A stretch of DNA of 52,812 bases from a virus (IMGVR_UViG_3300037070_000996:1-52812), one strand, 5' to 3'; shown: positions 1-52,812, numbered from the stretch's first letter. Notes: generated by a model not told the origin, from the sequence alone. Numbers and translations are program-made.

Positions 1-1
1 G

Positions 2-127
2 AACGGAAAAGTCTTCAACAACAGTCTTATTTTCCGCTCTATAGAAGTGCTTGATGCAGCGATTGTGGGCTACGATGCGAGCGAATTTCTTGTCATCCCT
101 ATCGTTGGGTGAGCATCGAGCGACACC
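2..127. repeat. 126-bp terminal overlap, identical to 52687-52812 (circular assembly overlap)
   Basis: Direct comparison. Base 1 (g) differs from 52686 (t). A minus-strand ORF reads through the junction, so this is more likely an assembler overlap than the physical terminal repeat. Confidence 0.9.
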
Positions 128-316
128 CATTCGTGTAGTGCTCGTCCTTCCCTTTGTGTCGACGAGCCAGGCATATGTGACACGTTTGGCGCGTAAGCCC
201 GTACGAGGGTGTGGGATGATATCTTTGGGATCTGTGCTGTGACAATATCTAATCTTGTATCCTTCCGGAACTGGCAGTAACTGAAGGTTTTTGATATTGA
301 TCCGTGGTGTGTTCAC
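2..316 (-). CDS. Hypothetical phage protein (~117 aa) spanning the circular junction, continuing 52686->52648
   Basis: GTG at 316 after a GGAG RBS. The frame MNTPRINIK...ARCSPNDRDDKKFARIVAHNR...FSV is open to base 2, then reads TNTPLPRNLEIG-TAA (52648-52650). Confidence 0.75.
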   Translation of the reverse strand, partial: MNTPRINIKNLQLLPVPEGYKIRYCHSTDPKDIIPHPRTGLRAKRVTYAWLVDTKGRTSTTRMGVARCSPNDRDDKKFARIVAHNRCIKHFYRAENKTVVEDFSV

Positions 317-341
317 GAGTAATCTCCGATTGAAGGAATGA

Positions 342-415
342 TGGAGGGAGGGGAGGGAATCGAACCCTCACTTGGAGAGCCACAATCTCACGTGCTACCT
401 TTACACTGCCCACCC
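342..415 (-). tRNA. tRNA-His(GUG), atypical
   Basis: Cloverleaf GGGTGGG CA GTGT..GCAC G TGAGA TTGTGGC TCTCC AAGT GAGGG TTCGATT CCCTC CCCTCCC T CCA, with encoded CCA. Confidence 0.85.
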
Positions 416-443
416 TAGGCCAATGCTCGTCACTCGAATTCAG

Positions 444-974
444 TTACGCCTTCGAGTCTAGATACTCAATAAGTGACTTGATTTCGTTTCGACCATCCTC
501 GATCTTCTTGAGCAAGGACTTCGGCTTGTGTTCGATCAGTTCTTGTTGCTTTATCGCCGCCTCCTTGGCAGCGATGTGTGTATAGATGAGATCGTCGCTC
601 ATAGTAGCGATGTCGACACCATTGAGGAACTTCTTTTCTTCAAAGAATTTAGGGGGCATAACAATCTCCTTAGTAGTATTAGCGCTCGCGGTACCTATAT
701 GGTGCACTGTTGGCACCCGCCCGCCCAACGGCTTTTCCGGTGTTTTTGCAAATACGCAACCTCGGGCCGAGAGTTCACCATGCCAGCGATTATCGAAATA
801 CTCAAGTAACCGCGCCATTGGCAGGGCAGGCGCCTGGTGAGCGCCGAATTTTACCACACAAGTACACCCAATGAGCGACTCCCGACTCTCAGGTTGCATG
901 CAATATACGTACTTCTTGTAAAACTTCTGGTCGTTCTCCAGTGTCAAAGTAATATCTTCGAAAGTGGGTGTCAT
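444..974 (-). CDS. Hypothetical protein with C-terminal coiled coil
   Basis: ORF track 444..1022; AAGGAGG RBS precedes the ATG at 974. Confidence 0.75.
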   Translation of the reverse strand: MTPTFEDITLTLENDQKFYKKYVYCMQPESRESLIGCTCVVKFGAHQAPALPMARLLEYFDNRWHGELSARGCVFAKTPEKPLGGRVPTVHHIGTASANTTKEIVMPPKFFEEKKFLNGVDIATMSDDLIYTHIAAKEAAIKQQELIEHKPKSLLKKIEDGRNEIKSLIEYLDSKA

Positions 975-1078
975 ACACGCCTCCTTAAAATTCAATACGG
1001 TTACCGTGTCCGTAGCCGTCAACGCGCGGCGGAGTCTGCTAGGCCACTTGCGTTAGACCCAGCCCTAGAACTCTGCGG

Positions 1079-1966
1079 TTACTTGCCTGCGTTCGGCACC
1101 GTAATGAAGGGGACAGCACCACCAGCCATCGTCACCGGGAGGCGTCCATCCCACTTCTCCAGCGCCGACAGTTCGATGGTTGCGGGGTTCTCTCGAAGTG
1201 CCTTTCCCTTGATCGAGATGGCTTCTGCTTCAGCATTAGCCTGCAAGATGCGGGATTCTGCCCAACCTCGCGCAGCTGCCACCTTCTTGTCAGCTTCTGC
1301 CTTTGCAATAGCTACACCGTTCTGTGCAGTAATGGCATCCTGAGTCGCCTTGATTGAGGCATTGATAGACTGTGTCACTTGTTGAGGAAGGCGAAACCCA
1401 CCGGCCCAATACAGCTTCTCCACATTGATACCCAGAGGAGCTACGTGAGCCTGCACTCTAGCCTGCACATCGAGCAACAGCTTCTCCTTAGCCGTATAAA
1501 CAGTCTCGATCTTCATCTTTCCAGCTTCGGCGACGAAAGCATCCTTTACGATATTTCTGAGATACAAGTCCGTAATCTCGTCGATACCCCTTCGATACTT
1601 CTGGAAAAGTGTCGTCACCTTGCCGGGATTGACGGCGTAAGTGATGCCAACGTCGGCGTTCACGTTCATCCCCTCGATGGATTGAAACGTAATCGATTCG
1701 TCCTGATTGCCAGTAAAGCTCGTACTCTTGTTGTCCGGCTCCTTTGTCCATACGTACGTCTGCGTGTACGTAGGGAAAAGGTACAACTCCTCATTCACAC
1801 CGATCCAGTATCGACCTGGGCTCAACTCTTCAGTATCGACCCCCTTGCTCCCTCCCAATAAGTAAGCCTTTACACCTACATTTCCAACTGGCACCTTCGA
1901 GCACGCGATGGCTAGAAAGCCGATACCGCATACCAGTAGTGCTCGACCGATTGTCTTCATATTCAT
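1079..1966 (-). CDS. SPFH/Band 7 (prohibitin-like) membrane protein, possible lipoprotein
   Basis: Signal/lipobox-like N-terminus (GIGFLAIAC), VPVGNVGVK, NVNADVGITY, Ala/Glu coiled coil and a KWDGRLP tail typical of phage SPFH proteins. Confidence 0.9.
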   Translation of the reverse strand: MNMKTIGRALLVCGIGFLAIACSKVPVGNVGVKAYLLGGSKGVDTEELSPGRYWIGVNEELYLFPTYTQTYVWTKEPDNKSTSFTGNQDESITFQSIEGMNVNADVGITYAVNPGKVTTLFQKYRRGIDEITDLYLRNIVKDAFVAEAGKMKIETVYTAKEKLLLDVQARVQAHVAPLGINVEKLYWAGGFRLPQQVTQSINASIKATQDAITAQNGVAIAKAEADKKVAAARGWAESRILQANAEAEAISIKGKALRENPATIELSALEKWDGRLPVTMAGGAVPFITVPNAGK

Positions 1967-1983
1967 CTCTTCAATCTCCAAAG

Positions 1984-1998
1984 GTTAACTACGTTAAC
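1984..1998. repeat. GTTAAC-N(2-5)-GTTAAC double-palindrome motif, copy 1 of 12
   Basis: Other copies at 2872, 3708, 5336, 6091, 6156, 12245, 31320, 35285, 45674, 48301 and 52639. Confidence 0.9.
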
Positions 1999-2020
1999 AA
2001 AACACTCACTCTCTCAACAA

Positions 2021-2254
2021 TCAAACCCTGCGAATAAGCGAACTCCCCCAACAAAGCCAGACACCCAACAAAGCGACACCAGTCACTACTTCCAGACTGT
2101 TCGCAGAACTAATCAATGAGGGGCCGGCGAAACCTATCAAGAAAAAACCTATAACTGTGAACATCCACACTTCATTTCGATTACGGGGACGCATGCGTGC
2201 AACCTCCTGATACGTGACGTGACGCGAGTTTCTCGAGGCGAATACGGGGGGCAA
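2021..2254 (-). CDS. Small two-TM membrane protein (true start probably the internal MRPRN)
   Basis: Two hydrophobic segments; lies immediately upstream of the SPFH gene. Confidence 0.65.
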   Translation of the reverse strand: MPPVFASRNSRHVTYQEVARMRPRNRNEVWMFTVIGFFLIGFAGPSLISSANSLEVVTGVALLGVWLCWGSSLIRRV

Positions 2255-2291
2255 AAAGACGTGATGTGGTAAACCGAGGTAGACTTAGAGG

Positions 2292-2546
2292 TTAGTCGAT
2301 CGGAAAACCGAAGCTGCGAACCATGACAGGGAAGGGTTCACGAGAGGCAATCCCGTGTGCAGGACACGGTGACGGAGTTTTGGGTGATATTTGACGCATC
2401 AAGAACTGAGCGTCAGCCACACTTATCTGAGTGACAAGTGTGTCGTTTTGAAGTGCGGATTGAACAGCAATACCGAGACGTTCGATTACATCTTCGGTCG
2501 TAGTCTTAGAGCGCATGGTCGGGATATCCCAGTGATGAGTCGACAT
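2292..2546 (-). CDS. Hypothetical protein
   Basis: 84-aa ORF co-oriented with the early genes. Confidence 0.5.
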   Translation of the reverse strand: MSTHHWDIPTMRSKTTTEDVIERLGIAVQSALQNDTLVTQISVADAQFLMRQISPKTPSPCPAHGIASREPFPVMVRSFGFPID

Positions 2547-2701
2547 GCACCATAGCCAATGGTGGGAGCGTTCTGTCGCGGCCGTGATTTATGCGGCTCT
2601 GGTCAGTGTCGCCATTTCGGCTTGTTCTAAGTCACCCACCAAGGCTAATCCCTTGCTTAGTGGGAGATTACGTTTTAAATAGTAACGTAGTACCCCTAAT
2701 C

Positions 2702-2816
2702 GGCGGAGCAGGGGAATCGAACCCCTACAGCACGCACCAGTTATAGTCGGTGACAAGCCAACAAGGCAAGTCCCCTAAATCTGGTGTTTGTGATGCCAGC
2801 TATCCTAGCTCCCGCC
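2702..2816 (-). ncRNA. tRNA-like structured RNA (acceptor-like stem + T-arm + long hairpin)
   Basis: T-arm AGGGG-TTCGATT-CCCCT; closing stem GGCGG(G)AGC/GCTCCGCC; internal CACCAG/CTGGTG helix. Confidence 0.55.
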
Positions 2817-2886
2817 ACCGAGTCCACACGCTCGGCTTGCCTGTATCAAATCTATAATCAATCCTCCATAGGTTAACTAGTTAACA

Positions 2887-3072
2887 TTAGATCCAGATCT
2901 CATGCTCGCGAACCGGGAAGTTCTCGGCTTCACGTAAGGCTTTGTCGATCGCACTTTCCCAAAGTAGCTGAGATGGCGGTGTGCACTCCTCTCTATCAGG
3001 CTGTTTACCACGATTGTACAGCAGTATTGTGCCCAAAATTGCAACAATCCACCACAAACTAGCGCGGGCCAT
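2887..3072 (-). CDS. Small membrane protein
   Basis: N-terminal TM segment (LWWIVAILGTILL); start overlaps the upstream stop. Confidence 0.65.
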   Translation of the reverse strand: MARASLWWIVAILGTILLYNRGKQPDREECTPPSQLLWESAIDKALREAENFPVREHEIWI

Positions 3073-3320
3073 TAGTGCAAATCCTCCATAATCTTTGTCA
3101 GCATCCTAAGATCCAGATCTCGTTTTGCCTGTTCATCTTCGCCGCAATACCGCACGTATTCCTGACAACGTTTACAGGCTGGGCATGTGTGCTCTCGGAA
3201 GGCATCCCAGTTCGCAAAATCCTCTGTTCTGATTGGCCTTGTGTGCGTCCATACGTGCCCGCACTCGCCACATTTGTGACTGTGTGTGTCCGGTCTGGCG
3301 CTGCAAATCGTTATTCGCAT
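3072..3320 (-). CDS. Small zinc-finger protein
   Basis: HKCGECGH...HTCPAC motifs; GGGGAAG RBS-like sequence upstream. Confidence 0.65.
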   Translation of the reverse strand: MRITICSARPDTHSHKCGECGHVWTHTRPIRTEDFANWDAFREHTCPACKRCQEYVRYCGEDEQAKRDLDLRMLTKIMEDLH

Positions 3321-3359
3321 GTTCGCTTCCCCGCTCGTCGGCCGTCGAATTTCTTGTGG

Positions 3360-3470
3360 CTAGAACACAAATACCACTACTAAGACCACGACAAAGATCA
3401 CAACCAATGCTATTAAGCATGCGGTAATGATAGCCGCAGACAGTGTGTTGTAGTCGTGAGGGCGCCTCAT
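3360..3470 (-). CDS. 36-aa single-TM peptide (not in ORF track)
   Basis: MRRPHDYNTLSAAIITACLIALVVIFVVVLVVVFVF*; ATGA overlap with the upstream ORF. Confidence 0.55.
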   Translation of the reverse strand: MRRPHDYNTLSAAIITACLIALVVIFVVVLVVVFVF

Positions 3471-3679
3471 TGCGACACATACGCGTGAGTAGCGTCCGTG
3501 TACTCAGAAATATAAGGCTCAAGGGAGGAGCGCTTGGCAGCTGACTCAAGCGTGATGTCGTCCATGCCTATGGGTGGCAGTCGTGACATCCGCGCCATGT
3601 GTCTGGCGTCGCGTCTCTTGCGTTGTTGACCGCACCACACGGCGCGACCTTGTATCACAGTATAGACTCTATGGTTCAT
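3467..3679 (-). CDS. Hypothetical basic protein
   Basis: MNHRVYTV... within track ORF 3467..3844; AGGGG RBS upstream. Confidence 0.5.
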   Translation of the reverse strand: MNHRVYTVIQGRAVWCGQQRKRRDARHMARMSRLPPIGMDDITLESAAKRSSLEPYISEYTDATHAYVSQ

Positions 3680-3959
3680 CGCAAATACCCCTATATAATC
3701 CGTAATTGTTAACGCAGTTAACATCTCTTGCTGCTTACCGTGTGCAGCGACACCTATCGGGGGGACGCTGGCTAGCGTGCGCCTGATTATGCCGGATGCG
3801 TCGAACCTAACAGCGCGCAGATACTTGGGGGTGCGCTGCCCCATTAGCTACAATTTATATGCCTATCGGTACCGGCTCGCACCGTCACCCTCTCACATTG
3901 GTACATCCTCCGTAGTAGATTGTCGGCCGTGACTGGCTCGAGTCTCCATTTGCAGGGCT

Positions 3960-3988
3960 AGTATGGCACACAGCCACTGTTATGTCAA
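3960..3988 (-). promoter_or_regulatory. Sigma70-type early promoter
   Basis: TTGACA-N17-CATACT with extended -10 TG, directly after a terminator. Confidence 0.7.
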
Positions 3989-3994
3989 ATCGCA

Positions 3995-4031
3995 TAAAAA
4001 AGCCCCCTCAAATGATTAGATCTGAGGGGGT
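3995..4031 (-). terminator. Rho-independent terminator
   Basis: CCCCCTCA/TGAGGGGG stem followed by a T6 run on the minus strand. Confidence 0.7.
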
Positions 4032-4069
4032 AAAACGGCGCCACTATACGGCAGGCGCCGGGGGTACGA

Positions 4070-4234
4070 TTAGTCGGGATCTCGCTTAGTCCAGAACAGT
4101 CTGCACGGCGCACGGTAGCGATCTAGAAGGAACGCTGCTCCTGACAGCATCTGAGCCCTAGCGTGTGCGTGTAGGTGCTCACTAGGCTTCACAGTCGGGC
4201 GCTTTGGCGCCGGTATTGGCTTACGTGCTTTCAT
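4070..4234 (-). CDS. 54-aa basic hypothetical protein (not in ORF track)
   Basis: MKARKPIPAPKRPTVK...KRDPD*; AAGGGG RBS. Confidence 0.5.
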   Translation of the reverse strand: MKARKPIPAPKRPTVKPSEHLHAHARAQMLSGAAFLLDRYRAPCRLFWTKRDPD

Positions 4235-4270
4235 CGAGCTGTTACCCCTTCGTCAGTTTCTTGCGAACAG

Positions 4271-4306
4271 AAAAAAGGCCACGAGAGACATCATCCCCCG
4301 TGGCCC
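4271..4306 (-). terminator. Rho-independent terminator
   Basis: GGCCACG/CGTGGCC stem plus T-run, downstream of the 4329 ORF. Confidence 0.65.
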
Positions 4307-4328
4307 GTGTTGCGTCAAACGCTTGAGA

Positions 4329-5237
4329 TTAGAGAGCCTCACTCGCTGATGCTGCTACCTCCGCATCTCTACCAGCCCGACGCCCACGCGGGCGCTTAGC
4401 AGGCATATACTTGGCAATCTCATTGAGCGCCTCATCGAGCACATCCTTGATATCCTCCGACTGATCCGGGTTAGCTGCCAGTGCAGCGTGCACATCCTTG
4501 ATCAGCCTGTCCATTGTCGGCCCTACCGTCTCGTCCGCCGCGATACCATTGAGATCAAGGATAGTCTCGGAGACTACGGCCGCGTCTGTTGCTCCTGCCT
4601 CTACCTCACCGCCAGCACGGCGACTGATCGTCGGAGTTGCAACCTGACGATAGGCAGTGGCACTCGCAAAATCACGAGGGTCATAGCCCTTATCCATCGA
4701 TCGCAGGTACTGAGACTTGTATGTCCTCCAGCTAGTGGATATGGCCAGATTGAGATTGACCTTCTCGGCTTGTGGGTTGGCCTGCTTGTAGGCTTTCAGT
4801 GCAGCGTCCTCAACGTATGTGCACAGTTTAGCAAACATGCCCGCCCTGTACTGAGGGCGTTCGTCCGAGGCTCCAGCGGCTTCGTAGGCGAGCCGGAACA
4901 TGACATCAGACAGACCAGTCTTCTTTTCGTCCAACTCCTTTTTTACGAGCTGGTATTCCTGGCCGGCCTGCGAAAACTCATTCATCAGCGCCAAGGCGCG
5001 CTTGCGGGTGTCCTTGGGCAGGGTCAGGTCCTGAGCAGGGATCTGATCCAGCTTGACCTGTGCCACCGGCTCAGGCACTGCGCTAGCCTGCTCCTTAGCA
5101 TCCAGTTTCTCGGCATTGGGATCTTCCTTGCCTACCAGTGCCGGGTGCTCTCGCAGCACATCCCGTGCCGTTGCTGCCGTTGTCGGACGAGTAGCCATAG
5201 CCACTGCCTGCCTTACTGCATTTTGATTTCTAGCCAT
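4329..5237 (-). CDS. Large early hypothetical protein (~302 aa, helical, Ala-rich)
   Basis: Long ORF with a GAGG RBS before the ATG at 5237; has its own promoter-like site and terminator. Confidence 0.85.
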   Translation of the reverse strand: MARNQNAVRQAVAMATRPTTAATARDVLREHPALVGKEDPNAEKLDAKEQASAVPEPVAQVKLDQIPAQDLTLPKDTRKRALALMNEFSQAGQEYQLVKKELDEKKTGLSDVMFRLAYEAAGASDERPQYRAGMFAKLCTYVEDAALKAYKQANPQAEKVNLNLAISTSWRTYKSQYLRSMDKGYDPRDFASATAYRQVATPTISRRAGGEVEAGATDAAVVSETILDLNGIAADETVGPTMDRLIKDVHAALAANPDQSEDIKDVLDEALNEIAKYMPAKRPRGRRAGRDAEVAASASEAL

Positions 5238-5296
5238 GATAAATCGCCTCGCGTTACATGTTGATGGATCCAGCCCCATTGCGTCGGGGTGGACGT

Positions 5297-5326
5297 ATCA
5301 GATCACGAGTCACTAGCCGGTGTCAA
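5297..5326 (-). promoter_or_regulatory. Probable sigma70 promoter with a GTTAAC double site just upstream of -35
   Basis: TTGACA-N18-TCTGAT; motif at 5336-5350. Confidence 0.45.
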
Positions 5327-5540
5327 GCCCTGCAAGTTAACGCAGTTAACAAATGCCCGGTGGCTCGACAGGCCCCTGAGGCTTTCGCCTCTTTCGGAAG
5401 CCGAGCTTCCTTATACGTATAAACCCTTACCCTCCCACATCAATTAGTGTGCCAACAGTATGGCCCATTGCAAAACTTAATGCAAATCGTTCGAACCATA
5501 CCCACGTACGTGCACTCATTTATACATGCGCGCCTGCGCC

Positions 5541-5569
5541 CGCGTAGCACAGTCCTGGGCTTGTGTCAA
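5541..5569 (-). promoter_or_regulatory. Possible sigma70 promoter
   Basis: TTGACA-N17-TACGCG with extended TGTG. Confidence 0.4.
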
Positions 5570-5584
5570 CCGGCATTAACCATG

Positions 5585-5607
5585 AAAAAGGGGGCCGAAG
5601 CCCCCTG
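5585..5607 (-). terminator. Rho-independent terminator
   Basis: G-rich/C-rich stem around a TTCG loop, followed by TTTT on the minus strand. Confidence 0.75.
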
Positions 5608-5634
5608 TATCCTCCCAATGCCCGTTAGTTTCTG

Positions 5635-5826
5635 TCACCAAGCTGGCCTTACAGCATACCAAGCCTTGAGGCGCTCTGCTGGTGTCATGATGCCCCTACC
5701 CAGCTCGCAGCGCAGCATGATGTCAGCGTCCCTACGCTCCGGCCTGGCAACCTGCAGTTCGTACTGCTCAGGCTGTGTGTCCGACAGTGCCCACACGTAC
5801 CACAAACACCAAGGATAGGCGTTCAT
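5635..5826 (-). CDS. Hypothetical early protein
   Basis: ATGA overlap with the upstream ORF; followed by a terminator. Confidence 0.6.
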   Translation of the reverse strand: MNAYPWCLWYVWALSDTQPEQYELQVARPERRDADIMLRCELGRGIMTPAERLKAWYAVRPAW

Positions 5827-6020
5827 GGCTTACTGCCCATAGCTCTGTTCGCATCATGCTCAGAGTGCAGTCTGTCCTCGGCTGCCTTCCAGTTGTTGGG
5901 GCGCCTAGCCCTGGCAGCCTGCTCACGAAGGAAGAGCTGTTGAGACCTGCAATCCAGGATACCACGGACAGCAGACACGAACAGCCAGATAGCAATCAGT
6001 AATAGTATGAGTGTCATCAT
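5823..6020 (-). CDS. First early gene, small membrane protein
   Basis: MMTLILLLIAIWLFVSAV TM segment; GAGGT RBS; promoter-like TTGCAA-N18-TACCTT at 6050-6079. Confidence 0.65.
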   Translation of the reverse strand: MMTLILLLIAIWLFVSAVRGILDCRSQQLFLREQAARARRPNNWKAAEDRLHSEHDANRAMGSKP

Positions 6021-6059
6021 AAATACCTCAAGGTTGGACTGGAGGCAGCAAGGTATCAC

Positions 6060-6700
6060 GAAGCCAACAAGGATTGCAATAGCCCGTAGTGTTAACTGGT
6101 TAACAAATCAAGGATAGCGGGTATCTGAGCCAGTACGGCGATTGAGTACAGGAGAGTTAACAAATTGTTAACGATCGCAATGTCTTAGGGTAAGCACGAC
6201 TTGGGCATAGCACAAGGAGGGGTTTATCCCGATTAGGGATAAGCTTACCCGTCATATCCTGACTGCCCATAGGCAGTTTCTTGTTGATGCGTAGCATCCA
6301 CTGCCGGTGTATCGACAGCGAAGCGTTGATACCCGGGTATGAGGGGGGACGGTAGTCCTCCCGTGTTGATGAACTCGACCTAATAAATTTCTACCCGAAA
6401 TTATTAGATCTCGGGATATTTCTTAATATTGAAGAAACAACGAAAATAATTGGAACCTTTAAAGAGGTTCTAATTTTTGAGTTGTCTAATACTACGTATT
6501 TAGTAATATTACGAGTACATGGAAGTTAATAAGTTAGTACGTAAGTGCTAAGTTAGTAACGAGTACGAGTAGTTAGAATAGTTCGATAAGTAACTTGATT
6601 AGTCAAGTAGTGAAGCAGGATAGCGAACGGTACTTTGAGAACTATGATACTTGATAGTTTTTGTAGTTCAGTCCTGAACGACTTTAACTGAGCTATACGT
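6060..6700. other. Divergent non-coding region; probable physical genome end/terminal repeat and late control region
   Basis: Longest ORF-free stretch, with an AT-rich part. The two transcription arms diverge from it. Confidence 0.6.
6441..6571 (+). promoter_or_regulatory. Conserved regulatory block, copy A (late module)
   Basis: CGAAA(A)TAATTG, GTCTAA, TACGAGTACATGGAAG and CGAGTACGAGTA are shared with 45658-45771 on the minus strand. Confidence 0.7.
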
Positions 6701-6709
6701 TTTATTTGT

Positions 6710-6795
6710 GGATTGTTATAGTCGTATGGAGTGACCGCTGGCTGTAAACCAGCAGCCTTTGTGCTCGCTAGGTTCGATTCCTAGACATTCCACCA
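6710..6795 (+). tRNA. tRNA-Tyr(GUA)
   Basis: GGATTGT..GCTGG CTGTAAA CCAGC, long variable arm, CTAGG TTCGATT CCTAG ACATTCC A CCA. Confidence 0.9.
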
Positions 6796-6805
6796 ACCTC
6801 GGCCT

Positions 6806-6833
6806 GTGAGTGCAAGACTCACCCCCGCTACCA
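6806..6833 (+). pseudogene. Orphan tRNA 3' fragment (T-arm + acceptor strand + CCA)
   Basis: GTGAG TGCAAGA CTCAC CCCCGCT A CCA, with no matching 5' half nearby. Confidence 0.45.
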
Positions 6834-6891
6834 CCCTACCGGGTACCACTAGATCTCGTCCCCTACGCCCTCCCAGGAGCTTACAGCACCA

Positions 6892-7227
6892 ATGTCAACA
6901 CTGATTACAGATGCCTCCAGTAGGGCAGTCCAGCTTTTCCACCTATCTGGGGTACGTACTAATGTTACGACTACGGATGGTACGACGACAGCTGCTACAG
7001 CACTGCCGTCAGGGCTACCCGATGTTGGGGCTCTTGTCGAGGTTCGGGCTACAGACACCTGTTACGTAGCATTCGGAGATGCTTCTGTGGATGCTGAGGC
7101 AACCTCGGCTTCCATGCTGTTCCCGGCAGGAGAGAAGGTTCTTCAGCTACCTAGTGGTGTAACCCATTTTGCCGTGATCCGGGCTGGGTCAACCAATATC
7201 TCAGTTCAAGTGGAAAGGTTGGACTAA
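6892..7227 (+). CDS. Small beta-rich virion/fibre-associated protein
   Basis: AGGAG RBS; first gene of the late arm; beta-strand composition. Confidence 0.7.
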   Translation: MSTLITDASSRAVQLFHLSGVRTNVTTTDGTTTAATALPSGLPDVGALVEVRATDTCYVAFGDASVDAEATSASMLFPAGEKVLQLPSGVTHFAVIRAGSTNISVQVERLD

Positions 7228-7231
7228 CGGC

Positions 7232-9235
7232 GTGGCGGGTCGATTAGTTGTAAGATCTGTCCCTAGTTCGCCTCCGGCAGCCTCTGATCTGCAGGCACCC
7301 CAGCAGTTGGCTGGCCTAGACATCACGACACCGGTAGGGCAGATCATCTGCACTATGTCCCCTACGGCGGATATGCACGATGGGGTGACGCCAGGCACGG
7401 GAGTAGGACTCTACACCTTCGATGTTAACGGGGCAACTACGACCTACGCTGCTCCAAGCACAGAGATCATCGTGGCACCGACCCTACACCAGATAGGGGT
7501 CACTGGTGCTACGCTAGTCCAGAACGGTAAAAGGGTGACACTGTCAGCTGCTGGTACCGGGTTTGACAATACCTCAGACCAACTGGCTCTTGCGGGGTGG
7601 CCGCTAACGGGCGACTTCGATGTGTACGTCGATCTGGCTGCTTTCACGGGAGCAGGCTACGAGTACGCAACTGCGGTTCTGATGTGGAGAGACGTCTCTC
7701 TGGCAAACGTAACCACGGTCACTGGAGCAAAGTTTGGCTCAATAGGGTACTGGCGTAGTGCAGACAACATCGGCATTGACTTTAAGGGTCGATCAGTCCT
7801 GGATCAGGTGTACGACATACACCAGTTCGTCACCGGCTCGGGCAGTCCAGGGTGGCTGCATATCCGCCGTAGGTCAAATAATTTCACCTATCGGTACTCA
7901 GCCGATGGTAGCCTGTTTAATACGCTGTATTCGGAGACTCGTACTGCCAGTAGTACCTTGATGGTCGGTGTAGGTGTCAGCGACAACCAAGCCACGCCAG
8001 TGACTATGACCGCTGTGTTCGACGATGTACACTACACGCAGGGTGCGGATGTTGTCCACACGATTAACTCTACAGACCCTACCACCCGAATTATCAAAGT
8101 TAAGGCCAGAGATGCCTCGGCTGCCCTTAACGAGACTGCTTACACAGCCACGCAATCTGCAGTTCCAGGAGTAGCCTCTAGCTCTGTAAAGTTCAGACCT
8201 GGTTTGTGGCCAGAGCCTAACTTCGTATTGTCATACACCAGTGACACAGATTACTGGGACGGTGTGATCCAGCCGTTTATCGATAATGTGGGCACCCTGG
8301 CGGAAGTCACAGGCTTGATGTTCCTGGTAACCATTGGGGTGTTGAGTAAGGACCAGGGTGACTACAGTGAGGGAGAAGCCGTCATAGATGAGCTTGATGC
8401 TCGTATGCGCGCTATCGGCAAGCCGTACCTATTGCACATCTGGGACAGGAAGTTCGGTGGATCACTCCCGACTGTGCCCCAATCTTCCAGTACACGAGCC
8501 TTTGCCGACTGGCACATCAGTGGCAACCATGTGGCCTCAGGTTCGTTTACGCACTATTTAAAGATATGGAATGCTACAGAGATGGGGTACCTCATCGATG
8601 TGTATCGCCATTTTGGCGACTATCTGGACTCTAACGCTTACTGCGAGGGTTTTGAGAACGCCGAATCGGCTATGGACTCTACCGCACCTACCTGGAGTTA
8701 TTCCGGTATGAGGACCCAGACTTACCGATTTATAGATGAAGTTGGTCCTAAATGGCCCACATCTTTGAAGCGGTACAATCTTAATTTTTATGACACCTAC
8801 GATCAAACAGGTATCAACAACGCAGCCAGCTTAGTTTCCTATTTGTACGGCGCGGGATGGGGTATCGGCGGGCCGGACATGTACACCACCACCGGGCCGT
8901 CCATGGGCGAGGGCATTGTGAGGGGTTTGGGGTCTTATTCACCTGGTGTTGGCGAGTATGGGTTCCAGCCAGATTTCGGCAGTATAGACTATCGATCGCT
9001 TATGTCTGTGGCGTACCACATGGAGTACATCCACACCCGATCAAAAGAGGTTGTGTACGCGTACAGCCACGACCAGATAATGAATCACTACCTGCACTGG
9101 TCGGTAGCAACCGCCGGTGAGCTGGATCAGCAGGGCGCCGTTATTACGACAGCCAACGCTTGGCCAGCAGTCTACGCCTACCTTGCCTCTCAGGCTGAAC
9201 CTATAACTAACATTACGAGGCCGGCGAACATATAA
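7232..9235 (+). CDS. Putative receptor-binding/fibre protein: lectin-like beta-sandwich + FN3-like segment + possible glycoside hydrolase-like domain
   Basis: Thr/Gly-rich. LTGDFDV...WLHIRRRSNNFTYRYSADG resembles a ConA/DUF1349-like fold; the aromatic-rich C-terminal domain is alpha/beta-like. Domain calls by eye. Confidence 0.55.
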   Translation: MAGRLVVRSVPSSPPAASDLQAPQQLAGLDITTPVGQIICTMSPTADMHDGVTPGTGVGLYTFDVNGATTTYAAPSTEIIVAPTLHQIGVTGATLVQNGKRVTLSAAGTGFDNTSDQLALAGWPLTGDFDVYVDLAAFTGAGYEYATAVLMWRDVSLANVTTVTGAKFGSIGYWRSADNIGIDFKGRSVLDQVYDIHQFVTGSGSPGWLHIRRRSNNFTYRYSADGSLFNTLYSETRTASSTLMVGVGVSDNQATPVTMTAVFDDVHYTQGADVVHTINSTDPTTRIIKVKARDASAALNETAYTATQSAVPGVASSSVKFRPGLWPEPNFVLSYTSDTDYWDGVIQPFIDNVGTLAEVTGLMFLVTIGVLSKDQGDYSEGEAVIDELDARMRAIGKPYLLHIWDRKFGGSLPTVPQSSSTRAFADWHISGNHVASGSFTHYLKIWNATEMGYLIDVYRHFGDYLDSNAYCEGFENAESAMDSTAPTWSYSGMRTQTYRFIDEVGPKWPTSLKRYNLNFYDTYDQTGINNAASLVSYLYGAGWGIGGPDMYTTTGPSMGEGIVRGLGSYSPGVGEYGFQPDFGSIDYRSLMSVAYHMEYIHTRSKEVVYAYSHDQIMNHYLHWSVATAGELDQQGAVITTANAWPAVYAYLASQAEPITNITRPANI

Positions 9236-9957
9236 TGTCTTGGGCATACGTACAGACCGCTGCAGGCGGGGCAGACAGTTCAGGCTCCTCTATAGCCACA
9301 GCAGCCTTTAGTGGCTCTGTGACCAGCGGTAGCGCCTTCTCTTACTTTGTCACGTACAACAACACGATTGAAGTGACAGTGGAGCTTGCTAGAAGCACGG
9401 ATGTGTTCACAGAGGTCGGCCACTACTTCGATGTGGTTAGCGGCTATGGGTTGAGATGGGGGTACTGCTTTAATGCGAGTTCTGGGACTGGAGCTGTTAC
9501 TGCAACATACGGCATAATTGCTGTTCCCATTACTGTACCAAATTGGCGCGGCTTGGTTGTTACCGAGTTTTCTGGCCTTGCCACGTCATCCGATATATTC
9601 GCTGCCGGTGAATATGCAGGAGCTTACCGCGCAGGCGTGGGGACGGGCACTGACGCATGGTCCACAGGAGACATAACTCCTGGTGTACAGCCGGCTTTGA
9701 TGGTCGGTCTATGCGAGGATATAAACGGTGGCGTGCTGTCTGCCGGTACGGGGTTTACCGATCGCGGTGTCCCAACTACGTACGGATATGGTGGCAGTTT
9801 TGTCAGGCTTGTGACTAAAAATGTCACTAGTACCTCTGCGCAGCCCTGTACGTGGACGGACGATACAGCCTCAGGCTTCGGGCTTACCGGGGCTATTATT
9901 TTGAGAGAACCGACGGTCGCCGTCGTACGCAGACTAACACTACTTGGAGCTGGTTAA
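9235..9957 (+). CDS. Putative virion fibre component
   Basis: Ser/Thr/Gly-rich beta protein; TAATG coupling; C-terminal RRLTLLGAG. Confidence 0.6.
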   Translation: MSWAYVQTAAGGADSSGSSIATAAFSGSVTSGSAFSYFVTYNNTIEVTVELARSTDVFTEVGHYFDVVSGYGLRWGYCFNASSGTGAVTATYGIIAVPITVPNWRGLVVTEFSGLATSSDIFAAGEYAGAYRAGVGTGTDAWSTGDITPGVQPALMVGLCEDINGGVLSAGTGFTDRGVPTTYGYGGSFVRLVTKNVTSTSAQPCTWTDDTASGFGLTGAIILREPTVAVVRRLTLLGAG

Positions 9958-11223
9958 ATGGCTGATAATGTGGCAATCACACCGGGCGCAGGCGCGTCCA
10001 TTGGTACTGACGATGTTGGTGGCGTCCAGTATCAAGTAGTCAAGTTGGGGGTAGGCGACGATGGCGCCATGGCCCTCGCAGCGTTGACGGCACCCTTGCC
10101 TGTCAGACTGTCAGACGGCACAAGCGCTATCACGACACTCCCCGTAAGTTTAGCCTCAGTGCCCTCCCACGCTGTCACTAATGCTGGCACGTTCGCTGTG
10201 CAAGCGGGATTGAATGCCGGTACAAACAACATCGGCGATGTGGACATTTTGACAATCGCAGCAGGCGACAACAATATCGGTAATGTCGATGTTGAAAGTG
10301 TCGTGGCTGGCACCGGCCCTACAAATTTAGGTAAAGCTGAGGACGCAGCGCACACATCCGGTGACACGGGTGTAATGAGCCTTGCTGTACGAAACGACAG
10401 TGATACAGCTCTTGCTGGGACGACCCTGGATTACGCACCCTTGCAAGTTGACGCCACGGGTTACTTGAAGGTTAACGTTAAAGCAGGTTCATTGGCAGGT
10501 CCTTCTGTCAACGATGACGAGGCGTTTACTGTCGGTGTCACCCCAGTAGCCCCAGTCGGCGGCTTGTACATGGCTTCCCCAGATTCTGTCGATACGGGCG
10601 ACATTGGTGCCTTCGGCATGACTGCCAACAGATCTCTGTTTGTTGCGCTCAGAACGCCTAACGGCGACAGTGCGATGGACGACACAAACGATAGTGTCAA
10701 GGTTACGATTTCTTCGGGCAGTATCGTGGGTATAGCAGACGACGCCGCATTTACGATAGGTGTCAGTGAAGTCCTTCCCGTAGGCTACCTCGCAGATGAT
10801 ACCTCTACGGATAGTGTTAACGAGGGAGATATCGGCGCAGCCCGCATGACCCTAAATCGTAAGATCATATCTCAGCCCTACGAGGGTGAAGGTAACTCCT
10901 GGTCTTATGCGGCACCCGCTGGAGGCTTGGTTAACACGACGGAAGTGACAGCTAAAGCTTCTGCTGGCTCTGGTCTTATCAACTACATAACGAGCATCCA
11001 GGTCACCAACTCACACGCTACCACAGGCACTGAGATTCAAGTTCTAGATGGCACGGCAGGCACAGTGAAGCATCGCGGCTTTGCAGCTGCGTTAGGTGGC
11101 TACGTAGCTACGTTTCCTGTGCCCATCAAGATGACAGCAGCTACGCTCGTCAGCATTAAAGAGGCTACTACGACGGCTACGACTGGCGTTCTAGTTAACC
11201 TTCAAGGCTACGTAGGCGCGTAA
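9958..11223 (+). CDS. Putative fibre/stalk protein with internal repeats
   Basis: MADNVAITPG N-terminus; repeats NNIGDVD/NNIGNVD and DD.AFT.GV....PVG...DSV..GDIGA..MT.NR (x2). Confidence 0.65.
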   Translation: MADNVAITPGAGASIGTDDVGGVQYQVVKLGVGDDGAMALAALTAPLPVRLSDGTSAITTLPVSLASVPSHAVTNAGTFAVQAGLNAGTNNIGDVDILTIAAGDNNIGNVDVESVVAGTGPTNLGKAEDAAHTSGDTGVMSLAVRNDSDTALAGTTLDYAPLQVDATGYLKVNVKAGSLAGPSVNDDEAFTVGVTPVAPVGGLYMASPDSVDTGDIGAFGMTANRSLFVALRTPNGDSAMDDTNDSVKVTISSGSIVGIADDAAFTIGVSEVLPVGYLADDTSTDSVNEGDIGAARMTLNRKIISQPYEGEGNSWSYAAPAGGLVNTTEVTAKASAGSGLINYITSIQVTNSHATTGTEIQVLDGTAGTVKHRGFAAALGGYVATFPVPIKMTAATLVSIKEATTTATTGVLVNLQGYVGA

Positions 11224-11390
11224 TGCTGCTACTGTTATTCCAGCCTTCAAATGGGGAGGGTACACCAGGTGAGGTGACTCTACCAACAGGGCGTAAGCGA
11301 GACGGGCGGCGTTTAATACTTAAACTAGCTCGATTCCAACGCGGTTTCTTTGATCTGGGTGTCTTGTTAAGCTATGTCTTCAGAAAGTGA
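11223..11390 (+). CDS. 55-aa protein MLLLLFQP... (not in ORF track)
   Basis: TAATG coupling to the previous gene; open frame to TGA at 11390. Confidence 0.55.
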   Translation: MLLLLFQPSNGEGTPGEVTLPTGRKRDGRRLILKLARFQRGFFDLGVLLSYVFRK

Positions 11391-12249
11391 ACTTCAGTTA
11401 GTCAAGGACCGGTCAAACCCGGAGCACGCACAAGCTAGGGGTCACAATAAACGAGTAAGAGACAAGTATCCGGACACATGGGCTAAGTCCATAATCACCG
11501 ACAAGGTACTTGCAGAATGGATCATCGAGCGGAAAGGGGACAAATGCCCTTACTGCGAGAAACCGGTAAAAGAGGTCGACCACAAGTTACCTCTTAGCAA
11601 AGGGGGTGATCACGAAATCTCGAATCTCCAGATGCTGTGTATGGACTGCAATAGGTCCAAGCACGACATGACGGACGCGGAGTTCGCCGAGTTCAAGAAG
11701 AACTCACCAAAGATTGGCCTGTCTCTTAGGGACTACGGGATCGAGTACCGGCACTTGAAAGACAAGATGAACAGGTTCAGGACTCGATCCTTGTTCAAAG
11801 AGTTTTGGATAAAGACAGAAGACGACAGTTTGGTGCCTATCTTCGTTTGCAGAGGCGAAGAGGACCGAGACGGGTTGATCTCCCTCAAACGTGTCTACAT
11901 GACGATTGGGGACCCAACCGAGTACAGATTCGCCAAGGCCATATTCGGAGATCATAGGCACTGGCGACACCTTTGTAAGCTTCCTTGGTTCTCTGTGTTC
12001 GCTAAAGAGTGGCGACTGGAACTTAAAGCAAAGCTAAGGTCGGACGCTGTAGCAGCGCTGCTAGAATTGAAGGATGGTAATATTCAGGCCATCAAGGCTT
12101 TGGCCTCCGAGGACTATCCGTTTGCGTCGTATATCGACGGCCACGAGACAAAACGTCGTAGGGCGGGGCGCCCCAACAAAGAGGCTAAGCCTGAGATTGA
12201 TGACGAAGTGTTCGAGGGAGACGCAGCTCGCATGGGGTTGAATGGTTAA
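11374..12249 (+). CDS. terS: HNH endonuclease fused to terminase small subunit
   Basis: CPYC...EVDHKLPLSKGG...NLQMLCMDCNRSK is an HNH signature. The C-terminal DPTEYRFA...HWRHL...WF...WRLELKAK resembles PaP3/LUZ24-type TerS. The gene overlaps the terL start. Confidence 0.75.
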   Translation: MSSESELQLVKDRSNPEHAQARGHNKRVRDKYPDTWAKSIITDKVLAEWIIERKGDKCPYCEKPVKEVDHKLPLSKGGDHEISNLQMLCMDCNRSKHDMTDAEFAEFKKNSPKIGLSLRDYGIEYRHLKDKMNRFRTRSLFKEFWIKTEDDSLVPIFVCRGEEDRDGLISLKRVYMTIGDPTEYRFAKAIFGDHRHWRHLCKLPWFSVFAKEWRLELKAKLRSDAVAALLELKDGNIQAIKALASEDYPFASYIDGHETKRRRAGRPNKEAKPEIDDEVFEGDAARMGLNG

Positions 12250-13804
12250 CGTAGTTAACAAATTGAGTCAGAGAGAGGAGCTTAAGTTAGCCGCCGAGGC
12301 GGACTTGCTCACTTTCATCCGACTCATTGCCCCGAAGCGCATTATAGGCGACATCCATAAAGAGGTTATCTCTTGGTGGAATCGCGAAGTTGCAGGTACG
12401 CATCAGTTGCTGTTGCTGCCTCGTGGGCACCAGAAGTCCACATTTGTGGCATACAGGGTTGCATGGGAGATCACTCGTAATCCAGCAGTTGTCATCGGCT
12501 ACTGGTCCTCGACAGCGTCTCTGGCAGTGCAACAGTTGCTGCTGATAAAGAGCATCCTTACCTCAAACATCTACCGTCGGTACTGGCCGGAGATGGTTAA
12601 CGAAGAAGAAGGTAAACGAGAGAAGTGGGCAGCTAACGAGTTCGCTGTAGATCATCCTAAAAGAAAGGATGAGATGATCCGAGATCCTACGTGTTTTACC
12701 GCAGGACTTACTACGTCAAAGACTGGTTGGCACTGTGACATCGCGGTGCTCGACGACTGTGTGGTACAAGAGAATGCATACACTGAGGACGGCAGGAACA
12801 AGCTGCGCAGTCAGTACTCTTTGCTAGCTTCCATTGAGAACCCAGGTGCTCGGGAGTGGGTCGTAGGTACGAGGTACCACCCAGCGGATCTGTACTCCGA
12901 TCTCATGGATATGAGAGAAGAGATTTTCGACGAGAACGGAGATGTGACAGATACAAAGAATGTGTACGAGATCTTTGAGCGTCAAGTAGAAGACAGGGGT
13001 GACGGTAGCGGGGAGTTCATCTGGCCACGAACACAGCGAAACGACGGGCAGTGGTTCGGGTTCGACTCCAAGGAACTGAGTCGTAAGAAGGCCCAGTATC
13101 TCGATAAGACACAGTTCTACGCTCAGTACTACAACAACCCCAACGTCGGAGAAGAGTCCGGCATCAGTAGATCGAGGTTTCAGTACTATGACCGCAAGAT
13201 GGTTAAATACGAAAACGGCGTTACTCTTGTTCGTGGAAAGAAAGTTAACGTCTTTGCTGCTATTGACTTTGCGTTTTCCCTCTCTAACAAGGCTGACTAC
13301 ACTGCTATCGTAGTGATCGGTCTGGACGATGACGGCAACATTTACATCCTTGACATAGATAGATTTAAGACGGACGGGAGGATCGGTGTGTACTTTGAGC
13401 ACATTCGAGATTTACACGTTAAGTGGAACTTCCGTAAGCTCCGAGCCGAGGTCACGGTGGCTCAGGTGGCTATTGTTCGTGAACTCAAAGACCAATATTT
13501 CAAGCCCCACGGGTTGGCTCTGTCTGTCGATGAAGCTCGCCCCACACGGGCTGACGGCGCGAAAGAAGAGCGCATGCGAGCTATTCTAGAGCCTCGATAC
13601 GAGAACCAGAGTGTGTGGCACTATCAGGGCGGCAACTGCTCTGCTCTTGAGGACGAATTGATTCAAGCGCATCCTGCGCACGACGACATGAAAGATGCCC
13701 TTGCAGCCGCTATTGACGTCTCTGTACCGCCTAGAGGTATGAGCCGTAGGTCTAGCAGTGATGGCAAGGTTATCTACTCCACACGCTTTGGCGGGGTCCA
13801 GTGA
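12242..13804 (+). CDS. terL: Terminase large subunit
   Basis: Walker A-like LLPRGHQKST, Walker B IAVLDD, GTRY motif, nuclease AAIDFA..ADYTA and HDDMKDA. Confidence 0.95.
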   Translation: MVNVVNKLSQREELKLAAEADLLTFIRLIAPKRIIGDIHKEVISWWNREVAGTHQLLLLPRGHQKSTFVAYRVAWEITRNPAVVIGYWSSTASLAVQQLLLIKSILTSNIYRRYWPEMVNEEEGKREKWAANEFAVDHPKRKDEMIRDPTCFTAGLTTSKTGWHCDIAVLDDCVVQENAYTEDGRNKLRSQYSLLASIENPGAREWVVGTRYHPADLYSDLMDMREEIFDENGDVTDTKNVYEIFERQVEDRGDGSGEFIWPRTQRNDGQWFGFDSKELSRKKAQYLDKTQFYAQYYNNPNVGEESGISRSRFQYYDRKMVKYENGVTLVRGKKVNVFAAIDFAFSLSNKADYTAIVVIGLDDDGNIYILDIDRFKTDGRIGVYFEHIRDLHVKWNFRKLRAEVTVAQVAIVRELKDQYFKPHGLALSVDEARPTRADGAKEERMRAILEPRYENQSVWHYQGGNCSALEDELIQAHPAHDDMKDALAAAIDVSVPPRGMSRRSSSDGKVIYSTRFGGVQ

Positions 13805-15597
13805 GACGAGTTATTAACGTATCGAGCGAGCTTATCCAGCCAGACGTATTGGCAGGTATGATTGCCCGCAAGTTCGACGAATGGAAAAGTTCCCGGACAA
13901 AGAAAGAAAAAGATTGGTCCGAGGTCCGTAGCTATGTTTTTGCTACAGATACTACGACGACTACAAACGCAAAACTCCCATGGAAGAATAAGACTACTCG
14001 ACCCAAGCTCTGTCAGATCAGGGACAATCTCCACGCCAATTACATGGCAGCCCTGTTCCCCACAGAAGAGTGGTTCAACTGGGAAGCCGCTGAAGCCGAA
14101 GGTACGGATAAGGACAAGGCTTTTGCCATAAAGATGTACATGAAGAACAAGCTCAAGGAGAGTAAGTTCGAAGAGACAGTATCCCGGTTCGTATATGACT
14201 ACATCGACTACGGCAACGTTGTCGGCGATGCAGAGTACGTCAACGAGATATTCACGGCTAAGGACGGTACGCCAGTTACTTCGTATACAGGACCTCGCGC
14301 CTTTCGCATCAGTCCTTACGACCATCTTTTTGACGTCACTGCCACTACGTACGACCAAGCTCCTAAGATCACTCGCGCGCTACTGACGTTGGGTGACATC
14401 CACAAGCGCGTGAAGAACGACCCAGTATGGGCTAGGTTCAATCAAGGGACGCTAGATAAGATTGAGACTAACCGACGACAGGTTGCCAGCTACAACCAGT
14501 CGGATATACGCAAATCAGAGGGACTAGTTGCGGACGGGTTCGGCTCGTTGTACCAGTATTATACCTCTGGCCTGGTAGAGATACTAGAGTTTGAGGGAGA
14601 CCTCTATGACCTCGACACTAAAGAATTTTTGGAAAACTACATCATCACAGTTGTCGATCGTGCGTACATCTTACGCAAAGAGCCTATCGACACTTGGACA
14701 GGTCGCAGCACTAAGCAGCATTGTGGCTGGCGTCTACGACCAGACAATCTCATGGCTATGGGTCCTTTGGACAATCTCGTGGGTTTGCAGTATCGCATCG
14801 ATCACCTAGAAAACATGAAGGCCGATGCCTGGGATTTGTTCGCATTTCCTATGGCCAAGATCAAAGGCTATGTTGAGGACTTCGAATACGGCCCACTTGA
14901 ACGTATCTACATGGAGGAGACATCTGACGTAGAATTCATGCGACCGGAGACGACAGCTTTGAATGCCGACCTTCAAATCCAAGAGCTGCAAGCTCAGATG
15001 GAGGAGATGGCTGGGGCACCAAAGAATGCTATGGGTATCCGCACACCGGGCGAGAAAACCAAGTTTGAAGTGCAGACCTTGGACAACGCTGCATCCAGGG
15101 TGTTTCAGTCCAAGATCTCGCACTTTGAGAAGTTGTTCCTGGAACCTCTCTTGAACACGATGCTGGAACTGGCTCGGCGCAACATAGATCAGCTAGAAGC
15201 TGTACGAACCATGGACACCGATCTTGGTGTTGTTAAGTTTCTTGAGGTCACCAAAGAAGACTTGCAGGCCAAAGGAAAGCTCGTCCCCATGGGTGCTAGG
15301 CACTTCGCCGCCCAGGCTCAGATGATCCAGAACCTTACCACGCTGTCTGGTACGGGTGTGTACGCAGACCCGGCCGTCAACGTGCACTTCTCAGGTCTGC
15401 GTCTTGCCAAGCTGATAGAAGATAACATGGGCTGGGGTCAGTACAAAATAGTAGAGCCAAATATTCGAATTATAGAAAACGCTGAGTCGTCTAACCTTGC
15501 CGCCTCTGCCAATGAACAGACACAAGTCAACTCCATGACTCCCGCTATAACAGAAGAGGATATTCCGACGGATGGCTCGCAGCCCGAAGAGGAGTGA
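13801..15597 (+). CDS. Portal protein
   Basis: 598 aa directly after terL; DYIDYGN, RISPYD and GIRTPGEKT motifs of podovirus portals. Confidence 0.9.
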   Translation: MRRVINVSSELIQPDVLAGMIARKFDEWKSSRTKKEKDWSEVRSYVFATDTTTTTNAKLPWKNKTTRPKLCQIRDNLHANYMAALFPTEEWFNWEAAEAEGTDKDKAFAIKMYMKNKLKESKFEETVSRFVYDYIDYGNVVGDAEYVNEIFTAKDGTPVTSYTGPRAFRISPYDHLFDVTATTYDQAPKITRALLTLGDIHKRVKNDPVWARFNQGTLDKIETNRRQVASYNQSDIRKSEGLVADGFGSLYQYYTSGLVEILEFEGDLYDLDTKEFLENYIITVVDRAYILRKEPIDTWTGRSTKQHCGWRLRPDNLMAMGPLDNLVGLQYRIDHLENMKADAWDLFAFPMAKIKGYVEDFEYGPLERIYMEETSDVEFMRPETTALNADLQIQELQAQMEEMAGAPKNAMGIRTPGEKTKFEVQTLDNAASRVFQSKISHFEKLFLEPLLNTMLELARRNIDQLEAVRTMDTDLGVVKFLEVTKEDLQAKGKLVPMGARHFAAQAQMIQNLTTLSGTGVYADPAVNVHFSGLRLAKLIEDNMGWGQYKIVEPNIRIIENAESSNLAASANEQTQVNSMTPAITEEDIPTDGSQPEEE

Positions 15598-15847
15598 AGA
15601 TAGGCCCCTTAACATCGCAACTGACTGGCTACACGGCCTAGACGGAGACGATAAGGAAGGGTTTATACAAGTTTGGCGGAACAGCAAGTATCTGCTGGAT
15701 AGATTGAAGGAGATTATTAATCGAGAACTAGCAACCCTGTACCTCGATTTGAAGACAGATTACGAGAAGACTAACTGGCAGTTTATACGAGCCGACAAGA
15801 ACGGACGGATAGCAAGCCTAGAAAGAATTCTCACGTTGTTGCCCTAA
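15572..15847 (+). CDS. Small head-module protein
   Basis: Lies between portal and scaffold; GGAG-like context; DY...W....AD.NG pattern. Confidence 0.65.
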   Translation: MARSPKRSEDRPLNIATDWLHGLDGDDKEGFIQVWRNSKYLLDRLKEIINRELATLYLDLKTDYEKTNWQFIRADKNGRIASLERILTLLP

Positions 15848-15888
15848 ACAACAATAACCCTATTACCCTAAACCAGAGGGATGACGAT

Positions 15889-16605
15889 ATGACGACAGGC
15901 GTAACCAACGCTCTTGAAGTCCTTGTAGGAGACGGTAAGAAGTTCGCCTCAGTGGAAGATCTGGCTAAAGGTAAACTTGAAGCAGATACCTATGTGAAGG
16001 TCCTTGAGCTGCAGATTGCAGACTTAAAGACCGCAACAGATGGTTTGCAAAAGAAAGCCGATAGAACAGAAGCACTGGAGAATCTTATGACCGAAACTAC
16101 GAAAACTAACAATGAAGGCCAGCCCAACCTGCAGGCCGTCAATGACAAAGACAAGGTAACCACCCCGACTGTTCTGACTCAAGATGACATTGTGAAGTTG
16201 ATTGAAGCACGAGACGTTGCTAAGGCCCAGGCCCACAACCTCAATATTGCGATGGACGAATTGAAGAAGGTGTACGGTGAGAAGACCATGGAGGTCCTCA
16301 CTACCAAAGCCGCTTCACTAGGACTCACAGTAGAACAGGTACAAGCTCTTGGTCGAACCAGCTCTCAAGCGATGCTGAATCTTGTAGGTGCTACCAAGCA
16401 GCCCTCGACTCAGTCCGCTGCAACCAGTGGTTCGCGAAATGCGGAAGCTCTCAATCCGAGTAATATCGGCGGGGAAGTCCACAATAAAGCGTACTACGAA
16501 ACCTTGAAGAAGGAAATGGGCATTCTTAAGTTTGTCAACGACCGTTCAGTTCAAGCACAGTTGCATCGTGACATGAGCCGATTGGGTGATGAGTGGGACA
16601 CCTAA
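15889..16605 (+). CDS. Capsid scaffolding protein
   Basis: GKKFASVEDLAKG motif, coiled coil, position just before the major capsid gene. Confidence 0.8.
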   Translation: MTTGVTNALEVLVGDGKKFASVEDLAKGKLEADTYVKVLELQIADLKTATDGLQKKADRTEALENLMTETTKTNNEGQPNLQAVNDKDKVTTPTVLTQDDIVKLIEARDVAKAQAHNLNIAMDELKKVYGEKTMEVLTTKAASLGLTVEQVQALGRTSSQAMLNLVGATKQPSTQSAATSGSRNAEALNPSNIGGEVHNKAYYETLKKEMGILKFVNDRSVQAQLHRDMSRLGDEWDT

Positions 16606-16632
16606 ACTAACCACAATTGGAGTTTAATTTAA

Positions 16633-17604
16633 ATGGCCTTTACAACTGCAAATACTGACGCCCTGCGGCGTTCGGAAGTTTGGAGTTCGCAGCTTAAGGA
16701 AGTCATTCAGGACGAGTTGGATGCCCAGAAATGGGTCAACTGGATTACTGATTTCCCTGACGGCGAACAGTTTACGATCCCCTCAATCGGTGAAGCGACC
16801 GTTCGCGACTACGTTGAGAATCAGGCCGTTCTGTACGACGCACTCGACACTGGTGAATTCGCGTTCACTATCACCGAGTACGTACAGTCCGGTACTTACA
16901 TCACGAACAAGGCGAAGCAAGACATGTACTACATGTCACAGCTTGTGTCCAAGTTTGTGCCTTATCAAGCCCGAGCTATTGCCGAAGATCTGGAAACTAA
17001 GATCCTGGCTCTTGCTGCTGGCGGCGCTTCGGGTGGTCAGACGGCCTCGGCTACCAACTCGATCAACGGTGCAGCCCATCGTTGGGTAGGTTCTGGTACC
17101 AGTGAGTCGATTGCAGTCACGGACTTTGCTCGTGCTCTGTACTCGCTCAAGAAAGCAAATGTCCCCGATACGAATCTCGTGGCGATTGTTGATCCGTCTG
17201 TTGAGTATGTCCTCAATACGCTGACCAATATCACCAACGTGAGCAACAACCCCAAGTGGGAAGGCGTCATCACGTCGGGAATCGCGTCAGGTCGTCGGTT
17301 CGTAAAGAACATCTACGGCTTTGACGTTTACGTAAGCAACTACCTGCCTCGGTCGCAGAACGAAACCATTAACGCTGGTACGTCCTTGACCACGGCTGCG
17401 GGTGTAGCGAACATCTTCTTCTCCGCCTCCACTCCCGAACTGTGTCCCTTCATGGGCGCTTGGCGCCAGATGCCAACCGTCGAAGGTGAGTACAAGAAGG
17501 ACAATCAGCGAGAAGAGTATATCACTACGGCTCGTTACGGTTTGAAGGTCTACCGGCCTGAGAATCTGGTTGTTGTTCTTACTGACACTGACGTTATTGC
17601 CTAA
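16633..17604 (+). CDS. Major capsid protein
   Basis: 323 aa; FPDGEQFTIPSIG and a C-terminal ARYGLKVYRPENLVVV, typical of HK97-fold podovirus MCPs. Confidence 0.92.
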   Translation: MAFTTANTDALRRSEVWSSQLKEVIQDELDAQKWVNWITDFPDGEQFTIPSIGEATVRDYVENQAVLYDALDTGEFAFTITEYVQSGTYITNKAKQDMYYMSQLVSKFVPYQARAIAEDLETKILALAAGGASGGQTASATNSINGAAHRWVGSGTSESIAVTDFARALYSLKKANVPDTNLVAIVDPSVEYVLNTLTNITNVSNNPKWEGVITSGIASGRRFVKNIYGFDVYVSNYLPRSQNETINAGTSLTTAAGVANIFFSASTPELCPFMGAWRQMPTVEGEYKKDNQREEYITTARYGLKVYRPENLVVVLTDTDVIA

Positions 17605-17621
17605 TAGGAGTATATAACAAC

Positions 17622-18158
17622 ATGCCACGTAATAACACTTGGACTAACGCAGACGGTTTGGTTGTGGGTTTTGGTACCCACACCGCCGACAATGCTGTCC
17701 CGGCCGTAGTTTCTGAAGCTGGCCCTTTCAAGGTTGTGCAAGCAATGGTGCTTGGTACCGCGATTGAAGCCTCCGCTTCCCTTACTGCAGCTTCACTGCC
17801 TCCGCAAGCGATTCGTATCAAGCGAGGTTCGCTGATTAAGCGGGCAACGTTTGAGACTGTAGTCGCCTTCACGGGCTCCTCGTCTACCCTCAATATCGGT
17901 ACGTACAAGGCCGATACGATTGCTACTGTCGACGATGCGGACGGTATCGATGCAACTATCGCGCTTACGGCGATGGATGCGGTAGGTGAGACCGTGATCT
18001 GCGACGGCGCTCTTGTGAACGGTGTGGTGCCAGTTGGCGCAACCTCGGACAGTGATGTCCAGATTGTGTTCGGCTACGGTACCGCAGCTTTCACGGCGGG
18101 TAAGGGTATCCTCACTGTAGAGTACCAGGAACCCAGCTACATTGCCGTCAACGCCTAA
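17622..18158 (+). CDS. Virion structural protein (capsid decoration candidate)
   Basis: AGGAG RBS; WTNADGLVVGFG N-terminus; follows the MCP. Confidence 0.75.
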   Translation: MPRNNTWTNADGLVVGFGTHTADNAVPAVVSEAGPFKVVQAMVLGTAIEASASLTAASLPPQAIRIKRGSLIKRATFETVVAFTGSSSTLNIGTYKADTIATVDDADGIDATIALTAMDAVGETVICDGALVNGVVPVGATSDSDVQIVFGYGTAAFTAGKGILTVEYQEPSYIAVNA

Positions 18159-18170
18159 TAGGAGTCAACT

Positions 18171-18413
18171 ATGGCTACTATTACGAAGATTGGCTCGCAA
18201 ATGTCTGATGGGGTGGGTAACCCCCTCATCGGTCCTGCGCAGGCCGCAGTCGTGCATCTCACGGACAGCTCCGGTGGAACGGCCAGCGACACGCTCGCTG
18301 CCATCACTGGGTCTTACGTAGAAGCAACCATCGAGAATACGGTAGCTTCGCTTGCTGCGAAGATTAACGCAATTCTTAGTGCCCTTGAAGCCCACGGACT
18401 TATCAAAGTCTAA
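18171..18413 (+). CDS. Small virion protein (head fibre-like)
   Basis: AGGAG RBS; C-terminal LAAKINAILSALEAHGLI helix. Confidence 0.7.
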   Translation: MATITKIGSQMSDGVGNPLIGPAQAAVVHLTDSSGGTASDTLAAITGSYVEATIENTVASLAAKINAILSALEAHGLIKV

Positions 18414-18430
18414 GGGCGAAGTAAAGCAAT

Positions 18431-18458
18431 CGAGCCGGGTCCCTTCGCTCGGCTCTCC
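18431..18458 (+). terminator. Hairpin/terminator after capsid genes
   Basis: GAGCCGGG/CTCGGCTC stem; weak U-tract. Confidence 0.45.
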
Positions 18459-18476
18459 TAATTATAAGAGATCACT

Positions 18477-20255
18477 TTGGCTAAACTTACGCTAGATAAT
18501 GTTACTTCAGGCTACGCATCAGCCACTAAGATTAATGCCAACAATGATCTGCTTGAGGCAGCGTTTGATAATACACTCAGTCGAGATGGCTCCTCGCCCA
18601 ATGAGATGGAAGCTAACCTCGACATGAACTCCCACAGGGTTCTCAATGTCGGCGCCCCAGCCAATCAGAACGACGGCGCTCGTCTCAAGGATGTCCAAGA
18701 TGCTCTGGGTGTCAGCAACGGCAGCCCTCTTACGTCGGCCAATCTAATTCTCATTGCAGATGCTGACGGTGTGTTCACTTCCAACAATGTGGAGGGTGCG
18801 CTTAATGAGGCAATCAAACCGTACCCAATCGTAAGTGCAGAGACAATTATAGGCGCTACGATTGTAGATTTTAAGCTACCTCCTGGCTATGTCGATCGCT
18901 ACAAGCTGAACGCCGTACCAGGTACGACGGACATGAGCAGCGCTGTGCAGACGGCTGTGGATGTCGCCCAGACTGTCACGGGTGCCGGGCAGTACGGCTG
19001 TCCTATACGATTCCAAGCCTACTCGTACTTGCTTACAACTCCGCCAACGTTTGCGACTAGCTCCGAGTTCTCTCCTGTGGACATCGGCGGTGTGGGCATC
19101 GCATCGCAAATCATCAATAACGCTGCCCCCAACACAGCCCCTACATTCGATATGTCCGGTGTCTCTGGTTGGCGCATCCATGACCTGCTTATACTCGGCA
19201 ACTCTGCGCACAAGAACATCGGTATCAAGGTTTCCGGAGAGTCTGCTCAGACGATCTATTGGGAGATCAGTAACGTTCTTGCCCTTGTGCCACACTACGC
19301 GATCTATCTGCGTGACACTAACACTGGTGTTATACGAGACTTCCGATCTTGGCCGGGCATCACTGCCGACCTTGTTCAGATCCCTCAGACCGTCACGCTC
19401 AGTGATATCAACCATCACATCTATATGACTGGTGGCTTTGTTCACAACGTCTCCATCTACGACGCTCAGTGTAACCCAAACAATAACTACTGGGTAGGGC
19501 ACAGGGGTATCAAACTGGATGCGGCAGCTTGCACGGGCATTGCTATCATCGGCGGACTTTTCCAGACGCTCAGTGGCCTCAACAGCGAGACGGGTTTGGA
19601 CTTTCAGCCTTCTGGACTTGGGACCATTATCATAAATGCGCCGTACATGGAGGGAGCTAAGATCTATCTCAAGAACATCCGCAATTCGGATATTCGAGGG
19701 GTAGCGAATGGCGGTGTATCCGGCGGGATAGTACTCAATACGGCTTGTAACTACAACGTTTTCGCGGCTATTGATACTGAAACACTAGCAGTACAGGATA
19801 CAACCTCTTCGAGCAATCTGTTCCTAGGTTGTAAGTTTACAACTATAACAGATGTAACACTTACTACAGCCGGAACACTTGACCCCAACCGGTACATCGC
19901 TTGCACTCCGATTGCTACAGACTACGGCATCTTTAGGCGTATCCGTCCTACGTACAGCTCTAGTATCACCATCGACACTAAGTTGGGGGACACGTTCGTC
20001 ATCGACGTTACGAATACTTCTAATTTCACTATCACAAACCCTATAGGCCCTATTACTGGTCGACGCATATCGATCAATATTCGTAATGATTCTGGCACAG
20101 ACATTGGGACAATTACCTGGGGATCTAAGTACAAGATGTCTGCGTGGACTAGCCCAGCAGTAGGAACTCAGAGGACTATAACCTTCGAGTATGACGGCGT
20201 TATCACTGACGCTTGGTACGCACAGTCTGTTACTGGAGATGTCCCTAATGTCTAA
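18477..20255 (+). CDS. Tail fibre/spike with beta-helix (pectate lyase-like) region
   Basis: Anchor N-terminus NTLSRDGSSPNEMEANLDMNSHRVLN; TDMSSAVQTAVD spike motif; Asn/Gly/Ile-rich body. Confidence 0.85.
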   Translation: MAKLTLDNVTSGYASATKINANNDLLEAAFDNTLSRDGSSPNEMEANLDMNSHRVLNVGAPANQNDGARLKDVQDALGVSNGSPLTSANLILIADADGVFTSNNVEGALNEAIKPYPIVSAETIIGATIVDFKLPPGYVDRYKLNAVPGTTDMSSAVQTAVDVAQTVTGAGQYGCPIRFQAYSYLLTTPPTFATSSEFSPVDIGGVGIASQIINNAAPNTAPTFDMSGVSGWRIHDLLILGNSAHKNIGIKVSGESAQTIYWEISNVLALVPHYAIYLRDTNTGVIRDFRSWPGITADLVQIPQTVTLSDINHHIYMTGGFVHNVSIYDAQCNPNNNYWVGHRGIKLDAAACTGIAIIGGLFQTLSGLNSETGLDFQPSGLGTIIINAPYMEGAKIYLKNIRNSDIRGVANGGVSGGIVLNTACNYNVFAAIDTETLAVQDTTSSSNLFLGCKFTTITDVTLTTAGTLDPNRYIACTPIATDYGIFRRIRPTYSSSITIDTKLGDTFVIDVTNTSNFTITNPIGPITGRRISINIRNDSGTDIGTITWGSKYKMSAWTSPAVGTQRTITFEYDGVITDAWYAQSVTGDVPNV

Positions 20256-21000
20256 GCGCACGGTTCTGGATATGGCCCAAGGAGTCCTTAGTGCTATAGA
20301 TGGTGATGTGGTTAACTCTATTTCCGATACAGTGGAGTCCGGGCAGGTAGCAGACTTGATTAAGCAGTGCTACTACGAGATGGTAGATGAACTGAACCTG
20401 CCACACAAGAACGACCTTATGTCACTTGAGGGCTTGGCAGACCCACTTAAGCCTACTCACATGCATATCCCGGACAACGCCAGTCAGATCCTGTGGATTA
20501 AATACGACTGTCGCACCTTAGGTGTCTATAACTACGACTACCGTACTCTGAGACACGAGGAACCTGAGACATTCATCCGTACGGTCAATCAGCGCGACGT
20601 TACGGATACAACGAATCACTTGGTAGTCCAGTACTCGGCTAACATCCCACTGGTCATATGTAAGACGGCAGCTCCCAGATCCTGGACCTCTTTTGATGAT
20701 GAGTACGTTGTATTCGATTCCTACGACTCAGCTGTGGAGTCCACGGTACAGGCATCTAAGACGATCACATACGGCGCAACTGCTGGCGTGTTCATAGTTG
20801 ATGACGACTACATTCCTGATCTACCCGACAACCTCTTTACCCACCTGTACTCAAAAGTAGAGGCACGAGCATTCGCTAATCACAAGCAGCAACTGAATCA
20901 GAAGTCAGAACAACAGGAACGGCGAAGCCGTATCCGTATCCAGCGTAACAAACACAAAGCTGGTCGCAAAGTATTCGAGGGTCCTAATTTTGGAAAGTAA
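20248..21000 (+). CDS. Tail adaptor (tail tubular protein A-like)
   Basis: MSKRTVLDMAQGVLSAIDGDVVNSISDTVES N-terminus; position in the module. Confidence 0.8.
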   Translation: MSKRTVLDMAQGVLSAIDGDVVNSISDTVESGQVADLIKQCYYEMVDELNLPHKNDLMSLEGLADPLKPTHMHIPDNASQILWIKYDCRTLGVYNYDYRTLRHEEPETFIRTVNQRDVTDTTNHLVVQYSANIPLVICKTAAPRSWTSFDDEYVVFDSYDSAVESTVQASKTITYGATAGVFIVDDDYIPDLPDNLFTHLYSKVEARAFANHKQQLNQKSEQQERRSRIRIQRNKHKAGRKVFEGPNFGK

Positions 21001-21214
21001 CATTACAGCTACCGGAAGAGTTGTCGGTATCGTCAAGGTTCCCGGCACGGCATTTTTACGTCTGGCCTACGCCGACAACAAGCAGGGCAATGTGCCCTTT
21101 AAGTACGCCGGCATATACACCAGCGTCAAGATGGCAGAGTTTGCCAGAGATGAATTTGTTCGTGAAACACTTGAAGTCGCCGAAGAGCATAACAAGACTC
21201 GCAAGAGGGCTTAA
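20990..21214 (+). CDS. Small tail-module protein
   Basis: Fills the gap between adaptor and nozzle; P...G.YTS...A pattern. Confidence 0.6.
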   Translation: MESNITATGRVVGIVKVPGTAFLRLAYADNKQGNVPFKYAGIYTSVKMAEFARDEFVRETLEVAEEHNKTRKRA

Positions 21215-21217
21215 CTT

Positions 21218-23677
21218 GTGACCCAACTTCGTGCAGAGCGTCCGTCATTTACTTTCAACAAAGGTATCAACACCGACGCTTCGCCGTGCACCTTTCCGCC
21301 AGACTTCTCGGTAGACGAACTGAACTTTGATCTGTTGGCCGACGGCACTAGACGGCGTCGCCGTGGGATGGTTGCCGACTCCACGGATACTACCCCGCTT
21401 CCGTATTCTTACGGTATGGCGGTACGTTCGTTTAAATGGTCGACTGTTGGCGGAGATCCGACTCTTAACCTCGTCGTCGTCCAGTACGGAGACAAGCTGT
21501 ACTTCTATGAAGACGACACTAGCATAGGGGACGGCGCGCAAGAGTTCACTATCAACCTACAGCTACGTCGGGTATCGGCTAGCACAGCAGATGATGTAAA
21601 GGAGACCTATGTCGATATGGCGGCGGGTCGTGGTCGACTGTTCGTTGTAGGCAAGCACATTGAATCGTTTCAGGTCCTTTACAATGCCACCAGTGAAACT
21701 ATCGAACTGAGTCAGGTCTCTCTACAGGAGCGCGACTTTGAGGGCGTGGCTGACGGTGTGCCGAACACAACGCGACCGGATACACTCACTGACGCCCACC
21801 ACTACAACCTACTTAATTCTGGTTGGAGGGAGGAAGACATTCAAGGTTTCAGTGGAGTCACTACCTTCCCTTCTAAGAACATGATTTATTCCTTGGGGTT
21901 CCGTCGTGCGATAGAGACTGGTTTTGCAGACCTCGATGGCGTAAAGGAGTTCTCCCAGGATAAGCTACTTGCCGAGCTGTTTCAAGATGCTCCGGCTCCC
22001 ATGGGTCACTTCATCAGAAACCCGTTCAATACAGAAGTTGCAGCTCTTCCCCACGACATCGGCGGTGCTCCGTACAAGCTTGTGACGGCTATCGTGCTTA
22101 GCGACACAACTCCTAGCACAACTGTTACGTGTACACTTACCTGTCCAGACCACGATCTGAGTGTCTCTGACCATATCTGGCTAGTTAATAATGAATACTT
22201 TCAGGCGACGCTCACTTACGTCAGTTCTATCGACGGCTCTACGGTGCTTTACACATTCCCAGGTGGGGCGCTAGACCAATACAATACTGTCCTGACAACG
22301 GCGGATGCCGACACGTTTACTATCGCTATACAACTTCCTGCTGACTTCACGGAAGATTACGCCATCGGCGGCGCTTCGGGTGGTGTGGGGCAGATGGCTG
22401 CGGCAGACTTGACAGACACCGTAAGCAACCCAAACGGCACGATTAGTTTGTACCGCCCGTCCACTGTGGCCTTCTTCGCCGGCAGAGCTTGGTACTCCGG
22501 CGTACACTTTGGTAAGCTGAACAACAAGGTCTTTTTCAGTCAGGTCATAGAATCTGATGCGCAGGCGGGTAAGTGCTTTCAGGTGGCAGACCCGACAGAC
22601 CCTAACATATCCGACCTTGTAGATACTGATGGCGGTGTACTCAGTCTTCCAGAAGTGTCCCAGATCTACAAATTGGTGCCGCATTCGTCCAGCATTCTCG
22701 TCTTCACTGACAACGGTGTATGGCAGATTGGTCCTGGGCAACGTGGGTACTTTACAGCTACTTCGTACTCTGTCCGCAAGGTCTCTGAGGTTGGTACCGA
22801 CGGCTCAGGGTCTGTTGTTATCGCTGAGGGTATCCCTCTGTTCTGGGGTAAATCCTCTATCTACGCCATCGTGCAAGACCCCAACAACGGCTTCTTGGTT
22901 GTCCAGAACCTGTCAATCAACAAGGTCGACAATCTGTTTAATGGTATATCGCCTACCTACAAGGCCCAGGTTCAGACAGCGTACGACACCCTGCTCAAGC
23001 GCGTTGTGTGGATGTACTACGAGCCCGACAGCGACGCCATAGAACCTCCTAATACGTACAATCGTTTGCTCATCTTCGACGTCAAATACCAGGCATTCCT
23101 TAAGTGGTCCCTGCCCACTGGCACAGATCATCTGTGCTCTATTTTCAATATTAAGAATGTCGAGACAGCAGCGCCCCGTAAGACTGTTAAGTTCGTATAC
23201 GTAGGAACTAGCTCTGCCTTTATCGCCGATCTGTCCGCCGTAGATTTCAGAGACTTCGAGCTATCTGAGATACCTGCTTATCTGATATCAGGATACGACA
23301 CCGCCAACTCTGTAACTCGATACAAATACGCGCCATTGATTCACGTCTTCATGAAGAAGACCGAGACGGGATTCAATGTTGTGGATGGAGATCTTGTGCC
23401 TATCGGCGAGTCGTCTATGACTATGCAAGCTAGGTGGGACTGGTCGGATAATGTCTCTGCTGGTAAGTGGGGGCCTACTCAGGAGTGCTATCGCCATAGG
23501 CGTATGTTCATCTCTGGAGATCCAGACTCTTTTGACGACGGCTCTCCACTCGTGGTAACCAGAAACAAGGTGAGAGGTAGAGGTCGTTCTCTGCATCTAA
23601 AATTCACAGCTGGTACCAACAAAGACGCCCACCTACTTGGGTGGACTACCAACTTCATCACACTAGGTGACAGCTAA
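21218..23677 (+). CDS. Tail nozzle (tail tubular protein B-like)
   Basis: 819 aa; TFNKGINTDAS, AFFAGRAWYSG, CFQVADPT and KVRGRGRSL. Confidence 0.85.
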   Translation: MTQLRAERPSFTFNKGINTDASPCTFPPDFSVDELNFDLLADGTRRRRRGMVADSTDTTPLPYSYGMAVRSFKWSTVGGDPTLNLVVVQYGDKLYFYEDDTSIGDGAQEFTINLQLRRVSASTADDVKETYVDMAAGRGRLFVVGKHIESFQVLYNATSETIELSQVSLQERDFEGVADGVPNTTRPDTLTDAHHYNLLNSGWREEDIQGFSGVTTFPSKNMIYSLGFRRAIETGFADLDGVKEFSQDKLLAELFQDAPAPMGHFIRNPFNTEVAALPHDIGGAPYKLVTAIVLSDTTPSTTVTCTLTCPDHDLSVSDHIWLVNNEYFQATLTYVSSIDGSTVLYTFPGGALDQYNTVLTTADADTFTIAIQLPADFTEDYAIGGASGGVGQMAAADLTDTVSNPNGTISLYRPSTVAFFAGRAWYSGVHFGKLNNKVFFSQVIESDAQAGKCFQVADPTDPNISDLVDTDGGVLSLPEVSQIYKLVPHSSSILVFTDNGVWQIGPGQRGYFTATSYSVRKVSEVGTDGSGSVVIAEGIPLFWGKSSIYAIVQDPNNGFLVVQNLSINKVDNLFNGISPTYKAQVQTAYDTLLKRVVWMYYEPDSDAIEPPNTYNRLLIFDVKYQAFLKWSLPTGTDHLCSIFNIKNVETAAPRKTVKFVYVGTSSAFIADLSAVDFRDFELSEIPAYLISGYDTANSVTRYKYAPLIHVFMKKTETGFNVVDGDLVPIGESSMTMQARWDWSDNVSAGKWGPTQECYRHRRMFISGDPDSFDDGSPLVVTRNKVRGRGRSLHLKFTAGTNKDAHLLGWTTNFITLGDS

Positions 23678-24282
23678 TGTCTAGTGAAAGCTCAAGTGGT
23701 GCAGCCAGTGGTGCAGCTCAAGGCGCGGCAGCTGGCGCCGCTTTTGGTCCGTGGGGTGCCATCATCGGTGGAGTTATCGGAGGTATCGCTGGCGCTCTGT
23801 CCGGTAAGAAAGCTAAGGAAGCCAAGAAGTACGCTGCACTGGCTCGTGGCGTCCGCCGGGAGCAGCAGACTATGCAGCTAGCAGTAGCTCGTAGGGATGT
23901 CGTGCGGCAGCAACGCATGGCGGTCGCACAGGCAATTGCGGCGGGTACAGCTGACGCTGGCGTTGAGTCCAGCGCCATTAAGGGGGCCACATCTAGTTCG
24001 CAGACGCAGGGACAGAGCGCCATCAACTACTTCGACACACAGGTATCCAAGGACAATCTGTTTCAAATATACGCAGCTAAGTCCGGGAAAGCTGCCCAGA
24101 GTTCTCAAGAAATAATGTCATTCATAGGTGCAGCAGGTGGCCTAGCTCAGGCTGGTGGTGATCTGTACGGCATGTCCCAAACACCAAAAGCGGAGACCTC
24201 CCCTTACACTTCTTTCAACCGACCCGTCTCTCAGGTCAAAACATATCCCTATGTAGAGTCCGACGTTAAGGTACTCGATTAA
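23677..24282 (+). CDS. Internal virion (ejection) protein, small
   Basis: Gly/Ala-rich hydrophobic N-terminus GAAAGAAFGPWGAIIGG. Confidence 0.75.
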   Translation: MSSESSSGAASGAAQGAAAGAAFGPWGAIIGGVIGGIAGALSGKKAKEAKKYAALARGVRREQQTMQLAVARRDVVRQQRMAVAQAIAAGTADAGVESSAIKGATSSSQTQGQSAINYFDTQVSKDNLFQIYAAKSGKAAQSSQEIMSFIGAAGGLAQAGGDLYGMSQTPKAETSPYTSFNRPVSQVKTYPYVESDVKVLD

Positions 24283-27200
24283 ATGGCAAGCCGCCCCAAC
24301 GAAGAATTTGGACCAGAGTGGGACACTGCAAGCGTAGTAGACGCTGGCGTGACCGACGACCGTATGGTGACAAAAGCACAACCGTCATATCAGGCGGCGA
24401 GCTTAACCTCCACCGAAAGTACTGGCGCACGCAACTACCAAGCAGCTCTGGAAGATCAAAACACACAGGGAGTTAACTGGAATAGAGGTACTGGCTCGGA
24501 GTCCAGGGATCGGTACGCAGGTTCTGTTCTTGGCGCTGTAGCTGCCAACGCAGCTGGCTCCGACATATACGAGGCAGTTTCTAAAGGGATAGACGATATC
24601 TCCAGTTCCACTGATGCTGGCGTAGACATCTACACAACTGTCTCTCAGCAGACTGAAGAATCTGTTCGTCGTAACCTTGACAGCCTCAGTGGTGCCGCCA
24701 ATGGCGACGTAGCCACAATGACTGGCGTGTACGACGAGCTTAAGAAGTGGCGTCTGGATAAGGACAAGCCATGGGGCTTTGAGGCGTTCACTGTGCAGCA
24801 GCTGGACGGACTAGCTCAGTTGTACGCCAAGGACACTCCGATTGCAAAGGAGCGACTGTATCAGCGGTACGGTGGCTCAATGATCGCCGATGAGTACGAC
24901 AAGCACGGCAAGCTTGACACGATATGGGATTTTGCCAAGTTGTTCGTCATGCCAGGTACCACGCTTGCCATGGGCAACTTCACCGAACAGTTTGACCCCA
25001 AGCTTGTGGGTACGGCTGTCAACACACTGGATGAAGTAGTTGGGCGTATACCAAACCTCAGTATTGACGGTAAGGGTTTCGAAGCTTACAAGGCTACGCT
25101 GGATCAGTTCTGGAAGCTTCCGGTCGACAAACGACTGGTTACGCTGCCTATGCTCGACAAGCACATCAAGGATATCGCCGGATCTAACACATTCGTCTAC
25201 ATGAACATGATGACCCCCTTCGTAGAGAAGGAAGCCTACGACACGGTCAATATGGACTACTTGGTAGATACAGCGACGTTCCTGGGATTGATTCCAGGTA
25301 AGCCAATCTACAAGATGATGACGTTCGCCAACAAAGCGCGAATGGCGAGACGACCTATCCAGATTCTCAAGGAGACTGGTAACGCTACAAAGGCTGCTGA
25401 CCTTATCAACGCTGCTCTGGCTGACAGAGATGCGAACAGGGCTCGTAAGGTTACGGGTATGGACAGGTCAGATCTGGCTGCATCTGTGCAACCGTTTGAT
25501 CTTACCACAACGGTAGCCAATCAGGTAACCGGTGTGGCTCAGGATGCCATAACTCGTCTTGGAGATGACATCCTCAAAGCTCAAGGCCGAGTGGACCAGG
25601 AGTTCGACAGAGCCCTAGATCCTAGCCAGACTCCGCGACGCATCATGTTCGATGAGACGGCAAAGTTGGCGCATCAGCAAGAGATGCTGAATCAGTACGC
25701 CTACCGTTCACCCTACCCTGCTTACGCCAAGATCGTTAACCGTACTGACGATGGTTTTGAGGTTGAGGTTGAGTACGGTAGTAAGAGTTCTGGTGTATAC
25801 GACAAAGAGCATCTAGAGCAAGCCAACAAGATGCATGAGCAGTCTATTGCAGACTTGCACGAGCGGGCCGCGCAGATCCGAGAGCAGATCCCTGGAGGTA
25901 TCGCTCGCAGTGACGCACAGTCTTTAAATGTTGCAAACATGGATCGCTACCGTGAAGCGGGGCTGCCTGTTAAGGACAGGACCAAGAAGAAGGTTGATAC
26001 ACGAACGTTAGAAGAACGTGCAGACGAGGAGTTCGGTGTAGATGACGAAGTGGTCTCTATCCAGAATCAACTGAGGGCAGTCAAGGAGCAGATCAAGAAG
26101 AACAACAAGATCATAGCCGACCTTGACAAGCCTCTTGTGACTCAACGTCATCCTGTTAAGTACACCTTCAAACAAACAGGCATAGTGGATGCAGAGGAGC
26201 TTCAGCGGGGTACGTTCCCTAAGATCGCCAGTCCTTCCCAGGTTGCAGATCAGATCATTCGTGGTCAGGTCGATAACGCCACTCTCGCAGAGTTCACAGA
26301 AGCCAAACTCAACTCTTCGTTCCTGCACGCACAGCGGGACCTGGTTAAGGGTACCGGCCACGCTGAACGAGAGGCCGTGGACAAGCTACTTCTGCACGGC
26401 GACGAGATGGGTCGTGAAACCTTTCGAGTCGATGAGCTGATCGACGGTGTCGACACGAAGTGGGGTAAGGTTAAGCTTGACTCGGCTAAGTCGATTGCTC
26501 TGTACTATGGACAGCGCCGTATGTATCAGCGCCTGCACGAGATGAAGAACTATCTCAAGACTCGTGAGCTGGAAGTGGCCGGCTATCGCCAGTTGAGCGC
26601 TAAGGTGAAGAAGGCTGACGGTATGCCCGTCAAGCTGTACGCCAAGGAAACAATGGTGGACGAGCTAGGTAACCCTGTATCGAACAAGCGCGTCCCTAGT
26701 GGTGTTCAACGGATATACGATCACCAGACCGGCAAGGTTGTGGATGTTACCGATGAGATACACAAGCGTCTTGGCGGAGACTGGCAGGTCGTGCAATTCC
26801 GTCACGGCTACCGCTTTGAGGATGAGGTTGTCAACTTCGGTGTCATTAAACCCAACTCACACCTTAAGCCTATTACGGGGCAGGTCCTCGACTATCATCC
26901 TGGCTACGTCACCAAGCAACGACCCGGCGTATTCTACACAGCGACCAGAGAGTCGAGGATGCTTGTGGACGGTGTTAGTAAGCCTCGCTACTCCACAGTT
27001 CGATTCTTTCGAACGGAGCAGGAAGGACACGCCTGGAAAGCAGGGCTGTCTGCCGACGACCAGCAGTTGACTACCATTCTACCTGACAAACGCTACAAGC
27101 ACTCTGAGTACATGGAGCACGACGAAGAGTTTGATGCTCTCAACTTTGGCGGCATCTACACTGGTGAACGTACGGATCGTTCAATACTCATGGGCCTGGA

Positions 27201-29229
27201 TGGCGAGGACGCCCACCGAGTATCGTCGTACAAAGCACTCAGCCTGTACATGGGGCACGTGGCTAATAGGTACTCGACCAACGAACTAAAGATGAACATC
27301 ATTGGTAAGTTCCAGAACAGCTACGGTAAGTACCTGACTAACCCTAGCAACTGGAAGTCCGACCTAAAGAATGAGTTCTTCAATGACCTCAGTCTCAAGC
27401 GATCTATTGAGGCGCAGCGGGACTACATCAAAGACATCATTCGCCTTCCAGATCCTATGCAGGATTGGTGGAACCAGAAGATGAGAAACCTGGCGGAAGT
27501 TATGGAAGGTTCACGGCTCGGTGGGAAACCACGGGACTGGGTAATGCAGGCGGGTCTTCGTGACCCTACGGCAGCCCTTCGTACGGCTACGTTCCACTTG
27601 TATCTCGGCATGTACAATATGTCCCAGTTCCTCGTGCAAGGATTGGGCATGACGGTCGCTGCGAGTGCGTACCCGACCAAAGCCGCCAAGCTGATCCCTA
27701 AGAATTTCGCACTACGAGCTATGTGGCACGAACGGGGCAACCCTGGTGCTGTCTCTAAAATATTGGAAGGTATCGGTGTTGACGCAGATGAACTTACAGA
27801 AATTGCTAAAGAGATTGATAGAATTGGACTCTTCGATAGTCTCAAAACCAGCGCAGATTACAACGCGGGAATTAACGGAATATCAGCAACTGGTGACGCA
27901 GTACGTCGAGTATTTGATGGGGCACTTATGCCAATGCGAGAAGGGGAGCAATTCGCAAGAGGCTACGGGTATCTCCTTGCAAGGGATCTCTTTCTAAAAG
28001 GCAAGAAGAACCACAAGCTGACAGAGAAGGAGATCGATCAGGTCGCCAGAGATTCTCTTAAGTTCACGTTAAACCTGAACAGGTCCAACAGAGCGTTCTG
28101 GCAGAATGGCGTGCTCAGTATTCCTACACAGTTCTTGCAGGTGACTACTAAGTTTTACGAGAACATGATTGCGGGCTCCTTTGACAGGTCGATTCGTTCT
28201 AAGGTATTCGGTGGTTCAACTACGAAAGGCTACGGCAATCGAGTTTGGACTGCTGGAGAGAAAGCCAAGATTATGCTTGGTCATCTCGCCATGTTCGGGA
28301 TGGCTGGCGTACCGTTTATGGATAGCGCTGTATCGAACTTTACAGAGCTGTACCGCTCAGCTACTAACGACCCTCGTGAGATGACGACCGATAGGTTGAA
28401 TATCTTTAATGGTACAGCTGGTGTGGATGACGCTACGTTCGCTCGTGCTGCTCGTGGCGGTCTTGTGCAGGTTATGGCGCACTTCATTACTGGGGCCGAC
28501 CCGGAGTTGACCAGTCGTCTCAGCATCCCGGCGGGTATCGAAGACACTGTTGAAATGTATCAGCATGGAGATAAGGATATGCTAGCCGCTCTTGGCGGTG
28601 CTATGGCTCCTGGGATGGGGCGAGTATTCGACAGTATCGTCGGACTCGGTCGTATCTTCAATTCCTCGTTCTCAGAAGGTATGTCTGACGAGGAACTGAA
28701 ACAAGTAATGCGAGAGTTGTCCGGTGTGTTCAGCTCAACCAGGAACCTGGATAAAGCGTACTGGTTCCATAAGCTAGGCGGGATGAGAAATAACAAAGGG
28801 CAGCTCATCGTTGAACTTGGCGACGAGGAGCTTAATTCAACACTACTGTGGCAGGCTGCTGGATTCAGTTCAGCCAAGGTAGGCTACATGTTCGATCTGC
28901 AGCACGGCGCCGCGGAGTTGAAGCGACGAAAGACCGAAGCTACAGCACTGATTAACGACACCATGGATCGTTACTTTGCTGCACCCAACTTGCTGCAATC
29001 AGAATCCAATCAGAGACATCTCAACAAGATTGTCGAGACTGTTCTTTCGGACTTAACTGAAGCAGAAAGAGTCGATGTTTTGAAGGGCGTTAAGACGCAT
29101 CTTGCTGATGACGATCAGAAGCTTCTAAAAGCAGTAACTGATTCTGTCAAAGCAACGGCGGAAGCTGGCGGACGTGGTACAGCCGGTTCACTTCTCAATC
29201 CGCTTCTCGTATCACCAGAGGTTAAATAA
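24283..29229 (+). CDS. Large internal virion (ejection) protein, 1648 aa
   Basis: Size, helical composition and position after the nozzle gene. Confidence 0.75.
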   Translation: MASRPNEEFGPEWDTASVVDAGVTDDRMVTKAQPSYQAASLTSTESTGARNYQAALEDQNTQGVNWNRGTGSESRDRYAGSVLGAVAANAAGSDIYEAVSKGIDDISSSTDAGVDIYTTVSQQTEESVRRNLDSLSGAANGDVATMTGVYDELKKWRLDKDKPWGFEAFTVQQLDGLAQLYAKDTPIAKERLYQRYGGSMIADEYDKHGKLDTIWDFAKLFVMPGTTLAMGNFTEQFDPKLVGTAVNTLDEVVGRIPNLSIDGKGFEAYKATLDQFWKLPVDKRLVTLPMLDKHIKDIAGSNTFVYMNMMTPFVEKEAYDTVNMDYLVDTATFLGLIPGKPIYKMMTFANKARMARRPIQILKETGNATKAADLINAALADRDANRARKVTGMDRSDLAASVQPFDLTTTVANQVTGVAQDAITRLGDDILKAQGRVDQEFDRALDPSQTPRRIMFDETAKLAHQQEMLNQYAYRSPYPAYAKIVNRTDDGFEVEVEYGSKSSGVYDKEHLEQANKMHEQSIADLHERAAQIREQIPGGIARSDAQSLNVANMDRYREAGLPVKDRTKKKVDTRTLEERADEEFGVDDEVVSIQNQLRAVKEQIKKNNKIIADLDKPLVTQRHPVKYTFKQTGIVDAEELQRGTFPKIASPSQVADQIIRGQVDNATLAEFTEAKLNSSFLHAQRDLVKGTGHAEREAVDKLLLHGDEMGRETFRVDELIDGVDTKWGKVKLDSAKSIALYYGQRRMYQRLHEMKNYLKTRELEVAGYRQLSAKVKKADGMPVKLYAKETMVDELGNPVSNKRVPSGVQRIYDHQTGKVVDVTDEIHKRLGGDWQVVQFRHGYRFEDEVVNFGVIKPNSHLKPITGQVLDYHPGYVTKQRPGVFYTATRESRMLVDGVSKPRYSTVRFFRTEQEGHAWKAGLSADDQQLTTILPDKRYKHSEYMEHDEEFDALNFGGIYTGERTDRSILMGLDGEDAHRVSSYKALSLYMGHVANRYSTNELKMNIIGKFQNSYGKYLTNPSNWKSDLKNEFFNDLSLKRSIEAQRDYIKDIIRLPDPMQDWWNQKMRNLAEVMEGSRLGGKPRDWVMQAGLRDPTAALRTATFHLYLGMYNMSQFLVQGLGMTVAASAYPTKAAKLIPKNFALRAMWHERGNPGAVSKILEGIGVDADELTEIAKEIDRIGLFDSLKTSADYNAGINGISATGDAVRRVFDGALMPMREGEQFARGYGYLLARDLFLKGKKNHKLTEKEIDQVARDSLKFTLNLNRSNRAFWQNGVLSIPTQFLQVTTKFYENMIAGSFDRSIRSKVFGGSTTKGYGNRVWTAGEKAKIMLGHLAMFGMAGVPFMDSAVSNFTELYRSATNDPREMTTDRLNIFNGTAGVDDATFARAARGGLVQVMAHFITGADPELTSRLSIPAGIEDTVEMYQHGDKDMLAALGGAMAPGMGRVFDSIVGLGRIFNSSFSEGMSDEELKQVMRELSGVFSSTRNLDKAYWFHKLGGMRNNKGQLIVELGDEELNSTLLWQAAGFSSAKVGYMFDLQHGAAELKRRKTEATALINDTMDRYFAAPNLLQSESNQRHLNKIVETVLSDLTEAERVDVLKGVKTHLADDDQKLLKAVTDSVKATAEAGGRGTAGSLLNPLLVSPEVK

Positions 29230-31100
29230 TGGCTGAGAAATTTGTAGGCGGAGTAGACACGCCCACCAACCTGCGATTTGAGGCTGATAAGTTTGTCGAC
29301 ACATCGAATCGTTGGGAGAGCGCGCCTAAGGATGCCGCAGCTCTAGCTGACGCTACCGGGACCCTGGCTCTTAATCAGGTGCAGACTCTGTTCACCGATG
29401 AAGCCAATAATCAGAAGGATTACTACACCAGTGCCAGAGCACTCAAGCAAGGTATGTTTGAGGCAGCTACCAGAGAAGATGACGACGCAGTAAACGAGTA
29501 CGGGCGCAAGCTGCAGGACTTGAAGGTTGCTGAGAAGCAAGGGCTCATCTCAGGAACTAACTCTCAGGTTCGTCAGGAGTCTCTGCTCAAGCAAACGATC
29601 AACCGATACCCGCACCGTGAAGAGAAGATACGGCAGATGTACAGCTCCACTAGAGCGAGAGCGGCAGCCGAGAAGGAGCAGTTCAAAGATCCTCAAGAGG
29701 AAGGTATTGATGCACTGATTCAGCGATCGTTCAGTGCTGGCCGCAATCCAGCGCAACAGCTGTCGTACGAGCGTGCTATCGAGAACTTCGATCTACAGAA
29801 GAAACAGTTCGATTCTCGGGTTATGCTCGGTCAGGACATCCAGCAAGACTTTGGCGCAATGGTAGACAAAGAGTTCACTACTGTGGCCTACGACGGCGTG
29901 ATGCAGTGGCTGGACGCTGCTGCCGGTATGTTCAAGACCAACCCCAAGATGACGATAGAAGAGGCGCAGGGCGGCTACGAGCAGGTCAAGGCGCAGATCC
30001 TTCTGAGCTACGACAAGAACGTCGCGCAGCTTCTCCGTCAGTCAGGCAACCCAGACGCTGTGCTTAACCGCGACTTCGTGATGTCGAAGCGTAAGCAAGT
30101 CGAAGACATGATGGACGGGGTTGGAAAGAAGATAAGTTCGATGGACGAACTGGAGAAGAAGAAGCGGATGATGGAGTGGGGTAAGCAGCTCGGATATGAG
30201 AAGCTTATGAAGTACGACCCGTTGATCGCCTGGATGGTCACTGCTAATCCAGAGAAGGGCGCAGCCCTTGCGTTTAACGATTGGGATAAAGCCCAGCAGG
30301 TTATACGTACTCAAGGTGTTGAAAAGTGGAACGTACTAATCAATCAAGCCCACGGCTCAGATAAATCTATCATGCAATTCCAGAGGGACATGATTACAGG
30401 CTGGGACGGTCAGTCCCAATCAACTTATTGGCAGAGTATTGCAGGTAATGGCACTCCGCCAGAATCGACAGGGTTCCCCATGGTAGATGCAACTAGAGTA
30501 GGTGCTGTAGTTAGCACCACGCTCAACAGCCCTAATGCTACACCAGAGATGAAGTCTAACGCAGCTCAAGCGTCGCTGAAGGCGGAGAGACAGTACTCGG
30601 AACCCGGAGAGTACCTAGGTCCCAGTTCTGTGAACTACAAGGACCCAGGTCTGCGTAAGGCGCTGAGAGAGGACAAGGAGTTCCAGAATCTCATGGACAC
30701 TGAGATTGAATCCAGTGCTGCTTCGATCCTCAACAAGATGTCCGGCAAGGAGGAGATGCAAGCTATCCAGTTTGCACCGCAGATGGAGAGAGAGGGGAGA
30801 GATCCGGAGAAGGCGTACCCAACTGGTGGGCCGTTTACTTCCGAGGTTGGCGTGAAGGAGAACGCCAGTGCGAATGCACGGATGGGGAGGACTATGGGTG
30901 CTACCAGTCAGTCCTGGGACTTAGCGAGTTCCAAACAGTACGTTGACGCTCTGAACAAGATGTACTGGATCAAGCGCACCATGTACGGTCCAGCGACAGC
31001 TGAGGACTGGGCAAGCACTGTCGTAAGCGAGGCTCAAGCCGCAGCTGACGAGATTATCAAAGCTGAAGAGACTGCTAAGAAGAAAGAGGTCAAGGGTTAA
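29229..31100 (+). CDS. Internal virion protein, 623 aa
   Basis: TAATG coupling; helical; last structural gene. Confidence 0.7.
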   Translation: MAEKFVGGVDTPTNLRFEADKFVDTSNRWESAPKDAAALADATGTLALNQVQTLFTDEANNQKDYYTSARALKQGMFEAATREDDDAVNEYGRKLQDLKVAEKQGLISGTNSQVRQESLLKQTINRYPHREEKIRQMYSSTRARAAAEKEQFKDPQEEGIDALIQRSFSAGRNPAQQLSYERAIENFDLQKKQFDSRVMLGQDIQQDFGAMVDKEFTTVAYDGVMQWLDAAAGMFKTNPKMTIEEAQGGYEQVKAQILLSYDKNVAQLLRQSGNPDAVLNRDFVMSKRKQVEDMMDGVGKKISSMDELEKKKRMMEWGKQLGYEKLMKYDPLIAWMVTANPEKGAALAFNDWDKAQQVIRTQGVEKWNVLINQAHGSDKSIMQFQRDMITGWDGQSQSTYWQSIAGNGTPPESTGFPMVDATRVGAVVSTTLNSPNATPEMKSNAAQASLKAERQYSEPGEYLGPSSVNYKDPGLRKALREDKEFQNLMDTEIESSAASILNKMSGKEEMQAIQFAPQMEREGRDPEKAYPTGGPFTSEVGVKENASANARMGRTMGATSQSWDLASSKQYVDALNKMYWIKRTMYGPATAEDWASTVVSEAQAAADEIIKAEETAKKKEVKG

Positions 31101-31324
31101 TGGATACGCAAGAGACGAGACTGCGGCTAGTGGAGATTGAGACTGCTGTTCTTAGGAACAAAGTTGACTCACTCACCATGGCGCTAAATGCAAACACGGA
31201 AGCTATGGATAAATTGACAGAAGCTGTATCGAAAGGTAAAGGGGCTTGGGTCGCCTTTGCCGCAGTTGCTGGCGTCTTAGCCTTCATCATCAATCTGGTC
31301 GCAACCTTCTTCAACAAAGGTTAA
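31100..31324 (+). CDS. Coiled-coil + single-TM protein (holin/antiholin candidate)
   Basis: C-terminal TM segment; directly upstream of the endolysin. Confidence 0.6.
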   Translation: MDTQETRLRLVEIETAVLRNKVDSLTMALNANTEAMDKLTEAVSKGKGAWVAFAAVAGVLAFIINLVATFFNKG

Positions 31325-31338
31325 CGAGTTAACAAATC

Positions 31339-31764
31339 ATGAGACTTAGCAGGAAGGGCGTAGAACTAATCAAGACTTTCGAGATTTGTAGGCTCAAGGC
31401 TTATCGCTGTCCAGCAGGAGTCTGGACTATCGGGTTCGGGCATACAAAGGGAGTGTACCCCGGTCAAGTCATTGACCAGGATCTGGCTGACAAGTTTCTT
31501 GTAGACGATGTATGGGACTTCGAGGAGGTTGTCAATTTGCACGTTAAGGTTCCTTTAACACAAGGGCAATTCGATGCACTCGTATCATTGTCGTATAACA
31601 TTGGAGAGTCGGCATTTGAGACTTCGACGCTTCTGCGTATTCTCAATCGTGGGGATTACAATAGCGCTGCTCCTGAATTCAACCGATGGATTCATGCCGG
31701 GCGTGTGGCTCTTGCCGGCCTGGTTCGAAGGCGCGCTGCAGAGAAACAACGGTTCCTAGAGTAG
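31339..31764 (+). CDS. Endolysin, GH24 lysozyme
   Basis: FEICRLKAYRCPAGVWTIGFGHT (E-x8-C-x5-T), QFDALVSLSYNIG and GLVRRRAAE. Confidence 0.95.
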   Translation: MRLSRKGVELIKTFEICRLKAYRCPAGVWTIGFGHTKGVYPGQVIDQDLADKFLVDDVWDFEEVVNLHVKVPLTQGQFDALVSLSYNIGESAFETSTLLRILNRGDYNSAAPEFNRWIHAGRVALAGLVRRRAAEKQRFLE

Positions 31765-31765
31765 T

Positions 31766-32158
31766 ATGAGCATCCTAAACGTAATAGGGAGCTTTGCAGC
31801 TCCCGTTGTTGAATACTTCAAACAGCGTGCTGAGTTAAAGAGTAAGGAGAGGATACGTAAGCTCGAACTCGATGATGCCCTTCATTCTAGGAAACTCACT
31901 CTTATAGCGGAAGGATTTCACGCAGACGCCGCCTGGGAGATTGAGCAGATTAAGAATAGTGGCTGGAAAGATGAATTTGTCCTCATCGTTCTTGCAATCC
32001 CACTCGTAGGTGTGTTTGTACCGCCCCTCGCTCCGTATATGCTCACAGGATTTAATATACTCCAGCAAACCCCCGACTGGTATCGCTGGCTTATAATGCT
32101 GATCTTCACTGCTATCTACGGCATTAGAATCTGGCGCAGGCAGCAGACTGACACTTGA
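31766..32158 (+). CDS. Holin-like membrane protein (3TM holin type)
   Basis: SGWKDEF followed by two TM segments and P.WY...IYGIR. Confidence 0.7.
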   Translation: MSILNVIGSFAAPVVEYFKQRAELKSKERIRKLELDDALHSRKLTLIAEGFHADAAWEIEQIKNSGWKDEFVLIVLAIPLVGVFVPPLAPYMLTGFNILQQTPDWYRWLIMLIFTAIYGIRIWRRQQTDT

Positions 32159-32276
32159 TAGGGCGTCAGTGTAGCCCGTGTAAGCTACAACGCAGAACGG
32201 GCAAGGCTCTCGGGTGCATAGGTGCATTAATCAAATACCTCGCAAAGAAACAGGATTCCAATAAGACCGATAAAAA

Positions 32277-32675
32277 CTAAACCAACCATAAAACTGGTAT
32301 TCCTCCGACAGCACTCATATAGTCATGGTCAGCAGCCCATGCCGTGTATCGAGTGCTTTTCTTTTTGTGTTGGATGAGTGCGTCCTGCTGAAAGACAAGT
32401 CGGATCTCGATGCCCGGATGTTGCTCTTTCATCAGTATCATCTTCTGCCGATCGGTAGGACTAAAGATACCCTTAGTCTCAATGAAGAATCCCTTCTCGA
32501 TTACAAAGAAGTCTGGTGTGTAGATGTGCTTCTGGACTACGTCCTTGGAGGTACACTGTTTACAGGAACCGGATCTGACTCTTTTGTAATAATCGAACTT
32601 GTAGTGTTCATACACCCACCCTTTGTCAGCGGCTTCTAGTTGTGCTGCTATCTTCTCTTCGAACTTAGATCTCAT
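32277..32675 (-). CDS. Endonuclease I / Holliday junction resolvase (T7 gp3-like)
   Basis: RSKFEEKIA, YTPDF, IETKG and DRQKM...HP..EIRLVF. Confidence 0.9.
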   Translation of the reverse strand: MRSKFEEKIAAQLEAADKGWVYEHYKFDYYKRVRSGSCKQCTSKDVVQKHIYTPDFFVIEKGFFIETKGIFSPTDRQKMILMKEQHPGIEIRLVFQQDALIQHKKKSTRYTAWAADHDYMSAVGGIPVLWLV

Positions 32676-32833
32676 GAATCGATTCCGTCAACCCACCAAG
32701 TGTACCCACAAGCCTCGCACTTGTATTGGTAATCCTCGAATGCTCCGTCAGAAGACTCCACCGTCCTTACCGTCAATTCTTTTGTATTGCATTTAATGCA
32801 GCGCCCATCACAGGGCACATACTCAACACTCAT
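32672..32833 (-). CDS. 53-aa zinc-ribbon protein (not in ORF track)
   Basis: MSVEYVPCDGRCIKCNTKELTVRTVESSDGAFEDYQYKCEACGYTWWVDGIDS*; overlaps both neighbours (TAATG, ATGA). Confidence 0.7.
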   Translation of the reverse strand: MSVEYVPCDGRCIKCNTKELTVRTVESSDGAFEDYQYKCEACGYTWWVDGIDS

Positions 32834-33582
32834 TAACTGTACCTCTTCTTCAAATAGTCTAGTGATACAAAGATAGGGCTGTAGCTGCCCTGGGACACAT
32901 CATTCTTCAGCACTACACCACGCCAGTGGTTATTTCCCTGCGGGCCAAGATAAGTTTCCTGGTGCAAATAGCACGAGCCTGCGATAAGCCCCCACTGCAG
33001 CTTCCCACCAAGCGGCAGACACGCAATATCCAATCCTTGCGCGTGCCCGGCGGTAGCTGATCTGCCTTCTCTAACAAGCTGAGCCTTAGCGTTCGGGCTT
33101 CCGTTTCGAGTTTGGACAACTTTTCCAGATCCACTTCGAGGGAAGAAATGAGAGTACGCAATTCCATCAATAGTCACCACCTTTAAGAATTCGTGGACTT
33201 CCCATCCGTAGTCTTCGTATCCAAGAGACCTCGTACTGAGCGTCCCCTCAAGTTCTGCATTGATCTCAACTGCTCGATTAATGCGATTCTCATGGTTTCC
33301 AAGTGTGAGAACCATTCTTGGCGAGTATCGCAGTCCCGCGAAAGGCGCCACAAGCACGTCCATAGCTCGTCGTCCAGCTGCGACATCAGCTTGAAAACGG
33401 CGTCCCTCAAACGATTTATGTCCTCTATCGTAGGAGCTAAGGGACTCGACATCGTTAAAATCTCCAATTTGAATAATGACATCTGGCCTCTTATGTTCAA
33501 TGTATTTACCAATCCAAGCTAGGTGCTTAGTCGGAGCGCCCTTCTTTGCCTGCACGTCGGGAATAAGCAAATGACTTGTCAT
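32833..33582 (-). CDS. Calcineurin-like metallophosphoesterase
   Basis: IPDVQ, GDFND, GNHE, YSH and GHAQ motifs. Confidence 0.9.
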   Translation of the reverse strand: MTSHLLIPDVQAKKGAPTKHLAWIGKYIEHKRPDVIIQIGDFNDVESLSSYDRGHKSFEGRRFQADVAAGRRAMDVLVAPFAGLRYSPRMVLTLGNHENRINRAVEINAELEGTLSTRSLGYEDYGWEVHEFLKVVTIDGIAYSHFFPRSGSGKVVQTRNGSPNAKAQLVREGRSATAGHAQGLDIACLPLGGKLQWGLIAGSCYLHQETYLGPQGNNHWRGVVLKNDVSQGSYSPIFVSLDYLKKRYS

Positions 33583-33751
33583 CTTCTTCCTCGTTCTTAT
33601 TATTCATCTGTAGAATCTCAGCACACACAGCAGCCGGTTCGATCAAGTCGTCCGTCACACCAGTATCATCGTAGTTGCAGATTGTCAGAACCTCTTGGAC
33701 GAACTCCGTGAGCGTCGCAACCTCTGCTGGTGTCAGCTCAAGAACTTTCAT
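33527..33751 (-). CDS. Hypothetical protein
   Basis: Fills the gap in the operon; GGAG RBS. Confidence 0.5.
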   Translation of the reverse strand: MKVLELTPAEVATLTEFVQEVLTICNYDDTGVTDDLIEPAAVCAEILQMNNKNEEEDDKSFAYSRRAGKEGRSD

Positions 33752-33962
33752 TTTCGTACTCCAATTCGATGAGTAGTTCTATGTAGTGAATCGCTTTCTC
33801 CAAGTCCTGTCTACCGCCCTTCACTCGGTGGCGTGTGATGTACTTGACAGCGTTTCCTTCAAAGAAGTTAAGATTGTTAGCTGAGATGTACTGGACAGGC
33901 TGTATACCCCTCTTTCTGTAGTGATCACCACCAACTTGCTTAGAGAGCGGGTTCTCGGCCAA
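33738..33962 (-). CDS. DUF3310 (T7 gp1.7-like nucleotide kinase family)
   Basis: QVGGDHY...IQP...FFEGNAVKYITR...KGG..DLEKAIHY; TTG start after GGAGG. Confidence 0.85.
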   Translation of the reverse strand: MAENPLSKQVGGDHYRKRGIQPVQYISANNLNFFEGNAVKYITRHRVKGGRQDLEKAIHYIELLIELEYENESS

Positions 33963-34782
33963 AGTGCCTCCAGAAGGGGTGGATGTCGTTCTGCTTGCGC
34001 CAGATCCAGAGGAGCTTGGCGTTACGGTCGATGATACTATCTGGAGGTCCCCCAAGTTCTTTCCTGTACATGGCGTAACAAATGGCGGCGCATTCTTGAG
34101 GATTAGCGGCGGACCCAAGTGCTTCTTTGGCTCGCTTTGCACCAATTCCGTTGAGCCCTGGGATATTGTCGGTAGGATCTCCGCTGAGTAGTTGTTCATA
34201 GAAGAAAGTCATCCCATCTTTAATACTTGTTTGATATGTCTTTCCGGTAACCCAGTTGTAATGACTACCCGGAATTTGATTGAGGTCTTTGTCCACAGCC
34301 ACGATAACAGCAGATGCGCCAAGCTGAGTAGCTGCGATTCCGATGGCATCGTCGGCCTCCATCTCATTGACCAATTCGGCATTCCATTGGCTAACAAGAT
34401 AATTCCGGATGTCTCTGTAGTACCTCGGCTTTGCAATTCCGTCTCGATTAGCCTTATAGTCTGGAAAAATGTCCTCTCTGAAATTTCCACGTCCAGCAAG
34501 GAATAGCCGAAACTTGTCCGTTCCCAAGACACTTAATGTATTCTCCAGGCTAGTCTTGACCATCTGCAGACAGTTCTCAACAGGCTCGTACTCTTTACGA
34601 GTCCATATTTCGGTGTTTGCGTGCGCCGTTGCGTACTCTTTAGCTTCCTTTGCTGAATCGAACTTGGTAGTGTAAATAGTAGGATCGTCTGCCTCAAACA
34701 TGGTCACAAGATACTTCGTCTTCTCGGCTGCGAACCCGCACCGATACGTCCAAGCGTCGCCATCGAGTAAAGCTAGGGTCAT
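33940..34782 (-). CDS. 5'-3' exonuclease (T7 gp6/RNase H-like)
   Basis: LLDGD, YKANR, EADDAIG, DKDLNQIPG and GDPTDNIPGL.GIG. Confidence 0.92.
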   Translation of the reverse strand: MTLALLDGDAWTYRCGFAAEKTKYLVTMFEADDPTIYTTKFDSAKEAKEYATAHANTEIWTRKEYEPVENCLQMVKTSLENTLSVLGTDKFRLFLAGRGNFREDIFPDYKANRDGIAKPRYYRDIRNYLVSQWNAELVNEMEADDAIGIAATQLGASAVIVAVDKDLNQIPGSHYNWVTGKTYQTSIKDGMTFFYEQLLSGDPTDNIPGLNGIGAKRAKEALGSAANPQECAAICYAMYRKELGGPPDSIIDRNAKLLWIWRKQNDIHPFWRHFGREPAL

Positions 34783-34991
34783 TAGGAAATCAGATCCGTA
34801 AACCTTGCCGCGAGCCGGCTGGCCCGTTCGTATTCGTTAAACGCTTCGTCCCTCTTAGCCTTGTGGTACTCCGCTTCGTCAGCGCGAGTATTGGCAGTAA
34901 GCTTCAGCAGGTCAATCTGCTTCTGGATGTTGGCAACAATGGAATTAACTGATCGAATGAACATGAGGACCTCTTTAATTAAACAGATCAA
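34782..34991 (-). CDS. Hypothetical coiled-coil protein
   Basis: In-operon ORF; likely start MFIRS. Confidence 0.6.
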   Translation of the reverse strand: MICLIKEVLMFIRSVNSIVANIQKQIDLLKLTANTRADEAEYHKAKRDEAFNEYERASRLAARFTDLIS

Positions 34992-35250
34992 TTGTGGGGG
35001 ATGCGGTTGGCTTCGTCTCGTCTTCGACAGGAGTGTCCATCAGCTTTGTGAGGGTGGTAACCCAATCCTTAACGACGTAAAGTACCGTGTGGCAGTACTC
35101 CTCAACACCCGTTTCCTTATTGTAGATAAGGTAACAAACGCGAGGATTAGGGACAGCACGAGTGGTGGTAGGATACCCGACCTCGACCCGGAAATATTTG
35201 TTTTCATAAACGTTCATATTAGTTCCAGTCCCCTTCCGTCTGCACAGCAC
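34975..35250 (-). CDS. Hypothetical protein
   Basis: In-operon ORF; likely start MNVYE. Confidence 0.6.
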   Translation of the reverse strand: MLCRRKGTGTNMNVYENKYFRVEVGYPTTTRAVPNPRVCYLIYNKETGVEEYCHTVLYVVKDWVTTLTKLMDTPVEDETKPTASPTIDLFN

Positions 35251-35806
35251 CCTCTGTATTATCGATCACGTCTTCCATAGCCTTGTTAACTACGTTAACC
35301 TCGGTGTTCGCAGCCTTGAACTTTGTCATGTACTCCTCCAGCAGGGCATCCAAGAACTCCTTTCGCTTAGCCTTGGCTGGCATAGTAATAGCAGCTTCCA
35401 TACCCTCTTTTCCAGCGAACGTTGCACTGGTCAGGAACTTGACCCACTCGATTGCCGCATTGCGCGCTGCCTGAGTTTCTATTTTGGGCTGGATAACATC
35501 TCGCTGGAACCTCTGATACTCGATATCCCGAGCTTCCTTAGCGGACCAGTAGTCGTCCTTAGTTACAGCTCTAGCACCCTCTGTAGCCTTCTCTACACCC
35601 TGCGGAATAGAGGAACCCTGCAACAGGGTAAAGTTCTTTACGTCCTTGTAGCCCTTGGCATTCGTGACGAACTCAAACTCAATGTACTGGCCTTCTGCTG
35701 GAGGCTTCTTTGTACCAGTCGAGTACCACTCTCCGCCTGACTTGAATGAATAGAAAGTCTTGCCGTTCCACGCCTTAGTTGTTACTTCTTGTACTGCGCC
35801 TTTCAT
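35219..35806 (-). CDS. Putative single-stranded DNA-binding protein
   Basis: OB-fold-like aromatic beta N-terminus, acidic/aromatic C-terminus (EGDWN), replication context. Confidence 0.55.
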   Translation of the reverse strand: MKGAVQEVTTKAWNGKTFYSFKSGGEWYSTGTKKPPAEGQYIEFEFVTNAKGYKDVKNFTLLQGSSIPQGVEKATEGARAVTKDDYWSAKEARDIEYQRFQRDVIQPKIETQAARNAAIEWVKFLTSATFAGKEGMEAAITMPAKAKRKEFLDALLEEYMTKFKAANTEVNVVNKAMEDVIDNTEGAVQTEGDWN

Positions 35807-35809
35807 GCC

Positions 35810-36130
35810 TTACCCTTTTCTTGTTTTAATAAACTGATGGATTAATCCGCCGAGTGTGTCAATGAACTTTTCGTCTTCATTGATTTTGAACTCGTTCATG
35901 TGTAACATCAACAGATGCGCCAACTCGTGATAGAAAACGTGATCTGCATAATCTCCTCGTAGTCCTGGGTTGACCCAACATAATGCTAAGGATTGATTTG
36001 ATGCTCCGTGTAAGCTTAGACCTCTATCGTTCTCGACTTCGGCTTTAGTCTCTAGGACTCTCGGCTCTTTGGCGTTACGAGAGACCTTGTAGGTCTGCCC
36101 TTGTAGTGTGAATTGCTTTGGGATTTTCGT
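35810..36130 (-). CDS. HExxH metallopeptidase-like protein (ImmA/IrrE-like) with apparent ACG start (not in ORF track)
   Basis: KIPKQFTLQGQTYKV...FYHELAHL...EDEKFIDTLGGLIHQ; GGAGG-N7-ACG. Confidence 0.75.
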   Translation of the reverse strand, partial: TKIPKQFTLQGQTYKVSRNAKEPRVLETKAEVENDRGLSLHGASNQSLALCWVNPGLRGDYADHVFYHELAHLLMLHMNEFKINEDEKFIDTLGGLIHQFIKTRKG

Positions 36131-36172
36131 ACAGATACCTCCGTTGTTCTTTTAATTAGACCTGTCGTACGC

Positions 36173-36697
36173 TTAGATTCTCTCTACTAGTTTACTTTTT
36201 ATTTTATACGAAGATGGAGCTAGTCCTAGTGCGTGCGCGTAGTCGTGGGGGTAACGATGCAACCTTGATTTGAATGTACCGTACAAAGTTCTACCTCGTT
36301 CTCGCCACAGCAATAGGCGAGTTCTGTAGAAAGTACCTTCAAACTCTACGCCGCCCTTGTAAGTCCACGTCGGTGCTGGTCTAGGTTTGCGCACCGCATC
36401 GTTTTTATTAAGTGATGGTTGCAGCTTGTCAATCCAGAATTGCTCTTTTTCCTTAAGGAGCTGCGAATTAAATTCCTCCATACAATCCAATTGAAAGATA
36501 TAGACCCTGGCAGCTGTTTTTACGACATGCCTGGTTGCGGCTAAGGCCCCAGCTTTGTGTTGCCAAAGTCGCTTCTTAAGGCTGTTGGTTGTAGAGCCGA
36601 CGTACAGAGCGTCGTCGATACTAAGACCGTACACGATGCCGTTGTTTTTCTGCCGTTTGTACCAGCGTGCTTGGATAATCGCATTAAGTTGTGACAT
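36173..36697 (-). CDS. GIY-YIG family (homing) endonuclease, free-standing
   Basis: GIVYGL...LYVGSTT..LKKRLWQH...EQFWI....PSLN. Confidence 0.8.
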   Translation of the reverse strand: MSQLNAIIQARWYKRQKNNGIVYGLSIDDALYVGSTTNSLKKRLWQHKAGALAATRHVVKTAARVYIFQLDCMEEFNSQLLKEKEQFWIDKLQPSLNKNDAVRKPRPAPTWTYKGGVEFEGTFYRTRLLLWRERGRTLYGTFKSRLHRYPHDYAHALGLAPSSYKIKSKLVERI

Positions 36698-38585
36698 CTT
36701 CTAATGGATCTAGTTCGTAGATCGACTCTCCTCCGTCCTTACCTGACCAATTAGTGCCGTACTTGATCTCCACGCCTAGAGGGACCACCAAGTCCACGTG
36801 ATAGACCCGACTAAGATACCCAAGAGTGTCGCTAGTAAATGCGCGATTGCATACACCAGTAAATTCGTCCTTCTCATATTCTGGTACTTCTCCTACCACG
36901 GAGTCGTGGATTGTGTTAGTCAAGAATGCGTTTAATTTAAGTGCTTTGAGGTAATGCCAGACGAAGACCAACGTTATTGGAATGATCTCCCCGGTGGCAA
37001 ACGAGGACATTGGGTAGTTAAATATGTTGGTCTTGTATTTGATGTAGCCGGATCTGTCCATCGTGCAGTCCGGCCAATAGAAGTGGAACCCCCACTCTGT
37101 TGTTATTTTCTTGTCCTTAAGAACTTGATAAGTCCAGCGAGTTTGCTCATCGTACATCGCTTTATAGCGACCTTGAAAGTATCGAGCATAGGCTTGCTGT
37201 TCGGGTGTCTGCCCTTTCGAGCCATACATTGGTCTAAAAGTTTCGGGCTTGTGATATTGCCTTTCGTCAGAAGTGACAGCAGCTTCGGGTTTTTTGAGCA
37301 TCTCACGAGCTGTAGCTTTGTGTACATCCTTCTTCCCCCTTATGTCAGCGAGGGCGACAGCATCTCGCGTAAGATGAGCGCCAATGCGGAACTCCATACC
37401 AACGCCGTCACCTTCAGCAACGTACCACCCCGCATATCTGGCCCGAAACATTCGCTTGTAACGTCTTGGGAAATTTTGAAACTGAAGCTTGTATTTCCGA
37501 CCTGACGACGATAGGCGAGTATTCTGGGTGACTGTTTGATTGTATTGGGCATAAAGCATCCCTCCTTCTTCGTCGCAGGCTGCCTTCATCTTCTCCAGAA
37601 AACGAAGGTCAGCCTCTGCTTCTTTGAGTGGTTTTAGAAGTTCTTTAAACTCTCGTTGAGCCTCTGTTCTAACGACGAGAGCTTCAATAACATCGGCGCC
37701 AGTTGCGAGCGCACCCCCCTCAGTTCGTACAGGGTTTCCTGAGTAGTCGGTAATTTCATCAAATCCCAGAGTTGTGTAGAGGAACGTTCCAATCTGCTTC
37801 GGGCTAGTCCAACTGACTCCTGGATATCGGCTACTAAGACGGCCGTTTGCATTTTCGTGATCGGTATATCGTTGTTCATACTCTTTGTAGACCTCGTCTT
37901 TGTCAAGGAACATCCCGTGTCTTTCGATATCTGCCAAGACAGGCGTGAGCAAACATCTTGTATACAAGTGGGGCAGGAGCGCCAGCTCTGCCAATTCCTC
38001 TCTCTGCTTAAGAAACACCTGTTCTGTGACATCTGTATCTCCGCAGCCGTAGCTGATTAACCAGTCGGTAGGTATCTCTGACGGACAGACTCCACCTTCC
38101 ATAAGGCATCTAACAATCGAAGACTTCTGTCCCAGACCGTAGCGCGCTGCAAGGGCGTCAAGGTGTTTAGGCCCTCGACGATTTCCGAGACGGACATATT
38201 CCCCGATGAGAGTGTCGTAAACAACGAGCTTGGAAATGTCGATACCGTGTCTGGAGAGCCATTGCAGCTCGAATTTGGCGTTTTGACAAACGATGAAATC
38301 GGAAGACTCAATAGCTTCTCGTAGTGGCTTCGGGAGAGAGCCCGTATACTCCCATCTAACATGGTTTGCGGCGACTCCTTGCGTAGTCTTATCTCCTCTT
38401 CTGCGCGATCCGGATAGACGATGTCCACTACCAACGGCCCATGTTGAGAGCACAAGGCGATTATCTGGGTCAAGAGCTGATCCGAAGTCTCGATTGGTGG
38501 TCTCGAAGTCCAAGACTGTGTAGTTGTCACTTAAATATATCTCTGGGTTAGGGTTGATTAGGAAGTCCGGTAGCGCCACTGTCAT
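36684..38585 (-). CDS. polA: DNA polymerase family A with 3'-5' exonuclease
   Basis: Exo LDFETT and QNAKFE; TRLSSSG; motif A DGVGMEFR; motif B RQYHKPETFRPMYG; motif C IHDS. Confidence 0.95.
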   Translation of the reverse strand: MTVALPDFLINPNPEIYLSDNYTVLDFETTNRDFGSALDPDNRLVLSTWAVGSGHRLSGSRRRGDKTTQGVAANHVRWEYTGSLPKPLREAIESSDFIVCQNAKFELQWLSRHGIDISKLVVYDTLIGEYVRLGNRRGPKHLDALAARYGLGQKSSIVRCLMEGGVCPSEIPTDWLISYGCGDTDVTEQVFLKQREELAELALLPHLYTRCLLTPVLADIERHGMFLDKDEVYKEYEQRYTDHENANGRLSSRYPGVSWTSPKQIGTFLYTTLGFDEITDYSGNPVRTEGGALATGADVIEALVVRTEAQREFKELLKPLKEAEADLRFLEKMKAACDEEGGMLYAQYNQTVTQNTRLSSSGRKYKLQFQNFPRRYKRMFRARYAGWYVAEGDGVGMEFRIGAHLTRDAVALADIRGKKDVHKATAREMLKKPEAAVTSDERQYHKPETFRPMYGSKGQTPEQQAYARYFQGRYKAMYDEQTRWTYQVLKDKKITTEWGFHFYWPDCTMDRSGYIKYKTNIFNYPMSSFATGEIIPITLVFVWHYLKALKLNAFLTNTIHDSVVGEVPEYEKDEFTGVCNRAFTSDTLGYLSRVYHVDLVVPLGVEIKYGTNWSGKDGGESIYELDPLEDVTT

Positions 38586-39060
38586 ACTTAATCTCTCTGA
38601 CCGGTACCCCGGTTCTTTTTGCTTTTCTAACCATGTCCGCTGTCTCGGCCCCACCGGGGAACGCTACCACAATATCAGGCTTCCCTTCGTGCAGCATCTT
38701 TTGATTCCTTATGGAACCTGCACTCTTTCCGTGCTTCTCCCAATCAGCCGGGAATACCTCCAGACCTGTCAAATTAATTATCGCCCATTCGTCTGCCGCC
38801 TTGTCCGCACCACTGGCGCCGCCGTGAATAATTGCGCAGCTTGGGAACCAGCAGTCGTTATTTGGCGTCCCCGTCAATTCAAAGCAGATTGCGTACAACG
38901 TCTTGTGTATGAACCTGAATTCCGCCACACGTTCTCTAGCTAGATCCTCTATTACAATGTACGGGTAGGGTGTAACCAGGCCATTTCTACGGACGTAGTT
39001 ATTGTAGGACTTCGGTAATTCACCGAACGTGCGGCCACCACAAACAAGAATCCTGGTCAT
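38548..39060 (-). CDS. SLOG/YspA (DUF2493) family protein
   Basis: ILVCGGR, IIHGGASGAD, ADWEKHGKSAGSIRNQKML and VVAFPGG. Confidence 0.9.
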   Translation of the reverse strand: MTRILVCGGRTFGELPKSYNNYVRRNGLVTPYPYIVIEDLARERVAEFRFIHKTLYAICFELTGTPNNDCWFPSCAIIHGGASGADKAADEWAIINLTGLEVFPADWEKHGKSAGSIRNQKMLHEGKPDIVVAFPGGAETADMVRKAKRTGVPVREIKYDSGATGLPNQP

Positions 39061-39482
39061 GTCGTGACTCCCATATCTTCGTCAATTATCCTTTGTATCC
39101 TACGTTCATTAGCAATCTTGATCGCATCCTCTTTGGTCCTTGACCAAATGTAAAAATAATACGATCTGTCGCCGAACGGTCGATTGAAAAGCCTGTGTTG
39201 GTAATTATGTTGAATCTCGTGACGCCCGTCAGTAGGTACCTCGTCATTTGCGTAAAGACGGTCTTCGTACGCGGCCCCCGTAGTGCCGTCTCGCCACATG
39301 TTTACGAGCCAATGCCTCAATCCTTGCTTGTAAAGATCTGGTACCTCTTCATCCAGATCGAACTCTTCTATTTTGCCCCCGTATATATCTACGTGAACCT
39401 GTGCTTTCTCCGCGGTACTGAAGGCTCCGTAAACCAGGTACTCCGAGTAATCCCCATCTGTTCTAAGATACACCTTAGTCAT
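39057..39482 (-). CDS. Hypothetical protein
   Basis: ATGA-coupled ORF; VY...YSEY...GAFST.EKA pattern. Confidence 0.7.
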   Translation of the reverse strand: MTKVYLRTDGDYSEYLVYGAFSTAEKAQVHVDIYGGKIEEFDLDEEVPDLYKQGLRHWLVNMWRDGTTGAAYEDRLYANDEVPTDGRHEIQHNYQHRLFNRPFGDRSYYFYIWSRTKEDAIKIANERRIQRIIDEDMGVTT

Positions 39483-39730
39483 ACACCGTACCCCATCGCT
39501 TTGAGCATTTTAGCCACTAGAGACCAGACATAGTGGTGGCGATTATGCTTCAGTACTTTACCTCCCCTACGCTGCATCTCCCCCCACGGACTCTCGTGTA
39601 TGACGCTAGAAGCCTCATAGTTACCGAGTTCTCCTAGCAAAGTCCCGTCGTTCCATAGGTCCATGCGAGCAAGCTCTTTAGCCTTAGTCTCGTCTCCGTA
39701 TGGCCACAATTCAATCTTTATGACTAGCAT
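39479..39730 (-). CDS. Hypothetical protein
   Basis: Coupled ORF MLVIKIELWPYG. Confidence 0.7.
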   Translation of the reverse strand: MLVIKIELWPYGDETKAKELARMDLWNDGTLLGELGNYEASSVIHESPWGEMQRRGGKVLKHNRHHYVWSLVAKMLKAMGYGV

Positions 39731-39901
39731 TTAGGACCTCGCACTAGGATGAAACCACTCGTCATAGTCCCCGGACAACTCCCCAAACACATTGTCAGCG
39801 CAGACGGCACACATCCCGTCCTGCGCCTCCTCTTCCGCCGTCATAGGTAGTCCGCATATAGAACCGGCGGAATCTTCACATTGACAAAGTCTCTCACTCA
39901 T
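39731..39901 (-). CDS. 56-aa Cys-rich protein (not in ORF track)
   Basis: MSERLCQC...ICG...MCAVCAD...; ATGA overlap with the helicase stop. Confidence 0.55.
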   Translation of the reverse strand: MSERLCQCEDSAGSICGLPMTAEEEAQDGMCAVCADNVFGELSGDYDEWFHPSARS

Positions 39902-41106
39902 GCTTCTATCACCTTTGAAAGTTGTGGATCAATGAACACTTGAATCGGATCATGCCCTCCTCCACGTTTATTCTTTGGAAACGATAGCCACCGGATGTTG
40001 TTTGCCTCATCCTCTTCGGTTGCACCGAACCCAATCATTACATCCATTTGTCCTGGGATACCGACATTGCTACTGTCCACATCACCACGATTAAGCACAC
40101 GCTTACCAGAGGCAGAATCGCCAGCTTGTGCAATGGATACGACAACAATGCCGTAACGTTTAGCAAGATTACGTGCTTCGGTTGCAGCTTTTTCAAGAGC
40201 TTGAGTCCGTCCATCACTTTGTACATCTATGTTCCTCAGTTGATCGATAACAAGTACTTGCGGTTGATATTTCTTAATGAGAGCTTCGATCTCAGGGAAA
40301 GTCCCCGGCGATAACGGAGCGATTGTAAATAAATCTCCGGCACGGGAATCAATGAGCTTCTGCGCTTTCTCTGGGTTATCTCTGATCTGATACTTGTTGA
40401 GACCGGTAAGTCGGGTCCCGAGACGCAGTAGAATGTCCGCCGCTGGGTCTTCGTTTCCAATGTACAGTACCCGTAGCTTCTGCCAGAGAAACCCCGCCAC
40501 CATGTTGATCGCAAGTAACGTTTTCCCCATCTCCGTCGGGGCAAAGATGAGTAGATGGTGACCTCCGAGAACGCCTCCGTCGAGTCGTTCATTAAGCGCC
40601 TTAGGAAAGACTTTGATGAGATGGTCTGGATTGAGCGCGGTGCTAAGGAGATGTTTGATCGATACCCCCGTAATTGCACTTTCGATGGCCGCGCTTTGGG
40701 CACCGATTGTGGTGCCCAGCATCGCTTGATAAGTGTTGATAAGAGCATTGACATCATCTCCAGCTTTACCAGCTGCCAGCTTAGACGCTAACTGCAATCC
40801 GAGAGAGTGGCGCTTCTTGGCCACTATCTCGTCTGTGAGGTTTACTGCCGATACATCAGGTAGATCCGCTAGGATCTTTTTCAGTACTGCGATCAGCTTG
40901 TTTGATGTTACCTCTCGTTCGATCCGTCCAATGAGGATCTCCATGTCGACGGAACCAGCGTTCGTATCGGCCGAGTAGTACCCTGAACATAAATTCAGTA
41001 GCAGCGTCGATTCTGGACTTATCTCCGATGCTGTTAGGTTCTCCTTTATTATCTGCCATGATTTACGATCCTTGAGCGCCGCCGCTAATAGCTTTCTCTC
41101 GTTCAC
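39898..41106 (-). CDS. DnaB-like replicative helicase
   Basis: Walker A FAPTEMGKT, YIGNED, LVIDQL and SIAQAG. Confidence 0.92.
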   Translation of the reverse strand: MNERKLLAAALKDRKSWQIIKENLTASEISPESTLLLNLCSGYYSADTNAGSVDMEILIGRIEREVTSNKLIAVLKKILADLPDVSAVNLTDEIVAKKRHSLGLQLASKLAAGKAGDDVNALINTYQAMLGTTIGAQSAAIESAITGVSIKHLLSTALNPDHLIKVFPKALNERLDGGVLGGHHLLIFAPTEMGKTLLAINMVAGFLWQKLRVLYIGNEDPAADILLRLGTRLTGLNKYQIRDNPEKAQKLIDSRAGDLFTIAPLSPGTFPEIEALIKKYQPQVLVIDQLRNIDVQSDGRTQALEKAATEARNLAKRYGIVVVSIAQAGDSASGKRVLNRGDVDSSNVGIPGQMDVMIGFGATEEDEANNIRWLSFPKNKRGGGHDPIQVFIDPQLSKVIEA

Positions 41107-41260
41107 CCGATACCTTCTTTTGTTCGTATTCTTGTTCTTGTATCACGGCAGACCACACTTGCATAAATCCGCAATCACATCGAACCGGAAACATACCCTC
41201 GCAAAAACTGGTGTGCTCACCGTACACTCTAATAGCCTCCAGCAGCTGCGCTCGTGTCAT
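41063..41260 (-). CDS. Hypothetical protein
   Basis: In-operon ORF with H...C...CDCG. Confidence 0.55.
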   Translation of the reverse strand: MTRAQLLEAIRVYGEHTSFCEGMFPVRCDCGFMQVWSAVIQEQEYEQKKVSGEREKAISGGAQGS

Positions 41261-41262
41261 GT

Positions 41263-41544
41263 CTAAAAGCCCAAGTCTACCGCTTCGAAGACTCGGCGGT
41301 TGTCGGCGCGTGCCTTGAGTGCCTTAGCAAAGTCTGTGTAGGTCCCGTCGTACTCCAGGTACGCTGTAGTGCCTTTGGTCATCTGCTCTTGACGTCTCAT
41401 ACCTGTATCCTCGCCTTTATTGTCGAGCACAGGAACCCATATCAACTGTTTAGACACCCAAAGATACACTAGGTTCCCTAATCGTTCCTTATCTTCCACA
41501 CTACCCCTCGTGTTAGGTCGCTTCGTGTCGTTAGGCTTTCTCAT
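41263..41544 (-). CDS. Hypothetical protein
   Basis: ATGA-coupled start MRKPND. Confidence 0.55.
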   Translation of the reverse strand: MRKPNDTKRPNTRGSVEDKERLGNLVYLWVSKQLIWVPVLDNKGEDTGMRRQEQMTKGTTAYLEYDGTYTDFAKALKARADNRRVFEAVDLGF

Positions 41545-42215
41545 GCTGAATCCCGTTGTGCTTTGTGAGGGTCGTTTCGTACTACTTCTCTGGAGTGCAT
41601 AGGCCAATCATAATCGAACATATAATTGTGGCTATTGTTGCCCAGGTTGTACCGCTCATCGCTAAAGGAGATCTTCACGTACTGACGCCAGCAAGCTGAT
41701 TGGATGACAGGCGCTGCGTGAACCACGGACGGGTCGATACAGAACAAAGTCTTCTGTGGGTAATTCGCGATTACTCGGATTCCTGGATTGAATTTTATAT
41801 CGATTACATCGGTAAAGTACTCCAAGGACTTGATATGATCGTTCGGTACCTCGCCAAAATCCCCCTCGGCGAATCGTGTTCCCGGCCCAGTCCACCAGAC
41901 ATAATTAAGGTCGGTCGTCCCAAACCCGTCCGCGTGCCATCCTGGGCGGTTAAGGGGGTTGTCAGGCGTTGCCCAACCTTTCCTGGCTGACAGATACACG
42001 TAGTTGTACAACCTCTTAGTAAGCCTGTACGCGTGAGACCTGGCAGAAGATATCAGAGGTTGAAGTAGTTTGACGTTCGATGGTACACGCTGCGCGTCTC
42101 CGTGCTCTTTTCTCATAAGTACAGGCATGTACAGGTAGTGCATAACTTCATCAATATCAACAGTAGGGAAGGCGTCTACCAATTTAGGGGGCGCCCCGTA
42201 ACGAACCTTCGACAT
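41541..42215 (-). CDS. Putative 2-oxoglutarate/Fe(II)-dependent dioxygenase
   Basis: RPGWHADGF (HxD), distal VVHAAP His and downstream Arg; AGGAGAGG RBS. Confidence 0.6.
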   Translation of the reverse strand: MSKVRYGAPPKLVDAFPTVDIDEVMHYLYMPVLMRKEHGDAQRVPSNVKLLQPLISSARSHAYRLTKRLYNYVYLSARKGWATPDNPLNRPGWHADGFGTTDLNYVWWTGPGTRFAEGDFGEVPNDHIKSLEYFTDVIDIKFNPGIRVIANYPQKTLFCIDPSVVHAAPVIQSACWRQYVKISFSDERYNLGNNSHNYMFDYDWPMHSREVVRNDPHKAQRDSA

Positions 42216-42477
42216 ACTTTCCTCTCCTATGTGGGGGCTCCCAGCCTCTTGTCCGAGCCACAACAAGCTGATCTATAAGATGCACCGCGAACGATAGGAG
42301 ATCAGGATCAGCGTCGTCGTAAGCTTGGGAGAGGCGGGAGCGTAGCCAGAATAATTTAAGCCTATGGGAAGTCGGGATCACTGGCCCGATCTTCCCCAGG
42401 ACCTTCACCAATTCAAGGTGTGATTGCCAATAAAGTTGTTGTTCATTACTCCAGTTCTTCGATTGCTCGCTTGTCAT
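42184..42477 (-). CDS. Hypothetical protein
   Basis: Fills the gap; start uncertain. Confidence 0.45.
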   Translation of the reverse strand: MTSEQSKNWSNEQQLYWQSHLELVKVLGKIGPVIPTSHRLKLFWLRSRLSQAYDDADPDLLSFAVHLIDQLVVARTRGWEPPHRRGKYVEGSLRGAP

Positions 42478-43030
42478 CTTCGTTATTAGCTTTCTTATAG
42501 ATGCTGCCAAGGAATTTGCCTGGATCAACAGTTGTACCAGGATGTACCAGAAGGTAGACATTGTATGCACCTTCGTGAATGGACTTGTTCACAGCCACTT
42601 GATTGAATCCGTTCTTCACAAGAGTAGGAAGTATGTCCTTAATTTTGCCGTCCTGCTTAGTTAAGTAGCACGTGACAGCCTTACGGTAGTCCATATCCGC
42701 AAGGTAGTAATCCAACCAAGACTTGAAGTCCTTGTGATCCGCTCCTTTAGGCATATAGCGTTTGTAAGCACAAGACGAATCTCCAGACCAGCATTCCACA
42801 GTGGACCATTTGCACTTAAGAGTCACAAATCCCATGCGAGGCGTGTAGGTACCTGTAGCGTAATTGTAGATCTCGCCCCGCAGTTCCGTAGCCTTAAGTG
42901 GCGTATCGTTAAAATACAGAACACCGCCGTACCGAGCGACGTAGAACTCAACATCATTGTAGTTAACCTTCTGCATCTCGTCCATTGAGGGCGGAAGTGC
43001 GAGCCATGTTGCAGGTTTTTCAATGCTCAT
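42446..43030 (-). CDS. Hypothetical protein
   Basis: 194-aa in-operon ORF. Confidence 0.75.
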   Translation of the reverse strand: MSIEKPATWLALPPSMDEMQKVNYNDVEFYVARYGGVLYFNDTPLKATELRGEIYNYATGTYTPRMGFVTLKCKWSTVECWSGDSSCAYKRYMPKGADHKDFKSWLDYYLADMDYRKAVTCYLTKQDGKIKDILPTLVKNGFNQVAVNKSIHEGAYNVYLLVHPGTTVDPGKFLGSIYKKANNEDDKRAIEELE

Positions 43031-43880
43031 TCGACAGCAAGTCCTCTATCATGCAGGTAATTGTAGGGGAATCTTCGTACTTAAGGTCTCGCATTAGAGG
43101 TAGGACAGTAAGGGATGGTGCTAGCATCCCGTACCGATTTGCGAAACCGATTGCCGTATCCGTGGCATCCCTGTCCAGGGCGAGAACGATAGTCTCGCTT
43201 ACTGAAAGCAGGTCCATGAGCTTTTCCAAGTTCAGGTTCGTACCAAGCAACGCTGCGGATCTATAGCCCGCTTGAGCGACCTTGGTGGCCGATATTACAT
43301 CCTCGACGGCTACGATCGGCCGTCGCCCTGCGGGTTCTCCCTGCTTGTTCCCATAATTCGATGCAGCATCGTCTCCTGCGGGTCGGTAATGTCCGACCCA
43401 GGGCTGATCTCCCGAATGGCGATAGTGTAGCGTTTTTGGCCGATTTTCATCGCCGATACTTCGAAGTTCAAACCCTCGGAGAGTGCCACTAGGAGCACGG
43501 ATTTCCCATACGGTCCTTTCACTTCCAGCATCCCATCGACATCCGGAGGAGAGGCCGAACTGGGCGAGCCAGAGACTGGCGCGGTAGTCTTTGTTAACAT
43601 CTACAGTTCCTCCACCGTCATAGATTCTAGGGGTGAACTCAGGCTTCCGGTTGACAGGCGCTTCATGATATCCGTAGGAGGTTCCTCCAAGGCGCCCTCT
43701 ACGACCACAGGCAGCCCTGTGGCAGACATAAAGCGTTGCGCCAGACGGGTTCTTGGTGATAGATAACGACCTCTCTCCCGTTCTACCGCCTCGGCAAAAC
43801 GGGCAAACATTGCCGCCTCTCTGCTCACCAATGTATAACTCGGTCGCCAGAATCCTGAGTTGATCATATTCATTGCTCAC
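43020..43880 (-). CDS. DNA primase (Zn-binding + TOPRIM)
   Basis: CPFC...CHRAAC; VAVEDVISA, ALLGT and LALDRDA. Confidence 0.9.
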   Translation of the reverse strand: MSNEYDQLRILATELYIGEQRGGNVCPFCRGGRTGERSLSITKNPSGATLYVCHRAACGRRGRLGGTSYGYHEAPVNRKPEFTPRIYDGGGTVDVNKDYRASLWLAQFGLSSGCRWDAGSERTVWEIRAPSGTLRGFELRSIGDENRPKTLHYRHSGDQPWVGHYRPAGDDAASNYGNKQGEPAGRRPIVAVEDVISATKVAQAGYRSAALLGTNLNLEKLMDLLSVSETIVLALDRDATDTAIGFANRYGMLAPSLTVLPLMRDLKYEDSPTITCMIEDLLSNEH

Positions 43881-43904
43881 TATGATCCACTGAGTTCATC
43901 GTAC

Positions 43905-44108
43905 TCATTGCTCATCTACGCAGTAGGGGCACCAGTACGCCCCGTCTGCTACTGCAGCTTCAACACGCTGGTCAAGAAGGGGCCTCGGTAGCTCCTCCAT
44001 GGCAGCGTCGTACCACTCCCACTTGGTCACCCCGTTAGAGTCGAGGGTAGCTAGGACAGCTTCAGCCTCCAGCAACTTTCGAAATCTCTCTTCTGTAATC
44101 TTGATCAT
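43905..44108 (-). CDS. Hypothetical protein
   Basis: L..L...GV..WEWY..A phage-type motif. Confidence 0.7.
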   Translation of the reverse strand: MIKITEERFRKLLEAEAVLATLDSNGVTKWEWYDAAMEELPRPLLDQRVEAAVADGAYWCPYCVDEQ

Positions 44109-44113
44109 AACGA

Positions 44114-44377
44114 TTACTCCAAAGATACGAAGACTGGACTATCCAGAATAGCTGTCTTGACGTATACAGTGTTCAACGTCTCGAAGTCCCCGTTCTCGTG
44201 AACTTCCTGGACTTCACTAGTGTTTACCCATTTAGGGGCCGGCACATTCCCCAGTACCGGGTGTCGATCAATGATGTATACGAGGGCTCGCTGGCCGTGC
44301 TCCAGTTTGGAACCGAAAGCCATACCCACATATCTAATTCTTGGTTTCGTTAATGGGCTTGTTTGTTCAACGATCAT
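44114..44377 (-). CDS. Hypothetical protein
   Basis: HPVLG...VNTS.V......FETLNTVY phage-type motif. Confidence 0.7.
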   Translation of the reverse strand: MIVEQTSPLTKPRIRYVGMAFGSKLEHGQRALVYIIDRHPVLGNVPAPKWVNTSEVQEVHENGDFETLNTVYVKTAILDSPVFVSLE

Positions 44378-44769
44378 AGTGCCTCCGCAGCAAGTGTCTC
44401 AGATACCAACTCAGGCTCCGGCAGGTTGCACACAGGACTGTCCAGGTACACCCTACCACCCTCTACAGCCCCTCCTGCGAAGTCCGCGTCAGAGGGTTCC
44501 TCGTCGTCGTCAGCAGCTACGAACTCGTCGTAGTCTTCCAGGGTACTCAGCCAAGCGAGGCGCTCAGACCACTCGTCCCCGTCCATGTTGTCCAGGTCGT
44601 CCAAGGCGTCAACCAGGCCGTCAGACGTCTCACCGAAGAACATGATCATCTCGTCCGGTATCTCCAAGGCCGCACCCAAGCGGAACTCGGCACCGTCGTT
44701 GGAAAGGAAATGGATCTCCCAGTCGTCATCGGCTTGAGCGATCGCTTGTCGAAGGGCGCGAACTTTCAT
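44374..44769 (-). CDS. Acidic hypothetical protein
   Basis: Coupled ORF, strongly D/E-rich. Confidence 0.7.
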   Translation of the reverse strand: MKVRALRQAIAQADDDWEIHFLSNDGAEFRLGAALEIPDEMIMFFGETSDGLVDALDDLDNMDGDEWSERLAWLSTLEDYDEFVAADDDEEPSDADFAGGAVEGGRVYLDSPVCNLPEPELVSETLAAEAL

Positions 44770-44869
44770 TAGCGTTCTCCAAAGAAAAACCTATACAGTG
44801 CTACGGTAGCGCCAATAGACGCCGCCACGCAGAACCAGACTAGGCACCATTCCACCACATCCCGCGGAC

Positions 44870-45064
44870 TCATGCCGGCACTTGAACCAGGCATACGGTG
44901 CATCGCCACGTTCGCTTCATCGTCTTGTTGAAGACCCGGCGACCGGGGCTGTGAAGGGCGTCCTGCCCGATGTTCTTGCACCTGCAAGGGAGGATCTTAG
45001 TCGCGATAGTCTTCGTCATCGTCATTCTCCGTATGGGTGTGCATACCATCCCAATCGTACTCAC
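44870..45064 (-). CDS. Small Cys-containing protein (start probably internal)
   Basis: CRC...QD....G.RVFN......RCTVC. Confidence 0.55.
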   Translation of the reverse strand: MSTIGMVCTPIRRMTMTKTIATKILPCRCKNIGQDALHSPGRRVFNKTMKRTWRCTVCLVQVPA

Positions 45065-45209
45065 GAAAGGTATCTTCTAGATCGTACTCTCGCTCTACCT
45101 CGGTGTCGAAGTCCAGTTCTTCGAAGTCCGAGTCACCCTCGTCGTCATAGTCGAAGTCAAGGTCTGCGTCGATTGCGGACGACTCATCAGAGAGTGGTAT
45201 TCTGTCCAA
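44997..45209 (-). CDS. Hyper-acidic 70-aa protein
   Basis: 32 of 70 residues are D/E; GAGAGGA RBS and TTG start next to the upstream stop. Confidence 0.65.
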   Translation of the reverse strand: MDRIPLSDESSAIDADLDFDYDDEGDSDFEELDFDTEVEREYDLEDTFREYDWDGMHTHTENDDDEDYRD

Positions 45210-45584
45210 TTACAAGTTCCTCTCTATCCAGTTAGCGATCTGCTTGAACGAGTAACCAGCCTCGTCGTTCATTCTCACAAGTGTAGCTGTTTCGTGTACG
45301 ATCATATGTCCGTAGTGTGGGTCCTTAACAGGAGGGGACAGGCCAACTTTCCTTGCGAAGTCTTTTCCAAGGATCTTGTTCTTGAAATCATTCTTCCCTG
45401 TCACGGCACGCTTGAGCACACCGAGACAACAATACGCAAGGCCGTGCTTCTGGTTCCAGTCCTTATCAAACGTGGTGCGGAGGTCGCACAGCGTCCCGGT
45501 GCCTTGCTTGTACTCACCAGAGCGTAGAGCTTTCAGCCAGATACGCTTGTACTTAGCAACCATAGGTTTGAATCGTCTTTTCAT
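45210..45584 (-). CDS. Conserved phage hypothetical protein
   Basis: WLKALRSGEYKQG...YCCLGV...ND..GYSFKQIA.WIE; GGAG RBS. Confidence 0.8.
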   Translation of the reverse strand: MKRRFKPMVAKYKRIWLKALRSGEYKQGTGTLCDLRTTFDKDWNQKHGLAYCCLGVLKRAVTGKNDFKNKILGKDFARKVGLSPPVKDPHYGHMIVHETATLVRMNDEAGYSFKQIANWIERNL

Positions 45585-45657
45585 CTGAGTTCTCCATATA
45601 TCGATCTTCGTACATAACCCTGTACTACGATCGATCTGTTCGACTACTGTCTCACTA

Positions 45658-45771
45658 TACTCGTACTCGATATGTTAACTAAGTTAACCTATCTTCCATG
45701 TACTCGTACAGTAAAGATACTTTTAGACATCGGAAACCCGGAATAATTCCACAGTTTTTTCAATTATTTCG
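45658..45771 (-). promoter_or_regulatory. Conserved regulatory block, copy B (replication module), with ECF-like GGAATT-N16-GTCTAA
   Basis: Shares four ordered blocks with 6441-6571 and contains a GTTAAC double site. Confidence 0.7.
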
Positions 45772-45787
45772 TAAGTTCTTGATAAAC

Positions 45788-46141
45788 CTACGCTTTAAGC
45801 CTACGGACCTTTTCCTCCTTGTACCAGGCTTTGAACGGTTCGTGGTTCACAGTCCACACCCACACACAAATTACAGCACCTGTCTTAGGGTTCAGTGCGT
45901 TACCTGTCTGAGCTACGGAGCCTAGTAGTGTGTGCACTCTGGTCGCGAATCGGTGTCCGTTAGTGGCGATATCGCCAAGGTTACTCCACATAACGAAGGC
46001 TGGAGGTTCGCCTCGTGCTGGGTGGTAGAAGTGATTGGCAACAGAAAATAGAACATCTTCTATCTCGTCAGCAAGCCTGGAGATTTCAACAACACCGCAA
46101 CTTATGGAAGTGTTACGTATGTCAACTCTTGAGTGATTCAT
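45788..46141 (-). CDS. Hypothetical protein, paralog of 46554..46871
   Basis: TSISCGV...NG....LG......NPKTG..I.VWVW. Confidence 0.75.
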   Translation of the reverse strand: MNHSRVDIRNTSISCGVVEISRLADEIEDVLFSVANHFYHPARGEPPAFVMWSNLGDIATNGHRFATRVHTLLGSVAQTGNALNPKTGAVICVWVWTVNHEPFKAWYKEEKVRRLKA

Positions 46142-46142
46142 G

Positions 46143-46376
46143 TTACTCCTTTAAGATCCGGGTTAACTTAGTATCAGTGTCGTATTCAATAGTCAGGTAT
46201 TCACCGATACCGGCCTTATCAAGTGCAGCGCCCAACTCAGCGTACTGTGGATCTTTCCATACTTCAAAATACAGGTTGCCTACATGCAGACCGTCCGCTT
46301 TTCTGCGTTGTGCTACAACCTCCGCAATGCCTGTTGGTACAGCGTCGGGATCTTTCCAAGTCATTAGGATCTTCAT
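46143..46376 (-). CDS. Hypothetical protein
   Basis: MKILMTWKDPD...GEYLTIEYDT; AAGGAG RBS. Confidence 0.7.
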   Translation of the reverse strand: MKILMTWKDPDAVPTGIAEVVAQRRKADGLHVGNLYFEVWKDPQYAELGAALDKAGIGEYLTIEYDTDTKLTRILKE

Positions 46377-46540
46377 GGCTGCTCCTTGAATTTGATCTTG
46401 ACGTATGGTGCTACGATATCTCTATCAACAGCCTCCCACTTAAGTTCGAACTCCGTGACATTGGCTAAAACCTCTTTTGGAATGATAGTCAGAGCCTTAA
46501 CCAACAATTCTAGTTTGTCCGTGCTTTTACTGTCGATCAT
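46373..46540 (-). CDS. 55-aa hypothetical protein (not in ORF track)
   Basis: MIDSKSTDKLELLVKAL...; ATGA overlap with the next gene. Confidence 0.55.
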   Translation of the reverse strand: MIDSKSTDKLELLVKALTIIPKEVLANVTEFELKWEAVDRDIVAPYVKIKFKEQP

Positions 46541-46553
46541 GGTTACGCCCTTC

Positions 46554-46871
46554 TCAGACTATAGCTTTGCCGTTGTAGTTCCAGATCCAGGTCTGTATGT
46601 GCGTGTACCCCGTATTGTGATTTCTGACTTCTGGTGATTCAGTCAAAGTACCGAGACCATTATCCTTGATAAACCGCGCCAACCAAGCTCCGTTTCCCCG
46701 TTCCACATTGTCGCTGAAAATGTACGTGAAATGGTTGGCGGTGCTGTAAGGAAAAGCTAAGGCTTCATGTCGACTTATGGCACGAGCGAGGAGCGGAGGA
46801 GACTTCTCCAGTGAGGCTATATCAGCCAAAATACGTACACCGCAAGACATACTCGTTTTATTGATTCGCAC
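46554..46871 (-). CDS. Hypothetical protein, paralog of 45788..46141
   Basis: TSMSCGV...NG......LG......NHNTG...IQTWIW. Confidence 0.75.
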   Translation of the reverse strand: MRINKTSMSCGVRILADIASLEKSPPLLARAISRHEALAFPYSTANHFTYIFSDNVERGNGAWLARFIKDNGLGTLTESPEVRNHNTGYTHIQTWIWNYNGKAIV

Positions 46872-47709
46872 TTGGTTCTCCCAATATGGCGGATTTATAA
46901 GCCTCTATCGTTCGCTCGTTCTCAAGTCCCGGAGCTGTATTTACCTCGCAGACAGCCAGTCCAAGAAGCCGATCAGGTTCTTTCCTGCTATACTTACACA
47001 GTATATCGACAGCACCAAAGTCAAGCCCAAGAGCACTAACGGCATTAACAGCGGCAGCATGCACAGCAATACCAGGATGCGCAGGAAGATGTATGCCCAT
47101 GTGTGCGTGTATCCAGCCATGGTCGTGACTCCTGACTATTTTTTCAACACCAGTGCGGGTCTCCTCAGTAGCGCCGAGTCGGAGCTTTTTCTGAGTAAGG
47201 TCGATAACTCTTCCTCCAAAGACGTGAACTCGGTATTCGTGGGTTTTTCTGAAATACTTGGCGTAAAAGTCGAACTTACCACCTTCGACATCCCCTCCTG
47301 CGGGGTCAAGTACAACGATACCTTTCCCACCTGAAAGCCTGTCTCGTCTCGCAAGGACACGGTGGCCTTCACTGCGCCATTTAAGTACTTCTGAACTCTC
47401 AAGTGTACTCTCAATGGTTGGAACTCCTCCGTCCCTGAACTTGGCGTAGGACTCGATTTTACTAAGTGCATGATTGACACCTGCGAATGTGTTCAGGACA
47501 CGAGCTTTCGAATTCAGCCACCGGGGAGGTAGCGTAGTCCCCCAATTAACAATAAGACGGTTAGGATCAATGACATTTCCAGCCAGAAGTGGCCTCTCCA
47601 CCAGCCAGCGTCTGCACCCAAGCACACGACCAAGTAGACCAGCAGAGTGGCTTGCTCGATTAGCGTAAATGATGAGATCACGCCGCCTCCCGAACTGGTT
47701 GCGCTTCAT
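46858..47709 (-). CDS. ATP-grasp peptide ligase (RimK-like)
   Basis: VNWG, GGKGIVV, EYRVHVFGG, ALGLDFGAVDI and EVNTAPGL. Confidence 0.92.
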   Translation of the reverse strand: MKRNQFGRRRDLIIYANRASHSAGLLGRVLGCRRWLVERPLLAGNVIDPNRLIVNWGTTLPPRWLNSKARVLNTFAGVNHALSKIESYAKFRDGGVPTIESTLESSEVLKWRSEGHRVLARRDRLSGGKGIVVLDPAGGDVEGGKFDFYAKYFRKTHEYRVHVFGGRVIDLTQKKLRLGATEETRTGVEKIVRSHDHGWIHAHMGIHLPAHPGIAVHAAAVNAVSALGLDFGAVDILCKYSRKEPDRLLGLAVCEVNTAPGLENERTIEAYKSAILGEPSANQ

Positions 47710-48284
47710 AGTGCCTCCGCACCTGGGCCAATCTGCGGCTGCTTCTCCGGAAGCTTCGGCACAACGACGAGTGCTTTCTCCCTGTCTGCCTTAGCCTTCT
47801 CAGCGTAAGTGTCTACGTGCACGCTCAGCGCACTAGAAGGTACGATTATCGGAGAGCCAACCGGTTCTCCTGCTTGGTAACGACTGTAGAACTCCTTCAA
47901 GGCTTTGTACGCGGACCTGTCTAGGTTCCCCCCACGCCAAAGACCGTGCGTCACCACCATCGTGTGATCCGTAAGTGGGCGATCTTCCGCCCATTTGTAC
48001 GTCCACACATCTCCGTGCTTGGTCGTCGCGACCTTCACACGTCTGTACATATGCGGAACACCTTCCAGGGCGTCCAGCCTGGCCATGGTCGGCATATCAA
48101 CTTCATAGACCTCCCCAGAAACCTTGCACAGAGGAGTCAATTCGTGCATCAAGGCGGGGCAACCACCAAGGTGCAGTAACACACCCATGATCCTGTCATG
48201 CCCTACCCTCTTCGCACTGTTCAGGTAGTACGAGTTGTTGCTATAGGTCGACTTGAGTGTGCCGTAAACGAAAATCTTTTCCAT
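47706..48284 (-). CDS. Gamma-glutamylcyclotransferase (AIG2-like)
   Basis: IFVYGTLK, VSGEVYEV and LDALEG.P..Y.R. Confidence 0.92.
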   Translation of the reverse strand: MEKIFVYGTLKSTYSNNSYYLNSAKRVGHDRIMGVLLHLGGCPALMHELTPLCKVSGEVYEVDMPTMARLDALEGVPHMYRRVKVATTKHGDVWTYKWAEDRPLTDHTMVVTHGLWRGGNLDRSAYKALKEFYSRYQAGEPVGSPIIVPSSALSVHVDTYAEKAKADREKALVVVPKLPEKQPQIGPGAEAL

Positions 48285-48315
48285 CTTTGATACCAGCTTT
48301 GTTAACGTAGTTAAC

Positions 48316-49974
48316 CTAATGTACAGCGGAGATTTTACCTCCGAAGTACTCGTTCTGAACCTCCTCCTCTCCGCAGCAAACTGCGCATATTGCTGATTCA
48401 CCTACCCATCTAACCTGGTGCGCCGTCTTAGGGTCGACGAACAGACCACAATGCCCACACCCGTGTCGCGCCGTCTTGTCCACGAAATCTTGTTCTGTGA
48501 TCATCGATCCGCCTGGTCCTTGCACGTATACTGTAGTCTTCGCCTCCTTACTGCGCCACGGATCGACTGTCGCCTCTGCTTCAGCCTGTGCGTGCTCAGA
48601 CACAAGCGTGAGCGTAGGTCTGCTGTCTTCTTTCCTCGGCACCGGTGTTAGAATCCCGCCGTGGTAGCCGGTGAGTTTCTGCCTCGTTATAACAGAGTGC
48701 AGCGCACAAACTAGCACTGTCTTTCCTATCTTCTTGTTAATCTTGATGTTCACGACAATTCCATAAACAGCACTAGCTCTTTGCATCTCCGCCCACTCAG
48801 TCGCGCTCACCCACGGGATTTGTACAGGAATCGTTGGATTATGTGTCCTAGATGCCCTAACGGTCCCGAATTCCCTTTGGTTTGTGTGAAGATCGAAGGC
48901 TTCTGGTTTGAGAAGGATCTGCTGTCCGAGTCGTGCACCGTACTTGGCAACCTTAAGGAAGATTGCTTTAATTTTTCCTTTACTTGTAGGTATACCTGAT
49001 CCTCTTTTAGCGTCTTTGTTGAGTCCGTTGAACTGTGTGATGAGTTCACTAAGTTCTTTGTCTCCAAGACTGAGCCAGTGTTCGGAACCTGATTGGGGTG
49101 CCCCCCTCGGCGCGTCACTCCCGCCAGTTGCCGTACTTTTCGAGGAGGTACCGCTTCCACTCGTCTCCGTGTTCGATATCATCGAGCGGTCCTTCCAATC
49201 CGATAACTGTGAATGGCCCCGATTTTCCCATAGGGCGTCTGTCGATGACGTCTGGTTCTGGGGCCGCATAAAAGGGTGGCGACTGAAGCTCCTTGGATCG
49301 TCCACAGGAAACTTGAGATGGACGTAAGTCGGTACGATTTTAAACAAACCGTCCATTTTGACGTCGTTCCTGTTTAGTACTAGCCACAACATGTCCATCT
49401 CTGATGCCCACCAGACAACGTTGGAGTCCTTGATGAACGCCAACACCATCTCTCGCCCCTCATTACGGGCAATGTTTAGTGTGCGCTCCTTTGAGTCGTA
49501 CCACACCAGTGCGAAGGCACCTTTGAGCTTTTCCAAGCCTGCTTGTGCGCCGTGCTCGGCGATGGCATATGCAGCTGCTTCTGAGTCAACGTCTGGCCCA
49601 AAGCCCTTTGGAGTGATCCCCCAGGCGTTGTTAATGTAGCCGTTGTGAACAAGGGTGATGTGCCTATTGGTAAACGGGTGTGCACGGTGATCTCCTAGAT
49701 TGTTACTAGATGCTGCCCTATTGTGCCCTATGACCATGCGGGCGTCGCTTATGAACGGAGCGAGCGTCTTCTGGTACCCATTAGAAGTCAAGAATTCAGG
49801 CCCCCAAAGACCCCGCTTATAGACAATGAGTTCATCCCGCTTCTCTGGTAGAACGGCCATACCCGTACCATCTGAGCCTCGAAGAACATCAACTATAGTC
49901 AACTCCTCTATCAGCTTCTTGGCTTTCGGCATGTACCTGTAGCCGCCATTTACGAATCCAAAAATCCCACACAT
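48316..49974 (-). CDS. Class II (Ntn) glutamine amidotransferase with long C-terminal extension
   Basis: MCGIFG, RGSDGTG, GHNRAA, AHPF, HNG and VDSE; C-terminal CGHC...CAVC. Confidence 0.92.
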   Translation of the reverse strand: MCGIFGFVNGGYRYMPKAKKLIEELTIVDVLRGSDGTGMAVLPEKRDELIVYKRGLWGPEFLTSNGYQKTLAPFISDARMVIGHNRAASSNNLGDHRAHPFTNRHITLVHNGYINNAWGITPKGFGPDVDSEAAAYAIAEHGAQAGLEKLKGAFALVWYDSKERTLNIARNEGREMVLAFIKDSNVVWWASEMDMLWLVLNRNDVKMDGLFKIVPTYVHLKFPVDDPRSFSRHPFMRPQNQTSSTDALWENRGHSQLSDWKDRSMISNTETSGSGTSSKSTATGGSDAPRGAPQSGSEHWLSLGDKELSELITQFNGLNKDAKRGSGIPTSKGKIKAIFLKVAKYGARLGQQILLKPEAFDLHTNQREFGTVRASRTHNPTIPVQIPWVSATEWAEMQRASAVYGIVVNIKINKKIGKTVLVCALHSVITRQKLTGYHGGILTPVPRKEDSRPTLTLVSEHAQAEAEATVDPWRSKEAKTTVYVQGPGGSMITEQDFVDKTARHGCGHCGLFVDPKTAHQVRWVGESAICAVCCGEEEVQNEYFGGKISAVH

Positions 49975-51101
49975 TATTCGGTTTCTCCATCTACTAAGGG
50001 TATGTCTTGATACGTAGGAGCAGGTCGTGGTGGTGGTGGGTCGAATGCGCGGGCGTTCACGTTCATATTCAGAAAGAATCTCTCAAATGCGACGTCGTGA
50101 ACGCGAGGTTGCGGAATAGCGGCGCCCCCAGCAGGGCTCACCTTCTTAGTCCTTGACTTCTGTGTAGATGCCGGAGGGGCTTCTTTTCCCTTGGCCCACC
50201 TATCGAAAGATGAACCTGGGCCAGGTGCGAATCTAGCGGCAGCGTGTGGGAAGGTAAAGTCTTTGTATGCCAGGTTGAGTACATCCAACATACTTGAGTG
50301 CCCTATGTCCCAAAACTGGTCCTCGAACTGCTCGTACCGCAAAAGGGGCCACAAGTCGCCGAAAACCCTCTCACCGAGAGCCGTAGCGCCGAACTCGTAT
50401 GCAAACCCTATGTACCACTCTGGCCTGATTTGGGCCAGTGAGTTCAACTTCAAACTTAAGCAAACGTTGATCCAGTTGTAAACCCAATCGACATCTGTCG
50501 TGGTCAAGGCTTGCCGGAACTCCACAGAGCCGAACCTAGCCAAAGGATCGAGATTGAGACCAGCGTATTTTTCGTTGCGCAACTGCCCCGCCACGCCTTT
50601 GAGTTTCTCAGATTTGGTGGAGGCTATCTGCGATATCTTCAAGATAGCTCCGTGTGATTTATACCAAGGAAGACAGAACACATTCTCGTCCCTGTCGTTC
50701 CCTACAAATTTGTACAAAGTTGGCTCAAATAGCGCATACAGAACCAACATGTTGACGAGCTGATTCATCTCTAAATCCCGAACATCCACATGAACGTGAA
50801 GCCCGGTGCGAATGGAAGACACATACCCAGCAGTCTTGGCGAAATTACACAAACCAGTAACTGCCGTAATAACGTCTGTGCCGAAGAAGGGGCGACGAAA
50901 TACGAATTCCATCCCTCTATCGTGCAACGAATCGTCTCGTTTACGTTCCCAGTACTGCGGCCACGCTTCTGTAGTGGGCAAACCGGCTATAACTCTCTCG
51001 AACTCAAACTCCAGCCCCAAGGGGCATTTTGGCATTATTAGCCGGTGATCCGGGGTGTTCAAGGCTGATTCCGGGGGGAACCCTAAGTCGTAGCCAATCA
51101 T
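49974..51101 (-). CDS. Putative amidoligase (Amidoligase_2 family)
   Basis: GLEFEFE, DDSL...MEFV, TGLHVHVD, KYAGLN and GSVEFR. Confidence 0.9.
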   Translation of the reverse strand: MIGYDLGFPPESALNTPDHRLIMPKCPLGLEFEFERVIAGLPTTEAWPQYWERKRDDSLHDRGMEFVFRRPFFGTDVITAVTGLCNFAKTAGYVSSIRTGLHVHVDVRDLEMNQLVNMLVLYALFEPTLYKFVGNDRDENVFCLPWYKSHGAILKISQIASTKSEKLKGVAGQLRNEKYAGLNLDPLARFGSVEFRQALTTTDVDWVYNWINVCLSLKLNSLAQIRPEWYIGFAYEFGATALGERVFGDLWPLLRYEQFEDQFWDIGHSSMLDVLNLAYKDFTFPHAAARFAPGPGSSFDRWAKGKEAPPASTQKSRTKKVSPAGGAAIPQPRVHDVAFERFFLNMNVNARAFDPPPPRPAPTYQDIPLVDGETE

Positions 51102-51754
51102 AGAATGAACTCTATCTCTTTGTTAAGGGTGCGGTGGATGGTGGTGCGATACTCAGCAGCCCATTTGTGCAACTGAATGGTATTGGCCCTAAGAATAACA
51201 CCAATAGATTTGCTCTTGTACGTAAGACTTGGAAACTCGGAGTCACCCAGATACGCGCCGAAGTTGTAGCTCAGGGCGTAAGCGGGAAACTTCGGCGTCG
51301 TGCTTAGCAGGTCAGTCTGCGCTTCGTCCCAAGGTGTATGACCTTGTCTAACTGCATTGTGCACGAAGGGTGCGTGATACATGAGATCGGTCGTGAATGT
51401 TGGATAGTTCCTTTTTGTTAAATACCACCCATTAAATGATAAGTACCCAATCCTTCTTGGATCAAAACCTCGTCCTCCGTTACGAGTAGTCTGGTAATAC
51501 AAATACAACAATTCGTTTTTGTAAACTATAGTGCCTAGGCGAGGTATGCCGAACAGAACAGTGTTCTTTATCATCTCCCAGGTCATGATCACGTTGCGTG
51601 TAAGTCTCCCACTCGTGTACATAGCCATGGTAGCCACTTCGTGTTCGTAACGACCGCCAACCATGTACAGAATGTCGGGATCGACTCGACTTTTGACGAA
51701 ATGCTCAGTGTAGTACTGGATAAAATCGTCAAAGGACTCGACGTCAGTACGCAT
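51098..51754 (-). CDS. Hypothetical protein inside the ligase cluster
   Basis: 218-aa ORF coupled between the two ligases. Confidence 0.8.
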   Translation of the reverse strand: MRTDVESFDDFIQYYTEHFVKSRVDPDILYMVGGRYEHEVATMAMYTSGRLTRNVIMTWEMIKNTVLFGIPRLGTIVYKNELLYLYYQTTRNGGRGFDPRRIGYLSFNGWYLTKRNYPTFTTDLMYHAPFVHNAVRQGHTPWDEAQTDLLSTTPKFPAYALSYNFGAYLGDSEFPSLTYKSKSIGVILRANTIQLHKWAAEYRTTIHRTLNKEIEFIL

Positions 51755-51756
51755 AA

Positions 51757-52629
51757 TTAAAAGTCACCCCCAAGTTGCATTGTGTCACTGATGTGCCTCA
51801 CGAGACTGTTGGCAAGGACTTCGTCTTCGTTTGTTATGGCGGCAGCCACGTCGGCCCAAGGTATGTGGGTATAGGACCTATGTAAAGTCTCTCGAACCCA
51901 CTCGTCGCTGTATGTGCGTTTTGCGAAGTCTATAATATTGTTGGAAATGTTCTGTCTTACGTTGTCTGCCCCAAATAGCCAGAAATTGCTGAGTGTTCGA
52001 TACTCCAGACCATAAGGCTTCGGGCGATACAAACCTGGTAGGCCGTAAATCTTGCGTCGACCACCCTGTTTGTCGTACTTAACGCATGGAAGCCCAATCA
52101 GGACATCCATGTACTTGGCAAAGATGTCGGCGGGGACCGCCTCTTTGTTGTACCCGACGTGAATGTGCCCCCCTGCGTACCGCATAGCGCCAAGGTCAGA
52201 AGCACTGAACGGTTTGCGCTTGTACATGTCTTCTGGAAGCGGGCTGTCTCCAGGGGCGCCGTACGCCCAATGATCTGGAAGACACCCGATCTCTTTCGCT
52301 TTGGGGTGCTCAAGCTGCTCAGAAGTCAACTTGATAGCATTGATACCTGTTGCAATCTCCAGCTTGAGTGGATTGAGAATGTATCTTTGTAAATTCTCCA
52401 TAGCCGAACCGATGCCTTCGGTGAAGCGCGTATATCCCATGAATGCTGGGATATTGAATTCAAGAGCTGCCCCGTCCTCCTGATACGTGAAGCCTGGCGC
52501 ACCCAGCAATATCGGCAGCGGCGCCTTCTTCGTTCCTCCCACAAGACCAAAAATGGGCAGGATTGTTTGCCCCCGCTTTACGAACATCTCAGGGTCTGCG
52601 CCAATTGTAGCATTCATAGATAACTCCAA
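51757..52629 (-). CDS. phiEco32-like COOH-NH2 ligase type 2
   Basis: IGADPEMF, GGTK..P, QEDGAALEFN, GC.PD, RYAGGHIHVG, RR..YG.PG.YR.KPYGLEYRTLSNFW. Confidence 0.93.
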   Translation of the reverse strand: MELSMNATIGADPEMFVKRGQTILPIFGLVGGTKKAPLPILLGAPGFTYQEDGAALEFNIPAFMGYTRFTEGIGSAMENLQRYILNPLKLEIATGINAIKLTSEQLEHPKAKEIGCLPDHWAYGAPGDSPLPEDMYKRKPFSASDLGAMRYAGGHIHVGYNKEAVPADIFAKYMDVLIGLPCVKYDKQGGRRKIYGLPGLYRPKPYGLEYRTLSNFWLFGADNVRQNISNNIIDFAKRTYSDEWVRETLHRSYTHIPWADVAAAITNEDEVLANSLVRHISDTMQLGGDF

Positions 52630-52686
52630 GTTCTAAATGTTAACTAGTTAACCTATCTCGAGATTACGCGGGAGAGGGGTGTTTGT

Positions 52687-52812
52687 AACGGAAAAGTCTT
52701 CAACAACAGTCTTATTTTCCGCTCTATAGAAGTGCTTGATGCAGCGATTGTGGGCTACGATGCGAGCGAATTTCTTGTCATCCCTATCGTTGGGTGAGCA
52801 TCGAGCGACACC
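52687..52812. repeat. Terminal overlap copy (identical to 2-127)
   Basis: Direct comparison. Confidence 0.9.

Follow-up and report, generated by a model that had tools for sequence, protein, structure and literature searches.

Paired GTTAAC hexamers separated by a spacer of a few nucleotides form a real, phage-specific element that is common to several phage lineages, invariant in sequence, and free in orientation. We tentatively propose, somewhat short of thinking it probable, that the element is a putative duplex-DNA operator through which a dimeric factor would act on the early/replication arm of these genomes.

The paired element in a podovirus genome

The window (the whole stretch of DNA analyzed, IMGVR_UViG_3300037070_000996, 52,812 nucleotides) is a complete podovirus genome of ~52.7 kb, assembled circularly, whose TerL resembles the TerLs of Zobellviridae and in which we detected no phage RNA polymerase. 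The ends of the record are arbitrary, because positions 2-127 are identical to 52687-52812 and a single ORF spans the join. A search of the window for GTTAAC-N(0-12)-GTTAAC returned exactly 12 matches, with the positions and spacers given in an earlier note on this DNA. The spacer is 2 nt long in four copies, 3 nt in seven, and 5 nt in one, and each GTTAAC arm is a palindrome by itself. The copies are as follows:

1984..1998, spacer TAC: followed on the minus strand by CTTT-GGAG-N9-ATG of the SPFH/Band_7 gene (1966..1079), whose SD is 4 nt downstream of the copy
2872..2885, spacer TA, a perfect 14-bp palindrome: 1 nt past the TAA stop of ORF 2887-3072 (minus strand), then CTAT-GGAGG
3708..3722, spacer GCA: 28 nt upstream of the ATG at 3679 (70-aa ORF, minus strand), or within a longer ORF (3467-3844)
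5336..5350, spacer GCA: 9 nt upstream of TTGACA on the minus strand, ahead of a 316-aa early ORF (4329-5279)
6091..6104, spacer TG: within the divergent control region ahead of the first leftward ORF, with TTGCAA 11 nt downstream on the minus strand
6156..6172, spacer AAATT (5 nt): the sole window copy with an 11-bp period, of the TTAAC-N5-GTTAAC form quoted for CtrA
12245..12259, spacer GTA: supplies both the TAA that ends the HNH-containing ORF 11374-12249 and TerL codons 2-6 (VNVVN; the protein starts MVNVVN)
31320..31333, spacer GA: contains the TAA stop of ORF 31100-31324; the ATG of the phage lysozyme gene (31339-31764) is 5 nt on
35285..35299, spacer TAC: in-frame VNVVN near the 3' end of a 195-aa ORF (35219-35806, minus strand)
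45674..45688, spacer TAA: in a gap of ~200 nt between ORFs 45788-46141 and 45210-45584 (minus strand), 89 nt upstream of an ATG
48301..48315, spacer GTA: immediately past the TAG with which the glutamine amidotransferase gene (48316-49974) ends; the GGCT ATG is 16 nt on
52639..52652, spacer TA: takes in the TAA that ends the ORF spanning the join of the record; downstream come GGAG and, 21 nt on, the start codon (ATG) of the COOH-NH2 ligase type 2 gene

The contexts described in the earlier note were confirmed at the terL start and ahead of the lysozyme, GGCT, COOH-NH2 ligase-2, and SPFH genes, as were the two copies about 10 nt upstream of -35 boxes (5336 and 6091) and the two that encode VNVVN (12245 and 35285). 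The -10 elements at 5336 and 6091 are poor, and a simple promoter scan reported neither site. The constraint on the flanks (GGTTAAC..GTTAACA) was also as described, with a G before and an A after the core on the plus strand at 1984, 2872, 12245, and 31320 and on the minus strand at 35285, 45674, 48301, and 52639. Two pairs of copies form perfect inverted repeats of 20-21 nt (1982-2001 with 48298-48317, and 2868-2888 with 52636-52656).

An independent-base (iid) model reproduced the figure of 0.006 expected pairs in the class with a 2-3 nt spacer, against 11 observed, and the enrichment held against Markov backgrounds of order 1, 3, and 5, which gave expectations of 0.010, 0.010, and 0.067. The maximum in 300 Markov simulations was two pairs. 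Dinucleotide shuffles predicted 0.04 pairs for the window, and random placement of its 37 single GTTAAC hexamers gave 0.05 pairs with a 2-3 nt spacer. The enrichment is limited to pairs: solitary hexamers are at chance level (13, against ~11.6-13.6 expected), and the window contains no one-mismatch variants with a spacer of 1-4 nt.

Distribution and selection in other phages

The element is also multi-copy, with 3-8 copies per record, in other IMG/VR phage lineages, and these have almost no proteins in common with the window. It was absent from the window's four portal relatives, its five named relatives (records of Lentibacter and Pelagibacter phages), and 80 TerL-relative loci. The check for conservation in relatives that the earlier note proposed therefore had a split outcome, with the element missing from these relatives and present in unrelated lineages. 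In 596 billion bases of bacterial genomes, the motif combined with an SD gave 20 scattered single matches, and it was multi-copy in none of the 20 bacterial loci. The same pattern matched 31 stretches of IMG/VR, mostly from multi-copy phage contigs.

Across 10 genomes or contigs, we counted 63 perfect copies and 6 one-mismatch variants. The spacer ranges from 2 to 5 nt both between and within genomes; at one homologous site it is TTG in genome G005 and CAA in G008, and in G009 (group B) it is GCC in four copies and GGC in four. With ORFs called crudely, 28 of the 50 copies fall at junctions, which make up ~10-15% of the sequence. All eight copies of G005 lie within the early/replication arm or at either end of it. 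By reading of the sequences, group A copies lie 2-6 nt upstream of -35-like hexamers, a distance that varies, and in G005, G008, and G017 a copy is found downstream of an intrinsic terminator at a convergent junction. Related genomes differ by whole blocks: at one junction G008 carries the entire unit (element, C-N3, GGAGG) and G005 has it replaced. At one junction, contig L035 has the element where G005 carries ~210 extra bases.

One copy lies within the primase-helicase ORF of seven genomes, where five of its six third codon positions are invariant, compared with 6 of 40 flanking ones. In relatives that lack the motif, almost the same peptide is encoded by different codons, and their sequences are only ~4 point changes away. 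The invariance of the element across the seven genomes, while neighboring synonymous sites vary, shows selection on the nucleic acid itself. Together with the recurrence of the element in other lineages, this nucleotide-level selection strongly supports the earlier proposal of a genome-wide cis-element system.

Comparison with known repeat systems

The closest known analogs are the 17-bp dyad repeats of Cluster O mycobacteriophages (5'-TGTTCGG-NNN-CCGAACA; Cresawn et al., 2015, PMC4351075), which themselves have no known function. There, the two inverted arms are 3 bp apart (as in 7 of the 12 window copies), the arms are invariant (34 exact and 3 one-mismatch copies in Corndog, comparable to the 63 and 6 here), and the central trinucleotide occurs either way round, unrelated to transcription. 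The sites lie between genes, close to gene starts, and within genes, are denser in the non-structural end, and belong to phages that are not obviously temperate; the authors predict a dimeric DNA-binding protein for the repeat. The element described here differs in its arm sequence (GTTAAC), in having arms that are themselves palindromic, in its 2-5 nt spacer, and in the position of many copies 4 nt upstream of an SD. Its genomes are of the podovirus type, carry T7-like replication genes, and use GGAG ribosome sites, which suggests other hosts, and whereas the Cluster O repeat is described for one cluster, the element spans lineages almost without common genes. It is an analog of the Cluster O repeats, not a member.

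The SAS/ESAS elements of Cluster K (Pope et al., 2011, PMC3203893), whose function was still unverified in 2025 according to a later paper (PMC12699233), are likewise short repeats at translation starts, with an inverted repeat just upstream of an SD-containing unit; they occur in the non-structural genome half only and are absent from the host genome. However, the SAS is described there as a 13-bp asymmetric sequence that contains the SD and has a single orientation, and the ESAS as imperfect 17-mer arms with 4-13 bp spacers, whereas the arms here are exact 6-mers and more than half of the copies lie away from starts, in gene interiors, at promoters, or past a terminator.

Cluster A stoperators resemble the element as one short exact site repeated many times along the genome, for the most part in small gaps between genes, and the bound protein is thought to block elongating RNA polymerase (PMC9283540; contrasted with the Cluster O repeats in PMC4351075). 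They are asymmetric, oriented with transcription, and bound by the known monomeric immunity repressor of temperate phages, whereas the core here is dyad-symmetric and mixed in orientation. We rejected a stoperator system: the orientation defined by the flanks follows gene direction in six window copies and opposes it in at least two, and Pfam found no HTH, repressor, or integrase (see below).

Three further candidates were also rejected. An intrinsic terminator calls for a G+C-rich stem and a U tract, but the element has a stem of four A-T and two G-C pairs with a folding energy of -1.2 to -3.5 kcal/mol, and a terminator scan of positions 1-7300 reported no copy. N4-type hairpin promoters go with a giant virion RNA polymerase; in the motif-rich genome G005, which this search covered, the largest ORF has 730 aa and no polymerase family was hit, while the window itself encodes a 1648-aa protein. 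For REP elements with a RAYT transposase (Y1, IS200/IS605-like), the Pfam scans found no transposase family, and the pattern is not multi-copy in the 20 bacterial loci.

Candidate readings of the element

In the operator reading, a symmetric dimer of a DNA-binding protein would read each palindromic GTTAAC, and two hexamers 8-11 bp apart would allow cooperative, high-occupancy binding. The sites cluster in the early/replication arm that runs leftward: next to the -35 boxes of the first leftward promoters, where genes meet, within a small number of coding regions, and, for groups A and B, also in the convergent zone that separates the two arms. Because they sit at promoters, junctions, coding regions, and the convergent zone, their occupancy may modulate transcription of the leftward arm by host RNA polymerase, as a repressor, roadblock, or insulator. 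Both the reading of duplex DNA by a protein and the transcriptional effect are inferred; candidates for the binder are an early protein of the phage that evolves fast and a protein of the host.

The enrichment in the window (11 copies against ≤0.07 expected) and the all-or-none conservation fit an operator. Palindromic arms, which arise by chance in 1 of 64 hexamers, are needed by a dimer on duplex DNA and unneeded by a hairpin, and a free, strand-flipping spacer fits orientation-independent recognition. The selection within the primase-helicase ORF of seven genomes, the operator-like positions near -35 hexamers and after a terminator, the weakness of the RNA hairpin, and the phage-specific distribution point the same way, and the authors of the Cluster O study read their analogous sites as targets of a dimeric protein (PMC4351075). 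Against an operator, variation of the spacing between 2 and 5 nt sits uneasily with a rigid tetramer but would come naturally to a hairpin loop, the fixed coupling to the SD is left unexplained, and the distance to the -35 hexamer is inconstant.

An operator for a regulator is the best fit among the options raised earlier, but our searches found no binder. In agreement with the earlier note, which saw no obvious HTH regulator, Pfam (E ≤ 0.01, or ≤ 0.001 for one subset of the 30 proteins) detected no DNA-binding domain (HTH, RHH) in 57 window ORFs or a set of 30 proteins, nor any repressor or integrase family, in a search that divergent proteins could escape. Profile searches found no early protein common to the window, groups A and B, G025, and G012. 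A small HTH protein of groups A and B has a copy of the element at its own 5' end, but it is not tied to the element, which is missing from four loci whose HTH relatives are 54-57% identical. Group B phages encode a protein with a GcrA-like HTH match that is weak (E 0.0038) and falls short of the Pfam cut-off.

A signal in RNA is a considerably less likely alternative. GUUAAC-N-GUUAAC in a transcript would form a small stem-loop 4 nt upstream of the SD, a processing, stability, or translation signal that is possibly recognized by a protein and serves the downstream cistron. GGAG or GAGG occurs 2-6 nt downstream in 30 of 78 copies from 13 genomes or contigs (mode 4 nt, 17 of the 30), many of the 78 being homologous sites in related genomes and hence not independent. 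The stop codons of upstream genes lie in or adjoin the element, loop lengths of 2-5 nt are tolerated, flanks in groups A and B often lengthen the stem (G...C), and the element/C-N3/GGAGG unit is present as a whole in G008 and replaced in G005; the Cluster K elements offer a precedent (PMC3203893). However, the hairpins are marginal (z-scores mostly 0 to -1.8 against shuffled sequences), and the 2-nt spacer of four window copies cannot close a 6-bp stem. Arm pairing is kept in none of 47 two-mismatch variants, G-U variants were not seen, and there is no covariation. Window flanks never lengthen the stem (8 of 11 copies have G...A or T...C), the orientation of the spacer is mixed relative to transcription, and an RNA signal leaves both the palindromic stem and the copies without a nearby start (in the primase-helicase ORF, upstream of -35 boxes, and after a terminator) unexplained. 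The RNA processing site suggested earlier is kept as a candidate by the SD at a fixed 4 nt in many copies, but it is weakened by the marginal hairpins, the 2-nt spacers, and the lack of covariation.

It is unlikely, in our estimate, that the hexamers are half-sites of a host response regulator of the OmpR/PhoB type, such as CtrA of Alphaproteobacteria. Unrelated phages would then have independently taken up compressed pairs, converging on a signal read by a conserved host protein (CtrA/ArcA-type) and not a phage protein, and thereby coupling early expression to the regulator or titrating it. No phage protein common to the lineages is available as a binder, Rhodobacteraceae phages are among the window's best named TerL relatives, and the sub-threshold GcrA-like match in group B hints at alphaproteobacterial hosts. 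On the other side, the period is 8-9 bp, not 11 bp, in 11 of the 12 window copies and all N3 copies elsewhere, the named Lentibacter and Pelagibacter phages have no copy, and one of the 57 window ORFs encodes a T7 gp5.9-like RecBCD inhibitor (Pfam, E 4e-8). Such an inhibitor would fit hosts with RecBCD rather than AddAB. The CtrA site is quoted as TTAAC-N5-GTTAAC for Dinoroseobacter and Rhodobacter (PMC7232146) and the Sinorhizobium sequence GTTAACC-N5-TTWAMCAT overlaps the CtrA motif (PMC4914127), so that the hexamer is shared with published CtrA forms. As the earlier note held, copy 6156 alone (1 of 12) has the full published form; the other 11 have a 2-3 nt spacer in place of the TTAA-N7-TTAAC spacing, and CtrA boxes lie in promoters, not at stop/SD junctions or in gene interiors.

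We consider it quite improbable that the element serves as a linker for recombination or as a mobile boundary cassette, which would promote the exchange of gene modules among co-infecting phages or be copied from junction to junction. Consistent with this, the same 15-mer occurs in lineages that otherwise have few genes in common, it sits where genes adjoin and where the primase and helicase domains meet, presence or absence at conserved junctions reflects block replacement and not gradual decay, one junction has the element in L035 and ~210 extra bases in G005, and the window holds the perfect 20-21 nt inverted pairs. However, most indel boundaries among G005, G008, and L035 lie away from copies, 15 bp is short for homologous exchange, the ~4 point changes at the primase-helicase site point to origin or loss in place, and evolvability alone would not hold 12 of 12 bases invariant in a gene.

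A target of a site-specific nuclease (for virion nicks or the initiation of replication or recombination) or a GTTAAC restriction decoy is the least probable reading: the exact sequence requirement is as in an enzyme site, GTTAAC is the HpaI/HincII site, and the window encodes HNH and GIY-YIG nucleases, but nothing links these nucleases to the element, the lineages have no nuclease in common, enzyme sites seldom have spacers that vary, and the solitary hexamers, neither depleted nor enriched, give no sign of restriction pressure, which leaves the decoy proposed earlier unsupported.

The genome-wide cis-element system thus reaches beyond the window, being present in other lineages. If a host regulator were to prove the reader, the early program of these phages would be tied to the cell-cycle or redox state of the host, or the regulator would be soaked up, and either would be a novel route by which lytic phages take over a master regulator of their host.

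Copies of the element in the window

A pattern search of the window for GTTAAC-N(0-12)-GTTAAC returned exactly 12 matches, with spacers of 2 nt (four copies), 3 nt (seven copies), and 5 nt (one copy), and reproduced every position and spacer listed in the earlier note. The chance expectation is 0.04 by dinucleotide shuffles. For the class with 2-3 nt spacers, 0.006 pairs are expected under an iid model and 0.010, 0.010, and 0.067 under Markov models of order 1, 3, and 5 (the order-5 model reproduces the hexamer count itself), compared with 11 observed, so the claimed enrichment holds against these backgrounds. Random placement of 37 hexamers gives 0.05 such pairs. The 13 solitary GTTAAC hexamers are at chance level, and the window holds no one-mismatch variants with spacers of 1-4 nt. 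When the window copies were re-read, the flank pattern that had been described (GGTTAAC..GTTAACA, on either strand) was correct, and two pairs of copies form perfect 20-21 nt inverted repeats. Chance does not account for the window copies, and the finding is real and non-trivial.

The window is the entire IMG/VR virus record. The 126 bases at its start recur at its end with 100% identity (2-127 = 52687-52812), and one ORF spans the record join (316 down to 52648, - strand); although given as linear, the record is therefore a circular assembly of ~52,686 bp. Its main features are as follows:

~6059, across the record join, to 32277, leftward arm: small early ORFs, SPFH protein, amidoligase/amidotransferase/GGCT cluster, primase, DnaB-type helicase, family A DNA polymerase, exonuclease, endonuclease I
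6892-32158, rightward arm: HNH-containing ORF, TerL, portal, capsid, 1648-aa protein, lysozyme
6200-6700: ~600 bases between the arms, A+T-rich, with no convincing ORF
342-415 (-): tRNA-His(GTG) gene
6710-6795 (+): tRNA-Tyr(GTA) gene, within the divergent control region
7232-9235 (+): 667-aa ORF, at the start of the late arm
9958-11223 (+): 421-aa ORF, at the start of the late arm
36173-36697 (-): GIY-YIG domain ORF that immediately follows the family A DNA polymerase gene and overlaps the end of that gene

Leftward transcription of the left end is confirmed by three - strand intrinsic terminators. The identity of TerL to that of named phages, mostly Zobellviridae, does not exceed 59%, and no RNA polymerase family was found among the window proteins scanned. 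The 6200-6700 stretch, possibly an origin or control region, carries repeated TACTCGTA/GTACTAAC-like words, and a related word, CTTCCATGTACTCGTA, recurs adjoining the 45674 copy. tRNA was the sole Rfam match; at gathering score, tRNA-His was confirmed and tRNA-Tyr was not. The 667- and 421-aa ORFs matched no Pfam or PHROG family, and searches of these and a 316-aa ORF against a protein atlas and PDB sequences gave nothing usable (the 667-aa ORF has weak WD-repeat-like PDB matches). The GIY-YIG ORF looks like a free-standing homing endonuclease. One of 57 ORFs matched the T7 gp5.9 RecBCD inhibitor family (E 4e-8), which may inform on the host's recombination nuclease.

The leftward arm and the divergent control region together hold ten of the 12 copies. 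The ORF map confirmed the proposed siting at gene junctions: copies at stop/start junctions precede SPFH, GGCT, the COOH-NH2 ligase, lysozyme (the endolysin), and terL. Another lies inside a ~200-nt gap, and one reads in frame as VNVVN within a 195-aa ORF. Two copies had been placed about 10 nt upstream of -35 boxes, and the distances are indeed 9 nt (copy 5336, TTGACA) and 11 nt (copy 6091, TTGCAA), both on the - strand; a simple promoter scan listed neither site. Copy 6156 is 65 nt upstream of copy 6091.

Distribution among other phages

A flanked-motif scan of IMG/VR returned mostly single chance matches, together with contigs carrying 4-7 copies per ~10 kb. A scan for the motif followed by C-N3-GGAG returned 31 stretches, most of them from multi-copy contigs.

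Copies of the element in other phage records (whole-record counts; the reversed-pattern control gave 0 in each of the 11)
G005: 8 copies
G006: 7 copies
G007: 7 copies
G008: 6 copies
G009: 8 copies
G010: 7 copies
G011: 7 copies
G017: 6 copies
G025: 4 copies
G012: 3 copies
G013: 3 copies, plus 6 with a 4-nt spacer

Two related sets of element-bearing genomes, groups A and B, are distinguished by their spacers (CAA/TTG or CGA/TCG in group A; GCC/GGC/GAC in group B). They are podovirus-type genomes of ~39 kb that encode a T7-like primase-helicase, a polymerase, and ribonucleotide reductase; as their largest ORF is 730 aa, they have no T7- or N4-type RNA polymerase. The G005 record (L126-L128; 52,491 bp) repeats itself at a 38,928-bp offset, so the real genome is ~38.9 kb and 13.6 kb is assembly redundancy. 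G025 is a different genome, A+T-rich, 56 kb in length and with terminal repeats, and all four of its copies are intergenic.

Proteins were compared by BLASTP and profile HMM. The window and groups A/B have in common only an exonuclease, a metallophosphoesterase, a DUF3310 protein, a membrane protein, and a weak capsid match; G012 shares with the window only a weak TerL match, and G025 shares no protein with it. Searches of the phage collection with 25 kb of the window (megablast) and with the 667-aa ORF (tblastn) found nothing. The earlier note had proposed looking for conservation in related phages. The element was absent from the structural relatives: from four records of portal relatives in IMG/VR (best 44% identical), from five named relatives (HTVC115P, ICBM2, ICP2, MW202697, and MEP401), and from 80 metagenomic loci of TerL relatives (759 kb), yet it is present in multiple copies in other lineages. 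Those 80 loci also held no other dispersed inverted repeat with a 6-bp stem and at least three copies; two repeat matches among them were simple tandem repeats. Bacterial genomes totalling 596 billion bases gave 20 scattered single matches to the motif with a Shine-Dalgarno (SD) sequence, which, set against the multiple copies in phages, marks the element as phage-specific. Its distribution departs from structural-gene phylogeny.

Several other matches were set aside. Shewanella waksmanii has six pairs, but a 9-bp tandem repeat makes up one locus and the rest are single intragenic matches. Pairs in seven further records and loci (G020-G024, L043, and L108) were local tandem iteron arrays (e.g., beside a P4-alpha-like primase) and not the dispersed element. 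Two contigs (L124, 11731-11853; L048, 12333-12453) carry two inverted arrays of GTTAAC-containing 9-bp repeats, which flank an A+T-rich stretch at a distance of ~100 bp from each other and lie downstream of a 913-936-aa primase-like ORF; we take these to resemble the replication iterons of a P4-like element. A 78-aa ORF in another phage contig (L016, 3401-3637, - strand) has, by eye, the look of a CsrA-type RNA-binding regulator.

Selection on the nucleotides and candidate readers

Across 10 genomes or contigs, 63 exact copies were found versus 6 one-mismatch variants. In seven genomes of groups A and B, one copy occupies an identical place inside the primase-helicase gene, where 5 of 6 third codon positions are invariant within the element, compared with 6 of 40 in the flanks. 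Motif-negative relatives, whose primase-helicase is 59% identical, encode a near-identical peptide (GLNxLTYG) with other codons. This synonymous-site analysis in a conserved gene shows that the primase-helicase copy is under selection on the DNA or RNA itself. At some junctions of G005 and G008 (~78% identical), one genome has the element and the other an unrelated sequence of similar length.

Because each arm is palindromic, the pair is a direct repeat and an inverted repeat at once. The spacer sequence is free and is flipped at homologous sites; G009 has four GCC and four GGC spacers. Spacer length varies from 2 to 5 nt by lineage and is mixed inside the window and inside G013, which has six pairs with 4-nt and three with 3-nt spacers and, at 17046-17077 (L189), three hexamers in tandem with 4-nt spacers (TATG).

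Our tentative reading is that a symmetric protein reads the element in duplex DNA, each palindromic hexamer being bound by one dimer, and that binding would alter transcription of the early/replication arm by the host polymerase. The invariant palindromic hexamers and their free orientation argue for this, as do the copies near promoters, beside -35-like hexamers, and after the terminator of the convergent junction (others lie inside genes). It seems unlikely that the element acts instead at the RNA level, near the SD sequence. GGAG or GAGG follows 2-6 nt downstream of 30 of 78 copies, many of them homologous and thus non-independent sites, and lies at 4 nt in 17 of those 30; an operator model accounts neither for this constant 4-nt distance to the ribosome-binding site nor for the variable loop length, and both leave room for an RNA role. 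The RNA stem-loop is weak, however (-1.2 to -3.5 kcal/mol; z-scores mostly 0 to -1.8), and this hairpin together with the 2-nt spacers favors reading as duplex DNA. Arm pairing was preserved in none of 47 two-mismatch variants. A likeness to the 16S rRNA 3' region and the trp operator was dropped, as it hinges on one spacer variant.

For an operator of this kind, BLASTP and profile HMM comparison of the window, groups A/B, G025, and G012 identified no binder protein common to all lineages. In agreement with the earlier note, which saw no obvious HTH regulator, Pfam detected no DNA-binding domain in 57 ORFs or in 30 scanned proteins of the window. Genomes of both group A and group B have a gene for a small HTH protein. 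In group A a copy of the element precedes the start of this gene by 35 nt, and in a group B contig (L036) a copy lies within its codons 4-8. The window, G025, and G012 lack homologues of the protein, and four loci with 54-57% identical HTH relatives carry neither a copy nor a substitute repeat. It is therefore not tied to the element, and a host factor is a serious possibility.

The hexamer is a published CtrA half-site (PMC7232146, PMC4914127). As had been pointed out, the full CtrA spacing occurs at the 6156 copy and at none of the other 11 in the window. Group B also encodes a ~90-105-aa protein with a GcrA-like N-terminal HTH (L183, 8956-9273, + strand; homologues in L036, L132, and L136); this match (E 0.0038, below Pfam's threshold) hints at alphaproteobacterial hosts for group B. 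The identity of all 12 bases in lineages with almost no common genes, and their absence from close structural relatives, sharply narrows the candidate readers to a factor supplied by the host or encoded by a small mobile early gene.

Relation to known phage repeats

A few mycobacteriophage clusters carry scattered, exact dyad repeats whose function is still unexplained. The 17-bp repeat of Cluster O (PMC4351075) is the closest anatomical match: it has invariant inverted arms and a 3-bp center that flips, lies at intergenic and intragenic sites, is denser toward the non-structural end, and has no known function. The SAS/ESAS of Cluster K share the link to translation starts (PMC3203893), and their role was still described as unverified in 2025 (PMC12699233). 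Stoperators, by contrast, have an asymmetric, oriented site to which a known repressor binds (PMC9283540, PMC4351075). Searches of the open-access literature gave no description of the GTTAAC element; it is a previously undescribed form of a known, unexplained kind of phage element.

The same kind of dispersed dyad element is now seen in podovirus-type phages, with two added facts that make the problem more tractable: unrelated lineages have it in common, and it can be shown to be under selection at the nucleotide level. Its binder, if found, would give synthetic phage work an operator that is both compact and portable, and would show how T7-like phages without an RNA polymerase time their early and replication genes.
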